A stretch of 64,000 bases of DNA from Verrucomicrobiia bacterium. GTDB taxonomy: Bacteria; Verrucomicrobiota; Verrucomicrobiia; Limisphaerales; UBA1319. The notes beneath the pieces are model-generated. The model was not told the origin of the DNA. It made no database searches and saw only the letters and a list, made by a program, of their open reading frames with translations. The DNA is taken from contig OY760937.1 in assembly GCA_963664225.1 (NCBI GenBank), positions 4,192,001 through 4,256,000 on the forward strand, read 5' to 3'. Positions 1 to 64,000 of the stretch are shown here, piece after piece. Numbering within the stretch: position 1 is the first letter of the stretch; each line of letters starts with the position of its first letter. Made by a program: the position numbers and the translations under genes.

Positions 1-738
1 CTGACCTGTCATCACCTCGATGACCCGCGTCATTGCCGGCTTCCGTTTTATGTCCTGTATGGCGGAGCGGAACCGTTGATCAGGGGTGGCGAGAAGCCTG
101 AAGAAATACTGGCCGGGAAATCGCGGTTTTGCTCGTTTGTGGTCAGCGGCCACAATCGGCGCAAGAACGGGAACCGGGTGCAGTTTTTTCAAAAACTCTC
201 CCGTTACAAGAAGGTCGATTCCGGGGGACGCCTGCTCAACAATATTGGCGGGCCCATTCCCGGTTGGTCTGCAGGGAAGCTGGAATTCCTGCGGGCCTAC
301 AAGTTCAACATCGCATTTGAAAACATGTCCATTCCGGGTTACACGACGGAGAAACTTTACGAGGCCATGCATGCCCGTTGCCTGCCCATTTATTGGGGCG
401 ATCCGCTGGTGAGCCGGGATTTTAATCCGCGCAGTTTTCTCAACCGGGTTGATTTCCCGAGCGATGAGGCGTTGATCGAAAAGGTCATCGAACTGGACCG
501 CGACGACGCCAAATATCTGGAATACGCGCGGCAGCCATATTTTCATCAGGACAAGCCCAATGAGTATTTCGATCGCGAACGCCTGTTAAAATTCTTTGAG
601 CGCATTTTTTCCACGCCGATCACGCCCAACGGGCAGAGGAAGCGATTTTTTTCCCCGGGACGATGGGTGATGGCGAAAAAATATCATCGCCACACGGTGA
701 CCTTTCTCGACGGGACCGAACCCACCGCTACGAAATGA
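1..738 (+). CDS. Glycosyltransferase family 10 (alpha-1,3/4-fucosyltransferase-like), 5' truncated by the window edge
   Basis: Frame open from base 1; GT10 motif YKFNIAFEN...GYTTEKLYEAM...PIYWG. Confidence 0.85.
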   Translation: MTCHHLDDPRHCRLPFYVLYGGAEPLIRGGEKPEEILAGKSRFCSFVVSGHNRRKNGNRVQFFQKLSRYKKVDSGGRLLNNIGGPIPGWSAGKLEFLRAYKFNIAFENMSIPGYTTEKLYEAMHARCLPIYWGDPLVSRDFNPRSFLNRVDFPSDEALIEKVIELDRDDAKYLEYARQPYFHQDKPNEYFDRERLLKFFERIFSTPITPNGQRKRFFSPGRWVMAKKYHRHTVTFLDGTEPTATK

Positions 739-742
739 TCCC

Positions 743-1936
743 ATGAGCGCGCGCCTGCTGTATCTGGGTTTCGCTTTCCCCCCGGGAATGCAGCATCTGC
801 ACCCGGGATTAAACCCGGCGGGACACAACTTCGAGACCGGATTGATGCGAGCGTTTCCGGAAGGTTGGGACATTCGTTCGGTCGGCGTCCTGCCCGTTGA
901 ACCGCCTGCAACGCTCGATGCGGCCAAATCCCTGGGACTGCCGCATTCGCTGGTTTTGCTGGATCGCAAGCCGGAGCATATCCATCGGCGGCTTGGCCTG
1001 TGGCGTCTGATCCGTGCCTACCAACAATGGGAGCGCGAGGGCTGGGTTCCCGATGCGATCCTCGTTTACAATCTCTCGCCTGTTTACAACGGCTTCATTC
1101 GGTGGCTGGAGCGTCGGAAACGACGCCCGAAATTGATTGTGCTTTTTGCGGACAGCTCGACCCTTGGACATCCCATGTCCTGGACCAAACGCTTGCGTTA
1201 CCGATTCAAACCGCTTGTATATCCCGACGAGGAAATGTTGCGGCTGTTCGATGGCGCCATTGCCCTGAGCCGTGATACAAAGTGGTTTTGGGATGCGAAC
1301 CGGATTCCGTGGTTGTGGATGCCCGGAGGCTGCGATCCGGCCTGGGCGCCTGCGGATTTTCCGCCCGACAAACACGACGAAGTTGCTTTTGGCTATTTTG
1401 GCGCGCTCGCGGCCCATTCCGGAATTCTGCCGCTGGTCGAGGCGTTTCTCGGAGCAAACCTCCTGGCGACACTGCATGTTTGCGGATACGGCCGGTTGGG
1501 TCCGGTGATTGAAGAATTGGCGCAAAAGCATTCCCGGCTCAAATATCACGGCTTGCTCGATCATCCAGCCGATTGCCTGGCGCTGGCTCAAAGCTGGGAC
1601 GTGCTGGTTAATCCCCGCCCGTGCGGTTGGGGCAACGAAAACAATTTTCCATCGAAAGTATTTCAATACGCCATGGCCGGACGCGCGATTCTTACAACCC
1701 GGCTTGCGGGCGTGGATGATGTGTTGGGAGAGGACGCGTTCTATCTGGAAGACGGCGATTTTGCGAGGACCATGCCGACCCTGCTGCAACGGCTCTCGAA
1801 ATGGCCGCGACTGGACTTGCGCTTACGGGGGAGCCGCCTCCGCACGCGCATGATGGAACACTACTCCTGGCGTGTTCAGGCGGGCCGTATTGCGGAGTTC
1901 ATTCTATTTAAAATCAGCAGCCCGGATGGCTGTTAA
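743..1936 (+). CDS. GT-B glycosyltransferase (family 4-like)
   Basis: C-terminal DVLVNPR...NFPSKVFQYAMAGRAILTT motif; lies in a GT cluster. Confidence 0.8.
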   Translation: MSARLLYLGFAFPPGMQHLHPGLNPAGHNFETGLMRAFPEGWDIRSVGVLPVEPPATLDAAKSLGLPHSLVLLDRKPEHIHRRLGLWRLIRAYQQWEREGWVPDAILVYNLSPVYNGFIRWLERRKRRPKLIVLFADSSTLGHPMSWTKRLRYRFKPLVYPDEEMLRLFDGAIALSRDTKWFWDANRIPWLWMPGGCDPAWAPADFPPDKHDEVAFGYFGALAAHSGILPLVEAFLGANLLATLHVCGYGRLGPVIEELAQKHSRLKYHGLLDHPADCLALAQSWDVLVNPRPCGWGNENNFPSKVFQYAMAGRAILTTRLAGVDDVLGEDAFYLEDGDFARTMPTLLQRLSKWPRLDLRLRGSRLRTRMMEHYSWRVQAGRIAEFILFKISSPDGC

Positions 1937-2088
1937 TGGAATTTTATTCCAATATTGCCAATCCAGATTTTGATGAGCAGAGTTGTTTGGGTAATATCGG
2001 AAACATGCCATGTCCACGGTCCATTAATGGGAGAAAATAAGAACGCAAAATGGAAGCGAAGAGTTGGGTTTGAGGTCGTAAACTATTT

Positions 2089-3297
2089 ATGAAAACCCCC
2101 TATTTCAGCGTGGTTATTCCAACCAAAGGGCGCAGTTTTCTGATGGCTGGCGCCATCGAGAGTGTGCTTCGCCAGACTTTTTCCGACCTCGAGCTTATCG
2201 TATGCGACAACGATGATGGCGAGGCCACGCACGAGGTGGTGGCCAGGTTTAACGATCCTCGGTTGCGTTATCACCGCACTGGAAATTTATCCATGCCTGA
2301 CAACTGGGACAACGGTTTTGCCCAGGCGCGTGGCGAATACCTGCTCATCCTGGAGGATAAACAGGCCTTCAAATTGCGGTCGCTGGAGCGCATTCATCGC
2401 GCGACGGAAAAGGAGCGACCGGAATGTCTTCGTTGGCTTGTGGATTGGCTGGATGACACAGGAACGATGACTTTCGTGGATCGTCCAAAAACAACGGGCG
2501 CTGTGCGTCTAATGCGGCCCAACGAAATACTTGAGCAGATCGCCCACCACGATCTGGATGCGGTCTCCCGATATCTGCCCATTGGACATTTTTCGGGGTT
2601 CCATCGCTCCCTGTGCGACAAAATCAGGAACGGCGCGATGCATCGCCTTTGCCCGCCAGTTTCGCCGGATTACACGCTGGGTTATCAAGCGGTGGCGTAT
2701 GCAGAAAGTGTCTTGTTTTTTGATGAGGCACTCGTGGCCTCGTCCCGGGTAAACAGCAATGGCCGCAGCTTCGTTCTTAAGAAAGGCGACCTGCGGCATC
2801 GATTTGTGAAGGAGCTTGGGGGAAGCGAGGATATCTTTTTCGATTGTTCGCCCGTCAAGGCCATCACGATTCCGGGCAGTATTTACAACGATTATTTGCG
2901 AGTGCGCCAGGCCGTGGGTGGACGGTTGCTTCAATACCCCATAAACTGGCCCAATTACTTTGCCGAGATCCATCGCTTTATCGTGGGCTGCCAGGAGAAC
3001 GGGGTGAACATGGATTCCGAACTGAAGGCCTGGGAAAAGGGGCTGCAATCCCAAACCGCCGATATTCAGGCGCGCGTGGCAGAAGCGCTTTGTGCCAAGG
3101 GGCCGATTTGGAAAGATAAGCTGCATTCCTTTACCAAAGGCATTCGACGAAAAACCGGATTGCTCGGATTGGAACACGCCTTCAAAGCGCGGCTGAACCT
3201 GATTTTTAAGCGAAAACTGGCGGGTCGTTTCACCAGCTTGTTTCAATACATCGAATGGGAAGATGCCCAGGCGAATGGATTGAGCCGCGAAAAGTGA
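2089..3297 (+). CDS. Glycosyltransferase family 2
   Basis: N-terminal FSVVIPT...AIESVLRQTFSDLELIVCDN; ARGEYLLILED. Confidence 0.85.
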   Translation: MKTPYFSVVIPTKGRSFLMAGAIESVLRQTFSDLELIVCDNDDGEATHEVVARFNDPRLRYHRTGNLSMPDNWDNGFAQARGEYLLILEDKQAFKLRSLERIHRATEKERPECLRWLVDWLDDTGTMTFVDRPKTTGAVRLMRPNEILEQIAHHDLDAVSRYLPIGHFSGFHRSLCDKIRNGAMHRLCPPVSPDYTLGYQAVAYAESVLFFDEALVASSRVNSNGRSFVLKKGDLRHRFVKELGGSEDIFFDCSPVKAITIPGSIYNDYLRVRQAVGGRLLQYPINWPNYFAEIHRFIVGCQENGVNMDSELKAWEKGLQSQTADIQARVAEALCAKGPIWKDKLHSFTKGIRRKTGLLGLEHAFKARLNLIFKRKLAGRFTSLFQYIEWEDAQANGLSREK

Positions 3298-3309
3298 CGG
3301 ACTGATCCC

Positions 3310-4716
3310 TTATGGTTGTTGGCGCGCCACACGCAGGTTGCCACGCGCCAGCGAGGCGAAGATGCCCGCGCAGCAGAGCAGTGCGAATACGCTGAAGGCC
3401 AGACGCATGCTCGTCACGAATTCCGGGGCCTGGCTGGCGGCGGGCACATCGCTTTTCATTTTCACGGCAAAGATCAGCATCACGATTCCCATGCTGAACA
3501 TCTGGCCTGTGAGCCGCATGGTACCCAGGGTTGCTGAGGCGATGCCATACCATTCCTTGCCCACCGAACTCATCACGGCATTCGTGTTCGGTGATGAGAA
3601 GAGCGCAAAGCCGATCCCAAGCAGTATGAGGTTCGCCAGGATGAAATTGGTGGTCAAGGGGCTGCGGTGCAGCGCGAACAGTGCAAGGCCGGTGGCGGTG
3701 AATCCCATCCCCAGCGAAGCCACATGGCGCGGTTCCAAACGGTCGGACATCGTTCCAGCCACGGGCGACAGCAGGGCCATCACAACGGGTTGAATCACCA
3801 GCATCAGACCCGCGCGTTGGGAGGTCAGGCGCAGAATGTCCTGGAGATAGAGGCTGAGGAGAAAAGTCACTGCGGCGGTGGCGCTGTAGTTGATCAATGC
3901 CGCGAGGTTGGACATGGCATAGACCGTGTTGTTGCGGAACAAATGCAGGTCCAAAACGGGGTTTGAAATCCGCGCTTCCCGGATCAGGAAAAGGCCCAAT
4001 ACCAGCGCTCCGCCAAGAACCGTCATCAAGCCGCTCCAGGTGGTGATGCGTGACATGCCCAGCATCAAACCGACAAACGAAACGCTGTAGAGGAGGGAAC
4101 CAGCCAGGTCGAACCGTTCGTTTCGCGGCTTCGGAACATCTTCGCGCACCTTCCAGGCAACCAGCCCGCACGCGCAAATGCCAATAAGGAAATTCACGAA
4201 GAAGATGCTTCTCCATCCAAATTGATGCGTGAGCATCCCGCCCAGAAACGGACCCATGGAAAGTCCCAGGTAAACGGAGGCCACATTGATTCCCAGCATC
4301 CGGCCACGTTGTGGCGGAGGGGTGGCTCCAGTGAGAATCGCCATGCTCGTGGCAAAAATCATCGAGGAGCCGATTCCCTGAAATGCGCGCAATGCAATGA
4401 GCATCCAGCCGGACGTTGACAACATCAGGCCGAACGAGGCGAGGGATATGATGACCATGCCCCGCAGGAACACCCGCCGTCTCCCATACAGATCGGCCCA
4501 TTTTCCAAACGGCACGAGCAGGACCGCCGCGGTGATGAGGAACGCGGTGGCCACCCAGCTCAGGAGCATGGCATCCATTTTGAACTCCGCACCGATCGAA
4601 GGCAGCGCAATATTAACCGCCGATCCCATGAACGGTGTCAAAAAAGAGGCCGCCACCGTCACCACCTGCGTGGCGCGGCATTCAGCCGGAGTCGGAGCCT
4701 GTAAAGTGTCACTCAC
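3310..4716 (-). CDS. MFS transporter (DHA2/EmrB-QacA-like)
   Basis: Motif A GKWADLYGRRR; SAVNIALPSI; many hydrophobic segments. Confidence 0.9.
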   Translation of the reverse strand: MSDTLQAPTPAECRATQVVTVAASFLTPFMGSAVNIALPSIGAEFKMDAMLLSWVATAFLITAAVLLVPFGKWADLYGRRRVFLRGMVIISLASFGLMLSTSGWMLIALRAFQGIGSSMIFATSMAILTGATPPPQRGRMLGINVASVYLGLSMGPFLGGMLTHQFGWRSIFFVNFLIGICACGLVAWKVREDVPKPRNERFDLAGSLLYSVSFVGLMLGMSRITTWSGLMTVLGGALVLGLFLIREARISNPVLDLHLFRNNTVYAMSNLAALINYSATAAVTFLLSLYLQDILRLTSQRAGLMLVIQPVVMALLSPVAGTMSDRLEPRHVASLGMGFTATGLALFALHRSPLTTNFILANLILLGIGFALFSSPNTNAVMSSVGKEWYGIASATLGTMRLTGQMFSMGIVMLIFAVKMKSDVPAASQAPEFVTSMRLAFSVFALLCCAGIFASLARGNLRVARQQP

Positions 4717-4875
4717 AATCCATTTACATTAGTTCCGCCATCAAAAGAAACGATTCAAATTTTACTCCTGCGAGGTGTCGAGGAAAATAAAGTGAGATAA
4801 CCTTAGGTTGAAGATGTTCTTATGTGATACACTTTCAAGTTCAGATTGAATTAATCTGAATAGCAGCAGTATATA

Positions 4876-5862
4876 ATGATGAAAACATGTAAAACTCGAA
4901 TTGGTATGATTATAAACAAGCGGTTCCTCATGGGGCTTTCCCTTGCGGTTGCCGCGATGTACCTGAGTAATGAGGTGGATGCGGTGCAATCGCCGGTGAA
5001 CCTTGGAACGGCAGGCAATTTTGCGATTCTGGCAAAATCAGGAATCTCAACAGTTCCTAATTCCGCGATTACTGGAGATATTGGAGTTAGTCCGATTGGC
5101 GCGACTGGCGTCACTGGATTTTCACTAATCCTTACCGCATCCAGTCCATTTGCGACCTCAACGCAGGTTACCGGAAAAGTTTACACGCCGGATTATGCGG
5201 ATCCAACCCCATCCAGGCTGACCACGGCCATTGGCGATATGCAAACCGCATTTACGGACGCCGCCGGACGAACCACGCCTGATTTCATCGAGTTGGGATC
5301 GGGTGAGATTGGCGGGCGAACGCTTGTGCCCGGTCTATACAAGTGGGGCACGGATGTCATGATATCATCGGATGTCACTCTAAACGGTGGACCTAACGAT
5401 GTCTGGGTATTCCAAATATCAGGCGGTATAACCGTCGCAAACGGTAAGAAAGTCATTCTTTCGGGCGGTGCGCAGGCCAAGAACATCTTTTGGCAGTCCT
5501 TCGGTGTTGTCTCCATTGGAACAACCGCTCACTTTGAGGGGATTGTCCTTTCTCAAACATCCATCAGCGTTGGCACTGGCGCATCGGTGAATGGCCGACT
5601 GCTGGCACAAACTGCGGTGACTCTTAATGCGAGTAACGTTACGGCTCCAACAGCAGCAGTTGCATCTCTCATATTGCAATCATCGGAATCCGTCACGGGT
5701 CCGTTCACGGACGCGGCGGGTCAGACCCTGAATCTTGCGACAAAGACAATATCAGCCCCTGCATCGGGTAATATGCATTATTACCGTATTCGTTCAGGAA
5801 CAGCTCTAAACATTGCAAGCATCACCATCTCAGGTGGCAATGTGGTAATAATCTACAATTAA
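4876..5862 (+). CDS. Secreted ice-binding family protein (DUF3494) with C-terminal extension
   Basis: VNLGTAGNFAILAKSGIS, GDIGVSP, PGLYKW, GAQAKNIFWQ, GRLLAQTAVTL; signal peptide; start uncertain. Confidence 0.9.
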   Translation: MMKTCKTRIGMIINKRFLMGLSLAVAAMYLSNEVDAVQSPVNLGTAGNFAILAKSGISTVPNSAITGDIGVSPIGATGVTGFSLILTASSPFATSTQVTGKVYTPDYADPTPSRLTTAIGDMQTAFTDAAGRTTPDFIELGSGEIGGRTLVPGLYKWGTDVMISSDVTLNGGPNDVWVFQISGGITVANGKKVILSGGAQAKNIFWQSFGVVSIGTTAHFEGIVLSQTSISVGTGASVNGRLLAQTAVTLNASNVTAPTAAVASLILQSSESVTGPFTDAAGQTLNLATKTISAPASGNMHYYRIRSGTALNIASITISGGNVVIIYN

Positions 5863-6234
5863 GGAAGTATTTCGGTTTCGTAGTGGCAGGCAGGCAATGA
5901 GGCGCGCACTACGGGACATGTCCTCGTTGCCTCATGGGCGACCAAAGGAACGGACCTCGGATGTTCGTTCACAGTTTTTCAAGATCCCTTCTCCAGTCAT
6001 TTTCTCCTGGGAAATCCCCCGCGCACGTTTTTAGATTTCCATTGTCTCTTTCCCTGGCACGCTGAAAGCCCCGGACTCCCATAAATCTTTTCCGATTCTA
6101 TTTTTCTGGATTATTCCATTAATCTGCGAATTTTCGTCCTGCACCCCGACCTTACACTGCAAATGGTTGGCCATATGACACGGGGTTTATTAGCATGCGC
6201 CACCATGCAAGGTTCACATTAACCGCGGGTCCAT

Positions 6235-7563
6235 ATGAAGGGGATTGTCGAAGACGCTTTTCAGGCAGAGCGGCAGATTACGCATCAGGCGTGCGGACAC
6301 ATGCTGACCAATACTGGCGTGTGGTCGCCGGATGGGCAGTGGATCGTATATGACGTTCGCGCTTCGGACGCGGTCTTTGACGGGACACGTATCGAATGCG
6401 TGCATGGTCAAAGCCGCGAGATGCGTTTGCTCTACGAATCCCGCCACGAAGCGGCCTGCGGAGTCGTCACGTTCCATCCGCAAAAAAATCAGGTGGTGTT
6501 TATCCATGGGCCGGAACACCCAGATAAGGAGTGGAGCTACGGGGCCTGTCATCGGCGTGGGGTGTTAGTGGATTGCAATAAGCCAGGTGCCGCGCGGAAT
6601 CTGGACGCCTGCAACATCGTGCCTCCGTTTACTGCCGGGGCGTTGCGGGGGGGCTCGCATGTGCATGTGTTCAGCGGAGACGGGAAATGGGTCAGCTTCA
6701 CGTATGAAGACCATGTGCTCGCGCCATTCGCCACTGAAACACCGGCACAAGACATGAACCTGCGGACGATTGGGGTGAGTGTTCCAGCGGGGGCGGTTCA
6801 GGTGCCCAGAAGTTACCCGCGCAATCACGATGGGGCGTTTTTTTCTGTGCTCGCCGTTCGCGTTACCGCTCATCCCAGACCCGGTTCGGATGAAATCATG
6901 CGCGCCTGTGAGGAAGGCTGGGTGGGCACGAACGGTTACCGTAAACCGGACGGCAGCTGGCAAAACAAGTCCCTTGCGTTTCAGGGGCATGTGGTCACAT
7001 CCAAGGGGCAAACGATCTCAGAAGTGTTCCTGGTCGATTTACCTGAGGATATGACGCGTCCCGGCGAGGGTCCACTGGAGGGAACGTCCACGCGACGGCC
7101 TTTTCCGCCGCGAGGTGCGGAGCAGCGCCGACTCACGTTCACCGAAGACCGCGTGCATCCCGGATTGCAGGGGCCGAGGCATTGGTTGCGCAGTTCGCCA
7201 GATGGCACGCGCATCGGTTTTCTCATGAAGGACAACGCGGGCATTGTGCAGCTCTGGACTATTTCACCAAATGGCGGAGAGCCAGTTCAAGTAACGGATC
7301 TGCCCTGGAGCATTGCCTCGGCATTTTCGTGGAGTCCGGCTGGTGCGCGTGTTGCGTTTATTGCCGACCAGAGCGTGATGGAAGTGGCAGTGGATACCGG
7401 GCGTTGCGCGCGATTGACTCCTCGCGGCACCGAAGAGGGCGCGCCGCTGCCATTTGCGTGCGTTTATTCACCCGACGGCCACAGTGTTGCGTATCTACGT
7501 CCTGTTGCGACGGGAGCGGAGAAGTGGAACCAGATTTTTTGTGTGAATACCGGGCGCGTGTGA
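6235..7563 (+). CDS. DUF3748/YidR-like protein with TolB-like propeller repeats
   Basis: LTNTGVWSPDGQWIVYDVR, GALRGGSHVHVFSGDG, PRHWLRSSPDG. Confidence 0.8.
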   Translation: MKGIVEDAFQAERQITHQACGHMLTNTGVWSPDGQWIVYDVRASDAVFDGTRIECVHGQSREMRLLYESRHEAACGVVTFHPQKNQVVFIHGPEHPDKEWSYGACHRRGVLVDCNKPGAARNLDACNIVPPFTAGALRGGSHVHVFSGDGKWVSFTYEDHVLAPFATETPAQDMNLRTIGVSVPAGAVQVPRSYPRNHDGAFFSVLAVRVTAHPRPGSDEIMRACEEGWVGTNGYRKPDGSWQNKSLAFQGHVVTSKGQTISEVFLVDLPEDMTRPGEGPLEGTSTRRPFPPRGAEQRRLTFTEDRVHPGLQGPRHWLRSSPDGTRIGFLMKDNAGIVQLWTISPNGGEPVQVTDLPWSIASAFSWSPAGARVAFIADQSVMEVAVDTGRCARLTPRGTEEGAPLPFACVYSPDGHSVAYLRPVATGAEKWNQIFCVNTGRV

Positions 7564-7611
7564 TGGCGGCGAATGCGTTCCGGCCTTATCTGGAGCGCAC
7601 GGAATCAAGAA

Positions 7612-8301
7612 TCACAGACTCTCGATGCTTCGCACATACTTCGAGAAGCGCGTCAGGCGGAAGGGGAACTTCCCGGCAATCTCCGCTGCATCATCCGCAT
7701 CCGTGGGATCGTATTTTAATTCCAAAACCATCCCGGGATTTGCTGAGTGCATGGGACGCAATGGAACGCTTGAATGCCGGGCGTCCATGGATTCAATCCG
7801 CCAATCGACCGTGAGCCGCACTTTGCGGTCGCCACTGCAAAAATAGCGTCGGCGGTAACGGTTCGCGACCCAGGGCACATGCTCGCGCATTTGGTAGCGC
7901 ACCATGGCGGGCAAAGCGCCCAGTGCCTTCTCAAACTGCGCGCGGTCGAATTCGCCGTCGAGGTCCAAAGCGGGCAGGGGATAAGTCACCTTTCGTCCCA
8001 CGGCGCCATGGCGAATCTTGAACTCCAGCGCGGGATGTTCATTCTCCCCGTGGAAATCTCCATACCAGCGCACGCGGATTTTCACACGGTTGGCCGCGCC
8101 GTTCACGTGGTCCGTATAATGGCGCAGATCCTGGGTATCGAAGTAGAGATTATTCACGCAGCGCTCAGGATAGACTTCACGAAAAAGTGCCGGATGGCGG
8201 CGCACCAGCCCCAGTAATGATTCCTGGGTGAATCCGTCGGGAACGAACTTTCGCTCGTAGCGCAGTAATGGAATTTTGTTCATCATCTCAAGACCTCTCA
8301 C
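7612..8301 (-). CDS. VTC/polyphosphate polymerase domain (CYTH-like) protein
   Basis: RYERKF, NLYFDT, KIRVRWY, LEFK, RLTVD, VLELKY, FSKY. Confidence 0.85.
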   Translation of the reverse strand: MRGLEMMNKIPLLRYERKFVPDGFTQESLLGLVRRHPALFREVYPERCVNNLYFDTQDLRHYTDHVNGAANRVKIRVRWYGDFHGENEHPALEFKIRHGAVGRKVTYPLPALDLDGEFDRAQFEKALGALPAMVRYQMREHVPWVANRYRRRYFCSGDRKVRLTVDWRIESMDARHSSVPLRPMHSANPGMVLELKYDPTDADDAAEIAGKFPFRLTRFSKYVRSIESL

Positions 8302-8984
8302 AAGGCCAGACCGCGCTCCTCCAGATAGCTCACCGTGACCTGACCATTCAACTCGCGCAGCGACCGGTTGAAATCCTCCATCTGGTTGACCCCTTCAAAA
8401 TCCACAAGGAAGGAGGCCTCCAATCTGTCCGGCGTTTCGTCCAAACGCTTCAGGCTCGCCTTGGCGCCGGATTCCTTGAACGCTTCGAGTATTTGTCCGG
8501 CGGTGACCTTGTCAGGCCCAGGACTGCTCACGGTGAGATAGAGGTTGGGCTGCGCGGGAGTGCGGCGGAAAAAGTGTTGCACCCCCACAATCAGAAGGAT
8601 GATCGCACAGGCGGCGCAGGTGATCAGCGTCTGATCAGCGCCAAGGCCCAGGCCAATGCTGATGGCCAGAAACAGGTAGGCCAGTTCCTCAGGCTCCTTG
8701 ATGGCGGCACGAAAGCGGACGATCGAGAGCGCGCCCACGAGGCCCAGCGAAAGCGCCAGCGAAGATTTTACGATGCTGATGATCAAGGTGGTGGTCAGCG
8801 TGAGCAAAAGGAAATTCCGCGCAAAGGCCCTGCGATTCGACAGCGCATGACCAAACCGGATGTAAGCCTGGCCGACCAGAAACGCCATTACGGCGGCCAA
8901 TACGAGATTAAGGGCGAAACCTGGAAGCGCGGTGGTTGTGCCCATGGTCCAGAATTGATTCATGGTTAATGAGTTTGTTTGCAT
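8298..8984 (-). CDS. DUF4956 membrane protein
   Basis: SLALSLGLVGALSIVRFRAAIKEPEELAYLF; overlaps the VTC gene. Confidence 0.85.
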   Translation of the reverse strand: MQTNSLTMNQFWTMGTTTALPGFALNLVLAAVMAFLVGQAYIRFGHALSNRRAFARNFLLLTLTTTLIISIVKSSLALSLGLVGALSIVRFRAAIKEPEELAYLFLAISIGLGLGADQTLITCAACAIILLIVGVQHFFRRTPAQPNLYLTVSSPGPDKVTAGQILEAFKESGAKASLKRLDETPDRLEASFLVDFEGVNQMEDFNRSLRELNGQVTVSYLEERGLAL

Positions 8985-9041
8985 GCGTGCGTTATTGTGA
9001 TTTTGTAATTACTCGGCGGCTATACATCCCGGGCCTCACCA

Positions 9042-10847
9042 TTAAAAAGGCATTTCTTCCATTGGCGGTCCGAAATCCTGGTCATCATCGGGACCACCCG
9101 GCATGCCACCTCCGGGAGGGGGTCCGCCTCCTGGAGGTCCACCACCGGGCGGCCCGAAACCTCCGCGCTCGATGATCATTCCCGTGGATTTGCCGGCCAG
9201 TTGTTCAGCTACAGAGGCGGCGCGTTTCGTGATAAAGAGCTTGGTTTGACTGGGCGTTCCCCCGAATGGGCCAAAGCCTCTGAAGGGGTTGTTATCGTTT
9301 GAATCGGCGGGAATTGGCTTATCGGAAACCGCCTGCTCGAACCGCTTGAGTCTTGCCTCAGATTCCTCTTTTACAGTGGGGCGGACCAGCCCGGCGATTT
9401 GATCCAATTGGCGTTGCACCTTTTCAGGCTGATACACGGTATCAAGGAATTGGCGATGGTAGCCCAAATAGAGTGATTTAAATTTTTCGAAGGCGAGCAT
9501 GCGTTCCAATAATTTATTTTTCCCCACATAAGGATGAACCAGACTGAGGTTGATGCGCCCTTCAGCAGATCCGATCATGGGGAAATCGCCGAAGGAGTGG
9601 TCCAGGTCCCACGGCATGAACTTGAACTTGTTCGAAACCGGATGGAGATAGATATAGTAGTTCTGTCCCTGTGCCAGAATGCTGTCCATGGTGGAGAGAT
9701 AAACGGTGACGGCCAGGAAACGCGCGAATTCGTCCAAGTCCAGGAAATCCCCAATCCTGGCCTGAAACGTCGCATCATCGGCGCTCGAAACCAGTTTCGC
9801 CATCTCGATTACCCGGCGCTGCTGTTCCGGGTAGGCGCGCGTCTTGGGATCATAAATCCCCGCGTAGGCCGACCAGTCTTCGCCCAGATACTCAAAGAGT
9901 TTGGGCGTCACGGGTTTCATGATCAACCCCTGCTTCAGGCCAAAGCGTGAAATGGCATACATTGCATCCACGTTTTCCACCATGACATAGAGGCCCAGAA
10001 GCTGGTGATCGTATTTGCCGGGGACAGTGAGATAAATTTTCGCGTGGGCGGTTCGAGGGGATGGCACACCGGCTTCGCGAAACAGTTGATACGACAAGGT
10101 ATCGCTCACGCAGGATGGATCGGCCACCAAATTGCCGAAGTTCAGCTTCGTGACTCCCAGCAAATTCTGGCCACGAACGTTCTTGTCCAAATCGATCTTC
10201 AAGGGGCGTTTTAATTGTCGCTGGGATCCCATATAAGTGCCGTTGCCCTTGTAACGAACTGCGACGTTTTCAAACTTCAGCCCATCGAATTCCAGGTCGG
10301 CTTTGGCCCACACAAAATCGATCCCCAACATGCCTGCCAGGCCATTGCGTTTTGCGTTGGGATTGCGGAGCGTCATTCCCCCTCCATCATCCCCGCCGGG
10401 AGGGCCTCCGCGCTGTGGACCACCCATCTGACCGCCGGGACCGCCCACCATCGGCCCACTGGGTCCATTCGTTGAACTGCGCATTGGATTACCCGGTCCC
10501 GCCATGGGACCCCCAAAACCGCCGGGACGACCAGGTCCACCCATTGGACCACTCATTGACCCACCCATTGGTCCGCCCGGGCCTCCGGGACCGCCAAATC
10601 CTCCAAAACCGCCTTGAATACGTTTGGGTTCCATGGCCGCCCATTGCTCGGCGGTGAATATTAAATGAACATTCCAGACATTGGTTTCCTGGAATAAGGG
10701 CGCCGCTGCTGCCGCCAGGGCCAATTGCCGGCCGCCAGCCTGCGATATTCCAGGAAACAATAGCTCCACCAGCAGAACGAAACATACGCTCTGCCACAGG
10801 CGGCACGACCGTCCCGCCATCCCTGACCTTTGGAAAGGGTGGATCAT
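9042..10847 (-). CDS. CotH kinase family protein with Gly/Pro/Met-rich inserts
   Basis: VRYKGNGT, LKIDLDK, GLYVMVENVD, NYYIY, PWDLDHSFG; start uncertain (ORF extends to 10991). Confidence 0.85.
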   Translation of the reverse strand: MIHPFQRSGMAGRSCRLWQSVCFVLLVELLFPGISQAGGRQLALAAAAAPLFQETNVWNVHLIFTAEQWAAMEPKRIQGGFGGFGGPGGPGGPMGGSMSGPMGGPGRPGGFGGPMAGPGNPMRSSTNGPSGPMVGGPGGQMGGPQRGGPPGGDDGGGMTLRNPNAKRNGLAGMLGIDFVWAKADLEFDGLKFENVAVRYKGNGTYMGSQRQLKRPLKIDLDKNVRGQNLLGVTKLNFGNLVADPSCVSDTLSYQLFREAGVPSPRTAHAKIYLTVPGKYDHQLLGLYVMVENVDAMYAISRFGLKQGLIMKPVTPKLFEYLGEDWSAYAGIYDPKTRAYPEQQRRVIEMAKLVSSADDATFQARIGDFLDLDEFARFLAVTVYLSTMDSILAQGQNYYIYLHPVSNKFKFMPWDLDHSFGDFPMIGSAEGRINLSLVHPYVGKNKLLERMLAFEKFKSLYLGYHRQFLDTVYQPEKVQRQLDQIAGLVRPTVKEESEARLKRFEQAVSDKPIPADSNDNNPFRGFGPFGGTPSQTKLFITKRAASVAEQLAGKSTGMIIERGGFGPPGGGPPGGGPPPGGGMPGGPDDDQDFGPPMEEMPF

Positions 10848-11246
10848 GCCGTTAGTGACCCCCCAGGTGGCATTCAGGTTACAAACAGGTGACCTTTTTT
10901 TGTGAGCGGGGTATTGCAGCGGTCCATCTCCAGCGCCAATGGCCTGCTGTGTGCAACCTGTTGACCGGGCCGATGGCCATTTGATGCACATGGACGTGTT
11001 TTAGGGCGAGAGTTGAAGATCGTCGCACCTGACGACCTCAAGGCCCGCCACACACTTGCCGAACGCGACGCAGTGTGAATCGCTGAGAGCGAGATTCAGA
11101 CTGAAGGGGGCAACGCGCGAGTCCAACTGCCGCGCTGGTCTGCGGGTGTCGAGGAGTTGACGCCGTGAAAGGGCATTCGTGATTGCCATGTGCCTTCACT
11201 GGTTCCGCAATAGCGGCCTTCTGGCGAAAGCGTGATTTGAACAGGT

Positions 11247-11699
11247 CTATTGCACAGAAACGGCATGAGCCGCGTTCTGGTTTTGAGTGGAAACCTCGTC
11301 GATGAAAGTTGCGGCTGGCAGCATGAATGGCCCATTCGGGCCACGACCGGTGATTTGGAGCACCATTTCGCGGGCGGCTCCATAAAGCAAAGCGGGCGCA
11401 TTAGCCATGACTAACGTCTTGATATGTTCTTCCTTGATTGCGGGCGACACCTCAAAAAAACCAAGAAGGTCCATTTCAATCAAATAAGGACAATTTCCCC
11501 GGCCATCAGGCTGGCAGGAAATATGCAAACCGACGCGCCAGTCACGGATGTTCGCTTTGTTTTGGGCGTGATGAACTTTCGTCGTTAGACGCATGCCGCC
11601 GGAAGCAGCAGGAAGATTTGCCGCTGGATTGGGCGGAATGGCTTTCACAACCAGTTCTGTGAGGAAATATTTCTTAAGCTGCAGCGGGGACAGTTTCAT
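11247..11699 (-). CDS. SecB-like chaperone (TAC chaperone)
   Basis: SecB-fold signature LLGFFEV...NAPALLYGAAREMVLQITGRGPNGPFMLP; overlaps the antitoxin 3' end. Confidence 0.8.
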   Translation of the reverse strand: MKLSPLQLKKYFLTELVVKAIPPNPAANLPAASGGMRLTTKVHHAQNKANIRDWRVGLHISCQPDGRGNCPYLIEMDLLGFFEVSPAIKEEHIKTLVMANAPALLYGAAREMVLQITGRGPNGPFMLPAATFIDEVSTQNQNAAHAVSVQ

Positions 11700-12096
11700 T
11701 TTTCAACTCCGACTTCTGTGCTTTGACTTCGCGATAATCATCATCCGTCCAAAACTGTGCGTAGGATTTCTCGGGTTCTTTTGGAAGGAAATGGAGCCAG
11801 CTGCATTCATACTCTTTGGGGGTGAGATGAACGTTCAGTTGATAACCCAAGGCATCGGATAATTTAACCATTGTCTCAATGGTGCAATTTGAACCGCGAA
11901 ACACCCGGGTGAGAAATTGCTTGGATACGTTCGCCTTGGCGGAAAACTGCACCTGATTCAAACCGCGATGTTCCATCGCCTGCCAAAGCTCGTCGGAAAA
12001 GGATTCCTTAACGTACTCGATACGGTAATCCAAGCTCTCCCGGGCGGTGTCCAACTGTTGTTGGAGGGATAAATATTTTACAGTGGGGATTTTCAT
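11674..12096 (-). CDS. HigA-like XRE-HTH antitoxin with aromatic C-terminal extension
   Basis: HTH GLNQVQFSAKANVSKQFLTRVFRGSNCTIETMVKLSDALG; ATG overlaps toxin stop (ATGA). Confidence 0.8.
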   Translation of the reverse strand: MKIPTVKYLSLQQQLDTARESLDYRIEYVKESFSDELWQAMEHRGLNQVQFSAKANVSKQFLTRVFRGSNCTIETMVKLSDALGYQLNVHLTPKEYECSWLHFLPKEPEKSYAQFWTDDDYREVKAQKSELKNETVPAAA

Positions 12097-12494
12097 GGCT
12101 GGGATTTCTCTTGCTCGTAATACAACCGGCGTCGCTCTTGTGCGCGCTCGATTTCGCTGGTCGGTGTTGTCTCTTTCTTTTTCGTGAAAGCGTGAGTGCA
12201 AATAATCAAAGCATTTTCGTCCTCATCAAAGAACCAAAGTATCCTCGTGCCGCCCCGCGCTTTGAATTCGCAAATCGGCTTGGCCGCGTTGCCTTTCAGA
12301 CGCTTTGTCTTAAAGTCATTCCAGACCACGCCATGTCGGGCTGTTTTGTCCAACAACGCCAAAAGCTGATGGAAGTCTTTGTTGCCAGTGCGTCGCAGCG
12401 TGTCCAGAAAAGGGGCGACATCATACTTGGCCTGCTGGCAATCGGTCAGCAGGATGCGGTGCGCATCACCAGGTAAATATTCGACCAAAGTCAC
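12093..12494 (-). CDS. RelE/HigB (Gp49-like) toxin
   Basis: KRLKG...ICEFKARGGTRILWFFD...IICTHAFTKKKETTPTSEIERA; GTG start. Confidence 0.85.
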   Translation of the reverse strand: MTLVEYLPGDAHRILLTDCQQAKYDVAPFLDTLRRTGNKDFHQLLALLDKTARHGVVWNDFKTKRLKGNAAKPICEFKARGGTRILWFFDEDENALIICTHAFTKKKETTPTSEIERAQERRRLYYEQEKSQP

Positions 12495-12499
12495 AAAAA

Positions 12500-12562
12500 G
12501 TAAACTTTAAAAGTTACCAAAGCGCACAACTCCATTCTGTGAGACGTAAAGGTTTATACGTC
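12500..12562. promoter_or_regulatory. Putative TAC autoregulatory operators
   Basis: Imperfect palindrome GTAAACTTTAAAAGTTAC (12500-12517) and GACGTA-N8-TACGTC (12543-12562) just upstream of the toxin. Confidence 0.45.
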
Positions 12563-12706
12563 AATGAGATGTGCGATAACCTGTCATTGGGACTTGATGG
12601 GCATATGCATAATGCGAAAATCCAAACCGGTAAATCAAAAACATCGGCACTTGACCGATCATCGCATGTTCAGAAAGGTCCCATTGCAGCCCGGACGGTT
12701 GTTTAT

Positions 12707-15370
12707 TCACTGCGGCGTACTGCGCTCCAAAATGTGGATGAGTCCTCGGTTTCCATCCACTTGGACGATGTCCCCGGTGCGAATGATTCGTGTTGCTGAA
12801 CCCACGTTCGTGACGGCGGGCAACCCATATTCCCGGGCGAGGATGCTGCCATGGCTCAACATGCCGCCCAGGTCGATGACGATCCCCGCCGCAGTCAGGA
12901 AGTAAGGGCTCCAGGCAGGATCGGTGCTGGGAGCCACGAGTATTTCCCCGGCAAGAACCCGGTCACGGGGATCGATCTCCAACAGGACACGAGCCCGGCC
13001 TGTGGCGACTCCCGGACTTGCGGGCAGTCCCTCCAGATGATCCACGGCCGCTTCAATCAAATCCGGCTGCCACTCGTCTGGATTACCGCATCCGAAAACG
13101 ACGGGCGGGGGATGGAGTTTCTGGTATCGCGCATACTCGGCGCGTCGTGCGGCCACGATTTTACGCAATTCCTCGCCTGAACCAAAGAGGTATTCGGAGC
13201 GCAATTCATCCACGGTCAGGAAGAAAACGTCGTTGGGATCGGCGCAACGCCCGAGCGGTACCAATCGACGCCCGAGTTCGAGTAACTGAAGGCGCGCCTG
13301 GCTGAGGCGACGCACGGATTCAGACTTCACGTTCTCCTTGATGGCGACACCGCGTTGGGCGTGGCGGAGCAGCCAGCGGAATAGCCCGCGTTTTATGGGA
13401 TTCTTCAAACGGTCCAGGCATTCTTTTTCCAGTGTCCTGCGTTGCTCACCCAATTCCGTGAGGCGGGTTGCCGGGGTGTTGAGATTGCCAGCAAGGATCT
13501 CCAGATAATTCCTGACAATTCCCAGCACCACATCCGGCGTCTCGGACCAGCGGGGATTGATCAGTTCCACCTCGCCCCGGGTGTGATGACCATGGCGGGA
13601 AAGGAACCCATTCCATTGATCCAGGAATGCCCTGCCTGCGGTGATCGACTGGAGTCGTCGCTCAAAAGGTCCAAAGTCCGTCTCCTCAGCAACAGCACGG
13701 CGCAATTCCGGATGCAGCGCCGCAACCTCCGCCAGGTTCCAAAGATCACGACCCGCTTGAGCCGGGGCCATGGTGCCCAAACCAGTGGTCAGGCGAGCCG
13801 CAATGGCCGAGCCTTCCGCGTCAAACCACCGTTTCGAGAGGGCAAGCAACAACACGAGATGAAACGCGCCGAGGCCCATGTAACTTAAAACCGGCTCTTC
13901 GCCCAACTCCTGCGTGGGCAAAGTCGCGCGGATCGTTTGCACCAGCAATTCATTGGAACAGGATTCCGGTGAAAACGAGTGCGGATCATTTGGCGGCAGC
14001 GGAAGTGTTTGAAGGCTCTGCGTGTTTCTCACCCAATAAAACCGCATGATCATGAAGAGCACCTTTGGCAATCGCCGTACTACAAGCCATGGATTGAATT
14101 TAAGACGCGGGAGGTCATCCGGCCCGAGCTGGATTTGCCGTTTGCAGGCGTCGTGTTCCTGCGCGCCACCGAAAATCTCACCGATGTCCTCAGGTTTGAC
14201 GGCCGGCAGAAGCTTCAGTAACGCCACGCACGTATTGACATTGAAATAGACTCTCCCGCCGATCCGGGCAATCAATTGGTCCGCCTGGATACGGTATCCG
14301 AGACGGCTGAAAAAGTTGCCGCAAAGCCCCTGAAGGAGTGGCATCAGCATGGAGTAAGTCATCGGTGTGATTACATCCGGCAAGGTTTCCCCCACGTTGG
14401 CATTGGTCCAGATCTGTCGTTCCTCCCAGGTCTTTTTTTTGCGCCTGCCCGTGATTGGCCGTGCTTGGAGGAGGTGCAGTCCCCCTCCGCACAGCGCCCA
14501 CTCGATGTCCAGTGGGCCGGGAAGGATCTGTTCCACTCGCTGGCTGAGTGTTCCCAATTGTTGCGCGGTTTGATCGTCCAACACCATGGAGGTACCTGAC
14601 TGCGAACCTGCGGTGCGTTTCAGGACAGTCATGGAAGCCTTATCCAAGACAAAGCATTCCGGAGTCATCCGGCCGCTCACGACGTTTTCACCAGAACCAG
14701 AGGCGGCTTCGATCACCAGGCGACTGGTATCTCCCGTTGCCGGGTCTGCGGTGAACAAAACACCTGCCGTTTCCGCCGGCACCATTTCCTGAACCACGAC
14801 AGCCATGCCCACCTGGTCAGCGGGTAATGAAAGTTTTGCCAGGTAAGACAGCGCGCGTGCGGAGTAAAGGGACAGCCAGCACTTCCTGATCGCGGACAGC
14901 AATGCATCACGCCCTTGCACGTTAAGATACGACTCAAAGAGTCCGGCGAAGGAATGGTCCGCGGCGTCCTCGACTGTTGCACTGGAACGCACCGCATAGA
15001 CACGTTCATCTCCAAATTCGCGCCACTCGGTGAGAATGGCCTGTTCGACCAACACTGGAATCGCAACATCGGCAAGACTGTCGGTGATCTCCTGGCTCAA
15101 GTTTCGGATTCGCTCGGGCGGTTCCTCCGAAAGCCGGGGCAGGATTCGCAATAATTCCTGACGATTTGGAGAGGCATCGAGAAACTGGTTGAATGCGGTC
15201 ACCGTCACACAGAAACCGGGTGGCACAGGCAGTTTTGCGCGTATCAAAACGCCAAGATTGGCCGCCTTGCCGCCCACCAACCCACGTTGGTCATTTTCAA
15301 CTCCCGCCAATGAAAGCGTCAGCGGCACATTCATGCGAGCCGCGAGGCTCTTTGTTTGGTCCGGTGGCAT
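12707..15370 (-). CDS. PEP-utilising kinase with rifampin-phosphotransferase-like architecture
   Basis: N-terminal GGKAANL/AVRSSATVED/VVVQEMV/EWAL/LLQARPIT; C-terminal phospho-His domain GGMLSHGSILAREYGLPAV. Confidence 0.85.
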   Translation of the reverse strand: MPPDQTKSLAARMNVPLTLSLAGVENDQRGLVGGKAANLGVLIRAKLPVPPGFCVTVTAFNQFLDASPNRQELLRILPRLSEEPPERIRNLSQEITDSLADVAIPVLVEQAILTEWREFGDERVYAVRSSATVEDAADHSFAGLFESYLNVQGRDALLSAIRKCWLSLYSARALSYLAKLSLPADQVGMAVVVQEMVPAETAGVLFTADPATGDTSRLVIEAASGSGENVVSGRMTPECFVLDKASMTVLKRTAGSQSGTSMVLDDQTAQQLGTLSQRVEQILPGPLDIEWALCGGGLHLLQARPITGRRKKKTWEERQIWTNANVGETLPDVITPMTYSMLMPLLQGLCGNFFSRLGYRIQADQLIARIGGRVYFNVNTCVALLKLLPAVKPEDIGEIFGGAQEHDACKRQIQLGPDDLPRLKFNPWLVVRRLPKVLFMIMRFYWVRNTQSLQTLPLPPNDPHSFSPESCSNELLVQTIRATLPTQELGEEPVLSYMGLGAFHLVLLLALSKRWFDAEGSAIAARLTTGLGTMAPAQAGRDLWNLAEVAALHPELRRAVAEETDFGPFERRLQSITAGRAFLDQWNGFLSRHGHHTRGEVELINPRWSETPDVVLGIVRNYLEILAGNLNTPATRLTELGEQRRTLEKECLDRLKNPIKRGLFRWLLRHAQRGVAIKENVKSESVRRLSQARLQLLELGRRLVPLGRCADPNDVFFLTVDELRSEYLFGSGEELRKIVAARRAEYARYQKLHPPPVVFGCGNPDEWQPDLIEAAVDHLEGLPASPGVATGRARVLLEIDPRDRVLAGEILVAPSTDPAWSPYFLTAAGIVIDLGGMLSHGSILAREYGLPAVTNVGSATRIIRTGDIVQVDGNRGLIHILERSTPQ

Positions 15371-15396
15371 CTGAAATGGTTTGCTTTCCAGGGCCC

Positions 15397-16068
15397 CTAT
15401 TTTTGTGGGGGCAGGGGATGGATCAGAATCGTGTTATTCTGAATGTCGATCGACTGGACATTCTGGAAAAACTCCAGGGCCGGGGTGTTATTATAGAGTT
15501 GCTGGAGGAAATTCTCGCGGGCGATGCGCCTGAAAAGCCACCACGGTATGGGCGTATTATTGGCCAATATTTTAGAGGGGGAGAGCACGGCGTAACCGTC
15601 CTGAAAGGTCAGGTTGAACAGGATGCGCCCGTTGATGAACTTACCCTTGAGCTGTTTGTTGTTGGTTTTATCCAACGGAATGGCGAATCGGCACTGTAGG
15701 ATGTTGTTGGTGATTTCGACGAACAGTTTGTCTTTGAAAGGAGGCATACTCCCCATGAAAGTGTTGAGATCGTTGCCGGTTATCGCCAGGGGTTCAGGCA
15801 TTTTATCGCTATCCATTGACGCTTGAAACGCCACCAGCCTGGTTTGAAAAGCCTGCACGGCATTGGCGGCGATTTCCACCTTGGGCAGGGGCTGGGCCGT
15901 GGTTGTGGCATAGGTTTTGACCAGATGATTCCAATAAATGGCGGCGGCCACCACCAGGGTGACGATCAAGGCCACCAACGCGCACGCGCCGATGATGAGG
16001 TATTTCAGCCACTTGCGTTTCTTAGCCACGGGCTGGGCTGATTCGGGCGCGGTCGTGTTTGTATTCAT
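15397..16068 (-). CDS. Hypothetical membrane-anchored protein
   Basis: Basic stretch followed by one TM helix; codirectional with neighbours. Confidence 0.6.
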   Translation of the reverse strand: MNTNTTAPESAQPVAKKRKWLKYLIIGACALVALIVTLVVAAAIYWNHLVKTYATTTAQPLPKVEIAANAVQAFQTRLVAFQASMDSDKMPEPLAITGNDLNTFMGSMPPFKDKLFVEITNNILQCRFAIPLDKTNNKQLKGKFINGRILFNLTFQDGYAVLSPSKILANNTPIPWWLFRRIARENFLQQLYNNTPALEFFQNVQSIDIQNNTILIHPLPPQK

Positions 16069-16137
16069 TGGTTCCATCTCTGCATCAAGTAATATCGATA
16101 GGATACACAAAAAGATGGGCGGTGGTTACAAACCTTT

Positions 16138-17532
16138 TTAATCCTGCCCCATCAGCCGCTTTCCCAGGCGCAGAGGCACGCGAAAAATATCGCGCAGCAA
16201 ATCCTCGAGTTTTCGCGCTGCGGGTTCCTCCAGACGAAAACAGATGACGATGGCGCAAATAAAGACAAGCTCCACCGCGCAAAAGAAAATGCTGTAGCGG
16301 TTCCACTCCAGACCGAGCCAGCGAACATGCACCAGCCTCAAGGCGTCAATCATCATTCCCCACAAGATGGGCGAGATGCCCATGGTGAGGCTGCCCACCA
16401 CCGAGAACAGGGCGAAGAAATGGTTTCGGCCCATCACCGGTATGGTCAGCATGGCCAGTCGCGTGTTCGACATGGTGAACATGGATGTGGCCAGTCCCAT
16501 GACCACCTGCAATCCGACCAGCAGCGCCATTGACGTTCTGAGCACGCCGCCCGCGACCAGGGCCCAGATCGCCATGATCACCAACCAGGCGATGAGCGAA
16601 AATTTCAGCGCCGGTTTGCTTCCCCATGGATCGAGCCGCGCGCCCAGCAACCATAAAGTACACCAGCCGCCCAGAAACGATGTGGCCGTCACCAGCAAAA
16701 TGGCCTGCTCCGTCATGCCTGCCTCGGTTTTCAAATAGGCCACCACAAAGGCCGTCAGCCCGCCATACGCGGACGACCAGGCCACGTTCAGCCAAAGCAA
16801 TTTGCGGAACGGCGGGTACTCCGCAATTTCACGCCAGGGCACCCGAGTCGTTGAGACGCGCGTTTCCTCCATCGTCTCGCCTTCCGGCATGCGGTTTAAA
16901 GAGTTGAGGCTCACCGCGCCCATCAAGCCGCTGAAGCCGAACAAGACCGAAAATTGCCAGGGCGCGGGATTTGTCCCCAGGCAGAAGGCCGCGAGCAAAA
17001 AGGCCACGGCGCTCGAAACATTCACACAGGCCGCCTCCCGCGCGAGGTAATGGCCCCGGAGACCCTCCGGCACGATGGAGGTGATCCACGGCAGCCAGGC
17101 GCAACTTGTGATGCCGCGCGACAGATTGAATCCAAAGAGTAACATCAGCACGAGAGCCAGCCGGGTGGGCGCGTTCAGAAACACCCCTGTCAGTGGAACC
17201 AGCGCCATTCCAAAAATGAACAGAACCCGTGTGCCCCAACCGGCGAACGTGAACCTTTTATAACCCACCCGCGCCACATGCCTTGCCGCCGGAATCTGAA
17301 AAATCACCAATAGCGGCATCATTCCCGAGATGATCCCCAGCACGGTGGCGGTCGCGCCCAGGGATTTGGCATAGAGCACCATTGGGCTGTTGAGAATCAT
17401 CTGGAACGACAGCGCGTTGAACACCGCAAAGAAATAGGCATGCTTCAGCCCGGGCGGGTATTCTGCTCCTTGACGCGATGTCGCTGCCGTTTTCAACAGA
17501 GTTAATTTTGCACGAGCGCCTCCGCCTGTCAC
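16138..17532 (-). CDS. MFS transporter
   Basis: About 12 hydrophobic segments; GARLDPWGSKP loop motif. Confidence 0.8.
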   Translation of the reverse strand: MTGGGARAKLTLLKTAATSRQGAEYPPGLKHAYFFAVFNALSFQMILNSPMVLYAKSLGATATVLGIISGMMPLLVIFQIPAARHVARVGYKRFTFAGWGTRVLFIFGMALVPLTGVFLNAPTRLALVLMLLFGFNLSRGITSCAWLPWITSIVPEGLRGHYLAREAACVNVSSAVAFLLAAFCLGTNPAPWQFSVLFGFSGLMGAVSLNSLNRMPEGETMEETRVSTTRVPWREIAEYPPFRKLLWLNVAWSSAYGGLTAFVVAYLKTEAGMTEQAILLVTATSFLGGWCTLWLLGARLDPWGSKPALKFSLIAWLVIMAIWALVAGGVLRTSMALLVGLQVVMGLATSMFTMSNTRLAMLTIPVMGRNHFFALFSVVGSLTMGISPILWGMMIDALRLVHVRWLGLEWNRYSIFFCAVELVFICAIVICFRLEEPAARKLEDLLRDIFRVPLRLGKRLMGQD

Positions 17533-17643
17533 GTTAAAGAGCCATCAGAGGAAATGGTGGAATGGCTCGATAATTCGAATGGCCTTGGGAAAGTATTTTC
17601 CGACTGATGGGCACCACCGAAGGGAAAGTGAATTCCTGCGCGT

Positions 17644-17689
17644 GTCACCAGTACTGGTGACTGGTGGGGACACGGAATTCGGGTACTCT
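17644..17689 (+). promoter_or_regulatory. Palindromic operator plus -10 box of repeated ncRNA, copy 1
   Basis: GTCACCAGTACTGGTGAC at 17644-17661, 22 nt spacer, TACTCT at 17684-17689. Confidence 0.7.
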
Positions 17690-17694
17690 GATCC

Positions 17695-17870
17695 CATAAC
17701 TGATCGGTGCAGTTATGCAGAGTTTGTTTGCCGTGTGTGTTTTTAGGGCGTATGTCTGCAGCGCCCGCACTGATCGACGATTTTAGATAACTTAGCGGTT
17801 ATCAATGTGTTAAAGTAAGTTCTCATTACTTTATTTCCGTAAAAAGGCCGGGTTTACACCCGGCCTTTTT
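17695..17870 (+). ncRNA. Candidate structured small RNA, copy 1 (family not recognised)
   Basis: Near-identical to two other copies; four hairpins plus terminator 17841-17870; no conserved ORF. Confidence 0.7.
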
Positions 17871-17907
17871 GTTTTCTCCCACGGTATGGAATCATTAACC
17901 CATCCGT

Positions 17908-18969
17908 TTATCGTTTGTGGATTTCAATGTGGCCCGCGCTGGTTCTTAGCTCCAGTCGCGGGCCACCCCCGTTGATCTTCCCACGCAGGGCCGACCGGTT
18001 TTGTTGGCCCACGGTGGTCACGGGAATTTGTGTGCTGACCCCTCCGGCGGAAGTTTGGGCGTCCAAATCAAGCGCCCAGGAAGGATCCAGGGTGACATCG
18101 ATACCTCCGGCGGAGGTTTGGAGCGCACATTCTCCGGTCGGAGCCTCCGAGAATTCAGCCGAAATGGAACCGCCTGAGGTTTGCGCATGCACCAACCCGC
18201 CTACGCGGTGGAGATTAACGGATCCGCCCGCCGTTCTGGCTTCGAGACCGTTCCGAACCCCATCCACGCGAATGCTTCCTCCCGAGGTGCGGACATTCAC
18301 CTTGCCGCCGGACTCACCGACCTGGATCGAGCCGCCCGCAGTATTCGCTTCCACACTTCCCGTGGCTCCGTCGATATCGATGCTTCCACCGGAGGTCTGG
18401 GCGTGGGCGTCACCGGTGATTTTGCCAAAGTTGATCGATCCCCCAGCCGTCTGCGCGCGGGCGTTTCCTTTAATTGCGGCAACAGAGATGCTGCCGCCGG
18501 CGGTCTTCACATCGACATTAAATTCACTGGGTATGCTGATGGTATAGCGCACCTGAATCTGGCGCTTGAACGACCACCATGGACCGTTGTTTTCCCGCGG
18601 ACCTTTTGCCTTGATGGTCAACGTGTTGCCATCCTGATCGAAGGTGATTTTATGCGCGTTAAAGGACTCCCCGGCTTCAACGGCACTGGAGGCTTCCTTC
18701 TTGCGCTCGACCTCCACGCGGATCGACTCTTGAGTGGAACTCTTGATGTCAATGGAACCCCGGTCCACGTCCATGATCAACGTGCCGGCCGGTTTTACAT
18801 CGAAGGTTTTGACTATCTTATCTTTAAATTCCTCGCCAGATGTCGCCAGGGCAAGCATGGGGATGGTCAGCGCGCAGGCCAGACGAAGCCGCAAGTTTGG
18901 GCTGCGGAATGAATTCACCAAGCCAGGACGGATTGTCGAGTTCCGAAGGGTATCAATGTCGTTTCGCAT
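17908..18969 (-). CDS. DUF4097 beta-strand repeat protein
   Basis: Repeated T(A/S)GGSI units; signal peptide. Confidence 0.85.
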   Translation of the reverse strand: MRNDIDTLRNSTIRPGLVNSFRSPNLRLRLACALTIPMLALATSGEEFKDKIVKTFDVKPAGTLIMDVDRGSIDIKSSTQESIRVEVERKKEASSAVEAGESFNAHKITFDQDGNTLTIKAKGPRENNGPWWSFKRQIQVRYTISIPSEFNVDVKTAGGSISVAAIKGNARAQTAGGSINFGKITGDAHAQTSGGSIDIDGATGSVEANTAGGSIQVGESGGKVNVRTSGGSIRVDGVRNGLEARTAGGSVNLHRVGGLVHAQTSGGSISAEFSEAPTGECALQTSAGGIDVTLDPSWALDLDAQTSAGGVSTQIPVTTVGQQNRSALRGKINGGGPRLELRTSAGHIEIHKR

Positions 18970-19052
18970 GGTTTAATAACCCGTGGAGACGATCTTTGTT
19001 TCAAAAATCGCGAAGAATTCTGGCAGGGTTCTGAACCCAAAAAGTCCAGGCA

Positions 19053-19439
19053 CTACAAATCGCGAGCATGGATCGCATCCAGCCAGTGGCTTAGGGGATG
19101 GCGATGAGAGCTGACCCAGCGGTAAATCATTGCCGCCAAGGGCAGCATACCGGGCAGGAAAAGCGCCAGAGTGGGAAGCGCCACCAGAGGCAGGCGCAGG
19201 CCCATAAAACGAAAAGCCTCCGCGCCGTTGTAAACGCGTCCGTCTGCGGTCAAAACATGGAGCGCAGCCTGAAGATCTTTTCCGCGAAGAGCTTCCGGCA
19301 AAGAGGGATCGAAGGATTGTGTGACGGGCACGGGCGAAAAACAATCAAACCAATCCAGCCTTCTCAGAAGGCGCATCTGACTAACACACAATCCGCAAGT
19401 ACCGTCATAATATACTGAATGTTTCGCACTCGCACCCAT
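19053..19439 (-). CDS. DUF393/DCC-family thiol-disulfide oxidoreductase
   Basis: VYYDGTCGLC; GAEAF; YRWVSSHR. Confidence 0.85.
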   Translation of the reverse strand: MGASAKHSVYYDGTCGLCVSQMRLLRRLDWFDCFSPVPVTQSFDPSLPEALRGKDLQAALHVLTADGRVYNGAEAFRFMGLRLPLVALPTLALFLPGMLPLAAMIYRWVSSHRHPLSHWLDAIHARDL

Positions 19440-19506
19440 CACGCCCCAATATAGCCCACAAACGGCAAATTGAAACCGGGGTATATACCCCATTTATCAA
19501 GTGTAC

Positions 19507-19542
19507 AAAAAAAACACCGCCGGACAATGCCAGCGGTGTTTT
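19507..19542 (-). terminator. Intrinsic terminator after the epimerase gene
   Basis: AAAACACCGC...GCGGTGTTTT stem with an A8 tract (U-tract on the minus strand). Confidence 0.65.
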
Positions 19543-19563
19543 GAATTCTGAGCGAGCAGGGCC

Positions 19564-20400
19564 TTAGCTCTTCTTCTTGAGCAAACCCTTGAGGTGTTTG
19601 ATCGAACGCTCCGCCTGCTCGATGGTTCCGCATTCCACGGAGAACACGATGTCCCGTTCGCAGGTGCGGCATACCTCGATGACTTTTTGCCAATCGATCA
19701 CGCCGTCGCCACAGGCGCAGCCAACGGGCGTTCCCGTCACCTTGCCGCGTTCCGCGCCGGATTGCTCGATGGAAATGTCCTTGGCGTGGAGATGCACAAG
19801 GCGGTTCTTCACGCGCTTGAGCCAGATGATCGGGTCCTGGCCAGAAAGGTAGCTGTTGCCGGTGTCGAAATTGACACCGATCGAGGGGCTTTTGACCAGA
19901 TTGACAATCCGGTCCAGACCCTCGGGCGTCTTGCTGTATTGCTGGTGCGGCTCAATACCGATCAGGATCTTGCGCGGTTCGGCCACCAGCGCCGCCTCCT
20001 GGAGGGTGTATTTCATCAGGGTGAAATCCTCCTCCACGGTGGTCCATTTTTGCTTGGGACCCTCGTCTGTATTGACCACCGGCGCGCCGCATTCCGCGGC
20101 AAACCGGATGGCCTGCTTGAGATATTCCACCCCAATCTCCGGCTTGGTCAGCGGTGTGTGCGCCGAAAGCCCCGAGAGTTTGACCCCGGCCTTTTTACAG
20201 GCGCGCTGAATGCGCAACGGGTCGTCGAGCATCGAAACGCTGTGGAAATAGCCCGCTTCACTGAGCAATTCCCGACCCCAGTGAACCATGGGTTCCACAT
20301 GGGTGTAGCCCAGTTCCGCAGCCTTCTCCACGGCCCACTCCATCGACTTGTCGTGGTGCCGGACGTATTCGAGGTTTATACCGAGGTGGATTTTGCCCAT
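19564..20400 (-). CDS. Sugar phosphate isomerase/epimerase (AP endonuclease 2 TIM barrel)
   Basis: IGIEPH, VNFDTGN, HLHAKD, GDGVIDW, SVE motifs. Confidence 0.9.
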   Translation of the reverse strand: MGKIHLGINLEYVRHHDKSMEWAVEKAAELGYTHVEPMVHWGRELLSEAGYFHSVSMLDDPLRIQRACKKAGVKLSGLSAHTPLTKPEIGVEYLKQAIRFAAECGAPVVNTDEGPKQKWTTVEEDFTLMKYTLQEAALVAEPRKILIGIEPHQQYSKTPEGLDRIVNLVKSPSIGVNFDTGNSYLSGQDPIIWLKRVKNRLVHLHAKDISIEQSGAERGKVTGTPVGCACGDGVIDWQKVIEVCRTCERDIVFSVECGTIEQAERSIKHLKGLLKKKS

Positions 20401-20412
20401 AAGAACCTCGCG

Positions 20413-21150
20413 TTATTCCACTTTGCCGGTGGCGGCCCATTGGCAGCCGTTGACGATCAATTTGGCGACGGACGGGTTCGTGATGGCCTTGCCATCATGA
20501 CCAAAGCATTCATGGAACACGCGACCCTGGCCGTAATTGAATGTGAACGCCAGCGGCTCGGTCTTATTGCTAAAGTCGGATTCGGCAGTCACCAGGACAT
20601 TGATGGGCGCATCACCCTGCAACTTGGCGTAGAGTTCATCGTCCTCTTCGAAATCAGACATTCCCTTGGTGATCGCATTATCCTTGTCGGCGATTTTCAC
20701 CGTGAAGACCTTGCGCGCGTTGTGGCCGGACTTGCCCATCACCCAATAACGGCCGCACAGATTCTTGAATTCATCCCACTCCTTGTAGGAGGCGCTGGCC
20801 AGGTGCGAAACGGCAAAGCCCTTGCCGCTCTTTACAAAGGTGATCAGGTTTTCCTTGGCGGCATCCGAGATCGTGGGGGTGCTGGCGTTGAAGGAAGTCA
20901 GAAAAACGATGTCGTAGCGTTTGAGGGAGCTGGCGGAATCCAAAATACCGGCATCCTCGCAGACCTTCACATCGAATTTGCCGGAGGCCACCAGCACGTC
21001 CTTGGTGGCCTGAGACATTTCCTGCCATTTATGGACGCCGACGTCGTCGCCGGTGATCAGCAGGACTTTGATTTTGGGGGCGTCCGCCGCTTGAGCGACA
21101 CAGGCGGTCATGAGAGCGGCGCTGAACAGGCCAATGATGGTTTTATACAT
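20413..21150 (-). CDS. Secreted ThuA-like domain protein
   Basis: GKGFAVSH, DELY, YGQGRVFHECFGHD, NGCQWA; signal peptide. Confidence 0.85.
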   Translation of the reverse strand: MYKTIIGLFSAALMTACVAQAADAPKIKVLLITGDDVGVHKWQEMSQATKDVLVASGKFDVKVCEDAGILDSASSLKRYDIVFLTSFNASTPTISDAAKENLITFVKSGKGFAVSHLASASYKEWDEFKNLCGRYWVMGKSGHNARKVFTVKIADKDNAITKGMSDFEEDDELYAKLQGDAPINVLVTAESDFSNKTEPLAFTFNYGQGRVFHECFGHDGKAITNPSVAKLIVNGCQWAATGKVE

Positions 21151-21203
21151 ACTTTTATTTGGGTGGTGCGGCATGGCCGCGGTTATTCACTGAGAAAGAA
21201 TCG

Positions 21204-21590
21204 TTATTTCGCAACGAAATCGAAGACGAACACGTCGGCAATAACCGAGCCGAGCGAGCCGCCAAACGTCTTGTGGGCGGGATGCACGAGGTAGGCGTCC
21301 CGGTCCGCGGCATTCTTGAAGGTGAGTTCCCAGCAATGTGTGAAACCCTTATTGAGCTTTTCAGGGCTCATGTTCGTGCCCGCCTTGAGCGACTTGATCT
21401 GATGGATTTTGGACTTCAAGGCGCGGAAATCAGCGTCCACCTTGTTAATCTGTTCGGCTGTGGTGGCTTCCGCGAATTTAAAGCAGACCACATGGTGGAC
21501 GGGTCCTTTGACGGCGGTGTCCGCAGCCAGGCCGGTGGTCAGAAGACCGGCAAAAAGAATCAAACCACAGCAAAGAAGCAACGACTTCAT
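21204..21590 (-). CDS. Dabb family stress-responsive A/B barrel protein
   Basis: HHVVCFKF, GFTHCWELTF, YLVHPAH. Confidence 0.9.
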   Translation of the reverse strand: MKSLLLCCGLILFAGLLTTGLAADTAVKGPVHHVVCFKFAEATTAEQINKVDADFRALKSKIHQIKSLKAGTNMSPEKLNKGFTHCWELTFKNAADRDAYLVHPAHKTFGGSLGSVIADVFVFDFVAK

Positions 21591-21739
21591 AAAAGTTTTC
21601 AGGAGATTTTGGGTTAATGTTTTAGTGAAGCGCAACATAGGGGAATTTCGCACCGCTGGCAAGCAAATTGCCGGTTCCAAAAATCTGCAACCATCGCTTG
21701 CATTATTCCACCATCATGCGAAAAATAGGCCTGCATCGT

Positions 21740-21817
21740 CGGAGCGTAGCTCAGCCTGGCTAGAGCACTTGGTTTGGGACCAAGACGTCGCAGGTTCAAA
21801 TCCTGTCGCTCCGACCA
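21740..21817 (+). tRNA. tRNA-Pro (TGG)
   Basis: CGGAGCG acceptor stem, anticodon arm CTTGG-TTTGGGA-CCAAG, GGTTCAAATCC T-loop, encoded CCA. Confidence 0.97.
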
Positions 21818-21871
21818 TTTCCCCCTCCATCCCGCTTGTCGAATGGCCAGGCTGCCCTTATGCTCCGGGGC

Positions 21872-22555
21872 ATGCAGTATAACAACACCTTTGGATTCAC
21901 GAAGGAAGACCCATGGCGGGTGTTCCGCATCATGGCGGAATTTGTCGATTCTTTTGAAACGCTTTCAAAGATCGGTCCTGCGGTCACCATATTTGGCTCC
22001 GCCCGCATCCCCACGTCGGATCCCTATTACAAGCACACGGTCGAGTTGGGTGAGAAACTCGCCAAACAGAGGCTCGCGGTGATCACTGGTGGCGGTCCGG
22101 GCGTGATGGAAGCCGCCAACCGCGGCGCGGCCCGGGCTAAAGGGACTTCCGTGGGGTTGAACATTGAACTGCCCCACGAACAGCACGGAAACCGTTACGC
22201 CAACGTTCCGATGCATTTCCACTATTTCTTTTCGCGCAAGGTGTGCTTCGTCAAATACAGTGTGGGATTCGTGTTTATGCCGGGCGGCTTTGGGACGCTC
22301 GATGAGCTTTATGAAGTGCTGACGCTGGTGCAAACCGAGCGCATTCCCCGCTTTCCCCTGATCCTCTTTGGATCCAAATATTGGAAGGGCCTGCTGGACT
22401 GGATGAAGACCCAGATGGAAACCCGGAAGTATATCAGCCCGGACGATCTGGATTTGTTGACCGTCACGGACGATGTTCAGGAGGCCGTCGATCTGATTCT
22501 GGATTACCAGAGGCGCATCAGCCCGCAGGAACTTCAGATCTCGAAACTGGTTTAA
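21872..22555 (+). CDS. LOG family (TIGR00730-like) Rossmann-fold protein
   Basis: VTIFGSAR, TGGGPGVMEAANRGA, PGGFGTLDE. Confidence 0.92.
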   Translation: MQYNNTFGFTKEDPWRVFRIMAEFVDSFETLSKIGPAVTIFGSARIPTSDPYYKHTVELGEKLAKQRLAVITGGGPGVMEAANRGAARAKGTSVGLNIELPHEQHGNRYANVPMHFHYFFSRKVCFVKYSVGFVFMPGGFGTLDELYEVLTLVQTERIPRFPLILFGSKYWKGLLDWMKTQMETRKYISPDDLDLLTVTDDVQEAVDLILDYQRRISPQELQISKLV

Positions 22556-22559
22556 CCCC

Positions 22560-23822
22560 ATGTACCGCGTCTCACGTCTTGAAAACGGCCTGGTCGTCGC
22601 CACGGGGGAAATGTCGCACATGGCCAGTGTGAGCATGGGCATCTGGGTTGGGGTGGGGGGGCGCCACGAGCCGGCGCCCTTGTGCGGTGTGTCCCATTTC
22701 ATCGAGCACCTGCTTTTCAAGGGAACGCGCAAGCGTTCCGCCCGCCGCATTTCCCAGGAGGTCGAGGGCATTGGTGGCGACCTCAACGCCTATACCAGCG
22801 AGGAGAATACCTGTTTTTTTTCCAAGGGCTGCCATGACCGTTTTGATACCCTGCTGGATGTGATGATGGATATGGTCCTGCATTCGAAGTTCGATCCGGT
22901 CGAGATCGAGAAGGAGCGCATGGTCATCAAGGAGGAATTGGCGATGTATCTCGACCAACCCCAGCAGCATGTGCTGGAAATCCTCAATGAAATCACCTGG
23001 CCGGATCATCCGCTGGGCCGGTCGATCACCGGCACGGAAGCCACGGTGGCGGCCATGCAACGCGCCGATCTTTTGAGCTACCTCAAGACCCATTACGTGG
23101 CGGGAAACACGCTTGTCACGGTTACAGGTCGCTGCCGCCATGAGGATGTCGTCCAGGCTGTAAAACAATACGCGCCGCATTTTGCGGCAGGCACGACGCA
23201 GCCATTCGAGCCCGCGGTGAACGCGCAAAAAGCGCCGCGTTTACGCTTGTTTACCAAACAGACCGAGCAAACCCAGTTCGCCCTGGGCGTGCGCACTTGT
23301 TCGCGCCATGACCCCCGCCGTTACGCGTTGAGAATGCTCAACACCATACTTGGCGAGAACATGAGCTCGCGCCTCTTTCAAGTCATTCGTGAGGATCGCG
23401 GCCTGGCCTATTCCATCGGCAGTTCGCTGGGCTTTTTTGAGGATACGGGCACCCTGACCATCGCGGCCGGACTGGACGACAAGAATCTCCAACCCACCCT
23501 CAAGCTGGTGATGAAGGAATGCAGGAAAATGACCGAGCGCGCGCCCACAAAATCCGAGGTGCAGCGCGGTTGCGATTATCTCATCGGGCAAATGGAATTG
23601 AGCCTGGAGAGCACCACCAACCAGATGATGTGGATTGGCGAGCAATGGCTGGGATACGGTCGGATACTGCCATCGGAAAAGATCAAGGATCGCATTTCCG
23701 CGGTCACACCCGCGCAGGTCCGCCAGGTGGCGCGTGATTTTCTGCGGCCCGAGAATCTCTGTCTGGCCCTGGTAAGCCCCATCAAATCCAATCGCGGCCT
23801 GATCCCTATATTGACCGATTAA
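22560..23822 (+). CDS. M16 family zinc peptidase
   Basis: HFIEH (HxxEH) inverted zincin; SSRLFQVIREDRGLAYSI. Confidence 0.92.
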   Translation: MYRVSRLENGLVVATGEMSHMASVSMGIWVGVGGRHEPAPLCGVSHFIEHLLFKGTRKRSARRISQEVEGIGGDLNAYTSEENTCFFSKGCHDRFDTLLDVMMDMVLHSKFDPVEIEKERMVIKEELAMYLDQPQQHVLEILNEITWPDHPLGRSITGTEATVAAMQRADLLSYLKTHYVAGNTLVTVTGRCRHEDVVQAVKQYAPHFAAGTTQPFEPAVNAQKAPRLRLFTKQTEQTQFALGVRTCSRHDPRRYALRMLNTILGENMSSRLFQVIREDRGLAYSIGSSLGFFEDTGTLTIAAGLDDKNLQPTLKLVMKECRKMTERAPTKSEVQRGCDYLIGQMELSLESTTNQMMWIGEQWLGYGRILPSEKIKDRISAVTPAQVRQVARDFLRPENLCLALVSPIKSNRGLIPILTD

Positions 23823-23828
23823 CGCCCG

Positions 23829-24902
23829 TTAATCCCTGGCGGTCTCGGTGTCTGGATAGGAACCGAGAACCTTCACGAAGTTGCAGCTCTTGTGAAGTTC
23901 TTCGATGGCCTTGGCCACTTTGGGGTCCTTGAAATGGCCGTCGCAATCCACAAAAAAGAAGTACTCCCAGGCCTTGCGTTTGCTGGGGCGGGATTCGATG
24001 CGCGTCATGTTCAGGCGATGTCTGCGGAAGGGCGCGAGCGATTCATGGAGCGCACCCACCTTATCCACGATGCTGAACATGACACTGGTGCGGTCGCGGC
24101 CTGTGGGCGGGCTGCACACGCGGCCCAAAACCAGAAACCGGGTCACGTTATGGGCGCTGTCCTGAATATCGCATTCAATGACGGGCATCTTGTAACGCTC
24201 CGCCGCAAGGGCGCCCGTGATGGCCGCCGAGTGCTTTTCATCTCCGATCATTTCCACGGCGCGGGAGTTCGACGCGGCCTCGATGATTTCCACATCCGGC
24301 AAATGCAGTCGCACCCAATTGCGGCATTGGGCCAGGGCCTGTGGATGGCAGTATAGTTTCTTGAGGGTTTTAGCCGTTCCCCGGCCTGCCAGACAAAATT
24401 GAATCGGGAGAATGATCTGCGAAACCACTTTGAGGTCGCTCTCAACGAACATGTCCAGGGTGTGGGTTACAACGCCCTCGGTGGAATTTTCCACGGGCAC
24501 GACACCGTAATCCGCCCGCAACTTGCTGACGTCCAGAAAAACATCGGCAACGGTTTTTTGGGACGCGTAGCGAAGGCTCGCCCCAAAGCGCTGTATCGCC
24601 GCCTGGTGCGTGAAGGTGGCCTCCGGCCCCAGATAGGCGATGGTCTGGGTTTTCTGAAGGGCGATCGCGCTGGACATGACCTCGCGGTAGATCGCATGGA
24701 GACCCTCTGCGGTGATGGGGCCCGGATTGAGTTTCTGCAACCGCTCAAATACCGCGATCTCCCGGTGCGGCGCGTAAATTTCCTGACCTGCGGCGATCTT
24801 TAACTCGCCAATCGCCAGCACATGCTGGGTGCGCTCGTTGAGCAGGCGCACGATTTGTGCATCCAATTGGTCGATCGCTTTGCGATGCTCGGTAAGGCTC
24901 AT
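23829..24902 (-). CDS. pheA: Chorismate mutase/prephenate dehydratase
   Basis: N-terminal CM domain; YLGPEATFT, PVENSTEG, NVTRFLV, ESRP ACT domain. Confidence 0.95.
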   Translation of the reverse strand: MSLTEHRKAIDQLDAQIVRLLNERTQHVLAIGELKIAAGQEIYAPHREIAVFERLQKLNPGPITAEGLHAIYREVMSSAIALQKTQTIAYLGPEATFTHQAAIQRFGASLRYASQKTVADVFLDVSKLRADYGVVPVENSTEGVVTHTLDMFVESDLKVVSQIILPIQFCLAGRGTAKTLKKLYCHPQALAQCRNWVRLHLPDVEIIEAASNSRAVEMIGDEKHSAAITGALAAERYKMPVIECDIQDSAHNVTRFLVLGRVCSPPTGRDRTSVMFSIVDKVGALHESLAPFRRHRLNMTRIESRPSKRKAWEYFFFVDCDGHFKDPKVAKAIEELHKSCNFVKVLGSYPDTETARD

Positions 24903-24926
24903 GGGATGTTCAATAAGGGATCGTTG

Positions 24927-25721
24927 TTATGAATTCTTCTCGTCGATCTCGGGCGCAGGCGTGATTCCTGTTTCGGCCTCAGGCTCGGGTGATTCCACCG
25001 GGGCTGGATCGGTTTCTGGAGCCTGGGGCGGTTCCGGAGTGGCCGCGGCTTCCCCGGCGGAAACTTCGGTGGTGGTCGGCGTGAACAACTCTGGCTGCGG
25101 CACGGTGGCTAGATTCGCATCCACGGTCGCCAGGGACGGCGGACGCTCCACCACAATCCGGCGCAACTCATCCGCCGCCGGCAAATCATCCAAAGCGCTC
25201 AGGCCGAAATATTCCAGGAACGCCGTCGTCGTTCCGTAGGTCGAGGGTCTTCCAATGACATCCGCCCGTCCCATCGATATCACAAGACCGCGTTCGATGA
25301 GCGTTTGCATCACGCCATCCACGGAGACGCCGCGAATTTGTTCGATCTCGGCGCGGGTCATCGGCTGCCGGTAGGCGATGATTGCCAGGGTCTCAAGCGC
25401 GGCCTGGGAAAGACGCGGCGGGCGGGGCTTGAGTCCCAGCAACACGCGAAGCCAGGGGGCGAATTCGGGTTGGGTGACCACCTGCCACGCGCCGGCCACG
25501 CACACGAGGCGGAAGGAGCGTTGCGCGGCTTCGTGCTCGCTCGCGAGACCTTCGAGGGCCATGGTGATCTCGTCCACCGTCACCTTTTTAAAAGGGGCGG
25601 CCACGACGTCTTCGGGCAACTCGCTCTTGGCCGCCGTTACCAGCAGACCGCGCACTTCCACCGCAGTCAACGGTTTCTGCGCATTAAAAAGCAACGCTTC
25701 AAGTATGAATTTGAGTTCCAT
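24927..25721 (-). CDS. scpB: SMC-Scp complex subunit ScpB
   Basis: LSQAALETLAIIAYRQPMTRAEIEQIRGV; YGTTTAFLEYFGL. Confidence 0.95.
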   Translation of the reverse strand: MELKFILEALLFNAQKPLTAVEVRGLLVTAAKSELPEDVVAAPFKKVTVDEITMALEGLASEHEAAQRSFRLVCVAGAWQVVTQPEFAPWLRVLLGLKPRPPRLSQAALETLAIIAYRQPMTRAEIEQIRGVSVDGVMQTLIERGLVISMGRADVIGRPSTYGTTTAFLEYFGLSALDDLPAADELRRIVVERPPSLATVDANLATVPQPELFTPTTTEVSAGEAAATPEPPQAPETDPAPVESPEPEAETGITPAPEIDEKNS

Positions 25722-25726
25722 GCAAA

Positions 25727-26596
25727 TTAAGACGCGGGGGGTTCTGTGGGTTCCTCAATCCCCGGAGTTTCGGCCGCCACCGGAGTTTCAGACGTGACTG
25801 GAGATTCAGCGGTTGGTTCAACCGATTTCGTTGGCGCTTCGTTGGTGAATTGCGCGGTTTTAACCTCAGGCGGACGGGCCTGGATTTCGATTTCGCCGAA
25901 GGCCTCGGATTGCGCGCACATCAGGACTTTGAGCCGGATCAATTCGAGCATCGCCAGAAATGTGGCCACCACCTCCGACCGGCTGCGCGAGGACATGAAC
26001 AATTCCGAAAAACGGACCGCCGGGCGGCTCGTGATCAAATCCCGCAGATAGGCGATCTTCTCGCTCACCGGCCATTTGTCCTCGGATATGGTCCCAACAT
26101 CTCCCCGTTCCTGATGACGCTTGAGAACGGCGCTCACCGCGTTGATCAGATCGAAAAGCGAAACCTCCGGTTTGCCGGGCGTTTCCGGCTCGGCCAATTC
26201 CGCCCTGGCGGGAATGCGCGTGTAAATATTCTCCTGACGGGCCTCCCGCTCCTGGAACACCGCCGCCATGTCCTTGAATTTCTTGTATTCGACCAATTGG
26301 CGGATCAGGTCCCAGCGCGGATCCATGGCATCCTCGTCCTCACCCTCCACGGCCACCTGGCGCTCCACCGGCAGCAACTCCCGGCTTTTGATGTACATGA
26401 GCGTGGCGGCCATGACGAGAAACTCGCCAGCCACTTCCAGGTCAAGCTGGCGCATCATTTCCACGTGTTCAATGAACTGCGTGGCGATCTTCGTCAGGTT
26501 GACTTCATAAATGTCCACCTCCTCCTTCTTGATCAAATAAAGAAGGAGATCGAGCGGGCCTTCAAACACTTCGAGTTGGACCTTATATTCGACCAT
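25727..26596 (-). CDS. scpA: Segregation/condensation protein ScpA
   Basis: FEGPLDLLLYLI; EFLVMAATLMYIKSRELLP; TFLAMLEL. Confidence 0.95.
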   Translation of the reverse strand: MVEYKVQLEVFEGPLDLLLYLIKKEEVDIYEVNLTKIATQFIEHVEMMRQLDLEVAGEFLVMAATLMYIKSRELLPVERQVAVEGEDEDAMDPRWDLIRQLVEYKKFKDMAAVFQEREARQENIYTRIPARAELAEPETPGKPEVSLFDLINAVSAVLKRHQERGDVGTISEDKWPVSEKIAYLRDLITSRPAVRFSELFMSSRSRSEVVATFLAMLELIRLKVLMCAQSEAFGEIEIQARPPEVKTAQFTNEAPTKSVEPTAESPVTSETPVAAETPGIEEPTEPPAS

Positions 26597-26858
26597 GTCG
26601 CGCCCATCATCCTAAGCCCAGCCCCGCACCCTTGGCAACGGCAGAACGCAGGTGGAAAATGAGCCTGAACGACGTTTGTTTTTGGGATGGAAGGGCAGGA
26701 TCGACCATTGGATTACCGGATTTGGTCAACGCCGCTGGCATTGGCGGGTGTAATAACACGACTTTGCTGGCCGAACATCAGGATTGGGAATAACCCCTTT
26801 CTCCACTTACGACTTTACGGCTTGCAATCTGGTGCCTATGTGACACTAAATGTTCATC

Positions 26859-29800
26859 ATGAACAGAATATCCGCGGTTATTCTGCGGCCTATCGCTCCG
26901 CTGGGCTGCCTTGATAAATTCCGATCCCCTGCAGTCTCTGGCTGGTTCGCATTCGCAATGCTGTTTGTGTTGGCAGGGTTGCTCACATCGGGGAGGGCTG
27001 ACACGCTTGGCGATTTCACCTGCTCGACAGACTCCTCATCCGCCACCATCACTGGCTACACCGGACCCGGCGGCGATGTTGTCATTCCGGACACCATTCT
27101 GAACAAACCCGTTTTTGCCATCGGGACCAATGCGTTCAAGGGTTGCATCAGCCTGACGAATGTCACATTACCCAACCAGGTCCGCAGGATCCAGGATTCA
27201 GCATTTGCAGGATGCACCGGACTGACGAGCATCACGATCCCCAACACCGTCTCCCAGATTGAAATTGCGGCATTCAGTAATTGCTCGAATCTGACAAGTG
27301 TCTATTTCGATGGGAACGCACCCACGCAACTCTATTCGAGCACTCCGTTTGCCAACTCGGATCTGGTGACCGTTTATTATTACGCTCGAATGACCGGTTG
27401 GAAATCGACTTACGGCGGCCGACCGACAGCGACGCGGATTGATCCCAATGCCAGCGATTACCAAATCATGCCAGTGGCTTCATTCAAGGCCAGCATAACC
27501 AGTTACACGGGTTCCAACTCAGTCGTGACGATCCCGAATACCATCAACGGCATGACGATCATCGGAATTGGAGACGAGGCCTTCTATATGCGCGCTCTAT
27601 TGAAAAGCGTCATAATTCCTCCCGGAGTCACGGCCATTGGGGTCAGGGCGTTTGCCGGATGCAGCGGATTGACGAACCTTTCCATTCCCAACAGTGTGGC
27701 CAGAATTGGAAATGAGGCTTTCTCGGGATGCCAAGGCCTTAAGGAAGTAACGATGCCCAGCAACCTTGCCAGCATCCCTGAACTTACATTCGAAAATTGC
27801 CGGGGTCTGGGGAGCATTGTCATTCCCAATAGAGTGACGAATATTGCGAACTGGGCCTTCATAAATTGCATTGGCATTACCAATGTCACCATCCCTGACA
27901 GCGTCATCGAAATCGCAGGTGCCGCCTTCGAAAACTGCAGCGGTCTGACCAGCATCACGATTCCAAGCAGCATCACCAGCATCAGGAATTCCACATTCTA
28001 TCAATGTACAGGACTGACCAATGCCATACTCCCTGGCAGTGTTACCAACATTCAAACTTATGCTTTTTATGGGTGCAGGAATCTGACCAGTCTCACAATT
28101 CCAAACAGTGTCACCAGTATTGGTAATTCTGCCTTTTTTGGCTGCAGCAGTCTGACATCGTTGGCGATTCCAGATGGCGTTACAACCATCGAGAATTACG
28201 CGTTCAGTGGCTGTTCTGGCATGACGAATATCACCATTCCCAACAGCGTGACGAATATCGGTATTGAAGCGCTCAAGCAAAATCGCAATCTCATGCACAT
28301 TGTCATCCCCAGCAACGTCGTTGCCATCGGTGCTGGTGCGTTCTCTGGATGTGCGAGTCTGACGAGCATTGCTCTATCCGGGAATATCGCCGAAATCGGA
28401 GCAGGGGCCTTTGAGGATTGCAGTAGTCTGGGAACGATTGCGGTGCACACGAACAATGCAGCGTTCAGCAGCTTGGAGGGCGCATTATTCAACAAGAATC
28501 AGACAATTCTTATTCGAGGCCCGGGAGGCTCGACTGGAACCTATGCGATACCAGGCAGCGTCACCAATATAGCGGCTTATGCGTTCTCAGGTTGCACCGG
28601 CCTGACTAATATTACCATTCCCACAAGCGTGACGAGCATTGGTAATAACGCGTTCAAAGGATGCACTGGCCTGGGTGGCGTTGACATTCCCAATAGCGTA
28701 ACGAGCATTGGGTCTGGCGCTTTCGAAGACTGCACAGGCTTGACGAGCATCGCCATCCCCGACAGTGTCACCAGCATCAGTGTGAACGCATTCTGGAATT
28801 GCACCAACCTGACCGCAATCAGTGTGGGTGATCTCAATACAAATTACGCCAGCATCGATGGCGTGGTGTTCAATAAAGATACGACGACATTGATTGAGTA
28901 TCCACCAGGCAGGATTGGCGATTACATTATTCCCAATGGTGTCACCAGCGTTGGCTCTCTCGCATTTGGCTCTTGCGGAGTTTTGACAAGCGTCATCATT
29001 CCTGAAAGTGTCGTCAAAATCCCGTCGTCAGCATTTTCTAGATGCACCGGGCTGACGGCAATCAATGTGGATCCACACAATCCCGCTTATTCCAGCATTG
29101 ATGGTGTGCTATTCGATAAAACCATGACAACGCTCATTCAATACCCACCCGGCAGGCATGGCCGCTATATTGTCCCAAACGGTGTGACCAACCTTGGGAA
29201 TGATGCTTTCAATTATTGTATTAACCTGACGAGCATCGGCATTCCCGAAAGCGTCCGTGGGATGGGATATTTTGTGTTTGCATATTGCGCCGGCTTGACG
29301 AGCGTCACTCTTCCCAATGGCATCACCAACATCGGACATTATGCATTCACGCAATGCACGGCTTTGACTAACATCACGATTCCCAAAAGTGTTACGTCCA
29401 TTGGGATATATGCCTTCTCTGGTAGCACTGCCCTGACGGACGTTTATTTTGAAGGTAAGCCGCCACAATCACCCCCAATATTGCTGTTCGAGAACGTACC
29501 CAACGTAACAGTGTATTACCGCGGTGGAACGACCGGCTGGGAACCAGCTTTAGAAAATCAACCGACCGCCCTATGGATCGAATCGGCTCCCTATCTGGCA
29601 TGGGCGCAGGCGGCAGGGTTGCTAAGGAAGTTCCCCAAGGCCAGCGCGGAAACTGACGATGCCGATCAGGACGGCATGAGCAACCTGGCCGAGATGCAGG
29701 CGGGCACCGATCCCACCATGGCAACGTCGGCATTGATATTTGATCGCGCACCCCGATTCGCTGACCTGACCGACGATGACAAAACCGCAGTCGGATCCGA

Positions 29801-29978
29801 CCAACACGCGCTGTATTTCCAATCCGTGCCTGGCAAACAATACAAGATCGAAAGCGTGAGCGCATTCGGTGTTACGTGGCAGACAGAAAACGCCGTCACC
29901 GCCACGACTTCTCAAAAGCGTGTTCTCGTCACAAAACCGCTCGATCAGCGATTTTATCGCGTGGCTCTGGTGCCATAG
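26859..29978 (+). CDS. BspA-type leucine-rich repeat (LRR_5) exported protein, paralogue 1
   Basis: Many LTSITIPNSVTSIGxxAFxGC repeats; start chosen to match the MNRI of its paralogues. Confidence 0.9.
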   Translation: MNRISAVILRPIAPLGCLDKFRSPAVSGWFAFAMLFVLAGLLTSGRADTLGDFTCSTDSSSATITGYTGPGGDVVIPDTILNKPVFAIGTNAFKGCISLTNVTLPNQVRRIQDSAFAGCTGLTSITIPNTVSQIEIAAFSNCSNLTSVYFDGNAPTQLYSSTPFANSDLVTVYYYARMTGWKSTYGGRPTATRIDPNASDYQIMPVASFKASITSYTGSNSVVTIPNTINGMTIIGIGDEAFYMRALLKSVIIPPGVTAIGVRAFAGCSGLTNLSIPNSVARIGNEAFSGCQGLKEVTMPSNLASIPELTFENCRGLGSIVIPNRVTNIANWAFINCIGITNVTIPDSVIEIAGAAFENCSGLTSITIPSSITSIRNSTFYQCTGLTNAILPGSVTNIQTYAFYGCRNLTSLTIPNSVTSIGNSAFFGCSSLTSLAIPDGVTTIENYAFSGCSGMTNITIPNSVTNIGIEALKQNRNLMHIVIPSNVVAIGAGAFSGCASLTSIALSGNIAEIGAGAFEDCSSLGTIAVHTNNAAFSSLEGALFNKNQTILIRGPGGSTGTYAIPGSVTNIAAYAFSGCTGLTNITIPTSVTSIGNNAFKGCTGLGGVDIPNSVTSIGSGAFEDCTGLTSIAIPDSVTSISVNAFWNCTNLTAISVGDLNTNYASIDGVVFNKDTTTLIEYPPGRIGDYIIPNGVTSVGSLAFGSCGVLTSVIIPESVVKIPSSAFSRCTGLTAINVDPHNPAYSSIDGVLFDKTMTTLIQYPPGRHGRYIVPNGVTNLGNDAFNYCINLTSIGIPESVRGMGYFVFAYCAGLTSVTLPNGITNIGHYAFTQCTALTNITIPKSVTSIGIYAFSGSTALTDVYFEGKPPQSPPILLFENVPNVTVYYRGGTTGWEPALENQPTALWIESAPYLAWAQAAGLLRKFPKASAETDDADQDGMSNLAEMQAGTDPTMATSALIFDRAPRFADLTDDDKTAVGSDQHALYFQSVPGKQYKIESVSAFGVTWQTENAVTATTSQKRVLVTKPLDQRFYRVALVP

Positions 29979-30098
29979 AGCGCTGCACATGATGCCGTGG
30001 AGGTAAACTGATGGTCGCCGCCACGGAGAAATGGTATTCCAATTACATCCCTGCTTACTGCTTGCAATCGGGTTGCCAGGTGATATTAACTGTTTGTC

Positions 30099-32834
30099 AT
30101 GAACAGAATATCCATGGTTATTCTGCGGATTGTTTCATGTTCGGATTCCTTTCAGAACACCTGGCACTCCTCGGGTTCGCGATGGAGCTTCCTCACAATA
30201 TGTTTTGCCTTATCGGGATTTGTTTCCACAGGGAAGGCTGAGTGGCAGGGCGATTACGGGTATTCAACAAACGGCCCGACTGTGGCCATTGTGGATTACG
30301 CCGGTCGTGGTGGCAATATTATCGTTCCAAACACCATCCTGGGTAAACAAGTCACCAGCATCGGAGATAATGCGTTCTCCAAACGTTGCAGCCTGACCAG
30401 TATTTCAATCCCAGAAGGTGTTACCAACATCGGGAATTATGCGTTTTCTGGCTGCACCGGTCTGACAAATATTACAATTCCCAACAGCGTCAGCCGCATT
30501 GGGATTTACGCATTCTACAACTGCCACGGTCTGGCAGAAGTCGCAATTCCAAACAACGTCACGGCCATCAGGGATTCTGCATTTTTCGGGTGTGCCGGCC
30601 TGACGAATGTTACGATTCCCAGCGCCGTCACCGCCATTGAGAGGCAGGCATTCTCAGGCTGCAGCAGACTGACGAATATTGCGATACCCACCAATGTCAT
30701 CAGGATCGGAGATTCAGCGTTCAATTACTGCGTTGGCCTCCAAGATATAACGATTCCAAGTAAAGTCGGCATCATCTATTCCTTTGCATTTGCCGGCTGC
30801 ACTGGCCTGACCAATGTTGCAATCTCGAATAGCGCCGCAATCATCTTGTCTTCGGCGTTTACTGGCTGTACCGGCCTGACGGGGTTCACCGTCCCCGCCG
30901 GTGCCTTCACCATTGATTATGGCACATTCTCTGATTGCACCGGTTTGATGAGCGTCGTGATTCCAGACAGCGTCACCAACATCGGGAACCTGGCTTTCTC
31001 TGGTTGCTCCAGCCTGACGAATATTACATTACCCGGCAAGGTGACCGCCATTGGATGGAACGCATTTGCTGCATGCACCAATTTAAGGAACATCACGATT
31101 CCCAACAGCGTCACCAAAATTGCGGATTATGCGTTCATGAACTGCACCAATTTGACAGACTTCATGATTCCCGACAGCGTTACCGCCATTGGGAATGCTA
31201 CGTTTTCTGGCTGCAGTGGTCTGACCGGCATCGACATCCCAAAAGGAGTCACCAGCATCGGGGACGGGACGTTCACAGGTTGTATCGGTCTGACCGACTT
31301 TACGCTCTCCAGCAACGTCACCAGTGTCGGATCCATGACGTTTGCGGGTTGCACCGGATTGACGGCCATTGCAGTGGACGCTCTCAACAGGTATTTTGCC
31401 AGTGTGGACGGCATATTGTTCTCCAGGAACCACACAAAACTCATACAGTTCCCAGCGGGCAGGATTGGGAGCTACGCAATTTCCAATGGCGTCACAGTCC
31501 TGGCAAACGGTGCTTTCAATGGGTGCTCGTATCTGACGGACATCACGATTCCAGCCAGCGTCAGTCTTATTGAGGACTCCGCACTCGCGAACTGCCACAG
31601 TCTGACCAATATCACAGTGGATAACCTCAATCCAATCTATGCCAGCGTGGATGGTGCCCTTTTAAGCAAAGACCTGACACTCCTCATTCAATGTCCAAAC
31701 GGAAAAATCGGGAGTTACGAGATTCCCTCCAGCGTCACCAGCATCGCATTTAATGCGTTTGCCGGTTGCAACCTCCTCACGAATGTCACGATCTCCAGCG
31801 GCAATATTCGGATCGGTTATGCCGGTTTTTTGGAATGCACAGGTTTAACCAGCATCTCAGTGGATCCACTCAACTCGGACTTCACCAGTGTCGATGGTGT
31901 ATTGTTCTCCAAAAATCCGCTAATGCTGATTCAATATCCAAGAGGAAGGAATGGCGGTTACGTGGTCCCCGACAATGTCGTTCGCATCGGCGATAAAGCG
32001 TTCTACAACTGTGTTGGTTTGACGGAAATCACGATTTCCACCAACGTCGCCTGGATTGGGGATTGGTCGTTCGCGGGCTGCACAGGCCTGACAAATGTGA
32101 TCATTCCAAATGGCACAAGCCTGATCGGCGAATCCGCGTTTAGGGCATGCACGAATCTGAAGGGCATCACGATTCCCAACAGCGTCGCTACCATCGGAAA
32201 TAACGCGTTCGATGGCTGCATCAGCCTGACCAACATTACGTTCCCCAACAGTATCCGCGACTTCGGATTTTTGGTTTTCAATGATTGCAGCAATTTGACT
32301 TCCGTAATATTTGAGGGCAATGCCCCCACGCCTGATCCATATTACCTGATGGATGCTGGCAAGGATGTGCCGATTTATTACCGCATTGGAACCACTGGCT
32401 GGAACACTACTTTTGCAGGTCAACCGACCGCAATATCGAGGCCCTCTTATCAGGAGTGGGCAGGGATCATGGGTCTGCTGGAAAAATTCCCAGATGCAAG
32501 TGCCGGGAGTGACGATCCTGATCACGACGGAATGCGCAATCTCCAGGAATGGCAGGCAGCCACAGACCCCACAGATTCAAGTTCAGCTCTGAAGTTTGAG
32601 AGCGAGCCGCGTCCTGATAGCCTGGCCGACACCGATAAAACCGACGTTGGACCTGACCAACATGCCTTGTATCTTCAGACCGTGCCGGGCAACAAATACA
32701 AATTGGAAAGCGTTTCCGCGTTTCATGACGCATGGCAGACAGAAACCGCCGTCACCGCCACGACCTCTCAAAAGCGTGTTCTCGTCACAAAACCGCTCGA
32801 TCAGCGTTTCTATCGCGTGGTCTTGGTGCCATAG
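30099..32834 (+). CDS. BspA-type LRR_5 exported protein, paralogue 2
   Basis: Same repeats and conserved C-terminal domain. Confidence 0.9.
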   Translation: MNRISMVILRIVSCSDSFQNTWHSSGSRWSFLTICFALSGFVSTGKAEWQGDYGYSTNGPTVAIVDYAGRGGNIIVPNTILGKQVTSIGDNAFSKRCSLTSISIPEGVTNIGNYAFSGCTGLTNITIPNSVSRIGIYAFYNCHGLAEVAIPNNVTAIRDSAFFGCAGLTNVTIPSAVTAIERQAFSGCSRLTNIAIPTNVIRIGDSAFNYCVGLQDITIPSKVGIIYSFAFAGCTGLTNVAISNSAAIILSSAFTGCTGLTGFTVPAGAFTIDYGTFSDCTGLMSVVIPDSVTNIGNLAFSGCSSLTNITLPGKVTAIGWNAFAACTNLRNITIPNSVTKIADYAFMNCTNLTDFMIPDSVTAIGNATFSGCSGLTGIDIPKGVTSIGDGTFTGCIGLTDFTLSSNVTSVGSMTFAGCTGLTAIAVDALNRYFASVDGILFSRNHTKLIQFPAGRIGSYAISNGVTVLANGAFNGCSYLTDITIPASVSLIEDSALANCHSLTNITVDNLNPIYASVDGALLSKDLTLLIQCPNGKIGSYEIPSSVTSIAFNAFAGCNLLTNVTISSGNIRIGYAGFLECTGLTSISVDPLNSDFTSVDGVLFSKNPLMLIQYPRGRNGGYVVPDNVVRIGDKAFYNCVGLTEITISTNVAWIGDWSFAGCTGLTNVIIPNGTSLIGESAFRACTNLKGITIPNSVATIGNNAFDGCISLTNITFPNSIRDFGFLVFNDCSNLTSVIFEGNAPTPDPYYLMDAGKDVPIYYRIGTTGWNTTFAGQPTAISRPSYQEWAGIMGLLEKFPDASAGSDDPDHDGMRNLQEWQAATDPTDSSSALKFESEPRPDSLADTDKTDVGPDQHALYLQTVPGNKYKLESVSAFHDAWQTETAVTATTSQKRVLVTKPLDQRFYRVVLVP

Positions 32835-33027
32835 TCGGCAGGCTGGAGCCCGTTTTTTCATTTGATCAGGTGCCTCGGTAAGGTTCCGTTAAGGTGTCTC
32901 GGCTAGGATCGGTGGTTAATGCAGACTGACGTTGGGAATGAGCGACTGTTAATGACTTCCGTTGCTGATGAAATGCGAACTTAGGCCTTTCACCGATTCC
33001 GGTTTTGGAGTATTCAGGGGCATCATT

Positions 33028-34461
33028 ATGCGGCACTGGCAACGAGAATGGCGGAGGTGTTCCAACCGGACTTTAACGCTGGCGAGCCTGATCGCCGTGT
33101 CACTGCTGGCTCTCAGCGGCTGCGTGCGCTATCAATCCAAACAGTTGGATCCGGCGAAAAACCTCGCGCGCATTGAGCAGCGTTCGCTCGGCGATACGGC
33201 ACTGAAACAATACATCGAGCGGAATCTTCAGAAAGAGCAGACCCCATGGCCCCCCGCAAGCTGGGACCTGAAGATGCTCACGATGGCCGCCTTCCATTAC
33301 AATCCCGATATCGAGGCCGCGCGCGCGAAATACGCCGTGGTCGCCGCCGGAAAGAAAACCGCCGCAGAACGTCCGAATCCCACGCTCAGCGTCACGCCCG
33401 CGCGTAATACCACCACGACCATTCCATCGCCCTGGCTGGTGACCGCCACTATGGACATCCCCATTGAAACCGCCGGCAAGCGCGGTTATCGGATGGCCGG
33501 GGCCGGGCAACTCTCCCGGGCCGCGCAACTGGGCATTGCCAGCACGGCATGGGACGTGAGGACGCGCGTGCGCAAAAGCTTTCTGACCCTGTGGTCCGCG
33601 AGCGAAGCGGAAACGCTTTTGCAGCGTCAGATGGCCGCGCAAAGCAACGTCGTTGCGCTCCTCGATCAGCAACTCGAACTCGGGGCCATTGCGCGGACGG
33701 AATTGACGCGGGAACGCATCGCCCTGCAGCAATCCCGCCTGGCCTTTCTTGAGGCGCAGAACCGCCGATCGCAGGCGCGTGTGGAACTCGCCACCGCCAT
33801 TGGTTTGCCGGCGCATGCCTTCGACGACGTGGTTTTTAACTTCGACGCTTTCACGCAAGCCCCGCTTCCGCCTGTTTCCGCAGAGGCCCGCCGTCGTGCA
33901 TTGCTTGGCCGCGCGGATGTGCTCGCCGCGCTGTCCGAATACGCCGCCAGCGAATCGGCGCTGCAGTTGGAAATCGCCAGACAGTATCCCGACATTCACC
34001 TGAGCCCCGGTTACGAATACGACCAGGGCAATGACAAATGGGGATTGGGTGTGGGCGTGGAATTGCCCGTGATCAATCAGAATCGCGGTCCCATCGCAGA
34101 GGCGAAAGCCAGACGCAGCGAAGCCGCCGCGCAGTTCAACGTCCTGCAGGCGGGCGTGCTCAACGCCATTGAAACCGCCGAGGCCGGTTGCGCCAGCGCG
34201 CAGGCGCAATTGGACGCGGCATCCTCCATTTTAAAGGAAGCGGAGCAACGGGAAAAACTCGCTCACGGCATGTTCGATGTGGGAGAAGTTCCACGTCAGG
34301 CTTTAGCCGCCGCCGCCATCGAGCAAACCACAGCAGCCCTGGCCGCTCTGGATGCGCGCGCAAAGGCACAGGATGCCCTGGGCCAGTTGGAAGGCGCGCT
34401 GCAAAGCCCGCTCGAAATTCCCGCGTCGATTCTCGAAATCCCAAGCCCTCTTGATAAATAA
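33028..34461 (+). CDS. TolC-family outer membrane efflux lipoprotein
   Basis: Lipobox LALSGC; PIETAGKRGYR; upstream of MFP and RND genes. Confidence 0.85.
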   Translation: MRHWQREWRRCSNRTLTLASLIAVSLLALSGCVRYQSKQLDPAKNLARIEQRSLGDTALKQYIERNLQKEQTPWPPASWDLKMLTMAAFHYNPDIEAARAKYAVVAAGKKTAAERPNPTLSVTPARNTTTTIPSPWLVTATMDIPIETAGKRGYRMAGAGQLSRAAQLGIASTAWDVRTRVRKSFLTLWSASEAETLLQRQMAAQSNVVALLDQQLELGAIARTELTRERIALQQSRLAFLEAQNRRSQARVELATAIGLPAHAFDDVVFNFDAFTQAPLPPVSAEARRRALLGRADVLAALSEYAASESALQLEIARQYPDIHLSPGYEYDQGNDKWGLGVGVELPVINQNRGPIAEAKARRSEAAAQFNVLQAGVLNAIETAEAGCASAQAQLDAASSILKEAEQREKLAHGMFDVGEVPRQALAAAAIEQTTAALAALDARAKAQDALGQLEGALQSPLEIPASILEIPSPLDK

Positions 34462-34465
34462 TGTT

Positions 34466-35521
34466 ATGCTTTTCAAACGCATTGTCCTGGTAACTCTGCT
34501 CTGTCTCGCGGTTCCCGCGTTCCTCCGGGCCGACGACGACGAGGAGAAGATCGAGACCGAGGTGGCCGTGCACGTTGCGCCCATTAAAAAGGCCACACTG
34601 CGCGCGTATGTCGCCGGTTATGGATCGGTCGAGGCGCAACCCGCCGGTCCCAAAACAGCCGCCGCTGGCGCCAAGATCTCCTCACCGCTCGCCGGTGCTC
34701 TGGCGGAAACGCTCTGCCAGGAGGGCCAGCATGTCGAAAAGGGTGTCGTCCTGTTCCGCCTCGATAACCGCCTGGCCGCTGCGCAAGCCGCCAAGGCCAA
34801 ACAGGCGCTTGCGTTTGCCCAGCAAAATCTGGAACGACAAACAGCGTTGCTCAAGGTTGAAGGCACCTCGCGCCGGGCTTTGCAGGAAGCCGAAGCGCAA
34901 GTGGCTTCCGCTACTGCAGAGCTTGAAGCCGCGCGCACGCTGCTGGATTTGCACGAGATCAAGGCGCCGCTTTCCGGCACGGTGACGAGGGTCAATGTCC
35001 GTAATGGCGAAGTGGTGGACCTCACCACGGTTCTGGCCGAATTGATCGATCTGGGCCGGTTGAACGTGGCGTTGACGGTTCCACAGGACGAAGCGTGGGC
35101 ATTAAAACAAGGTCAGGAAGCGGAAATCACCCCGGCCACCGGCGTGGCGTTTTTGACGGGCGTGGTCGAGAGCATTTCGCCACAAGTGGATCCCGCCACC
35201 GGCACGGTGCTGGTCCGCACGAGCGTTCCCGCGAATGCCCCGTTGCGCCCCGGCCAGTTCATCCGCGCGCGCATCGTCAGCGAGATTCGGGCCGACCGTC
35301 TGGCCGTGCCAGTGGAGGCTGTTGTCAAAGACCCGGAGACCGGCCCGTACGTGGCAGTGGTGGAAAATGGCAAGGCCCTCCGCAAGACCGTAAAGACCGG
35401 CCTGCGGGATGGCGGCCTGATCGAGATCGAAGGCGAGGGGATCAAGGAAGGTCAGGTCGTGGTCACACTCGGCGCCTACGGACTGCCCAAGGAAACCAAA
35501 GTGCGGGTGTTGGATAAATAA
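34466..35521 (+). CDS. RND periplasmic adaptor (MFP)
   Basis: IKAPLSGTV, ISPQVDPATGT, LRPGQF, TGLRDGG. Confidence 0.9.
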   Translation: MLFKRIVLVTLLCLAVPAFLRADDDEEKIETEVAVHVAPIKKATLRAYVAGYGSVEAQPAGPKTAAAGAKISSPLAGALAETLCQEGQHVEKGVVLFRLDNRLAAAQAAKAKQALAFAQQNLERQTALLKVEGTSRRALQEAEAQVASATAELEAARTLLDLHEIKAPLSGTVTRVNVRNGEVVDLTTVLAELIDLGRLNVALTVPQDEAWALKQGQEAEITPATGVAFLTGVVESISPQVDPATGTVLVRTSVPANAPLRPGQFIRARIVSEIRADRLAVPVEAVVKDPETGPYVAVVENGKALRKTVKTGLRDGGLIEIEGEGIKEGQVVVTLGAYGLPKETKVRVLDK

Positions 35522-35536
35522 AGGGAAACGCACCCC

Positions 35537-38500
35537 ATGACTTCGCCTCTCTCCACCAGCCATTGGGCCATTCGCCACGCCAAGGCCATCAGTTTCATCG
35601 CCTTCATTCTTTGCATGGCGGGAATCTATGCGGCATTGAAAATGCCGTCGTCGGTTTTCCCTCAAACCAATTTCCCGCGCGTCGTCATTCTCGCGGATAA
35701 CGGCGTGATGCCCGGAGACGAAATGATGGCCGCCATCACGCGCCCCATCGAGGAGTCCATGAAGGACATTCCCGGTGCGGTGACCATTCGTTCGGCCACC
35801 GGCCGCGGGTCTGCGGAGATCAACGTTTTCTTCAGTTGGAACACGGACATGGTGCAGGCGGAACTGTTCGTTTTGGGGCGGCTGGCGCAAATTCGCAGCG
35901 TCCTTCCCAGCACGGCCCAAACCACCGTCTGGCGGCTCACTTTCTCGGCGTTCCCGATCATTGGCGTCAGCCTCACCAGCCCTTCCCGCGACGTCATGGC
36001 CCTTTGGGAGGAGGCCCGCTACAACCTCAAACCGCGCTTCCTGCGCATCCCCGGCGTCGCCCGTGTGGATCTGGTCGGCGGACGCACCCCCGAATATCAC
36101 GTCATCGCAGACCCGGTGCGATTGCAGGCCGCAGGGCTTGGTCTTTCGGGAATCACCGACGCGCTGGCCAAAAACAATTTGTTCTCGCCCGCCGGAATGC
36201 ATGAGGAGAATTACACGCTTTACCTCGCTGTGGTGGATGGCCGCGTGCACAACATCGAGGAAATCGAAAATCTCACCGTCGGCGCGATCAATGGCCGCCC
36301 CGTGCAAATCCGCGATGTCGCCCGTGTGGAACGGGGTCCGCAGCCCGTCTTCAACGTCGTCACGTCCGAGGGCGTTCCCGCGGTGCTTCTGAACATCCGC
36401 AGCCAGCCGGACGGCAGCACGCTCGACATCGCCACAAACCTGCGCAAGGAGCTCGCCCAATTGCATCAAGACCTGCCTCCGGACATGAAGCTCGCCTTTT
36501 TCTACGACCAATCGCAGCTCGTCCGCGCCTCGGTCGGCAGCGTTTGGGAAAGCATTCTCTTCGGCCTGATCCTCTCCATTGTCATCCTGTATTTGTTCCT
36601 GAAAAACTGGACCACCACACTGGTGGCCATCGTGGTCATTCCCATCACTGTCCTGATCACGCTGGTGGCCATGCACCTGTCCGGATTGAGTTTCAACCTG
36701 ATGACGCTGGGCGGAATTGCGGCGGCCATCGGACTGGTGATCGATGACGCCATCGTGGTGGTCGAGGCCATTTACGCCAAGATCGCCACCGGACGCCCCC
36801 GGCTGGAGGCCATTCAGGAGGCTGTCGGCGAAATCATTCGGCCGCTGATTGGCTCCACCTTGACCCCGGTCGTCGTCTTCCTGCCGCTGGCGTTTCTGGT
36901 GGGAATCGCCGGTGTGTTTTTTCGCGCGCTGGCTTTGACCATGGTCGTGTCCCTGCTGACATCCCTGGCCCTGGCCGTCACGCTGACTCCGTCCCTGGCC
37001 TCGTGGCTCATGCGCGGCCGCGAGAAACTCGTCCATGGTCACGCTCCGAAGGACGGCGAAACGGGTCCGATCCTGCGTCTGGCCATCCGGGTTTACGAAG
37101 TGTGCGTCCGCAAGGCCCTCCGGCACGCATGGATCACCCTCACCGCCTGCTTTGCCTTGATGGCCCTGGGCGTCTTTCTTTACACGCATCTGGAAAGCGA
37201 CTTTCTGCCCGAAATGGACGAAGGCGGCTTCGTGCTCGATTACGTCGCGCCCTGGGGCACCAGTCTGGCGGAAACCGACCGCCAATTGCTCCAGGCGGAG
37301 GAAATGCTCAAGGCCACCCCTGAAATTGAAAGCTATTCGCGACGCACCGGGGCGCGTCTTGCGTTGGCCATTGCGGAACCCAATACCGGCGATTTTTTGG
37401 TCAAACTCAAGCCCCAGCGCAAGCGTTCCACCGCCGAGGTCATCTCCGAGTTGCGCCGCAAATTCAACACCGTACTGCCCGGCATCGAATGGGAATTTCC
37501 CGGCATTCTCAGCGACCTGATCGGCGATCTGACGTGGTCCCCTAAACCGATCGAAGTAAAACTATTCTCGACCGACACGGAATTTCTGAAAACCAAGGCC
37601 CCTCAAATCGAGGAGGAACTCAAGAAAATCAAGGGCGTGGTGGACACCACCGACGGCTTGATCATGACCGGCCCCACGCTCAGTTTGCGCGTGCGTCATG
37701 CCGAAGCAGCCCGACTCGGCTTTACCGTGGACGACATCGCTGCGGCAGTGAACACCGCCATGCTCGGCCGCACCTCCTCCAGCGTGTTGGAAGGGGACCG
37801 GTTGGTGGATATTCGTGTCACCTTGGAACCCACATGGCTGGGCCGCATGGCCGCCTTGCGGGAATTGCCTCTGCGCACGCCCGTCGGCGCGGTGGTTCAG
37901 CTTTCCCAGGTGGCTGACATTGTCGAGGAACCCGGCCAGATGGAAATGCACCGCGAGGATTTGCGCCAGAATATCTCCGTGACCGCGCGTCTTGAAGGCC
38001 GCGACCTGGGCAGCGCCATGAAGGAAATTCAGGAGAAACTGGGCAAGGATCCCTCTCTGCCCCCCGGCACCATTGAGTTCGGCGGTCTTTACGAACAGCA
38101 GCGCGAGTCCTTCCGCAATCTGCTGACGGTTCTGGCCATGGCCATCCTGCTCGTTTTCACCGTGCTCCTCATCGAATTCGGCTCCTATCGCGAACCCATT
38201 GCCATCGTCTTCGGTTCCGTGCTGGCCCTGCTGGGTTCCATCCTCGCCCTGTGGCTGACGGGCACCACGCTGAACATCGTTTCCTTTTTGGGCGCAACCA
38301 TCGGCGTGGGGATTGTGGCCAAGAACGGCATCCTGATGCTCGATTTCGTGGACCGTCTCCGCGCGGAAGGCGCCAGTCTCGAGGACGCCCTGGTGCGGTC
38401 CGGGCATCGCCGTTTGCGCCCGGTCCTGATGACTTCCATGGCGGCAGGCCTGGGAATGCTCCCTCTGGCTTACGGCCTGGGCACCGGCGCGGACATGCTC

Positions 38501-38632
38501 AAACCGCTCGCCATCGCGGTGATTGGGGCATTGTGCATTTCCGTGTTGCTCTCGCTCATCGCAACCCCGGTTGTTTATCTGCTGTTGACGGACAAGAGCG
38601 AAAAAACCGACGGTGCGGGTAATCAAAAGTAA
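35537..38632 (+). CDS. RND efflux permease (AcrB/CusA-like)
   Basis: IGLVIDDAIVVVE, VAKNGILMLDF, RLRPVLMTS; 1031 aa. Confidence 0.95.
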   Translation: MTSPLSTSHWAIRHAKAISFIAFILCMAGIYAALKMPSSVFPQTNFPRVVILADNGVMPGDEMMAAITRPIEESMKDIPGAVTIRSATGRGSAEINVFFSWNTDMVQAELFVLGRLAQIRSVLPSTAQTTVWRLTFSAFPIIGVSLTSPSRDVMALWEEARYNLKPRFLRIPGVARVDLVGGRTPEYHVIADPVRLQAAGLGLSGITDALAKNNLFSPAGMHEENYTLYLAVVDGRVHNIEEIENLTVGAINGRPVQIRDVARVERGPQPVFNVVTSEGVPAVLLNIRSQPDGSTLDIATNLRKELAQLHQDLPPDMKLAFFYDQSQLVRASVGSVWESILFGLILSIVILYLFLKNWTTTLVAIVVIPITVLITLVAMHLSGLSFNLMTLGGIAAAIGLVIDDAIVVVEAIYAKIATGRPRLEAIQEAVGEIIRPLIGSTLTPVVVFLPLAFLVGIAGVFFRALALTMVVSLLTSLALAVTLTPSLASWLMRGREKLVHGHAPKDGETGPILRLAIRVYEVCVRKALRHAWITLTACFALMALGVFLYTHLESDFLPEMDEGGFVLDYVAPWGTSLAETDRQLLQAEEMLKATPEIESYSRRTGARLALAIAEPNTGDFLVKLKPQRKRSTAEVISELRRKFNTVLPGIEWEFPGILSDLIGDLTWSPKPIEVKLFSTDTEFLKTKAPQIEEELKKIKGVVDTTDGLIMTGPTLSLRVRHAEAARLGFTVDDIAAAVNTAMLGRTSSSVLEGDRLVDIRVTLEPTWLGRMAALRELPLRTPVGAVVQLSQVADIVEEPGQMEMHREDLRQNISVTARLEGRDLGSAMKEIQEKLGKDPSLPPGTIEFGGLYEQQRESFRNLLTVLAMAILLVFTVLLIEFGSYREPIAIVFGSVLALLGSILALWLTGTTLNIVSFLGATIGVGIVAKNGILMLDFVDRLRAEGASLEDALVRSGHRRLRPVLMTSMAAGLGMLPLAYGLGTGADMLKPLAIAVIGALCISVLLSLIATPVVYLLLTDKSEKTDGAGNQK

Positions 38633-38742
38633 GTTGGAGCGCAGTCGGAGGTTGGTATGATATCGCGCAGTTGCCGCTGGCAGATGGGATTATTCACTTT
38701 ACGGCTTGCTTTCGGTTTTCCATGCAGCATTACTTATTCAAT

Positions 38743-40641
38743 ATGAACAGGATACGCACGATTATTTTGACGATTCATTTACGAGCGGGTTACCTGCAAA
38801 TAAACAATGTCTCGATGATTTTGAGAACATGCGTTTTATCAGTATTCCTAGTATTATCAGGTTTGTTGACAATAGGTTACGCAGAAACATATGGAGATTA
38901 CACCTACTCGACAGACGGTGTATCTATTTCAATTGACGCATATAACGGGTTAGATGGCATTGTTATCATTCCGGATACCATTGAAGGCAAACCAGTCACC
39001 AGGATAAGTTATTTGGCCTCCATTGTTCCCGCCCGCCTGAAGAGTGTCTTTATCCCTGCCACAGTCACGAGCATCGGGGATTATGTGTTTTGGAACTGTA
39101 GTAATCTGATCGATATTAATGTAGATAAACGGAACACGACCTACAGCACTACGAACGGTGTGTTATTCAACAAGGGCATGACAATGCTCCTCCGGTGTCC
39201 TGGGGGAAAAACTGGAAGCTTCTTGATCCCCAATAACGTCACCGGCATTATGGATAATGCATTCCTTTTTTGCAGCGGGCTGACAAACATAATCATCCCA
39301 AGTGGCGTTTCCAGTATCGGATCCGCGGCTTTTGCCAACTGCACTGGCCTCACGGATATTACGATTCCCACTAACATAACGATCATCGAAGGTTCGGTGT
39401 TCTCTGGCTGCGGTGGTCTGACCAATGTTGTTTTCGGCAACAGCATCACCAACATCGGAATCGGCGCCTTCTATGACTGTACCAACCTGACGAGCATAAC
39501 GATCCCCAAAAGCGTGACGAGTATCGCGCTCTATGCTTTCATTCGCTGCACCGGCCTTAGGAATGTTACGTTTACCAACGGAATCACAAGTATTGGTGAT
39601 TCGGCGTTTGCCGGGTGTGCCGCTCTGACGAATATCACCTTGCCCGACGGGTTTACCAGTATCGGATCTGGGACATTCGATGGTTGCAGAGGACTTGAGA
39701 TGGTCAATCTCCCAAACAGCGTCACCAACATCGATAGCAGAGCATTCCTTGGCTGCAGCAGCCTGACGAGCATTACGATCCCTAACAACATCGCAATCCT
39801 CAATTCTTCGGTGTTCATGAACTGTAAAGGTTTAATTAGTGTTACGATTCCAAACAGCGTTGGTGTCGTTGGAGACGAGGCTTTCTCTGGCTGCACTCTC
39901 CTAGAGAGCGTCACGATCCCTAACGCTAACATTTGGAGAAGGACGTTTTTTAATTGCACCAACCTCACCAAGGTTGCAATCGGTCATGGCGGACGACTGA
40001 TCTATGATGAGGCTTTCGCAGGTTGCAATAGCCTGGTAAGCATCACCATCCCCGGCAATATCACGTGGATCGGAGAGCAGGCATTCTCTGGCTGCACCAG
40101 CCTGGCCAATGTGTTATTTGAGGGCAATGCGCCAACACATGCTCCCGATAACGTTTTCAATTATACCACTAATGTGACCGTTTATTACCGCGCGGGAACC
40201 ATTGGCTGGGGCACTGTTTTTGCAGGTCGTCCGACAGCGTTATGGCAACCTTCCTATCAGGAATGGGCGCAAACGTCCGGTTTGCTGGAGAAGTTTCCCG
40301 ACGCCAGCAGAGAAACCGACGATGCCGACCACGATGGCCTGAACAACCTGGCGGAAATGCAGGCGGGCTCCGATCCCACCAAGGCGGATTCAGCGTTGAA
40401 ATTTGAAGGCGCGCCTCTGCTTGAGAATCTGGCGGAAGAGGACAAGACCGCCATCGGCACCGATCAACACGCCCTGTATTTCCAAACCGTGCCGGGAAAA
40501 AAATACGAAATCCAGAGCACGACCGCTCTCAGTGGAACATGGCAAACCGAAACGAACGTCAGCGCCACGACCACCCAAAAGCGCGTTCTGGTCAATAAAC
40601 CGGCCAATCAGGAATTCTATCGCGTGGTCCTGGTGCCATAG
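38743..40641 (+). CDS. BspA-type LRR_5 exported protein, paralogue 3
   Basis: LRR_5 repeats plus shared C-terminus ending FYRVVLVP. Confidence 0.9.
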   Translation: MNRIRTIILTIHLRAGYLQINNVSMILRTCVLSVFLVLSGLLTIGYAETYGDYTYSTDGVSISIDAYNGLDGIVIIPDTIEGKPVTRISYLASIVPARLKSVFIPATVTSIGDYVFWNCSNLIDINVDKRNTTYSTTNGVLFNKGMTMLLRCPGGKTGSFLIPNNVTGIMDNAFLFCSGLTNIIIPSGVSSIGSAAFANCTGLTDITIPTNITIIEGSVFSGCGGLTNVVFGNSITNIGIGAFYDCTNLTSITIPKSVTSIALYAFIRCTGLRNVTFTNGITSIGDSAFAGCAALTNITLPDGFTSIGSGTFDGCRGLEMVNLPNSVTNIDSRAFLGCSSLTSITIPNNIAILNSSVFMNCKGLISVTIPNSVGVVGDEAFSGCTLLESVTIPNANIWRRTFFNCTNLTKVAIGHGGRLIYDEAFAGCNSLVSITIPGNITWIGEQAFSGCTSLANVLFEGNAPTHAPDNVFNYTTNVTVYYRAGTIGWGTVFAGRPTALWQPSYQEWAQTSGLLEKFPDASRETDDADHDGLNNLAEMQAGSDPTKADSALKFEGAPLLENLAEEDKTAIGTDQHALYFQTVPGKKYEIQSTTALSGTWQTETNVSATTTQKRVLVNKPANQEFYRVVLVP

Positions 40642-41190
40642 AATCCCTCAACAAAACCGACCATCTTGAGATCACCCTGCGTGCAGGCGCGGAATAGTTT
40701 GGAATCGTCCTGCCAAAACCAGCTTAAAACCGGACAAAAAATCAGCGGTTTGGACAATTTTCTCACTATTTCTTAAATTTGAGGCAAAAAAACGACTGGT
40801 GCTACGATTATTATTTTAAGTGGAGTGTGAAAAACAGGGGTTCGATAAACGCTCTAAAACCTCACAAAGTCCACCGCTGCATAAAATGCTCTAAGTATTC
40901 ATAGCGAACGTTTTACATAAATATTGCGGCCCTTAAAAAGGAGGTAAAACTGCACCCAACAGTCATTCCATAAGATAATAGATGACATAAGCAGTCATTA
41001 TATCTTGCAGGACCGCTTGACTCAGAGACCGTTTAATGGTTTCTTATTCCCAAGAACACGAGATCAGATTTTGTGGCAGACTTATAAAAATTGTTCTTTG
41101 ACTGCCAAGTTACACTTTCGTTCTGAGTGACGTACACACTCTCAACGATGTTCCTCATGTTCCTACTGATGTACTGAGTTCGAAAATTCC

Positions 41191-41239
41191 CCGGGCTCCT
41201 GACCCATCCCCTGGATCAAGGAGCCCGGTTTTATTTTGT
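41191..41239 (+). terminator. Intrinsic terminator
   Basis: CCGGGCTCCT...AGGAGCCCGG followed by TTTTATTTT. Confidence 0.7.
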
Positions 41240-41243
41240 CTTT

Positions 41244-41591
41244 TTATCCGAAAGTTTCGCTATTCCAACCCCAGTTTTCAGGTTTGATATCGATGAAGTT
41301 GATGTAAACCCGCTCTGGGCCGATTCCCAACTCCGTTTTCAGCAAGCCGCAGAGCTTTTTGGTCATGCGCTTGTTGACCTCTGCATTGAGCCCGCCAATG
41401 CTGCGCAACTCAACCCATGCGGCCGTCCCATCCTGACCGGACATCATCATTTCTGCCGACTGTAGGGTGGTCATGACATATTGCTCGGGCTTTCCGAGGA
41501 TTTCGGCCACCATTTTTGACAACTTCTGGAGCAGTTCCATGCCTGTGGATCCAACCAGTGGCGCGGAAGTTTTGATGTGGATGACGGGCAT
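41244..41591 (-). CDS. MIF/phenylpyruvate tautomerase family protein
   Basis: Pro-1 N-terminus MPVIHIKTS; GKPEQYVM; LRSIGG; RVYINF; NWGWN. Confidence 0.9.
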   Translation of the reverse strand: MPVIHIKTSAPLVGSTGMELLQKLSKMVAEILGKPEQYVMTTLQSAEMMMSGQDGTAAWVELRSIGGLNAEVNKRMTKKLCGLLKTELGIGPERVYINFIDIKPENWGWNSETFG

Positions 41592-41602
41592 GGCGCAAAA
41601 AA

Positions 41603-42100
41603 TCAAATGATTTTGAAAAGCTCCTCGATCGGTTTGCGACCGTTACGCGGGCTGGGATCGTCCGGGAAGCCCAGCGGAGTTACCGCCACGGATTGCCAGC
41701 CAGGCTCCACGCCGAGCGCGCGGTCCAACGCGGCGTGGTTGTAGGCGCAGATCCAGCAGGTGCCCAGGCCCTCAGCGGTTGCGGCCAGCACCAGATGCTC
41801 AAAGGCAATGGCCACATCGACCTCATGAATGCTCCGGCCATCGAGTTCCCAGGCATCCGCCGGGTGTCCCAGGGCCACCACCAGCAGCGGGGCCGACACA
41901 ACCCAATCGTGGAAAATGCCCGCCAGCGCCTTCTTCTTTTCAGCGGGTTTGAGAACCAGGAATTTCCAGGGCTGGCGATTGCAGGCGGAGGGAGCGAGTT
42001 GGGTGGCTTCGAAAATACGGCTCAGACTGGCTTCCGGTACGGAAACCTGTGTGTAACGGCGCACACTGCGGCGGATTTTAATGGCCTCGTATAAATCCAT
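41603..42100 (-). CDS. Nitroreductase family protein
   Basis: RRSVRRY, APSACNRQPW, LAATAEGLGTCWI. Confidence 0.92.
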   Translation of the reverse strand: MDLYEAIKIRRSVRRYTQVSVPEASLSRIFEATQLAPSACNRQPWKFLVLKPAEKKKALAGIFHDWVVSAPLLVVALGHPADAWELDGRSIHEVDVAIAFEHLVLAATAEGLGTCWICAYNHAALDRALGVEPGWQSVAVTPLGFPDDPSPRNGRKPIEELFKII

Positions 42101-42215
42101 GAACCTGCTCCAAAAACGTAACCGGATTGTAATGGATTTTTGCATCAAGGCAAGCGTCGGCTTTAATAAATTTCAATTTTTCCGGCCTTCGGAAAGAGGC
42201 GACTGCGTTTTCTCC

Positions 42216-42245
42216 CGTGTGATTCTTTTTGATATTCCTCACACG
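42216..42245. promoter_or_regulatory. NikR-box-like operator
   Basis: CGTGTGA-N16-TCACACG about 40 nt upstream of nikM; same layout as GTATGA-N16-TCATAC. Confidence 0.65.
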
Positions 42246-42286
42246 ATGGTTCAAGGTTGTGGCGGATCAATTGATGGTTTGAGACA

Positions 42287-43249
42287 ATGCACATTCCTGA
42301 CGGATTTTTGGATGCGAAAACGATTGTTGCCGCCTCGGCACTTTCCATCGGCAGCGTTGGTTATGCCCTGAAACGGGCGACCCGCGCGCTACCCCCCCGG
42401 CGTGTGCCGTTGATGGGGCTGGCGGCGGCCTTTGTTTTTGCGGCGCAGATGATCAATTTCCCGGTATTCGGCGGCACCTCCGGCCACCTGGTGGGCAGTG
42501 TGCTGGTGGCGGTGCTGCTCGGTCCAAGCGCGGCGGTGGTGGTCATGACGGCGGTCCTCATCGTACAATGCCTGCTGTTCGGGGACGGAGGGGTGTTGGT
42601 CTTGGGCGCCAATGTGTTTAACATGGCGGTGCTGGCCACGCTGGGGGGCTATGGAATTTTCAAGATCGTCCGCTGGCGCGCGCGCGGTCCTGCGGGTCTG
42701 ATCCTTGCGGCGGCGTTCGCGGGATGGTGCTCCACGGTGATTGCTTCGGTTTCCTGCGCGGGGCAACTGGCCCTGTCCCACACGGCGGCATGGAGCGTGA
42801 CCTTCCCGGCCATGTTTCATATTCACATGTTCATTGGCGTGGGTGAGGGGCTGATTACGGGCCTAGTGTTGTCCGCCATTCTCAAAGTGCGTCCCGAATT
42901 GCTCGAAGAAACCCCCGAATCAAGCCAATCTTCTGCGCCAGGGGCGTTTCTGGTTTATGGCCTGATACTGGTGTCTGGACTGGCGGTGTTCATCGCCCCC
43001 TTCGCGAGTCCCTGGCCCGACGGACTCGACCGTGTGGCTCAAACGCTCGGATTTGCCCAAAAAGCCCATGAATCAGGCGTGCTTCCGACGCCGATGGCCG
43101 ATTACCAGGTGCCCGGAGGCGGATCGGCGGGATGGTCCACCGCGACTGCGGGAATGATTGGAACCACTGTGGCGTTTGCGCTGGCCTGGGTGCTGGCGCG
43201 TGTGTTGACCCGTAAACACCAATCCAGGAATGAACAACCGATTTCTTGA
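42287..43249 (+). CDS. nikMN: ECF nickel/cobalt transporter substrate component, NikM-NikN fusion
   Basis: MHIPDGFL N-terminus, GTSGHL, C-terminal PWPDGLD (PDGLE) domain. Confidence 0.85.
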   Translation: MHIPDGFLDAKTIVAASALSIGSVGYALKRATRALPPRRVPLMGLAAAFVFAAQMINFPVFGGTSGHLVGSVLVAVLLGPSAAVVVMTAVLIVQCLLFGDGGVLVLGANVFNMAVLATLGGYGIFKIVRWRARGPAGLILAAAFAGWCSTVIASVSCAGQLALSHTAAWSVTFPAMFHIHMFIGVGEGLITGLVLSAILKVRPELLEETPESSQSSAPGAFLVYGLILVSGLAVFIAPFASPWPDGLDRVAQTLGFAQKAHESGVLPTPMADYQVPGGGSAGWSTATAGMIGTTVAFALAWVLARVLTRKHQSRNEQPIS

Positions 43250-43841
43250 CCCCTACAGCCATACGGACAGCCCCATCCGGCGACTGCCAGCGGGCGTGAA
43301 GCTTGGCGCCGCGTTTGCCGGTGTGCTCCTGCTGGTGCTGGTTCCCGTGACTCAGTTGGGTTGGATGGCGGCCTACGCGGTGGCGCTGGCGCTGGTGGCC
43401 GCTGCGAGTCGGATTCCCCCCGCATTCCTGATTCGGCGAACCCTGCTGTTGGAGCCATTTGTGCTCGGTGTCGCCCTTTTGGCGTGGTTTCAACCCAATG
43501 GCCCACAAATATTTCTGGGTGTGCTCATCAAGAGCACGCTCTGTTTGACCACCACCATTTTGCTGGCCAACACCACGCCCTTTGGCGACATGCTGCGCGT
43601 CATGCGCCGGTTGCGCATTCCTCCTCTGCTCGTCACCACGCTGGCGCTGATGAATCGTTATATTTACGTATTGTCCGACGAAGCGGCGCGGATGCAGCGG
43701 GCGCGATCCGCGCGGACTTTTTCCACGCGCTCGACAGGCCTTTGGAAATCGATGGCCTCAGTGATTGGCATCCTGTTCGTTCGAGCGAGCGAACGCGCCG
43801 AGAGGATTCATGCGGCGATGTGCGCCCGCGGCTGGAAATGA
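43230..43841 (+). CDS. nikQ: ECF transporter T component (NikQ/CbiQ)
   Basis: RYIYVLSDEAARMQRARSAR; RAERIHAAMCARG. Confidence 0.85.
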   Translation: MNNRFLDPYSHTDSPIRRLPAGVKLGAAFAGVLLLVLVPVTQLGWMAAYAVALALVAAASRIPPAFLIRRTLLLEPFVLGVALLAWFQPNGPQIFLGVLIKSTLCLTTTILLANTTPFGDMLRVMRRLRIPPLLVTTLALMNRYIYVLSDEAARMQRARSARTFSTRSTGLWKSMASVIGILFVRASERAERIHAAMCARGWK

Positions 43842-45101
43842 TCAAGGCTCCACCCAGACGGGCATGCCCACCCACACGAGCTTGACCAGGTACTCGGCGT
43901 TCCAGTTCGCGAGCCGGAAACACCCGTGCGATTCCGTCCGTCCCACTTCCTCGGGCATTGGCGTGCCGTGGATCCCGTAACCGCTCCGATCCAGCCCGAT
44001 CCAGACCGCCCCCACCGGATTATTCGGACCCGGCGGCAGCACTAATTTGCGCCCCAGGTTTTTTGCTTCGGCGCTTTCAGGGAAGATATCCGGGTTAAAA
44101 ACGTAATTGGGATTGGGCGCCACCGTCTGGATATGCAATTGGCCCACCGGACGCTTCTCGACTCGCCGCGCAATGCTCACTGGAAAATGCGCCATCACGT
44201 TGGTCTCCGAATCGTAGGCTTCCAGCACGCGCCGGCTTAAATAAATACGGAGGAACGCCGCCTTGTCTTTTGGATTTGGATAATCCGAAGCGGGGATCTT
44301 CACCACCTGCCCGGCGGAAACATGATCCCAATCCACCCCGGGATTGAGCAGTCGAATCTCGCGGGGATGGGCATGACCTTTTTCGGCCACAAGTTCGAGA
44401 ATCGTTTCATAATCCAAACGGTCCTGTTCGGACTTGCCAAGCCAGGTTTTCGAAAGAGGCCGCAATCGGCCCATATCCGCAGCGGTCACGATGTAATTCG
44501 TCACCGGTGGTTCATCCAGGAACAGCCGGCTTTTTGTCTCCGGGTCAAGCGCGCCTGTCACAGGCAAACCGTGTGTCTTTTGAAAAACCTCCAGGGCGGC
44601 TCGAGTCTGGCTGCCTAGGGCGCCATCGATGGATCCGGAGGCAATTCCCGCCCGGTAGAGGGCCACTTGGGCGTCAAAAATACTTCGAATCGGGAGACCC
44701 GCTCGGGGTGTCACCGTTGGAGCATTGGACGACCCTTTGTCACCCTCCGCGGCAACAGGCAGCGCGCTATTGGGTAAGACAGGCACGTTCGAGGTGACGC
44801 GCACGATATTCGTGATGTGGTTGGTCAATGAGGTCGGCGGTGGTTTGGGCGTCAATCCGGTCAAAGCCACTGTATTGGTTGGGCGCGGTGGGGAGCGAGG
44901 GGATACGATGTGCTCAGGCACTGCGTTGATCGCCCGGACGGGATGCGCTTTCTCTTGAGTCTCCACTGAAGGACCGGAGCGTTGGGTTTGCCAGAAGATC
45001 CAACCCAGAAAAGCCAGTCCGATGGCAGCCGCAATCCAATAAACTCCGCTGTGACGCGGCGGCTTGGATTTCGTGGATCGGAATCTGGTGTAAACCCGCA
45101 C
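43842..45101 (-). CDS. L,D-transpeptidase with peptidoglycan-binding domain
   Basis: PPGPNNPVG, YGIHGT, SHGCFRL; IDGALGSQTRAALEVFQ. Confidence 0.9.
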   Translation of the reverse strand: MRVYTRFRSTKSKPPRHSGVYWIAAAIGLAFLGWIFWQTQRSGPSVETQEKAHPVRAINAVPEHIVSPRSPPRPTNTVALTGLTPKPPPTSLTNHITNIVRVTSNVPVLPNSALPVAAEGDKGSSNAPTVTPRAGLPIRSIFDAQVALYRAGIASGSIDGALGSQTRAALEVFQKTHGLPVTGALDPETKSRLFLDEPPVTNYIVTAADMGRLRPLSKTWLGKSEQDRLDYETILELVAEKGHAHPREIRLLNPGVDWDHVSAGQVVKIPASDYPNPKDKAAFLRIYLSRRVLEAYDSETNVMAHFPVSIARRVEKRPVGQLHIQTVAPNPNYVFNPDIFPESAEAKNLGRKLVLPPGPNNPVGAVWIGLDRSGYGIHGTPMPEEVGRTESHGCFRLANWNAEYLVKLVWVGMPVWVEP

Positions 45102-45304
45102 GGCCCCAATTCATCATAAAACGCGCTCGAAATAAACTTTATTCCATTCTTTGTCCGAGTCGCAGGCTAAAGAAATGCAAAGAGATGCCGATGAAATCAG
45201 TGAACTCGCGAAACCACATCTTGAAATGTTGTGGAATTATCTAAAGATATGCCGGATTGATTGTTGAAAGTCAGCACGAAGCAAAACATGGCCGGAATTC
45301 GTTC

Positions 45305-48300
45305 ATGAGAGCCGCAGATCACCCGTACCTCGTGGTGCTCTGGGTTTGGTGTGCCTTCATAGCCGCATGCCTTGGGCAACAGACCGATGCCAGCACCAAT
45401 AGCCTGCCTACTCTGACCACTGTCCGACAGGTGCGCGAATTAAGCGCCAAAGAGGCCAGTCGGGGTTATCCCGTCCGGATTCAAGGGGTGATCACTTGTT
45501 CCGAAGACGCATGGTTGCTCTGGTTTCTCCAGGATGAGGCTGGAGACAACATCTATCTTTCCAATCCCCAGTCTCCAACTCCCCTTAATAGAGGCCAGGC
45601 AATCGAAGTGGAGGGCCAGACAAGTGAAGGGAAATTCTCAAATATTATCGTTAATCCCAGGACAAAGCCGATTAATAAAAGCCTGATTCCCCGGTTTACT
45701 CATCCCAATTACGAGCAACTCGATTCAGGCCGGGAAGATGGCAACTTGGTTCAAATTGAAGGTCGCATTCGATCTTTAACGATGATGAAAAATTGCGCAA
45801 ACCTGTCCATATGGATGGGTTCAAACGTGGTTCAATGCGCCCTGATACACACCCCCTCCAGCAATCTTGATCATCTTCTCGATGCACAAGTTCGCGTGAC
45901 TGCCATCTGCGCCGTGTATTCTTCAAACCGAAAAATGACCGGCTTTCGATTGTTCATTCCCGCATTCGAGCAAATCGTCGTGGTCAATGCGTCCCGGGAG
46001 GATCCTTGGGCCACGCCCATCACGCACTTCGCCGCTTTGGCCAGGATGAATGCCTCGGAATCGGGCCGCCGTATTCATGTCGTGGGCCGCGTCATGGATC
46101 GACAACGCGATGTTTCCGTGACTCTCCAGGACGATACAGGCACGACACTCTTGAACACTCCGCAATTCATGGACGCACAAAATGGCGACGTCCTGGAAGC
46201 GCTCGGCTTTCCCGTGCAAGGCAATGAAGGCATGATCCTTCAAGACATTCAGTGTCGTCCCGTAAAATCCACCAACGGGGTAATGGTCAAACTCCCCAAC
46301 GCAACTCTTCCCAATCCCAAACCTCCGCTGCTGACGCGCATCGATCAGATTCGACGATTGCCGCCGGAGGAATATCACCGCAGTTATCCTGTGCAAATCG
46401 AAGGCGTGATAACCGTCTGCGATCCCATCTGGAAACTCTTATTCATTGAGGACGATTCAGGCGGCATATACGTGTATGAGAGCATTCCGCAACCGGAATT
46501 GAAAGCCGGACAGAAGGTTCGTGTCAAAGGCTTCACAGCGCCAGGTATGTTTTCCCCGATCGTTTCAGATCCGGGCATCGAAATACTCGGACCAGGAGAG
46601 TGGCCAGTCGCCCGAACCATCACTTACGCGCAAGCCATCACGGGGCATGAGGACGCGCAATGGACTGAGATCATCGGTGTTGTCCATCAAGTCCGTCATG
46701 AAAACGGCCACACGGAGATCATCCTCACATCGCAAGGCGAACACTTCAGGGCGTTGATTCTGAATCCAGACGGAACAAACCTGCCCACCCATCTGATCGA
46801 CGCCAGAGTGGCAATCGTCGGTGTCTGCGCCACAATATTTAACGATAACAAGCAAATTGTCGGCATCATGTTCCATCTGCCTGATGTCGGCCATATCCGC
46901 ATTCTCGATGCCGCCCCTGAGAACCCTTTCGCCGGACCCGTGCAACCGATCAACCGGTTGATGCGTTTCAATCCAGGCAACGGACCCGAACAACGAATTC
47001 ATGTCCAAGGCATTGTCACCCTGCGCCTGAATCAGGATTCGATCTATGTCCAGGATGAAACCGATGGAATTCTCGTCACAGGAATGGATAAAACGGACGT
47101 GCGAGTGGGGGACAAGGTGGACGCGGTCGGCTTTGTTTCTCTGGGCCAATATCAGCCGCGGATGGACGAGTCGCTGATCCGCAAGATTGGCCCGGGCACA
47201 ATCCCCAAGGCGGTCGATTTGGATTTTAACCAGGCCTTGAAAGGGGATTACGATGGGCGGCGTGTGACCATCGATGGCAGCCTGCTGCTGTCCCAGGCTG
47301 GCGGAACATTATTGTCCCTCGACAACAACGGACATCTATTCGAAGTCCGAATGATCGGGGAAAAAAGCGGACGCGCGGCTGCGGACCTTCTTCCGCAGAG
47401 CACCCTGCAAATCACCGGCGTCTGCAATATTCTGGCCAACGAATTCCGCGAACCCACCGGCGTCTGCATCCTGGCGGATTCCACAGAAGGCATCGTCCTA
47501 TTGGAGCGGCCGCCTTGGTGGACCAACCGGCACATGCTCGAAGTAACCGCATCGCTCATTGTGGCGATACTGGCCACCACGGGATGGGTGATGCTGCTGA
47601 GGCGGCGCGTCGCCCGTCAAACCGACCAGATCCGTCTGCATTACGAGAAAGCCGCCGTCCTGGAGCGTCGATTCCGCGCCTTTGTGGAAACCGCCAACGA
47701 TGCGATCATCATGACCGACGCAAAAACAGGTTTGGTCCTGAATATAAACCACAAAGCCGAACTTCTGCTTGGCCTTCCTGCCGACGAAGTTGTGGGGAAA
47801 CCCTGCTTGATCTGCCATCCGCCGGGGAAGGCGGAGCATTATGAACAGTTGCTGGAGCGTCTGAAAACCCCCGGCAATCTGGTCACTTCCGCCGAACTTT
47901 ATTCCTTCAGCGACAAACGGTCGATCCCGGTCGAAGTCAGCGCCACAACCATCGAGCATCAAGGCCAGACGATCATCCAGGGCATCTACCGGGACATGAG
48001 CGAACGACTGCGCATGGAATCGGAATTGCGCCACGCCCAGAAAATGCAGTCCGTTGGCCAGTTGGCAGCCGGCATTGCCCACGATTTCAACAACCTGCTG
48101 ACGGTCATCCAGGGCCATTCCAGCCTGCTTCTGGCTCAGAATAACCTGGATTCCAATGCGATGGAATCCGCAAATGAAATCAAGGATGCGACATGCCGGG
48201 CCACCGATTTGACCCGTCAACTCCTGGTTTTCAGCCGCAAACAAATGCTTCAGCCCCAGCCGGTGAATTTAAACGCCATCATCGACGGAATGGCAAAAAT

Positions 48301-48880
48301 GTTCCGCCGCATGCTGGGGGAGAATATCCAACTCCATTGCGTTTGCAGCCCCGCTTCTCCCCGCGTGTTCGCCGATCCGGGCATGATGGAGCAGGTCTTC
48401 ATGAATCTGGTCGTAAACGCCCGGGACGCCATGCCCATGCCCAAAGGCGGCGAGTTGACCATCACCACCGACCAGGTTGAAATTGGCCCGGCTCAATGCA
48501 AAGACCGTCCCGAAGCCCGCATCGGGCAATTTGCTCATATCACTTTTGCGGACAATGGCTGCGGTATGGATGCCGCCACATTAACAAGGATTTTCGAGCC
48601 GTTTTTTACCACCAAGGAAGTGGGCAAGGGCACCGGTCTGGGCCTCGCCACGGTTTATGGCATCGTCAACCAGCATAACGGCTGGATCGAAGTGCAGAGT
48701 CAGCCGGACCAGGGAACAACGTTCCAAATCTTTATTCCGCTTATCGATAAAAATTTATCCTCCGATAAACAGGCCCTCAAACCCATGAATCAAGGCCAGT
48801 CGATCTCCAATCTTGGCGGCGTCTCCGACTCGGGCCGCGCGCAATCGTTTCGGCAGCAATGCGCCGGCAACGTTGCTTGA
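45305..48880 (+). CDS. PAS sensor histidine kinase with repeated extracytoplasmic domains
   Basis: [12 protein letters not shown]-box, [22 protein letters not shown] after PPWW; start uncertain. Confidence 0.9.
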
Positions 48881-48930
48881 GGGATGGTGGATGCCGGAGA
48901 GATCGGTTCGCGCTCTCTCCAGTGACCGCT

Positions 48931-49935
48931 TTATTGCGGTAGCGGCGGCCAGGAAATGGGTTCGGCCGTGAACAGTCCCGGAGGCAGGGGAGGCAGGGCG
49001 TTGACCATTTCCCGCCACGATTCGCGATCCGCCGGTGAAAGGGCCTGCCAGCGCTCGACATTCTTTAGAAACTGCTCCTGTTCTGCAGTGGATAAACTCG
49101 CGAGCTTGTTAAAGGATTCGATGCAGTGTTGCCTCTGTTCGCGAGGCAGATTCTTAAACCGCTCCAGCACATTCTGCATTTGACTGCGCTCCTCATTGGA
49201 TAACGCATTCAGAACCTTTTGCTTCTCCTGAGGATTCAACTCAAAAAAACCATCGAATCGGGCATAACGTGTTTGTTGCTGGCGCGGAGTAAGACTCTGC
49301 CAATGGGACAGTTCCTGCTCGACCTGTTTGCGGCGTGCCAGCGGCAATTGGGTGAGCATGGCTTCGCGTTCGGAGCGGGAACTGTTGTCCAGGCGAATGA
49401 GATAGTTGCGGGTGATCTCGTTCTCCAACGCCTCCTTCTGAATCGGCGGCGGCAGCAAATCCCATTGTTCAAGCCGTTCCTCGACGATCTTCCTGTATTC
49501 CGTTGGAATGGCCCTCATCCGCACGGCGCGTTGTTTGGGATCCATGCGCATTAAGGGCACCAGATACCAGCGCAATTCCACCTGGCGCAAACGCATGTCG
49601 CGCAGTTCGGAGGGCATCAATTGATATTCCTCGATTTTGGCGCGCAGAATTTTTCGTTGTGACTCGGGGCGTTTGGCGAGGTTCCTGTCCAGGTCCGTGG
49701 CGTTCATGGACAGCAACTGTCGAAACTGGCTGATGGGAGAAACCAACGTCGTATTCTCCTGCGCGGCAACCGTAGGGACGGCATCGGCCGATTCCAGCGG
49801 CGGTGGAGACTGGGCGTGTCCCGACACCGTGAGAACGACGATGATGAACAGGGACCATGGCATCCAGTATGGGCCGCCGAACCGTCTGCCTGTTGAATTT
49901 GGTATTAACATCGAATGCGCCGTCATCCGCCTCAC
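48931..49935 (-). CDS. DUF3106-like helical repeat exported protein
   Basis: Repeated WxxLxPxxR/Q units; follows the anti-sigma gene. Confidence 0.7.
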   Translation of the reverse strand: MRRMTAHSMLIPNSTGRRFGGPYWMPWSLFIIVVLTVSGHAQSPPPLESADAVPTVAAQENTTLVSPISQFRQLLSMNATDLDRNLAKRPESQRKILRAKIEEYQLMPSELRDMRLRQVELRWYLVPLMRMDPKQRAVRMRAIPTEYRKIVEERLEQWDLLPPPIQKEALENEITRNYLIRLDNSSRSEREAMLTQLPLARRKQVEQELSHWQSLTPRQQQTRYARFDGFFELNPQEKQKVLNALSNEERSQMQNVLERFKNLPREQRQHCIESFNKLASLSTAEQEQFLKNVERWQALSPADRESWREMVNALPPLPPGLFTAEPISWPPLPQ

Positions 49936-49944
49936 ACGCCCGCG

Positions 49945-50451
49945 CTATTGCAGCGCCGCCAGCAATTCCTCATCGACCGCCACCGGAACTTGCTGCAGGC
50001 GGTAAATAGCCTCGAAATCCTTGAGCACTTCGGGATTGAGCACATTGGATACCCGGCCCATTTCGGCCACACTCCGGGCATATCGCACACGCGAACGATT
50101 CTGGTAAACCTGCATGGATAATCCGATGCACAGCAGGGTGACGCCGACCACCGTTGCGCGCGCCATCCCATGGTATCTCCATGGCCAATCCAACCACTGA
50201 AACAGAGTGCGCGGCTGCCGGGCGGGGCGGGCGTCTTGTTGAATGGCGCAAAGCACCTGATGAGTAAAATTCGAGGATAACGGTTTGGTGGACAATTGCC
50301 GCAAGCAGGCGTTCAGCGCCACATCTTCCGTAAGCGCTTCTTTCAACGCGGGATTACGCTCTATTTCCGCCCGGAGTCGCACCCGCTCCTCGCTGGTGAG
50401 CGGTTGGCGCAAACCGGCTTCGAACCCGGGATTGTTATCTGAATTTTGCAT
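49945..50451 (-). CDS. Putative anti-sigma factor (single TM)
   Basis: Directly after the ECF sigma; LSSNFTHQVL; one TM segment. Confidence 0.65.
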   Translation of the reverse strand: MQNSDNNPGFEAGLRQPLTSEERVRLRAEIERNPALKEALTEDVALNACLRQLSTKPLSSNFTHQVLCAIQQDARPARQPRTLFQWLDWPWRYHGMARATVVGVTLLCIGLSMQVYQNRSRVRYARSVAEMGRVSNVLNPEVLKDFEAIYRLQQVPVAVDEELLAALQ

Positions 50452-50484
50452 CGTGGCCTCTTCCTTTAAAAACCGGTGGGGGGT

Positions 50485-51111
50485 TCAAGTTGCGGTGTCA
50501 TCTTCGATCTCTGATGTCCAGTTTCCAGACCGCAAATACGGCTTGAGCCGTAACTTCATGGTTTCGCGCGCACGGTGAATCAGCGATTTGGTGGCGGAGA
50601 GCGAAGTGCCCATCACCTCGCCGATATCCTCATACGCCATGTCTTTCTCGCGAAACAAAAGCAACGCGGTTCGCTGGGATTCGGGCAGGTCCGCCAAAGC
50701 CTCTTCGATTTTGGCCAGCAACTCCCCTTGTAACAACGCTTCGGCCGGACCTTCGATTCGGGGATCCGGTATCTGGCGAACCGGGGCGTCTTCCTCGCCA
50801 CCAATCTGGGCATCCAGGGAATCGGCGGGATGCCGGGATCGGCGGCGCAGCTCATTGAGGCAGAGATTTCTGGCAATTGTAAAAAGCCAGGTGGAAAATT
50901 TGGCTGAAGCGGCATAGCGGCCCGCCGATTTGTAGGCCTGCACAAAGACGTTTTGCGCAAGATCCTCGGCTTCTGTGGGATCCGAAATGGTCCGGGCCAC
51001 CAGGTTGATGACAGGCTGCTTGTATTTTTCAACCAGGGTCTCAAATGCGGTGATATCTCCGGTTTTCACCCGGAGCATCAGCTCGGCATCTAAATCTGGT
51101 GTGGCGGACAT
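50485..51111 (-). CDS. ECF RNA polymerase sigma factor
   Basis: AEDLAQNVF, FSTWLFTIARNLCLN, YEDIGEVMG..KSLIHRAR. Confidence 0.92.
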   Translation of the reverse strand: MSATPDLDAELMLRVKTGDITAFETLVEKYKQPVINLVARTISDPTEAEDLAQNVFVQAYKSAGRYAASAKFSTWLFTIARNLCLNELRRRSRHPADSLDAQIGGEEDAPVRQIPDPRIEGPAEALLQGELLAKIEEALADLPESQRTALLLFREKDMAYEDIGEVMGTSLSATKSLIHRARETMKLRLKPYLRSGNWTSEIEDDTAT

Positions 51112-51183
51112 GTGGAGTCCCAGCTTATCAAACACCACTCAATCAATAAGTTGCGCGCGACATCCAACCCTTGAATCGAATTC

Positions 51184-52713
51184 TCAAGGCGTCGCTGCCA
51201 TGACCCGATCACGGTCGATGCCATAGCGCTGCATCACACGCCGGGTCGCCGCCTCCATTTCACCGGCGTCGAGCACGAGTCTGTGAACGGCTTCGCCGGG
51301 AGCGAATTCGACTTCGTGGAAGCCGTTGATCGGTTTGGTCAGGGCATCGGCCAGTTGGCGCAAATTGCTGATGGGCTGGCCATTGACTTTGTCGAGCACC
51401 ATGAACCGGTAATCCTGATAGCCCATGTTGTAGGCATCGGGCAGAACGATGGACAGGAGCACCCGGCTGGGATAGGTGGCGCTGGGCTTGTCCTGGTCAT
51501 AATAGGTCAGACGGAACGGGGCTTTGCGCCGCCATTCCGCTCCCCAGTTATGCAAGTAGGGTCCGGTCAAGGGCTGGAACGTCAGTCCTCCCGCCATGAG
51601 GTATTCCGGGGCCTGATCGAAGACCTGCTCGGCAATCAATTCCCGCGAATAATTGACCTTGGGCAGGGGATAGGTGATGTCTTTGTATTGACCGTTGCGC
51701 CAGACCTTGAGTGACAAATTATCACCCGCCCATTTGTTCCGCGTGGACAGGTTTTCCAGCGATAAGTGGCCATAGGCGGGATCGCTGTAGTCTCCATCGG
51801 TATCGATGGGGAAGTCCCCGATTTGAACCAGGACATCGTGGGTTTGAAGCAGCGCGTTTGTGCCGTCAATGCCCACGAATTCGTTCAGGATCACCCCCTT
51901 GGGTTCGCCCGGGAGTTTCAGGTAATTCAGGGTGGCGGGATTCTCGGCTTTTTGCCACACGAAATCGAAAAAGCCCAGGCCCGCGTAGTTTCCTTTTCCT
52001 TTTTGCGCGCCATCGACGATGAACCGGATGAAAGGGGCGGGGATGACCTGCGTGGTCTTGGAATCCTGAGAGCAGGTCAGACCGTGGAGCATGCCCTCGC
52101 CGATCACCGCCTCGGACCAGCCGGCGCCGTCGATCTCGGAGTCGAGCGAGGCCTGGAAATACTCCAGAAAGCTCAGTTTGGAGCGTTGGACGGAGAGACG
52201 GCTGATTTCTGCCTTGCGGATTTCGCGGTTGCCATTGCGCCAGCGCACCACTTGAACGCTGCCTTCTGCGGGGAACCGGTCCGAAAGCAGGGCGGGCTTC
52301 AAACCATTCCAGAATCCGGCATCCTCGGTCGTGATCAAGGCAAGGTTGGCGTGGTAATCGATCCATTGCAAACGCGCGGTGACCCACAATCCGCGACCCC
52401 CTTTTTGCAGGCGGATGAGCGTCGCATCGTTCAGATATTCGGCCGTGGTGAGAATTTGCCGGGGCGCGATGACCACACCGCTTTTCTCGTTGTTTTCCGT
52501 GCGCACAGCCCACGGCTGAAAATAATCGTATTGCTTGTGAGAAACGTCGATCGTCACCAGCGAGTTTTCCCAAAACGAGGCCGCTCCCGGTCCTGCCGCG
52601 CGGGCCGCGGTGGTATCGGCGCCTGAAACGCCATTTGCGACCAGGCAGAACGTCAGCAGACAAACCGTTCGAAGCGAAGCGGCGGTTTGAATTAAGGTGT
52701 GATGGGCTTTCAT
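51184..52713 (-). CDS. Deg/HtrA-like PDZ protein, probably catalytically inactive
   Basis: Same layout as its neighbour but TTAEY/ANLA/GWSEA replace TNAHV/CDL/GNSGG; ATGA overlap. Confidence 0.75.
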   Translation of the reverse strand: MKAHHTLIQTAASLRTVCLLTFCLVANGVSGADTTAARAAGPGAASFWENSLVTIDVSHKQYDYFQPWAVRTENNEKSGVVIAPRQILTTAEYLNDATLIRLQKGGRGLWVTARLQWIDYHANLALITTEDAGFWNGLKPALLSDRFPAEGSVQVVRWRNGNREIRKAEISRLSVQRSKLSFLEYFQASLDSEIDGAGWSEAVIGEGMLHGLTCSQDSKTTQVIPAPFIRFIVDGAQKGKGNYAGLGFFDFVWQKAENPATLNYLKLPGEPKGVILNEFVGIDGTNALLQTHDVLVQIGDFPIDTDGDYSDPAYGHLSLENLSTRNKWAGDNLSLKVWRNGQYKDITYPLPKVNYSRELIAEQVFDQAPEYLMAGGLTFQPLTGPYLHNWGAEWRRKAPFRLTYYDQDKPSATYPSRVLLSIVLPDAYNMGYQDYRFMVLDKVNGQPISNLRQLADALTKPINGFHEVEFAPGEAVHRLVLDAGEMEAATRRVMQRYGIDRDRVMAATP

Positions 52714-54158
52714 AGTCTGCGGTCCTTGGCAATGCCGTAGGTTTTCAAAATGGACTCGTTGGCCTCTTTGGACTCGGCCCGGTTCAGGCATTCCAGGAGG
52801 CGGAAGGAAACAAACTCGATCACGTCCTGGGCGCCGTTGTCTTTTTCAAACGCGGCAATGACGTCTTCGAGCTTGTTGATGCGCACGCCGTTGATCTTAT
52901 CCACCAGGGCGTGTCCGCGCAGTTCGAGGTTGGCGTTCACAGGATCGGCCAGCACCGCCGCCAGAACGACCGGTTCTGTGCGCGCTGTATCAGGAAACTC
53001 CTGTTTGCGATAATAAAGCTCGTAAATGAGTTCGCTGCCGCTGCCCTCGGGGAAATTTGGGGCGGAGGCGCGCAGATAATCCCGGCTGAGCGGCGTGAAA
53101 ACCAGCCCCGCATGCACATAATAGCGGGGCAGTTCATACAAATTGCCTTCGGCCCGATCATCCGTGGGGACTTTGGCGGTCAGGTTGACGGTCTGAGCGG
53201 CTCCCGCGCGCCAGATTTTCAAAGGCACACTTTCACCCGCCTGCACCTCGCTGAAGGCGCCCGCGACATGAATACGATTGCCTTGATACATGATCGATCC
53301 ATCACTGCCCACGGCATACGGGCCCACTTGCATGAGGACATCGTCTTCCTGCAAAACATCCTTCGCGGGTGAGAACGGGGTGATCTTATCGATGCGCGCG
53401 CCCACGTTATCGTCGGGGATCTTCAGATATTTGCGAAAGGCCGGATTTTGCAGCGGCGACACGCGAACGCCCGCCATCGGGAATCCTTCGTAACGGCCAT
53501 TTTCAATGTCCTTGAGAAAGTGCTGGATCACAGGCGGAGGGATGAAAAAACCGGTGTTCTCCAGGCCGGACATGCCTTGAAAAGATACGCCCGCCACTTT
53601 GTCATCCTGAATCACGGGACCGCCACTGTTGCCCGGGTTGATGGCAGCGTCGGTCTGGACGGCCAGAAAGTTTCGGTTCCCAATATGCACGTAGGTTTGC
53701 AGCTCGATGCGGGAAACCACACCGCGCGTATAGGAGATTTGTTCGCCGCCTGCGGGGTAACCATACGTGACTACCGCAGAACGCACTTTGGCCAGTTCGC
53801 CAATATCCAAAGGCTCGAGTCCGTCAAAAAAAGTTTCGTCCTCGACTTCGAGAATAGACAGGTCGCAGTCATGTCCGATGAACGCCACGCGCGCCAGGTA
53901 GGGCCGGGGATCCTGATATTTATGCACCAGGACTTGTTTGGCCCAACTGACGACGTGGGCGTTGGTCATGATGCGTTTGCCGCGAATCACAAAGCCCGAT
54001 CCGGAGGCTTTGCGCACCGGCTCGAACCGCCACGGGGCGTCCCAGACCGGTTGCTGGCTGAAGGTGGTGATGCGGATGACCGATTTCTCAGGCTCGGCAG
54101 CCGGACTGGCGGCGGCGATGGCCAGCAGGAATAAAATGGAGGCGATGAATGGTCTCAC
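52710..54158 (-). CDS. Deg/HtrA trypsin-like serine protease with PDZ domains
   Basis: TNAHVV, DCDLS, DAAINPGNSGGP; signal peptide. Confidence 0.92.
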   Translation of the reverse strand: MRPFIASILFLLAIAAASPAAEPEKSVIRITTFSQQPVWDAPWRFEPVRKASGSGFVIRGKRIMTNAHVVSWAKQVLVHKYQDPRPYLARVAFIGHDCDLSILEVEDETFFDGLEPLDIGELAKVRSAVVTYGYPAGGEQISYTRGVVSRIELQTYVHIGNRNFLAVQTDAAINPGNSGGPVIQDDKVAGVSFQGMSGLENTGFFIPPPVIQHFLKDIENGRYEGFPMAGVRVSPLQNPAFRKYLKIPDDNVGARIDKITPFSPAKDVLQEDDVLMQVGPYAVGSDGSIMYQGNRIHVAGAFSEVQAGESVPLKIWRAGAAQTVNLTAKVPTDDRAEGNLYELPRYYVHAGLVFTPLSRDYLRASAPNFPEGSGSELIYELYYRKQEFPDTARTEPVVLAAVLADPVNANLELRGHALVDKINGVRINKLEDVIAAFEKDNGAQDVIEFVSFRLLECLNRAESKEANESILKTYGIAKDRRL

Positions 54159-54367
54159 AAAGCAAAAATGGTAATACGGGCCGTTCGCGTCAAGTCTCGA
54201 TATGATCGGTAAATCCCAAAAATCCGCAGATGGGAATCAAGCCGCGAGTGAATAGGCCCTAGCGCAATAATGCTCAGAAGGCTGGTCGAACAGGGCAGGG
54301 GGATGAAAGCCATAGGCTGTTGACCACGTTTTGCACGCCTTGGCGTGGATTTATTGCGATTCCAGTG

Positions 54368-54547
54368 AAAAAAAAGAAGGCCGGGGATAAATCCGGCCTT
54401 CTTACGGAAATAAAGTAATGAGAACTTACTTTAACACATTGATAACCGCTAAGTTATCTAAAATCGTCTATCAGTGCGGGTGCTGCAGACAGACACCCAA
54501 AAACACACGGTAAAACAAACTCTGCATAACTGCACCGATCAGTTATG
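54368..54547 (-). ncRNA. Candidate structured small RNA, copy 2
   Basis: Reverse complement of copy 1 with the same hairpins and a U-tailed terminator. Confidence 0.7.
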
Positions 54548-54552
54548 GGATC

Positions 54553-54598
54553 AGGATACCCGAATTCTGAGTCCCCACCAGTCACCAGTACTGGTGAC
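54553..54598 (-). promoter_or_regulatory. Operator plus -10 box, copy 2
   Basis: Palindrome at 54581-54598, 22 nt spacer, TATCCT (54558-54553). Confidence 0.7.
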
Positions 54599-54629
54599 AC
54601 GCCGTCCCCAGTGTAACCATCCTGGTAAT

Positions 54630-55256
54630 TTACTGCTTCAGGAACTTGGCGACGGCTTCGGTGCGGGTGCGGACCTGCAGTTTCTCGTAAATGCGGCGGA
54701 TGTAGGTGTGAACGGTTTCGTAGCTGATGCCGAGTTTCTCGGCGATTTCCTTGTAGAGAAAACCCTTCGCCAGGCAGTCCAGGACTTCCTGTTCGCGCGT
54801 GGACAGGTTCTCGGAGGGCTGCGGCGAGGAGCCGATTCGCTGGAAGGATTGCACGACCTTGCGGGCGATGTGTGTGGTCATGGGGGATCCGCCTTTTTGA
54901 ACTTCCTTGATTCCCGCAAGCAATTCCGGGGTTGTCGTTCGCTTGAGCAGATAGCCCGAGGCCCCGGCGGTCAGGGCGTTGAAGATGTTCTCGGTATCTT
55001 CATACACGGTGAGCATGAGGATCTGGATTTGCGGGGCCACCTGTTTCAACTTCTTCACGCATTCCACGCCGTTCATGCCCGGGAGGTTGATGTCCATGAG
55101 GACGACATCGGGTTTCACACGCGGCAGCTCATCGAGCGCGGCCTCGGCATTGGCATACTGGTGGGTGCATTGGAAGCCCTCGGAGCGATCGATCACCTTG
55201 GCGAGGGTGGTGCGCACCAGATTGCTATCTTCCACAATGGCAACTTGAATTGGCAT
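54630..55256 (-). CDS. NarL/LuxR-family DNA-binding response regulator
   Basis: REC (VED, DVVLMDINLPGMNG, GYLLK) plus LuxR HTH LSTREQEVL...YKEIAEKLGIS. Confidence 0.95.
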   Translation of the reverse strand: MPIQVAIVEDSNLVRTTLAKVIDRSEGFQCTHQYANAEAALDELPRVKPDVVLMDINLPGMNGVECVKKLKQVAPQIQILMLTVYEDTENIFNALTAGASGYLLKRTTTPELLAGIKEVQKGGSPMTTHIARKVVQSFQRIGSSPQPSENLSTREQEVLDCLAKGFLYKEIAEKLGISYETVHTYIRRIYEKLQVRTRTEAVAKFLKQ

Positions 55257-55391
55257 TTCCTATCGACAACCCTGACAGAAAAAAAGACCCCGTGCCAGCC
55301 CAATCGTTCAGCCGTGCGCACGACAAAAATCTTTTGATGCCCACCGCCCTCCGCTCTTTGCCCTCTGCCTTTTTCAATCTTCCGTGCGTAC

Positions 55392-55572
55392 AAAAAAAAA
55401 GAAGGCCGGGGATAAATCCGGCCTTTTTACGGAAATAAAGTAATGAGAACTTACTTTAACACATCGATAACCACCAAGTTATCTAAAATCGTCGATCAGT
55501 GCGGGTGCTGCAGACATACACCCTAAAATCACACGGTAAACAAACTCTGCATAACTGCACCGATCAGTTATG
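55392..55572 (-). ncRNA. Candidate structured small RNA, copy 3
   Basis: Third copy with stems preserved and P3 loop changed. Confidence 0.7.
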
Positions 55573-55577
55573 GGATC

Positions 55578-55623
55578 AAGATAGCGGTTTCTGGATTCCC
55601 CACCAGTCACCAGTACTGGTGAC
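55578..55623 (-). promoter_or_regulatory. Operator plus -10 box, copy 3
   Basis: Palindrome at 55606-55623, 22 nt diverged spacer, TATCTT (55583-55578). Confidence 0.7.
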
Positions 55624-55731
55624 ACGGTGTGCCCGGTGTCCCCAATGCCTGCAATGACCCGTCGAAAATAAATGTCCCGGGCGTTGGTTTTGGGCTTGAG
55701 TAAATCCGTTCGGGCCGTCACAACGTTTCTT

Positions 55732-57138
55732 ATGAACCGTCGAAAGTTTTTACAGCGCACCGCGCTTGCCGCAGGCGGATTGTCCGTTCTGCCGGAATTT
55801 TACATCTCAAACCTTCACGCCGCAGACAAAGGGAAGCTGAACATCGTTCAGATCGGCTGCGGTGGACGCGCCATGACCCATCTGGATGCCACAGTGGACG
55901 AAAACCTGGTGGCCATTGTGGATGTCTCGGAAAAGCGTTTTCCGGTGATCCAGAAATGGCTGACCAATAAGAACAAGGACGCCGCAAAGCTGCAGACGTT
56001 CACGGACTACCGGCGGATGTTCGACAAGATGGGCAAGAATGTCGATGCGGTGTTCATTGCCACGCCCAATCATCATCACGCGCTGCCCGCCATGACGGCC
56101 ATGCAGCTGAACAAGGCCGTTTATTGCGAGAAGCCGGTCTGCCACGATATTGGCGAGGCGCGGCAACTGCGTGAGATGGCCACCCATTCCAAGGCGGCCA
56201 CGCAGATGGGCAACCAGGGGCATTGCGACGAGGGTTACCGCCGGTTGTGCGAATACATCTGGTCCGGCGCCATCGGCGCGGTCACGGAAACCCATAGCTG
56301 GACCAATCGCGCCAACGGCGGCGTGGGACCGCGTCCCCCCGTGGAACCAGTGCCCGAGGGAATGCATTGGGACGAATACATTGGGCCCGCTCCCTATCGT
56401 GATTTCCATTCCGACATTCATCCCCACGAATGGCACGGCTGGTATGATTTCGGGAATGGATCCATCGGCAACATGGGTTGCCATGTCCTGGACGGCGTCT
56501 TTTGGGCGCTGAAAATCGAGCATCCCACCTCCATTGTGGCCGAGGCCATCCGCGGCGGCAGCAACGAACGCTACCCCACCGGCAGCCGCATCCGCTGGGA
56601 TGTTCCCGCCCGTGAAGGCATGCCTGCGTTGAAAGTGTTTTGGTACGAGGGCTTGAACCAGACGACCAAGGCCGAACCGTCCGGCGCATTGCGCATTGCC
56701 GTGGGCGAGGCCCGGAATCTGCCTCCGCTGTTGGGCGAGCTGCGAAAGAAGTATCCCGATGAAGAGATCGACAGCGCGGACAGCGGCACTCTTTACGTGG
56801 GCGAAAAAGGCACGATCTATACCGAGACCTATGGCGGCTACATGCACATCGTTCCCTGGGAAAAGATGAAGGCCACACCCGCGCCGGAAAAGACCCTGCC
56901 ACGCTTCAAAGGCGGCATTTTCCGGAATTTCCTGGAGGCCTGCCGCACGGGCAGCAGGGATACGGCCGTGCCCTTCGAATATGGCACGCGGCTGACCGAG
57001 TTCGCCGTTCTGGGCAACCTGGCCCAACACGCTGGCGAAGGCAACAAGGTGGAATGGGATGGCCCGAACATGAAGGTCAAAAACATTCCCGAGCTCAACG
57101 CCTGGATCAAGCGCGAGCCGCGCAAAGGCTGGGCGTGA
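55732..57138 (+). CDS. Tat-exported Gfo/Idh/MocA oxidoreductase
   Basis: NRRKFL Tat motif; IGCGGR; ATPNHHH; YCEKP. Confidence 0.92.
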   Translation: MNRRKFLQRTALAAGGLSVLPEFYISNLHAADKGKLNIVQIGCGGRAMTHLDATVDENLVAIVDVSEKRFPVIQKWLTNKNKDAAKLQTFTDYRRMFDKMGKNVDAVFIATPNHHHALPAMTAMQLNKAVYCEKPVCHDIGEARQLREMATHSKAATQMGNQGHCDEGYRRLCEYIWSGAIGAVTETHSWTNRANGGVGPRPPVEPVPEGMHWDEYIGPAPYRDFHSDIHPHEWHGWYDFGNGSIGNMGCHVLDGVFWALKIEHPTSIVAEAIRGGSNERYPTGSRIRWDVPAREGMPALKVFWYEGLNQTTKAEPSGALRIAVGEARNLPPLLGELRKKYPDEEIDSADSGTLYVGEKGTIYTETYGGYMHIVPWEKMKATPAPEKTLPRFKGGIFRNFLEACRTGSRDTAVPFEYGTRLTEFAVLGNLAQHAGEGNKVEWDGPNMKVKNIPELNAWIKREPRKGWA

Positions 57139-58408
57139 GGAAGAGCGGACGGTCCTTGCGCTTCGGATAAATTGAAGAAGAGGCGCGAGCGCGAGTTGGG
57201 AGTGGCGGCTATTTTCGAAGGGAGGGGACAATTTGTCCCCTTCTTGGAATTTGATTTCGATGAAGCGGGGGGCGGCAGAAATTTCAATGCCGAAGTACAG
57301 CATTGGCTTTATCCGACTCATTTATCCCTTCTCCACCCGCAACAAACTCACATGCGAATGGGAAATTTGTTAGTAATTAAACAGATTGGAACAGTTAACG
57401 TTAATCCATGATCACCGAAATCCATCTCCAGAATTTCCGCGGATTCAAGGACCACGTTGTTCCTCTCAAGCCTTTTACGGTGATTGTCGGGCGTAACAAC
57501 GCTGGAAAATCGACTATCACTGAGGCGCTCCGTTTAATTTCTATTGTCGTAAGTCGTTTCAAAGGAGATTTGACGAGCCTTCCTCGAAAGTGGGAATTTC
57601 CTCGGAATAGGCGCAGCATAAATCAATTTAAGAATCTGGAGATCAATTTACAGAGTGTTTTTCATAACTACAGCGACCCTCCTGCAATTGTCCGAGCCAA
57701 GTTTGCATCTGGCGAAATCATTGAGGTGGCGATTACGAACGATGGGATTATTGCGCGCAGGACTCGAGTGAATAGCGTGCGGGAGGATTGTTGTCCTAGA
57801 TTGTCGAGAGTAAGTATTTTGCCGCAAGTCGGACCCGTTGCAAGGGAAGAACGGTTGCTCACTGAAGACTATGTGCGTGGAGCGTTATCATCAACCTTGG
57901 CGCCGATGCACTTTCGGAATCAACTTTACCTGCTAAAAGAGCAGTTTCAGACTTTTAAAGACTCAGCTGAGCAGACTTGGCCTGGACTGCGAATCCGTGA
58001 CTTGGAAACGATCGAACAGCTTCCTGACCCCACTCTGCTGTCCTTATTAGTAGAAGATCAACACTTTACGGCCGAGATCGCATGGATGGGACACGGACTT
58101 CAGATGTGGCTTCAGATGATTTGGTTTCTGAGTCGCGCAATTGACCATGAAACGGTGATTCTTGACGAACCAGATGTATACATGCACGCAGATTTGCAGC
58201 GGCGATTTGTGCGGTTTGTGCGCAGCCGTCACCAGCAAGTAATCATTGCAACGCATTCATCGGAAATAATGGCCGAGGTTCTTCCTGATGATATTCTTGT
58301 TGTTGATCGCGCCAGGGAGAAATCCGACTTCGCATCTTCACTGCCAGCTGTTCAAAAGTATCCGTCAGGCGAAGTGGCTATAGGCAATGGCCGGGCTGAA
58401 GTGGTTAA

Positions 58409-58756
58409 ATGGGGGGCGTGAAGCACCGAACTGCATCCTCAAATCGATTTCCGCAAACCACATGTGAACAACGTGCCCAATGGATCCTTCGCTATCACCA
58501 GAGTGGATTGACGCGGCGCGCCTTTGCTTCTGAGTATGGCATCGGATTGTCCACATTGGGGAGGTGGCTCAGAGACCCGGTGCCCACCGCCGTGGAACCA
58601 CCCGCACTGCCACGCCTGCAGGAAGTCCCTCTGGCTTCCCTGCTGGGAAATTCGCCTTGGGCTGCGGAAATCACCTTTGCCGACGGGACCGCGGTGCGCC
58701 TGACTGGGGACCTGGCCGACCGACTTTTGCAACCCTGGCTTGGGGCGCGTTCATGA
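58409..58756 (+). CDS. tnpA: IS66 accessory protein TnpA (HTH)
   Basis: YHQSGLTRRAFASEYGIGLSTLGRW; first IS66 ORF; start uncertain. Confidence 0.8.
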   Translation: MGGVKHRTASSNRFPQTTCEQRAQWILRYHQSGLTRRAFASEYGIGLSTLGRWLRDPVPTAVEPPALPRLQEVPLASLLGNSPWAAEITFADGTAVRLTGDLADRLLQPWLGARS

Positions 58757-59088
58757 TCACGCCCACTGCCGCCACACGTATCTTCGTTGCCCTGGCTCCG
58801 ATGGACTTGCGCCAGTCCTTTAACGGGCTGTGTGCCTGGGTCCAGGAGTCCTTGCGTCAGGATCCTCTCTCGGGCCATCTTTTTTTGTTCACCAACAAAC
58901 ACCGGAACCGTCTCAAGGCCCTTTACTGGGACGGCAGCGGACTTTGGGTCAGCACAAAACGTTTGGAGCGGGGTCGATTTACCTGGCCACAAGGGGAGGG
59001 ATTGCAGGCAAACTTGCGCGCCGAGGAACTCAGCGCGTTAGTCAACGGATTGGAGATCCGCGCACGCAAAGACTGGCGGCGAAACTGA
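58753..59088 (+). CDS. tnpB: IS66 accessory protein TnpB
   Basis: DLRQSFNGL, LFLFTNK, LYWDGSGLW, KRLERGRFTWP. Confidence 0.92.
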   Translation: MITPTAATRIFVALAPMDLRQSFNGLCAWVQESLRQDPLSGHLFLFTNKHRNRLKALYWDGSGLWVSTKRLERGRFTWPQGEGLQANLRAEELSALVNGLEIRARKDWRRN

Positions 59089-59154
59089 AAGATTCTTAAA
59101 ATAAATTGCGTATAACTATTGACATAATAATTTATATTGTTATGAGTAATAACA

Positions 59155-60804
59155 ATGAATCCAGCACCGTCACTGACTCCCGAACTTCTGGCTCAGATGC
59201 CCGAGTCCTTCCGCGGTGTCGTCCTCCAGGCCGTTGGTCAGCTCGAAAGTCAGGTGCAGTCTCTGTCCAGCGAGAACAAGCTCCTGCGCCAGAAAATCGA
59301 TGCCCTGATCCGCCAGTATTTTGGTTCACCCAAAAACGAGACCCTCGATCCCAACCAACTGCTTCTGCTCTTGAGCGGACTGGCAGGAACCTCCGCCCCG
59401 GTTGCGGCCACCCCGGTCCAATCCGCCCCGGCTTCCAAAGCCACGACAAATCGCAAACCGGCCCGTTCGGGGATTCCGGAGAATCTGCCCATTGAAAAGG
59501 TGGTGCTGCTGCCCGACGAGGTGAAAGCCAACCCGGACCAGTTCCGCCAGATTGACCAGCTGATCACACGGGAATTGGACTATGAGCCGGGCCGGTTTTT
59601 CTGGAGGGAAATTACGCGGCCAAAGTTTGTGCGTCGGACTGCGGCGGCCCCGGCCCCCGAAATTTCGCTCACGACACCGGAAGGCAAGCTGCCGCCGCTG
59701 GCGTTGGCCCTGGCAATGACCTCGTTGCCCGAGGTCAGGGAGGTTCTGATCGCGGAGCTGCCCAACCGGCTGATCGAAAAAGGACTGCCGGGAGTGGGCT
59801 TGCTGGTCCACTTGATTTTGAGCCGCTTTGAAGATCATCTGCCCTTTTACCGGCTGGAAAAGATCTTCCGGGAACGACACAGGGTGCCCATCGCCCGGCA
59901 GACAATGGTCGATTGGACCGAACGCCTGGCCGATTGGTTCCTGCCGGTCTATCGCGAGATGGCCGCTGGACTGCGCGCCGCCAAATATCTTCAAGCCGAC
60001 GAGACCCCCATTCAATATCTGGACCGGGAAGTGCCCGGGCGCAGTTGCACGGGATACTTCTGGGTGTATGGCCAGCCAGGCGGAGATGTGATTTTCGAGT
60101 GGAAGACCAGCCGGGGCCGGGAAGGACCCAAGGCGTTTCTGGAGACTTTCAAGGGCAAGCTCCAATGCGATGGCTATGGCGTCTATCAATCTTTGGCTAG
60201 GGAACGGGAGGATTGGACCCTGATCGGTTGCTGGGCCCATTGCCGGCGATATTTCCATAAGGCCAAGGATCATGACCGGCACGCGGCCTGGTTTTTGAAG
60301 CAAATCAGCCTGCTCTATGAGATTGAACGACGTCTGAGCCAGCAGAAGGCCGGGCCCAACCTGCGGGAAGCCGTGCGGGCTGCGGAGGCCAAGCCCGTGC
60401 TCGCGCGCATTGGAAGGGCGCTGGAGAAAATCGAGCCCAAGATTTTGCCCCAAAGCCTTCTGGGCAAGGCCATCCATTATGCCAGGGGTTTGTGGACAGA
60501 GTTGAATCAATATGCCCAGTTCGGGGAGGTGGCGATTGATAATAATCCGATCGAGAACATAATTCGGCCCACGGCCATTGGGAAAAAGAACTTCCTGTTC
60601 ATTGGCCATCCCGAGGCGGGCTGGCGAAGCGCCGTGATCTACTCGATCCTGGGCAGTTGTCATCGCCATAAAATCAATCCGGCCCTCTATTTGCGTGATG
60701 TGCTCAGCCGCCTCCCCAACATGCAGCAAAGTGAGGTGCCAACCATTACCCCAAAAGCCTGGGCCAAGGCACATCCCGAAGCGCTCGCACAGTTGCCCAA
60801 GTAA
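59155..60804 (+). CDS. tnpC: IS66 DDE transposase TnpC
   Basis: HLPFYR, ADETP, LQCDGY, CWAHCRR, IDNNPIENIIRP. Confidence 0.95.
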   Translation: MNPAPSLTPELLAQMPESFRGVVLQAVGQLESQVQSLSSENKLLRQKIDALIRQYFGSPKNETLDPNQLLLLLSGLAGTSAPVAATPVQSAPASKATTNRKPARSGIPENLPIEKVVLLPDEVKANPDQFRQIDQLITRELDYEPGRFFWREITRPKFVRRTAAAPAPEISLTTPEGKLPPLALALAMTSLPEVREVLIAELPNRLIEKGLPGVGLLVHLILSRFEDHLPFYRLEKIFRERHRVPIARQTMVDWTERLADWFLPVYREMAAGLRAAKYLQADETPIQYLDREVPGRSCTGYFWVYGQPGGDVIFEWKTSRGREGPKAFLETFKGKLQCDGYGVYQSLAREREDWTLIGCWAHCRRYFHKAKDHDRHAAWFLKQISLLYEIERRLSQQKAGPNLREAVRAAEAKPVLARIGRALEKIEPKILPQSLLGKAIHYARGLWTELNQYAQFGEVAIDNNPIENIIRPTAIGKKNFLFIGHPEAGWRSAVIYSILGSCHRHKINPALYLRDVLSRLPNMQQSEVPTITPKAWAKAHPEALAQLPK

Positions 60805-61819
60805 CCGATGCCTTGTTGCGGGTGACTTCTGAAAGTTGCCATATTCGCCTTTCACGCCGCCAATCTAATCAGGCCAGCCCCACATTGCCTATTGCCACTT
60901 CGCCTGACGGATACGTTCAAAAAGTCCTAAGCGGACTTGGAAGTATACATAATTTGCAGCTTTCGCGCCTTTGGAATGCTCGTCGGTTTCTCATGGTCGA
61001 GGGGGAAGATGTGGGCTTGCTGAAGCAATTCCAAGATACACTCTTCCCAGAAACAACAATTCCTCTTGATACTGTTCCATCGATAACAATTGGAGGTTGG
61101 GGAGGTTGGAATCAAGCGGTGGGTTCAGGATTCCTATTGAAGAACGCTGCCGGCGACGGAATAATAACCTACTGCTTATTCGATTCGGACTACCATCCAT
61201 CGGATGCAATTCAAGCACGCTACACTGAAGCGAAACACCGCGGTATATCTTTGTATATATGGAAGCAAAAGGAACTAGAAAACTACTTGCTTGTGCCGAG
61301 CGCAATACATCGTGCGATATGGGTCCAGCTAGCTGATGGAGCACTTGGGCCGACCGTCGAGATGATTGAAACAAAACTACAGGAAATCGCAGAAAACATG
61401 AAGCAAGATGTGATTGACTGCGTGGCAACAGATATTCAGAACGCGGAAAGGAAGATCTCGGTAGCTACTGCCAATCAAAAAGCGCGTGAAGTCACTGCCA
61501 ATCGATGGCGCACCGCAGAAGAACGTCTCGGCGTTATACCAGGAAAACGGGCTCTATCTCTTATTACGCATTGGGTTCAGGATGAATACAAAGTGACTAT
61601 AAGCGGTATGCGCATTGCTCACCAAATGCTTGCGAGCGAATTGCATTTAGAAATAAAACGTGTCCTCACAGCGATTGAAGAGTGTGAACCTTTTTAGTGG
61701 CGAGAGCGCACCTGCGCGGAACAGGGTCCCACGGATTGCTTTGGATTGGATCTAGAATTCACAGACGGGCGGCGACAGCAACTCCAATCTTTTCGCTGGC
61801 CGATGGATAGTCAGTTTGT

Positions 61820-62240
61820 GACGCCCCTACAGGGCTTTTGGTGTTGTTGGCGACGGTTTACCTGGGCCTCCGCTCGCGGACTCGCTCCAGCCCAGGCTGC
61901 TTTGGGGTCGCGCCGTTGGCGCTGACATAGGGATTATATTGGTGCGGTCGGTGGGGTCGATTGCCATAAACATGTCGCCCCGCTGGGGCTTTGACTTGGA
62001 TGGGGGCTTGGGTGCTATAAACATGTCGCGCCTCCGGCGCTTCGGATGGGTGATTTAGAGATGAACGCACGCAATAAAGTTCCTGAGGAGCGCAATGTTT
62101 ATAGAAATAGCCAATCACTCAATCCAAGCTCCAGCGGAGCGGCATACTCCCCGATTCTGCGCTCTGGGGTGTTGGCGCATTCCCATCCCAATTAAAACAT
62201 CACTTCCCAATCCTGCGCATCCTGTCCATCCATGTAAGAA
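61820..62240. repeat. Cluster of REP-like short imperfect palindromic repeats
   Basis: TAAACATGTCGCCCCGCTGGGGCT (~61967), TAAACATGTCGCGCCTCCGGCGCT (~62018), inverted GAGGAGCGCAATGTTTATAG (~62085), GCTCCAGCGGAGCGGCATA (~62128). Confidence 0.6.
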
Positions 62241-62270
62241 CTCTTTTATTCCCGCCTGTCACCTCACGCC

Positions 62271-64000
62271 TCACCCCTTCGCGTCCACCGGGGTGGGGGC
62301 GCTGGCGCGGACGAGGGTGCCGCCGGAGGCTCCGGGCTGGATGGAGAATTTGCCGCCGATGGCATCCATCCTCTTGCGCATGCCACTGAGGCCATTGCGG
62401 GTGAGGGCCGCCTTTTCGTCCATGCCGCCCAGGCCGCAGCCGTCGTCCTCGATCTCCATGATGAACATGCCGGACTCCAGGCGCAGGCGCAGGGACACCT
62501 TCGTGGCTTTGGAGTGACGCACCACGTTGGTGATCGATTCCTTGAACGTGAGGAAATAATTATGTCGGTATTCGGGCGGAATGGTTATGGCGGGCAATTG
62601 ATCGGGAACGTCGAGCCGGCAATGAATGCCCGCCACGGAGAGGTAATCCTGGGCGTGTTTGCAGATGTAATTCACCAGGCCCTCCAGTGTGTCGTTCGAG
62701 GGGTTCACGGCCCAGACGATCTCGTCCAGGACGCGCGTGGTTTCGCGGGCGGTTTGTGAAATCTGCCGGGCATGCGCCTCCACTTCGAGCGGATGGTCCT
62801 TGTCGCACTCGGCCAGATCGCCCAGCAGGGCCACTTGAGTGAGATTGGCGCCGAGCTGGTCGTGAAGGTCCTGGGCAATGCGCGAGCGCTCTTTTTCCAG
62901 GGCCTCATGTTGCTTCAGTCGCTCGAGCTGGCGCTGCAATTTTTGGGTGGAGACGTAATGTACGATGCCAATGATGCTGCCGAGCAGGACGACGGTGGCG
63001 CCGCCCAGGAACCACCAGGTGCGCCAGAAGGGCGGGGTGACCTGCAGCATCAGGGAGCTTCCGGTGTCGTTCCAGACGCCGTCCTCGTTGCAGGCGGTGA
63101 CTTGAAAACGGAACTGGCCGGGCGGCAGTTTGCTGTAACGCGCCACATGGCTGTCTCCCGCCTCGGTCCATTCGGTTTCGTGGTTTTCCAGGCGGTATTT
63201 GAAGCGGCTTCTTTCGGGCGCGGTGAGGTTCAGACTGGTGAAATGGATTTCAATGCGTTCCTTCCCGGGGGGAACAATCACGGTTTCGGTTGATCCAGCA
63301 GTCAACCCAGCGTTCAACCCAGCGTTCAACCGGTTGGTGTTTTGGAGTTGGCCGTCGATCAGGACCGATTCGATGACGACGGGCGGGGGATAGGGGTTGG
63401 AGATGAGCTGGGCGGGATTGACCGAGACCAGGCCCTTGGTCGTTGGGAGCCAGACCCTTCCGTCGCGTCCGAGCCAGCCGCCCGGTTGGGAGCCGGTGGT
63501 GCATTCGCGCGTGGGCAGGCCATCCGGCTTCCCATATGTGCGGCAAAAGACAACACCCGAGCCGCCCCGGGCCAGGGCGTCCAGTTCGCGCCGGGCCACC
63601 CTCATGATGCCCGCATTCGAGCCCAGCCACAGAAAGCCGTGGCGATCCTCCACAATGTAGCCTATGCTGTTGCTGGCCAGGCCTTCACGCGTGGTGTAGC
63701 GGGTCCATTTGCCCTTCTCCAGACGGCCCAAACCGCCGCTGGGTCCGCCCACCCAGACGATCCCCTGGGCATCGACGAGCAGGGTGGTGACGTCCTCACT
63801 GGGCAGACCGTCCTTCTTGTGAAACACCGTGAAGTGGTTATCACGCAGGCAGTTCAATCCGCCGCCCACGGTGCCCACCCAGAGATTGCCCTCGGCGTCA
63901 TCGCCAATGGCGCGCACCTCATTCGCCGACAAACCCTCGTTCGTGGTCAGGACTTTCCAAGTCGTTCCATCCCAGCACGCCAGACCGCCCTGCGTGCCAA
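62271..64000 (-). CDS. Sensor histidine kinase (beta-propeller + Y_Y_Y + HisKA_3), 5' truncated
   Basis: DxxGxLWVGT propeller repeats; YRLE...YSKLPPGQFRF; ERSRIAQDLHDQLG; ESITNVVRHS; DDGCG. Confidence 0.92.
   Translation of the reverse strand, partial: GTQGGLACWDGTTWKVLTTNEGLSANEVRAIGDDAEGNLWVGTVGGGLNCLRDNHFTVFHKKDGLPSEDVTTLLVDAQGIVWVGGPSGGLGRLEKGKWTRYTTREGLASNSIGYIVEDRHGFLWLGSNAGIMRVARRELDALARGGSGVVFCRTYGKPDGLPTRECTTGSQPGGWLGRDGRVWLPTTKGLVSVNPAQLISNPYPPPVVIESVLIDGQLQNTNRLNAGLNAGLTAGSTETVIVPPGKERIEIHFTSLNLTAPERSRFKYRLENHETEWTEAGDSHVARYSKLPPGQFRFQVTACNEDGVWNDTGSSLMLQVTPPFWRTWWFLGGATVVLLGSIIGIVHYVSTQKLQRQLERLKQHEALEKERSRIAQDLHDQLGANLTQVALLGDLAECDKDHPLEVEAHARQISQTARETTRVLDEIVWAVNPSNDTLEGLVNYICKHAQDYLSVAGIHCRLDVPDQLPAITIPPEYRHNYFLTFKESITNVVRHSKATKVSLRLRLESGMFIMEIEDDGCGLGGMDEKAALTRNGLSGMRKRMDAIGGKFSIQPGASGGTLVRASAPTPVDAKG

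Follow-up and report, generated by a model that had tools for sequence, protein, structure and literature searches.

A repeated element of approximately 230 bp in the genome of a Verrucomicrobiia bacterium raises the question of whether it represents a set of regulatory small RNA (sRNA) genes and, if so, what switches these genes on and how their products act. An earlier note had described three copies in the window (the whole 64,000-nucleotide stretch of DNA that was analysed). They are present as located there, with an identity of 90–93% in the alignment (93.1, 89.7, and 93.0% for the three pairs over the whole unit), and the same copy pairs were recovered by a repeat search; the flanking sequences are unrelated to each other in the alignment. 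Searches of the window with a covariance model, a regular expression, and nhmmer revealed no additional copy. Compared with shuffles, the RNA part has a much more stable fold (copy 1, z = −5.56; copy 2, z = −4.81). Copies 2 and 3 flank a response-regulator gene, copy 2 directly downstream and copy 3 directly upstream, so that they precede same-strand genes (those of an HtrA-like protease and of the regulator); they also have a double change in stem S2 in common. Copy 1 faces a convergent gene. The three copies probably arose by duplication. The features are listed in Table 1.

Table 1. Features of the three sRNA copies and the associated two-component system (positions in the window).
Feature	Position	Strand	Remarks
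Shared unit, copy 1	17642-17875	+	Alignment; starts CGTGTCACC..., ends at terminator T-run
Shared unit, copy 2	54600-54368	-	Alignment; starts CGTGTCACC..., ends at terminator T-run
Shared unit, copy 3	55625-55392	-	Alignment; starts CGTGTCACC..., ends at terminator T-run
Palindrome GTCACCAGTACTGGTGAC, copy 1	17644..17661	.	18-bp perfect; -52 to -35 (centre -43.5) from predicted start; putative response-regulator site
Core promoter, copy 1	17662..17689	+	Weak -35-position hexamer TGGTGG 17662-17667; -10 box TACTCT 17684-17689
Promoter, copy 2	54547..54598	-	Palindrome 54581-54598; -10 box TATCCT 54553-54558
Promoter, copy 3	55572..55623	-	Palindrome 55606-55623; -10 box TATCTT 55578-55583
sRNA copy 1, ~180 nt	17696..17875	+	Covariance model match 17692-17872, 87.2 bits, E 1.9e-18; start predicted
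sRNA copy 2	54368..54546	-	Covariance model match 54372-54550, 66.7 bits
sRNA copy 3	55392..55571	-	Covariance model match 55397-55575, 72.0 bits
Pseudoknotted 5′ domain, copy 1	17701..17776	+	Covariation in 44 distinct long-form members
H1, closing long-range helix, copy 1	17701-17710 with 17767-17776	+	Forms in MFE fold
S1, pseudoknot stem, copy 1	UGCAGA 17716-17721 with UCUGCA 17755-17760	+	Forms in MFE fold
S2 (P2 of the earlier note), copy 1	GGGCG 17746-17750 with CGCCC 17762-17766	+	Pseudoknot stem
Conserved loop CCGUGUGUG, copy 1	17731-17739	+	
P3 hairpin GATAAC/GTTATC, copy 1	17786..17803	+	Lineage-specific insert in variable linker
P4 hairpin, copy 1	17811..17833	+	Loop presents GUUCUCA 17819-17825
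GUUCUCA, copy 2	54419-54425	-	
GUUCUCA, copy 3	55444-55450	-	
Intrinsic terminator, copy 1	17841..17875	+	Sequence and fold
Terminator stem, copy 2	54374-54403	-	
Terminator stem, copy 3	55402-55425	-	
NarL/FixJ-type response regulator	54630..55256	-	Pfam Response_reg 2.5e-27, GerE 3.5e-18; candidate palindrome binder
Sensor histidine kinase (Reg_prop, Y_Y_Y, HisKA_3, HATPase_c)	62271..63998	-	Pfam; cut by window end

The 18-bp palindrome GTCACCAGTACTGGTGAC was sought by exact match in 185,579 species genomes, which gave 82 sites, compared with approximately 9 expected (an estimate from 596e9 bases / 4^18). Seventy of the 82 head the same gene layout, consisting of palindrome, −10 box, RNA, and intrinsic terminator, in at least 41 assemblies that are mostly from Verrucomicrobiota and include, by their genome records, Pedosphaera, Limisphaerales, and subdivision 3. 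The RNAs are 70–185 nt long, with the intrinsic terminator at the end, and apparently make up a large, previously undescribed sRNA family across soil and freshwater Verrucomicrobia. The family had not been recognised in the earlier note, and no Rfam 15 family (4227 models) was matched at gathering score: only a tRNA at 21740 reached threshold in a scan of the window, permissive scans of the three copies gave SorY as the best match (26.8 bits vs. 111) with all matches centred on the terminator, and a scan of 20 family loci returned only two tRNAs. Two forms were distinguished, a long form that has a 5′ domain and includes the window copies (45 covariance-model matches above 66 bits, 44 of them distinct), and a short form that lacks this whole domain and retains the promoter, the motifs GUUCUC and GUGUG, and the terminator; both interchange beside the same divergent proteasome-family gene. 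At 68 loci, the downstream open reading frame (ORF) lies on the same strand in 28 cases and on the opposite strand in 35, and is absent in 5; the neighbouring genes are diverse and belong to unrelated Pfam families.

The covariation that a structured RNA should leave is found, as helices covary in the family alignments. For the 5′ domain, the long-form alignment supports a long-range helix (H1) enclosing a predicted H-type pseudoknot (stems S1 and S2). In total, 89.6% of cells pair, compared with 35–53% when partners are slid, 19 pairs have changes on both sides, and both-sided changes occupy 106 cells vs. 40 in shuffles (0 of 500 shuffles being as high); these counts come from an alignment fitted to the covariance model, which favours nested helices and does not contain S1, and the outer part of H1 is paired in only approximately 60–85% of sequences. 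For instance, pair 29–77 is AU in 34 sequences and GC in 10 and is never unpaired, and pair 65–85 is GC in 31, AU in 8, and CG and UA in one each. Because many pairs are G·U, the transcribed strand is fixed. The pseudoknot loops CCGUGUGUG and UGUCUGCGG are near-invariant. A conserved pseudoknot whose loops are also conserved is uncommon among sRNAs that act by simple base pairing and may indicate that a protein or ligand is bound.

All stems that had been listed from the sequence can be found in copy 1 at the positions given, and the family alignments place them differently. Conservation is lacking for stem P1 (CATAACTG/CAGTTATG), with pairing in 56.5% of cells, a value equalled by 138 of 500 shuffles; the P1 segment instead provides the 5′ strands of the long-range helix and of a pseudoknot stem, both absent from the earlier note. 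P2, with its double change (GGGCG/CGCCC in copy 1 vs. GGGTG/CACCC in copies 2 and 3), is real and covaries, and it is one of the pseudoknot stems (S2). The P3 hairpin exists in copy 1 but is lineage-specific, being gapped or different in 41 long-form homologues. Similarly, the P4 hairpin is present and its loop GUUCUCA is near-invariant, whereas its stem is specific to the lineage of this genome; the same is true of the linker UUUCCGU, which had been put forward as a candidate site. The terminator base varies in step among the copies, as had been observed, and family-wide 97% of the terminator helix is paired, and both-sided changes occur in 8 of its 9 pairs.

The GUUCUCA loop sequence, invariant in the three copies, is close to invariant in the family as well: GUUCUC occurs in 68 of 73 family RNAs (3.0 in shuffles) and GUGUG in 71 of 73 (15.6 in shuffles). 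GUUCUC(A) is exposed in the loop of a hairpin both in the window copies and in the short form, where a covarying hairpin presents GUUCUC in 18 RNAs; in most long forms, it is unpaired and precedes the terminator. We consider GUUCUCA a candidate seed of 6–7 nt. Its complement TGAGAAC is not enriched in the window, where 10 sites were found (3 of which are the copies themselves) vs. 6.4 expected.

Upstream of the RNA, the conserved block is most simply read as an 18-bp palindrome at approximately −52 to −35 that may serve as a regulator site. Exact copies of GTCACCAGTACTGGTGAC in the window are confined to the three sRNA genes, that is, 3 sites vs. 0.02 expected even with up to 3 mismatches. A fourth, palindrome-like site at 28110 (3 mismatches) was rejected as unrelated, since it falls within a repetitive stretch of the gene for a BspA-type LRR protein. 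A TAnnnT −10 box follows the palindrome at +23 to +28 in 67 of 71 sites (T.94, A.96, T.96), 79% of aligned promoter sites have G at −14, and the three copies differ most in the spacer between the −35-position hexamer and the −10 box. No sigma-70 consensus match was found in the copy 1 promoter, in keeping with activator dependence of this promoter. The starts proposed earlier (17696, 54546, and 55571) coincide exactly with those predicted from the conserved −10 box, start sites and promoters being deduced purely from conservation. That each copy has its own promoter and terminator, as previously proposed, is supported by the −10 box at fixed distance, the covarying terminator, and the palindrome-led architecture of 70 homologous genes. 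In 16 of the 70 sites, the conserved block upstream of the palindrome is a near-consensus promoter on the other strand (GTGACA-16-TATAnT); because this divergent promoter overlaps the palindrome, the latter is not purely an sRNA activator site.

A candidate for reading the palindrome is the NarL/FixJ-type regulator encoded between copies 2 and 3. Orthologues with 71–80% identity end 40–160 nt upstream of a family sRNA at loci L001, L003, L004, L007, and L008. The order kinase, regulator, sRNA is found at all of these except L004, where the regulator is followed by the sRNA and the contig ends inside the regulator gene. The window kinase, which is 56–58% identical to the kinases directly preceding the regulator at those four loci, is presumed to be the partner of the regulator; the two genes are 7 kb apart, separated by an IS66 element among other genes. 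The D55 phospho-acceptor and the helix-turn-helix are invariant or almost invariant among six regulator orthologues, and such an almost invariant DNA-binding domain matches the invariant palindrome. Hence the palindrome is probably read by the neighbouring two-component system. Of the other assemblies, which number at least 41, only 5 have the regulator next to a family sRNA, for which short contigs and exact-match sampling may be the reason; another DNA-binding protein could also be the true palindrome binder. An assignment of the regulator as a UvrY/SirA/GacA orthologue was rejected (NCBIfam NF007018, 125.6 bits vs. a cutoff of 280), and its best match is MctR (144.3 vs. a cutoff of 300).

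With moderate confidence, we favour a two-component-controlled, multicopy, trans-acting sRNA regulon that resembles CiaR-csRNA or GacA-Rsm and is a member of neither. The Reg_prop/Y_Y_Y histidine kinase would sense an extracytoplasmic signal and phosphorylate the NarL-type regulator, a dimer of which would occupy the palindrome (centre approximately −43.5), abutting the poor −35 hexamer, and activate all copies together; the exposed GUUCUC(A) motif would then let the RNAs act on other transcripts. Transcription, regulator binding, and targets are predicted from sequence, and it is likewise by inference that we assign the RNA a regulatory function. At the same level, the marks of a trans-acting sRNA were found, namely a promoter of its own and an intrinsic terminator (conserved or covarying) and a predicted non-coding transcript. 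The suggestion of the earlier note, a structured small RNA that is non-coding, present in several copies, and organised in the manner of regulator-dependent sRNA sets, is supported by the 70 homologues with the same architecture and covarying helices.

Two other readings deserve attention, each of which we consider unlikely. The RNA may be a sponge or sensor that binds a protein or ligand and acts by titration instead of base pairing, with the pseudoknot and GUGUG/GUUCUC as binding sites or aptamer. Such a role is suggested by the covarying pseudoknot stems with their near-invariant loops, by the failure of the window search to find a complementary target, and by multicopy genes behind a NarL-type regulator site, which recall GacA-Rsm (PMC2375449). 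However, the short form dispenses with the whole 5′ domain yet keeps the remaining elements and can replace the long form beside the proteasome-family gene, each motif occurs once or twice per RNA whereas sponge RNAs have many repeats, and no consistent partner-protein gene is found nearby across loci.

The other reading takes the palindrome as the operator of a repressor, or of a regulator other than the NarL-type neighbour, so that the sRNA genes are derepressed rather than activated. The palindrome abuts the −35 position, its outer bases at 16 loci double as the −35 hexamer (GTGACA) of a divergent promoter that looks strong and that a bound protein would occlude, and the NarL-type regulator is adjacent in few other assemblies. 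Nevertheless, the −35 hexamer of the sRNA promoters is poor (TGGCGG) and their extended −10 is only partial, a combination usual in activator-dependent promoters (class II activation), and the kinase-regulator-sRNA order is conserved together with an invariant helix-turn-helix. Moreover, 18-20-bp perfect palindromes are typical of GerE/LuxR-type dimers. A further elaboration, in which the sRNA genes (up to at least five per genome) are essentially the sole direct targets of the kinase and NarL-type regulator and the long-form pseudoknot is a sensor domain for a protein or small molecule, is quite doubtful; if true, one RNA would integrate transcriptional and post-transcriptional signals, the phylum would gain its first defined sRNA regulon, and the family would represent a trans-acting sRNA that carries an aptamer-like module of its own.

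A cis-acting leader or riboswitch with a regulated terminator is very improbable. Copies 2 and 3 do stand upstream of same-strand genes and the 5′ domain is aptamer-like in appearance, but the gene that copy 1 faces is convergent, the families of neighbouring genes bear no relation to one another, no conserved alternative antiterminator pairing was found, and the short form lacks the aptamer-like domain; since the downstream gene is convergent in 35 of the 63 loci with a downstream ORF, a cis-acting leader is effectively excluded. It is hardly credible that the element is a mobile repeat of the MITE or REP type or codes for a small protein: there are several copies per genome and one adjoins the IS66-disrupted region, but the unit ends without terminal inverted repeats or target duplications and has the palindrome at one end only, there are only 3 copies in 64 kb, and homologues diverge while keeping base pairs and occupy syntenic places; no ORF is conserved across family RNAs or, as previously noted, across copies, one recurring ATG being carried by 27 of 45 RNAs (absent from the other 18) and opening peptides of 5 to 39 residues that differ in frame and length. 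Judged from sequence, each copy is an independent sRNA gene, neither a leader nor a protein gene.

Verrucomicrobiota degrade polysaccharides and are abundant in soil, peat, and fresh water, and a full-text literature search together with Rfam 15 revealed no described sRNA family for this phylum. The regulon favoured here is ready-made for study, with an exact DNA site marking every member gene. In addition, the family supplies a candidate kinase and regulator, a covariation-supported pseudoknot, and a candidate seed of 6-7 nt, making binding, signal, and targets directly testable, and the covariance model may be used for annotating family genes in metagenome-assembled genomes.

Several known systems share parts of this organisation. 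The family resembles Qrr of Vibrio in being multicopy, in having a single promoter type and a single invariant unpaired motif, and in its presumed control by a phosphorelay regulator. The promoters of Qrr genes depend on sigma-54 with LuxO, whereas those here have a TAnnnT −10 box and a profile without GG-N10-GC spacing, and no Qrr (RF00378) match appeared in the Rfam scans. In enterobacteria, RprA under RcsB has a NarL-family regulator site directly upstream of the −35 of the sRNA gene, which is also the position of the putative site here; RprA, however, is single-copy, unrelated in sequence, and without an Rfam match here. The GacA site lies far upstream, in contrast to the palindrome here, which adjoins the −35 position. 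RsmX/Y/Z and CsrB/C under GacA/UvrY are otherwise similar, being multicopy sRNA genes preceded by a palindromic sequence and controlled by a NarL/FixJ-family regulator (PMC2375449). Rsm RNAs require several unpaired GGA motifs to sequester RsmA (PMC2375449), whereas the RNA parts of copies 1, 2, and 3 contain 0, 1, and 1 GGA; the single GGA lies inside the terminator stem, and no Rfam Rsm or Csr model matched, so that the earlier view of copy 1 as GGA-free and of the RNA as not CsrB-like holds. The csRNAs of streptococci (RF02379) belong to another phylum and have no pseudoknot domain, and they depend on CiaR, an OmpR-type regulator of a direct repeat (TTTAAG-N5-TTTAAG) that was not found upstream of the copies, unlike the 18-bp inverted repeat beside a NarL-type regulator here; RF02379 scored 25.1 bits on the copies vs. 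a gathering score of 57, mainly from the terminator. In layout, the two are alike: each csRNA gene is marked by a CiaR site, a fixed distance from this to the −10 box, and a terminator no more than approximately 250 nt away, and several paralogous genes per genome have bodies that diverge around a short common motif (PMC3091779), as do the members of the present family.

The window contains three sRNA gene repeats, copies 1 to 3, which alignment A1 of the three units finds as the earlier note had described them, with pairwise identities of 93.1, 89.7, and 93.0% and unrelated flanks. From 5′ to 3′, each unit consists of a CGTGTCACCAGTACTGGTGACTGGTGGGGA block that is invariant in the three copies and holds a perfect 18-bp palindrome, a stretch of ~13 nt with the highest variability in the unit, a -10 hexamer (TACTCT, TATCCT, or TATCTT), a long and mostly invariant RNA-like body, and a GC-rich hairpin with a T-run. 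The exact palindrome has three sites in the window, against 0.02 expected with up to three mismatches, and the RNA parts are far more stably folded than shuffled sequences (z = -5.56 and -4.81). Every stem proposed in the earlier note (P1 to P4 of copy 1) is present in the copies, and the analysis confirms both the double change reported there for P2 (GGGCG/CGCCC versus GGGTG/CACCC) and the matching one at the terminator base; the former is common to copies 2 and 3 and counts as one event. No extra copies were detected in the window by the long-form covariance model, a GTTCTC-plus-terminator regular expression, or an nhmmer profile of the short form. A fourth palindrome-like site at 28110 was rejected as coding sequence, a chance near-match caused by the repeats of leucine-rich-repeat (LRR) genes. 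Three large paralogous BspA-type LRR protein genes are found in the window (26850-29978, ~30055-32750, and ~38699-40550), which are made of 69-nt (23-residue) repeats and have 5′ regions (74 nt at 26815, 30055, and 38699) as well as 3′ regions in common.

Positions of the sRNA units, the helices of copy 1, and the linked genes in the window
Feature	Position	Strand	Remarks
sRNA unit, copy 1	17642-17875	+	alignment A1
sRNA unit, copy 2	54600-54368	-	alignment A1
sRNA unit, copy 3	55625-55392	-	alignment A1
H1, long-range helix, copy 1	17701-17710 with 17767-17776	+	UGAUCGGUGC with GCACUGAUCG; alignment A4
S1, copy 1	17716-17721 with 17755-17760	+	UGCAG(A) with (U)CUGCA; alignment A4
S2 (P2 of the earlier note), copy 1	17746-17750 with 17762-17766	+	GG(G)CG with CGC(C)C; alignment A4
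Two tandem HtrA-like serine protease genes	51184-54158	-	Trypsin_2 plus PDZ_3; directly downstream of copy 2
NarL/FixJ-type regulator	54630-55256	-	between copies 3 and 2
AAA_15/AAA_21 ATPase gene	57408-58421
IS66-family insertion sequence	58348-60924		TnpB_IS66 58564-59088; DDE_Tnp_IS66 transposase 59155-60804
IS66 terminal inverted repeats, 42 nt	58348-58389 and 60883-60924
Orthologous kinase	62271-63998	-	cut by window end; 56-58% identity

A scan of 185,579 species genomes, a set without the source genome, for the exact 18-bp palindrome returned 82 sites, compared to approximately 9 expected by chance (estimated as 596e9 bases / 4^18). Seventy of these sites, in at least 41 assemblies, are associated with a family RNA, and the same gene layout is found on one side in 70 of 70. 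Several assemblies contain 3 to 5 family sites apiece. The titles of 34 of the at least 41 assemblies name Verrucomicrobiota lineages (Pedosphaera, Limisphaerales, subdivision 3, and Verrucomicrobiia). Between one and five family sRNA genes are found in each of seven assemblies whose titles name other phyla, namely Saccharimonadales, Binatia, Acidoferrum, Bifidobacteriaceae, Limnocylindria, Baltobacteraceae, and Limnocylindrales (loci L015/L016, L041, and L065; L018 and L031; L017; L026, L039, L040, L048, and L070; L058; L063 and L064; L068), and we suspect wrong labels or mis-binned contigs in these cases. The other 12 of the 82 sites lack a family RNA, which fits the chance expectation; their titles are Actinomycetes, three Saccharibacteria, Brevibacillus, Lachnospiraceae, an archaeon, two Alphaproteobacteria, and a Planctomycete. 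Since locus L018 contains a further family sRNA (4145-4294) behind a palindrome with one mismatch (GTCACCAGAACTGGTGAC), the copy number per genome is underestimated by exact-match counts.

Covariation among the relatives supports a fold for the 5′ domain. The alignment of 44 long-form RNAs (A2) was used to build a covariance model, R1, which gave 45 matches above 66 bits (44 distinct), including the window copies at 87.2, 72.0, and 66.7 bits. Two helices, S1 and S2, form an H-type pseudoknot that is enclosed by the long-range helix H1. These helices and the terminator were tested on a model-based alignment, A4, for which the fit included H1, S2, and the terminator and left S1 out. In A4, 89.6% of 1301 cells pair, versus 35-53% if the partners are slid by 1-3 columns, and changes on both sides occur in 19 of 30 pairs. 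Both-side changes amount to 106 cells versus 40 in shuffles, a control that ignores phylogeny, and none of 500 shuffles reached as high a count. Examples are pair 29-77 of S1 (AU 34, GC 10, none unpaired), pair 65-85 of S2 (GC 31, AU 8, CG 1, UA 1), and pair 18-89 of H1 (UA 28, GC 7, plus others); pairing is less regular in the outer half of H1 than in the rest. The transcribed strand follows from the many G.U pairs. An unfitted MAFFT alignment agrees (87.5% of cells paired, 87 cells changed on both sides). A local hairpin, UGCA/UGCA, pairs in 87% of cells, yet it shows no both-side change and falls below shuffles, and S1 is therefore preferred. Among the remaining stems of the earlier note, P1 fails as a family helix (56.5% of cells paired; 138 of 500 shuffles as high), whereas P3, the P4 stem, and the linker UUUCCGU, although present in the copies, are confined in the family alignments to the lineage of the window.

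The family RNAs occur in a long form of ~120-185 nt, a short form of ~70-75 nt, and a few intermediate forms. The short form (18 sequences) has a hairpin with 95% pairing and both-side changes in 4 of 7 pairs, which carries GUUCUC in its loop and is followed by GUGUGUGAAAAGG and the terminator. All three forms share one syntenic slot by a divergent proteasome-family gene (five assemblies) and thus look like variants of one gene family. Two motifs are widespread in a set of 73 RNAs: 68 contain GUUCUC and 71 contain GUGUG, compared to 3.0 and 15.6, respectively, in shuffles. The window copies present GUUCUCA in a hairpin loop, as in the short form; in our reading of the alignment, GUUCUC is single-stranded in most long forms, with a small covarying hairpin on one side and the terminator on the other. 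In the window, the complement of this candidate seed, TGAGAAC, has 10 sites (three being the copies themselves) versus 6.4 expected, and TGAGAACA has one site versus 1.5 expected; none of the matches placed against ORFs (26122, 38822, and 53370) lies at a plausible start.

Several alternative explanations of these units were considered. A leader or riboswitch would be expected to precede same-strand genes of related function; however, among 68 loci, a crude ORF caller gave a same-strand downstream ORF at 28, a convergent one at 35, and none at 5, and 121 flanking ORFs belong to very diverse Pfam families, which exclude this possibility. A small protein gene was rejected because the peptides from the single recurring ATG vary in frame and length, in keeping with the earlier statement that no ORF is conserved, and this ATG is missing in 18 of 45 long-form RNAs. 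A MITE is excluded, as neither terminal repeats nor target duplications were found at the unit ends. In the window, the gene convergent with copy 1 (17908-18969, minus strand) codes for a DUF4097 "toastrack" protein, which weakly matches the LiaG family (48.9 bits versus a cutoff of 285), a family linked to cell-envelope stress modules in Firmicutes.

The preferred reading, independent sRNA genes, is accompanied by a conserved putative promoter. In a profile of 71 sites anchored on the palindrome, the bases 3′ of it read TGGCGGG (55-100% per position), 67 of the 71 have a TAnnnT box at +23 to +28 after the palindrome (T.94, A.96, T.96), G is found at the -14 position ahead of this box (.79), and CGT is conserved at +34 to +36, where it likely marks the start of transcription. 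The starts placed by this profile, 17696, 54546, and 55571, are identical to those proposed in the earlier note. The palindrome occupies -52 to -35 from the predicted start (centre -43.5) and abuts a poor -35 hexamer, and a sigma-70 consensus scan found a promoter at none of the three copies. Activator-dependent promoters usually have this appearance, with a weak -35 hexamer beside a dimer-sized palindrome, which suggests that the sRNA promoters are of that kind. At 16 loci (L012, L014, L015 (3377), L019, L024, L028, L030, L037, L042, L055, L057, L062, L063, L064, L069, and L073), the palindrome is additionally preceded, at a distance of ~45 nt, by a conserved block, CTGnGTTTGnnAAnTATATAATCCCG-N8-T. 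It was considered as a forward promoter transcribing the palindrome (TTGACA-17-TCAATA, TATAAT) but is more convincing when read on the other strand, as a near-consensus divergent promoter, GTGACA-16-TATAnT, with a -35 that overlaps the palindrome. At five of the 16 loci (L012, L014, L037, L055, and L057), a homologous divergent proteasome-family gene (PF00227) starts ~55 nt away.

The candidate activator is encoded between copies 3 and 2. This NarL/FixJ-type regulator scores under every NCBIfam equivalog cutoff. At five loci (L001, L003, L004, L007, and L008), an orthologue with 71-80% identity is encoded in the same orientation as a family sRNA, its gene ending 40-160 nt upstream of that sRNA. 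The gene for a kinase with Reg_prop repeats, Y_Y_Y, HisKA_3, and HATPase_c (at least 738 residues) lies directly ahead of the regulator in four of the five loci, the fifth contig ending there, and no second sRNA copy was found upstream of the regulator in any of the five. In the window, an IS66 element, an AAA ATPase gene, an oxidoreductase gene, and sRNA copy 3 separate the orthologous kinase from the regulator, which implies that the ancestral kinase-regulator-sRNA order has been broken, with a duplication of the sRNA around the regulator. A 39-nt GC-rich element occurs as two direct copies (61953-62042; 77% alike, 51 nt apart) that adjoin the kinase gene downstream, in the slot of the regulator gene in other genomes. 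Among six regulator orthologues, the helix-turn-helix residues 154-206 are almost invariant despite 71-80% overall identity, and the phospho-acceptor Asp is present. Such a near-invariant helix-turn-helix would suit an invariant DNA site, and synteny points to the regulator as the putative ligand of the palindrome. Stress-related genes lie 3′ of some of the regulator-linked copies (for HtrA-like proteases in the window and at L004, for a YflT-like protein at L008, and for an ECF sigma factor at L007), which may hint weakly at envelope or protein-quality stress. The protease at L004 is trypsin-like and likewise follows the regulator-linked sRNA.

Based on the gene architecture, covarying structure, conserved motifs, and synteny of these loci, we infer a mechanism of three steps. 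The sensor kinase would respond to a cue from outside the cytoplasm; the glycan-sensing hybrid systems of Bacteroides are known to have sensors of the Reg_prop/Y_Y_Y type. The phosphorylated regulator dimer would then bind the palindrome and activate all sRNA copies, and the family RNAs may regulate other transcripts via GUUCUC(A), perhaps jointly with GUGUG.

At gathering thresholds, the sole match of the window to Rfam 15 is a tRNA gene (21740-21814, plus strand; 64.6 bits), whose anticodon loop gives UGG (Pro) in our reading of the alignment, and the earlier verdict that the sRNA family was not recognised stands. Permissive scans of the copies gave only sub-threshold, terminator-driven matches (SorY, 26.8 bits versus 111; csRNA, 25.1 versus 57), and 20 related loci matched two tRNAs and nothing else. 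Nothing relevant to the palindrome or to Verrucomicrobia sRNAs was found in the full-text literature searched (PubMed Central apart from ~1.7 million of its articles, subscription journals also lying outside the search). We therefore rate these genes as a multicopy, regulator-dependent sRNA family in Verrucomicrobiota, a phylum in which the search found no sRNA family described. Although the csRNA score, the equivalog cutoff, and the GGA motif count place the sRNA system of the window outside both the CiaR-csRNA and the GacA-Rsm systems, the family system would work in a manner like that of CiaR and its csRNAs (PMC3091779) and of GacA and the Rsm RNAs (PMC2375449).

Follow-up and report, generated by a model that had tools for sequence, protein, structure and literature searches.

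A probable two-component module with a small-RNA output in Verrucomicrobiota, built from a propeller kinase, a NarL/FixJ-type regulator and a ~180-nt RNA

Analysis of a 64-kb stretch of DNA (hereafter the window) and of related loci revealed a conserved Verrucomicrobiota module that combines a propeller sensor kinase, a NarL/FixJ-type response regulator and a ~180-nt small RNA. We consider it probable that the phosphorylated regulator binds a palindrome upstream of the RNA gene and activates its transcription. The anatomy of the module, its conservation and synteny and the covariation within its RNA can be seen directly in the genomes. Judged from the sequences, binding of the palindrome by the regulator, activation of the promoter and the position of the transcription start are most likely as we describe. 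Sequence alone is enough to identify each part (sensor, regulator, operator, promoter and RNA), and the combination recurs in 33 or more species. Proteobacteria offer well-known examples of two-component systems with small-RNA outputs. To our knowledge, almost nothing is known about small-RNA regulation in Verrucomicrobiota. For the Planctomycetes-Verrucomicrobia-Chlamydiae group as a whole, a table in a 2022 review counts 8 annotated small RNAs (PMC9029176). No description of the module was found in the Verrucomicrobia/Verrucomicrobiota/Pedosphaera or Y_Y_Y-HisKA_3 literature, subscription journals and supplementary files lying outside the reach of that search.

The initial annotation of the window described, in minus-strand order, an RNA copy, the regulator gene and a further RNA copy, and this order holds: RNA copy 3 (55571 to 55392), regulator (55256 to 54630), RNA copy 2 (54546 to 54368). 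The same annotation held the operator palindrome to be invariant at all three RNA promoters, and three exact matches to the 18-mer GTCACCAGTACTGGTGAC confirm this. They lie at 55606-55623 (minus strand, copy 3), at 54581-54598 (minus strand, copy 2, beginning 32 nt past the last base of the regulator stop codon) and at 17644-17661 (plus strand, copy 1, ~37 kb from the regulator gene). Searching the window with up to two mismatches yielded zero additional sites, and none of 100 dinucleotide shuffles contained three matches (mean 0.05). The copy 3 operator is a perfect 8-2-8 palindrome with a 7-2-7 core, GTCACCAG-TA-CTGGTGAC, and falls inside an invariant block common to all three window copies, each of which carries TGGTGGGGA directly 3' of the palindrome.

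To compare relatives, we used the best 80 of 568 confirmed regulator relatives (one genome per species); the fetched loci of these 80, labelled L001-L080, are from Verrucomicrobiota (72-81% identity) and total 1.28 Mb. With operators called at no more than two mismatches in 16 positions, a near-palindrome is present in 33/80 orthologous loci, against a mean of 0.6 sites in 20 mononucleotide shuffles of the 1.28 Mb. This tolerance is needed to reveal the family, as the exact 7-2-7 pattern occurs in just four of the 80 loci. All 33 operators are 3' of the regulator gene and on the same strand, 17 to 3349 nt from the gene end; none is upstream of the regulator, in the opposite orientation or elsewhere in the 1.28 Mb. 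Linkage of regulator and element in related genomes, chosen beforehand as a check that could overturn the proposal, thus exists in 33/80 loci, within 3.4 kb downstream. The right half-site CTGGTGAC is invariant in the relatives and the left is variable (GTCACCAG, GTCCCCAG, GTAACCAG). Each half of the regulator tree includes loci with a linked operator (7/18 and 27/63 rows), and the operator label requires 15 changes on that tree, compared with a shuffled mean of 26.3 (0/500 shuffles as low).

A recognisable RNA homologue is present in 28/80 loci. Using nhmmer, we found the operator upstream of every RNA homologue (28 loci and the three window copies), with none of the 31 lacking one; the distance from operator to RNA is ~53 nt in full-length matches and proportionally greater in partial ones. 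A covariance model recovered the same 31 RNAs and nothing else credible. Across 28-33 species there is one RNA copy per locus, in the same syntenic position. The picture of a regulator flanked by two RNA copies therefore applies to the window but not to relatives, where a single copy in the order kinase-regulator-RNA is usual. Neither operator nor RNA occurs within 10 kb in 47/80 orthologous loci, and searches of these for diverged sites with a promoter profile (E up to 10), an RNA profile and the covariance model returned nothing credible. Four of the 80 loci have less than 500 nt after the regulator gene, and two of those still contain the operator. The slot immediately after the regulator holds a PagL-type lipid A deacylase gene in 12/80 loci and the RNA in 33/80, never both; in the 12 loci with PagL, the interval separating the two genes contains no operator. 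Two species instead have this palindromic operator ahead of a different RNA, ~100 nt long, which carries in a hairpin loop the complement (ACACACGG) of the CCGUGUGU motif.

The layout of the RNA promoter is equally consistent. As initially proposed, a TAnnnT box begins exactly 22 nt past the palindrome in the window copies (TATCTT at 55578-55583, minus strand, copy 3; TATCCT at 54553-54558, minus strand, copy 2; TACTCT at 17684-17689, plus strand, copy 1) while the spacer diverges among them; the ensuing ~185 nt are ~90% identical. The spacing extends across species, with TAnnnT at exactly 22 nt in 34/35 aligned promoters. Also in agreement with the proposal, a scan for sigma-70-type promoters gave none with a usable -35 ahead of the RNA copies (54300-55750 had 0 matches, and the sole match in 17500-17950 is unrelated), and the weak -35 region, like the rest of the promoter layout, is conserved across species. 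Conservation in the logo at palindrome positions 1-18 is partly by construction because sites were picked by their likeness to the window palindrome. Positions outside this selection are also conserved (T0 34/35, T19 35/35, G21 34/35).

Assuming a start 7 nt past the -10 box, the palindrome is centred at about -43 (-43.5), a position that is predicted because the start is itself predicted; class II (-35-overlapping) activators have sites centred near -41.5. Dimers of the NarL output domain occupy 7-2-7 sites, and NarL activates napF from such a site at -40 to -49 and yeaR from one at -38 to -47 (PMC4549865), so that the ~-43 centre claimed at the outset agrees with NarL-activated promoters. 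Between palindrome and -10 box there is a third half-site-like element, TGGTGGGGAA in copy 3 (55596-55605, minus strand, 3' of the palindrome) and TGGTGGGGAC in copies 2 (54571-54580, minus strand) and 1 (17662-17671, plus strand), as seen in the sequence and in the aligned promoters. Originally read as a tandem half-site CTGGTGG, this element is conserved across relatives only as T-G-G-(C/T)-N-G-G, with T19, G21, G24 and G25 kept in 29-35 of 35 aligned promoters. An equally good reading is that of a third half-site, (C/G)NGGGGAC, lying 10-11 bp past the right one. It extends to about -25, where a protein on the DNA could obstruct RNA polymerase instead of assisting it. Interpreting the GGGGAC element as a sigma-54 or ECF-type signal was ruled out by eye, the spacings being unsuitable.

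The three RNA genes were delimited with the covariance model, predicted starts and terminators: copy 3, ~180 nt at 55392-55571 (minus strand; 110.5 bits, E 3.3e-25), from a predicted start at A55571 to the terminator T-run; copy 2, ~179 nt at 54368-54546 (minus strand; 107.6 bits, E 1.9e-24; predicted start A54546); and copy 1, ~180 nt at 17696-17875 (plus strand; 121.1 bits, E 6.8e-28; predicted start A17696). Blastn comparisons between the three units gave 89-92% identity over 235-249 bp. A terminator scan detected intrinsic terminators for copies 2 and 3; in copy 1 a hairpin and T-run are visible, yet fall below the acceptance level of the scan. Because copy 1 sits between two minus-strand genes, an MFS transporter (16138-17532) and a DUF4097 protein (17908-18969), a role as a downstream gene's leader is excluded.

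The RNA comprises a long-range helix, two internal hairpins and the conserved motifs CCGUGUGUG and GUUCUCAUUG. In the alignment, 96.8% of cells are standard pairs and double changes occur in 13/28 pairs; no shuffle of 500 matched the observed percentage paired, the double-change counts or the covariation score, and the count of further pair types was not distinguishable from shuffles (206/500), kinship among sequences being only partly corrected in these as in our other shuffle and permutation controls. For the long-range helix, duplexes with the RNA's own partner average -13.0 kcal/mol, compared with -9.8 for swapped partners (0/1000 permutations as low). The GUUCUCAUUG motif is unpaired and immediately 5' of the terminator. 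The CCGUGUGUG motif lies in an exposed hairpin loop in several longer variants, although some of its bases are paired in the consensus fold. The RNA homologues share neither a start codon nor a reading frame, their open reading frames ranging from 1 to 44 codons.

Based on these features, the RNA is a previously uncatalogued, predicted independent non-coding transcript. The fixed-distance -10 box, the terminators, the covariation, the lack of a conserved open reading frame and the differing downstream genes among loci place it by sequence in the generic class of independently transcribed trans-acting small RNAs, and it most likely acts by base-pairing with mRNAs. Rfam 15 at gathering score matched a single tRNA in the whole window and nothing for the RNA; at E up to 10 there was no credible match in 54300-55700. 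Rfam gave no family for loci L008, L010, L030 and L049 either, so that a guess of SRP RNA for L010 and L030 was dropped. A role as a CsrA/RsmA sponge was ruled out by the 0-3 GGA and 0-1 ANGGA motifs per RNA in 28/28 sequences. Within the window, complements of CCGUGUGUGA and GUUCUCAUUG (8-10 nt) were limited to the antisense strands of the RNA genes and two isolated 8-mers, which are not near gene starts.

The regulator gene (54630-55256, minus strand) encodes 208 aa with a receiver (Response_reg, PF00072, 2.5e-27) and a GerE helix-turn-helix (PF00196, 3.5e-18, residues 150-203). A receiver with the acidic pocket, Asp, Thr and Lys, a GerE output domain and a HisKA_3 partner kinase assign it to the NarL/FixJ class. 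The closest solved structures are VraR (best, E 5e-30 over residues 3-203), DevR and NarL, and full-length matches also include DesR. Residues E9, D10, D55, T83 and K105 and the helix T181-Y190 are invariant in 25/25 aligned orthologues; this invariance of phospho-acceptor pocket and recognition helix parallels the invariant half-site CTGGTGAC. The protein scores below the NCBIfam equivalog cut-offs for NarL (124.8 bits; cut-off 250), NarP (126.6; 343), UvrY/SirA/GacA (125.6; 280) and RcsB (67.3; 235).

The probable cognate sensor kinase lies at 62271-64000 (minus strand; open reading frame 62271-63998), where the C-terminal 575 aa are present and the 5' part extends beyond the window. Pfam places a Reg_prop propeller, Y_Y_Y, HisKA_3 and HATPase_c in it, with one membrane helix at residues 327-345 of the fragment; the LiaS model matched the catalytic core alone (42 bits against a cut-off of 450). 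The fragment is 54-66% identical over ~568 aa to the open reading frame directly upstream of the regulator in 63/80 loci, an orthologous beta-propeller sensor kinase of ~1000 aa on the same strand and within 200 nt in 56. Orthology and synteny thus bear out the suggestion that this HisKA_3 kinase is the partner of the regulator, and the position of the kinase in the 63 loci indicates that the ancestral order is kinase, regulator, small RNA. In the window genome, ~7 kb separates kinase from regulator, including an IS66-family insertion sequence at 58355-60917 (TnpB_IS66 and DDE_Tnp_IS66 open reading frames; inverted repeats of 68 nt at 58355-58422 and 60851-60917, 82% identical), and the RNA unit is triplicated. 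A tblastn search found no remnant regulator gene beside the kinase.

We propose that an extracytoplasmic signal would lead the kinase to phosphorylate the regulator at D55. A regulator dimer would then bind the 18-bp palindrome T-GT(C/A)(A/C)CCAG-NN-CTGGTGAC, at about -52 to -35 of the RNA promoter, and a further protomer may occupy the adjacent GGGGAC-type half-site. Bound regulator would recruit RNA polymerase, in the style of a class II activator, to a promoter with a good -10 and without a -35. In the window genome, an insertion including IS66 has split the kinase gene from the regulator gene, and triplication of the promoter-plus-RNA unit should raise output.

Other readings of these patterns deserve consideration. 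The palindrome could be read by a different, unlinked transcription factor, with the RNA gene simply occupying a permissive slot after a two-component operon. Regulator and site are tied by adjacency alone, the site is missing within 10 kb at 47/80 regulator loci, one window operator is 37 kb from the regulator, and 18-bp palindromes are bound by many protein families. Counter to this, all 33 sites in 1.28 Mb are just 3' of the regulator gene, the linkage recurs throughout the regulator tree, the site has a size and 7-2-7 spacing that suit GerE-type dimers, and recognition helix and right half-site are both invariant; we therefore regard an unlinked factor as unlikely. Alternatively, the regulator may bind but repress, or, once occupancy is high, change from activator to repressor via the third half-site in the -35 to -25 region. 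The conserved element between palindrome and -10 box would fit such a role, and repression of frdA by NarL from a 7-2-7 site near the start site is described (PMC4549865). However, no copy has a -35 box and relatives share the weakness of the -35 region, so that the unassisted promoter should be poor, and the palindrome centre agrees with the NarL-activated napF and yeaR promoters. Repression likewise seems unlikely, and activation by the linked regulator remains our preferred reading.

Two further possibilities concern the RNA unit itself. That it encodes a small protein (a MQKRSVPCV-type peptide), alone or besides an RNA function, could be suspected from an ATG/GTG-CAG... frame of 10-39 codons in many homologues. 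Yet the start codon varies, several homologues having GTG or no start at all, and frame length runs from 1 to 44 codons. In close relatives one T/C substitution converts codon 11 to a stop, and the copies differ by indels that would shift a reading frame; furthermore, the best-conserved parts lie outside or across frames and the paired columns covary. We judge a coding role very improbable. Hardly any probability attaches to the idea that the three units stem from a small mobile or repetitive element devoid of regulatory meaning. Three ~235-bp copies at 89-92% identity with sharp boundaries, and an IS66 nearby, could give that impression, but in 28-33 species the unit occurs once per locus at an equivalent syntenic position, it has no terminal inverted repeats at its ends, and its internal layout is that of a promoter, a structured RNA whose structure covaries, and a terminator.

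The module with its regulator-activated RNA can be extended to a more speculative proposal, which we consider rather unlikely: the small RNA may be the principal, perhaps only, direct output of a phylum-wide envelope-sensing two-component system and govern outer-membrane/lipid A remodelling post-transcriptionally, with the ~100-nt RNA as a possible sponge or counter-RNA. If so, the system would speak mainly through RNA. The alternation of RNA and PagL gene in the slot after the regulator would then mean that the RNA governs such remodelling.

The proposed circuit is a new case of a known kind, comparable to GacA-Rsm and to NarL at napF and yeaR. The proposed activation of several redundant small-RNA genes by a NarL/FixJ-type regulator resembles the gammaproteobacterial GacS/GacA-RsmX/Y/Z (BarA/UvrY-CsrB/C) systems, in which, as here, a conserved palindrome lies upstream of each RNA gene and no sites other than small-RNA promoters are seen. 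The box sequence differs, however, the RNA gene adjoins the regulator gene here, the regulator falls below the UvrY/GacA equivalog cut-off and the RNA does not qualify as a CsrA/RsmA sponge. The kinase here is of the propeller/HisKA_3 type, whereas GacS is an unorthodox hybrid kinase. With NarL at the E. coli napF and yeaR promoters, as far as these are described in the source cited above, the module shares inverted heptamers, a 2-bp spacer and a centre at about -43 to -45, binding by a dimer of GerE-type output domains and activation being proposed here. Unlike the NarL case, the product is a small RNA and the sensor domain of the kinase is unrelated to NarX/NarQ. The half-sites here are GTCACCAG/CTGGTGAC, not the NarL heptamer, whose consensus is TACYYMT.

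Other systems share single features. LuxO of Vibrio activates the paralogous Qrr1-5, and one of these small-RNA genes adjoins the regulator gene, as in the module here; LuxO is an NtrC-type sigma-54 activator, and the Qrr RNAs are ~100 nt and unrelated in sequence to our RNA. RcsB of Enterobacteria is of the NarL/FixJ type and activates the small-RNA promoter of RprA from a box beside the -35 region. GcvB is encoded beside its activator gene gcvA and has a G/U-rich seed that resembles the CCGUGUGUG motif; GcvA, unlike the regulator here, is a LysR-type protein. Rfam showed no sequence or structure match of RprA or GcvB to the RNA. VraR/LiaR-type regulators, among which are the best solved-structure matches, have the same two-domain layout and a HisKA_3 partner kinase; VraS/LiaS differ in being small intramembrane-sensing kinases, and we know of no small-RNA output for these regulators.

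The module makes precise, testable predictions about where transcription starts, where the regulator binds and what half-site mutations would do. The RNA family is a candidate addition to Rfam, and the module offers a way in to what the large propeller sensor detects. Genes neighbouring the module, which include PagL, DegP-like proteases and HSP20, hint at the cell envelope.

The 208-aa NarL/FixJ-type response regulator (54630-55256, minus strand) carries Response_reg and GerE domains and lies between two copies of a small RNA unit. Each RNA copy is preceded by the palindrome GTCACCAGTACTGGTGAC, which has exact 18-mer matches at 17644-17661, 54581-54598 and 55606-55623; no further site occurs in the 64-kb window with up to two mismatches allowed, and three matches were reached in 0/100 dinucleotide-preserving shuffles. 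The minus-strand order is copy 3 unit, regulator ORF (55256 to 54630), copy 2 unit. In copy 3 the palindrome is followed by a 22-nt spacer, TATCTT, a conserved stretch of ~180 nt and a terminal hairpin with a T-run. Copy 2, whose palindrome lies 32 nt past the last base of the regulator stop codon, repeats this layout with TATCCT as its box, again after a 22-nt spacer, followed by the same ~180 nt and terminator, and plus-strand copy 1 has TACTCT at equal spacing. Aligned, the copies comprise an invariant block (CGTGTCACCAGTACTGGTGACTGGTGGGGA), a divergent spacer and a near-identical zone that starts at the TAnnnT box and extends as far as the terminator. The repeated unit, ~235-249 bp long, is 89-92% identical among copies, and similarity stops at its edges. 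In a consensus scan, the region ahead of each copy yielded no sigma-70-type promoter whose -35 box was acceptable. Because palindrome, layout, promoter scan and ORF domains all match, the initial annotation's description of this region (palindrome, spacer, TAnnnT boxes, weak -35 and gene order) is borne out. Copy 1 cannot be a leader sequence, since the genes on either side, for an MFS transporter and a DUF4097 protein, are both on the minus strand.

Homologues of the regulator number in the thousands. The best 120 are 76-100% identical and nearly all 208 aa long, and the named ones among them belong to Verrucomicrobiota or Pedosphaera. Alignment of 25 of these homologues showed no variation in the phospho-acceptor pocket (E9, D10, D55, T83, K105) or anywhere in the helix-turn-helix, T181-V-H-T-Y-I-R-R-I-Y190 included. 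A search with a 25-sequence regulator alignment gave 568 confirmed relatives, and the best 80 were fetched as loci with up to 10 kb per side from one-genome-per-species contigs; the source genome is absent from this set, in which the closest regulator is 81% identical. Contigs L007, L047, L053 and L055 are labelled Haliangiales, Omnitrophota, Acidoferrum and Bifidobacteriaceae, respectively. Their regulators are 73-79% identical to Verrucomicrobiota ones and all four loci have the kinase orthologue; the contigs were probably misbinned or mislabelled.

The exact 7-2-7 core was found in 4 of the 80 loci, and a palindrome with up to two mismatches over 16 palindrome positions in 33; 20 mononucleotide shuffles of the 1.28 Mb averaged 0.6 and never exceeded 4. 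All 33 sites lie 3' of the regulator gene in a shared orientation, at distances of 17 to 3349 nt, and none was found upstream of the gene or anywhere else in the fetched loci. The synteny of regulator and element on which the initial annotation's reading hung thus extends to 33/80 orthologous loci. An ungapped alignment of the 35 promoters that were long enough (32 loci and the three window copies) has the consensus T-GT(C/A)(A/C)CCAG-(A/T)A-CTGGTGAC-T-g-G-c-n-G-G. Conservation at positions 1-18 is partly circular, as these served in site selection; positions 0, 19-25 and 41-46 and the fixed palindrome-to-box distance were not used in selection. Positions 41, 42 and 46 are T, A and T in 34/35 promoters, and therefore the TAnnnT box begins exactly 22 nt past the palindrome, across a spacer of low information content. 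The right half-site CTGGTGAC is invariant and the left is variable, with CA, CC or AA at positions 3-4. The tandem half-site proposed earlier is present as an element in the aligned promoters, with a conserved part of only TGG(C/T)NGG. This region can equally be read as a putative third half-site, (C/G)NGGGGAC, 10-11 bp past the right half-site and similar to the common left half-site, GTCCCCAG, in reverse complement. The conserved promoter architecture has a -10 box, lacks a -35 box, and places the end of the 18-bp palindrome 22 nt ahead of the -10.

An RNA profile built on 28 homologues matches 28/80 loci and the three window copies. The operator lies ~53 nt upstream of every full-length match and proportionally further from partial ones, and no RNA homologue in the 28 loci or the window lacks it. 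A covariance model recovered these 31, each with E no higher than 2.5e-10, and otherwise only a weak match to the L049 miniature form and reverse-strand terminator matches. Standard pairs fill 96.8% of cells of the predicted consensus structure, against 27-53% in slid controls, and 13/28 pairs show changes on both sides. In shuffles and permutations that only partly remove the effect of relatedness, the observed percentage paired, double-change counts and covariation score were reached by 0/500, the count of further pair types was no different from shuffles (206/500), and a long-range helix joining the 5' end to the segment past the invariant GCGCCGC was more stable with its own partner than with swapped ones (-13.0 versus -9.8 kcal/mol; 0/1000 as low). 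Reading frames span 1 to 44 codons, with no conserved start or frame. The RNA is independent, structured and non-coding. It has no family match in Rfam 15, and the sole Rfam match in the window is a tRNA gene (21740-21814, 64.6 bits). A CsrA-type sponge is ruled out by the GGA triplets, only 0-3 per RNA.

A GTGTG motif occurs in 27/28 RNA sequences and GTTCTCA, immediately 5' of the terminator, in 26/28; the short forms of L049, L066 and L067 retain both motifs and the terminator. Because these miniature RNAs of 66-96 nt (L049:6682-6793, L066:6150-6288, L067:7694-7835) keep only GUGUGUG, GUUCUCA and the terminator, the two motifs are the putative functional core to which the comparison points. 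The RNA core also contains, at alignment columns 76-86, an invariant self-complementary run, GCGGCGCCGC (GCAGCGCCCGC or GCAGCACCCGC in the window copies), and most relatives have a second, AAGCGCUU, near the 3' motif; such runs may serve in alternative pairing or dimerisation.

Operator loci without the standard RNA are L023, where the contig ends, L049, where it is reduced to the 66-nt miniature, and L008, L010 and L030. At L010:10635-10800 and L030:10653-10820 the operator, with a TAGGTT box at 22 nt in L030, is followed by a different conserved RNA of ~100 nt in place of the usual one, also without an Rfam match. It forms a long hairpin, GCGGGCUUYGGA...UCCRAAGCCCGC, with a compensatory change from C-G to U-A, and the loop has ACACACGG, the complement of CCGUGUGU in the usual RNA. 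At L008:12496-17336, an operator and TATTCT box stand ~160 nt ahead of a 1544-aa ORF with a Laminin_G_3 domain and a hydrophobic N-terminal segment near residues 40-60, the sole case seen in which the operator may drive a protein-coding gene.

The regulator has no adjacent kinase gene in the window. A same-strand ORF of ~1000 aa ends upstream of the regulator gene in 63/80 loci, within 200 nt in 56, and is 54-66% identical across ~568 aa to the HisKA_3 kinase fragment at the window's end (62271-63998, minus strand, extending past the window); in 5 of the 17 remaining loci, the sequence available on the upstream side is shorter than 1.2 kb. The full-length kinase has ~700 aa of Reg_prop repeats and a Y_Y_Y domain, then one membrane helix (TWWF...) and HisKA_3 and HATPase_c domains, with an N-terminal hydrophobic segment in 2/3 examples. 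Given the kinase orthologue upstream in 63/80 loci, the common gene order is kinase-regulator-RNA. The window differs in having extra RNA copies and ~7 kb inserted between kinase and regulator. Upstream of copy 3 come a divergently oriented Gfo/Idh/MocA oxidoreductase gene, an AAA_15 ATPase ORF (57408-58421), an IS66-family element (58355-60917) with TnpB and DDE transposase ORFs, and two small ORFs without assigned function before the kinase. The element, bounded by 68-nt imperfect inverted repeats (58355-58422, 60851-60917), overlaps the AAA_15 ORF 3' end and the start of ORF 60813-61697, and is part of the stretch parting the kinase gene from the regulator gene. No regulator remnant lies beside the window kinase. 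Orthology and synteny back the initial annotation's pairing, and the window kinase is the well-supported putative partner of the regulator.

A maximum-likelihood tree of 81 regulators places operator-linked loci in both midpoint halves (7/18 and 27/63 rows), and the operator label changes 15 times, against a shuffled mean of 26.3 (0/500 as low). We conclude from this that the linkage is old and often lost or relocated. The association of RNA and promoter with a NarL/FixJ-type regulator and its kinase is tight and ancient.

Most probably, phosphorylated regulator would bind the palindrome as a dimer, centred at about -43.5 for a start site 7 nt past the -10 box, and would activate transcription of an RNA that would base-pair through its two conserved motifs. 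The operator geometry here matches that of NarL targets: dimers of NarL output domains occupy 7-2-7 sites, and NarL activates transcription through such sites at -40 to -49 (napF) and -38 to -47 (yeaR) (PMC4549865). In this genome the regulator gene has lost its operon partner and has copy 3 upstream, and one may speculate that read-through of the copy 3 terminator feeds back on regulator expression.

A two-component system with small-RNA output is a known kind of circuit. Closest in logic is GacA/UvrY with the Rsm/Csr RNAs, where a regulator of the same family likewise goes with a palindrome upstream and with RNA genes in several redundant copies (PMC2375449). Membership of that system is rejected: the regulator falls below the UvrY/GacA equivalog cut-off, as it does those of NarL, NarP and RcsB, and the RNA lacks GGA repeats. 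The nearest solved structures by sequence are VraR, DevR and NarL. LuxO-Qrr1, RcsB-RprA and GcvA-GcvB are further analogous regulator-RNA pairs. No published description of the module appeared in the literature searched, subscription journals and supplementary files being outside reach. New here are the RNA family, operator and regulator orthogroup, in an understudied phylum; a 2022 review tabulates 8 annotated small RNAs across the entire PVC group (PMC9029176).

Neighbouring genes give no more than hints of an envelope or proteostasis role, namely PagL, HSP20 and DegP-like proteins. A PagL-family (lipid A 3-O-deacylase) gene immediately follows the regulator gene, ~45-390 nt past it, in 12/80 loci (L003, L004, L006, L016, L018, L021, L024, L032, L034, L036, L058, L068). 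These 12 have neither operator nor RNA, nor any operator-like site between regulator gene and pagL, and PagL occurs in 0/33 operator loci. In seven loci (L038, L047, L064, L069, L070, L074, L076), all with the RNA, the gene ahead of the kinase gene encodes an HSP20 small heat-shock protein; in seven loci without the RNA, a NIPSNAP-domain gene stands there instead. Both the window and L073 have DegP-like proteases 3' of the RNA. Downstream of copy 2 in the window, two such proteases (trypsin/PDZ_3), an ECF sigma factor gene and a DUF3106 protein gene (50485-54158) could be an envelope-stress cluster. Elsewhere in the window are a 1207-aa PAS/HisKA kinase gene (45257-48880) and, at 26850-40641, genes for three large BspA-type leucine-rich-repeat proteins (1042, 911 and 656 aa) surrounding outer-membrane factor and AcrB-type efflux pump genes.
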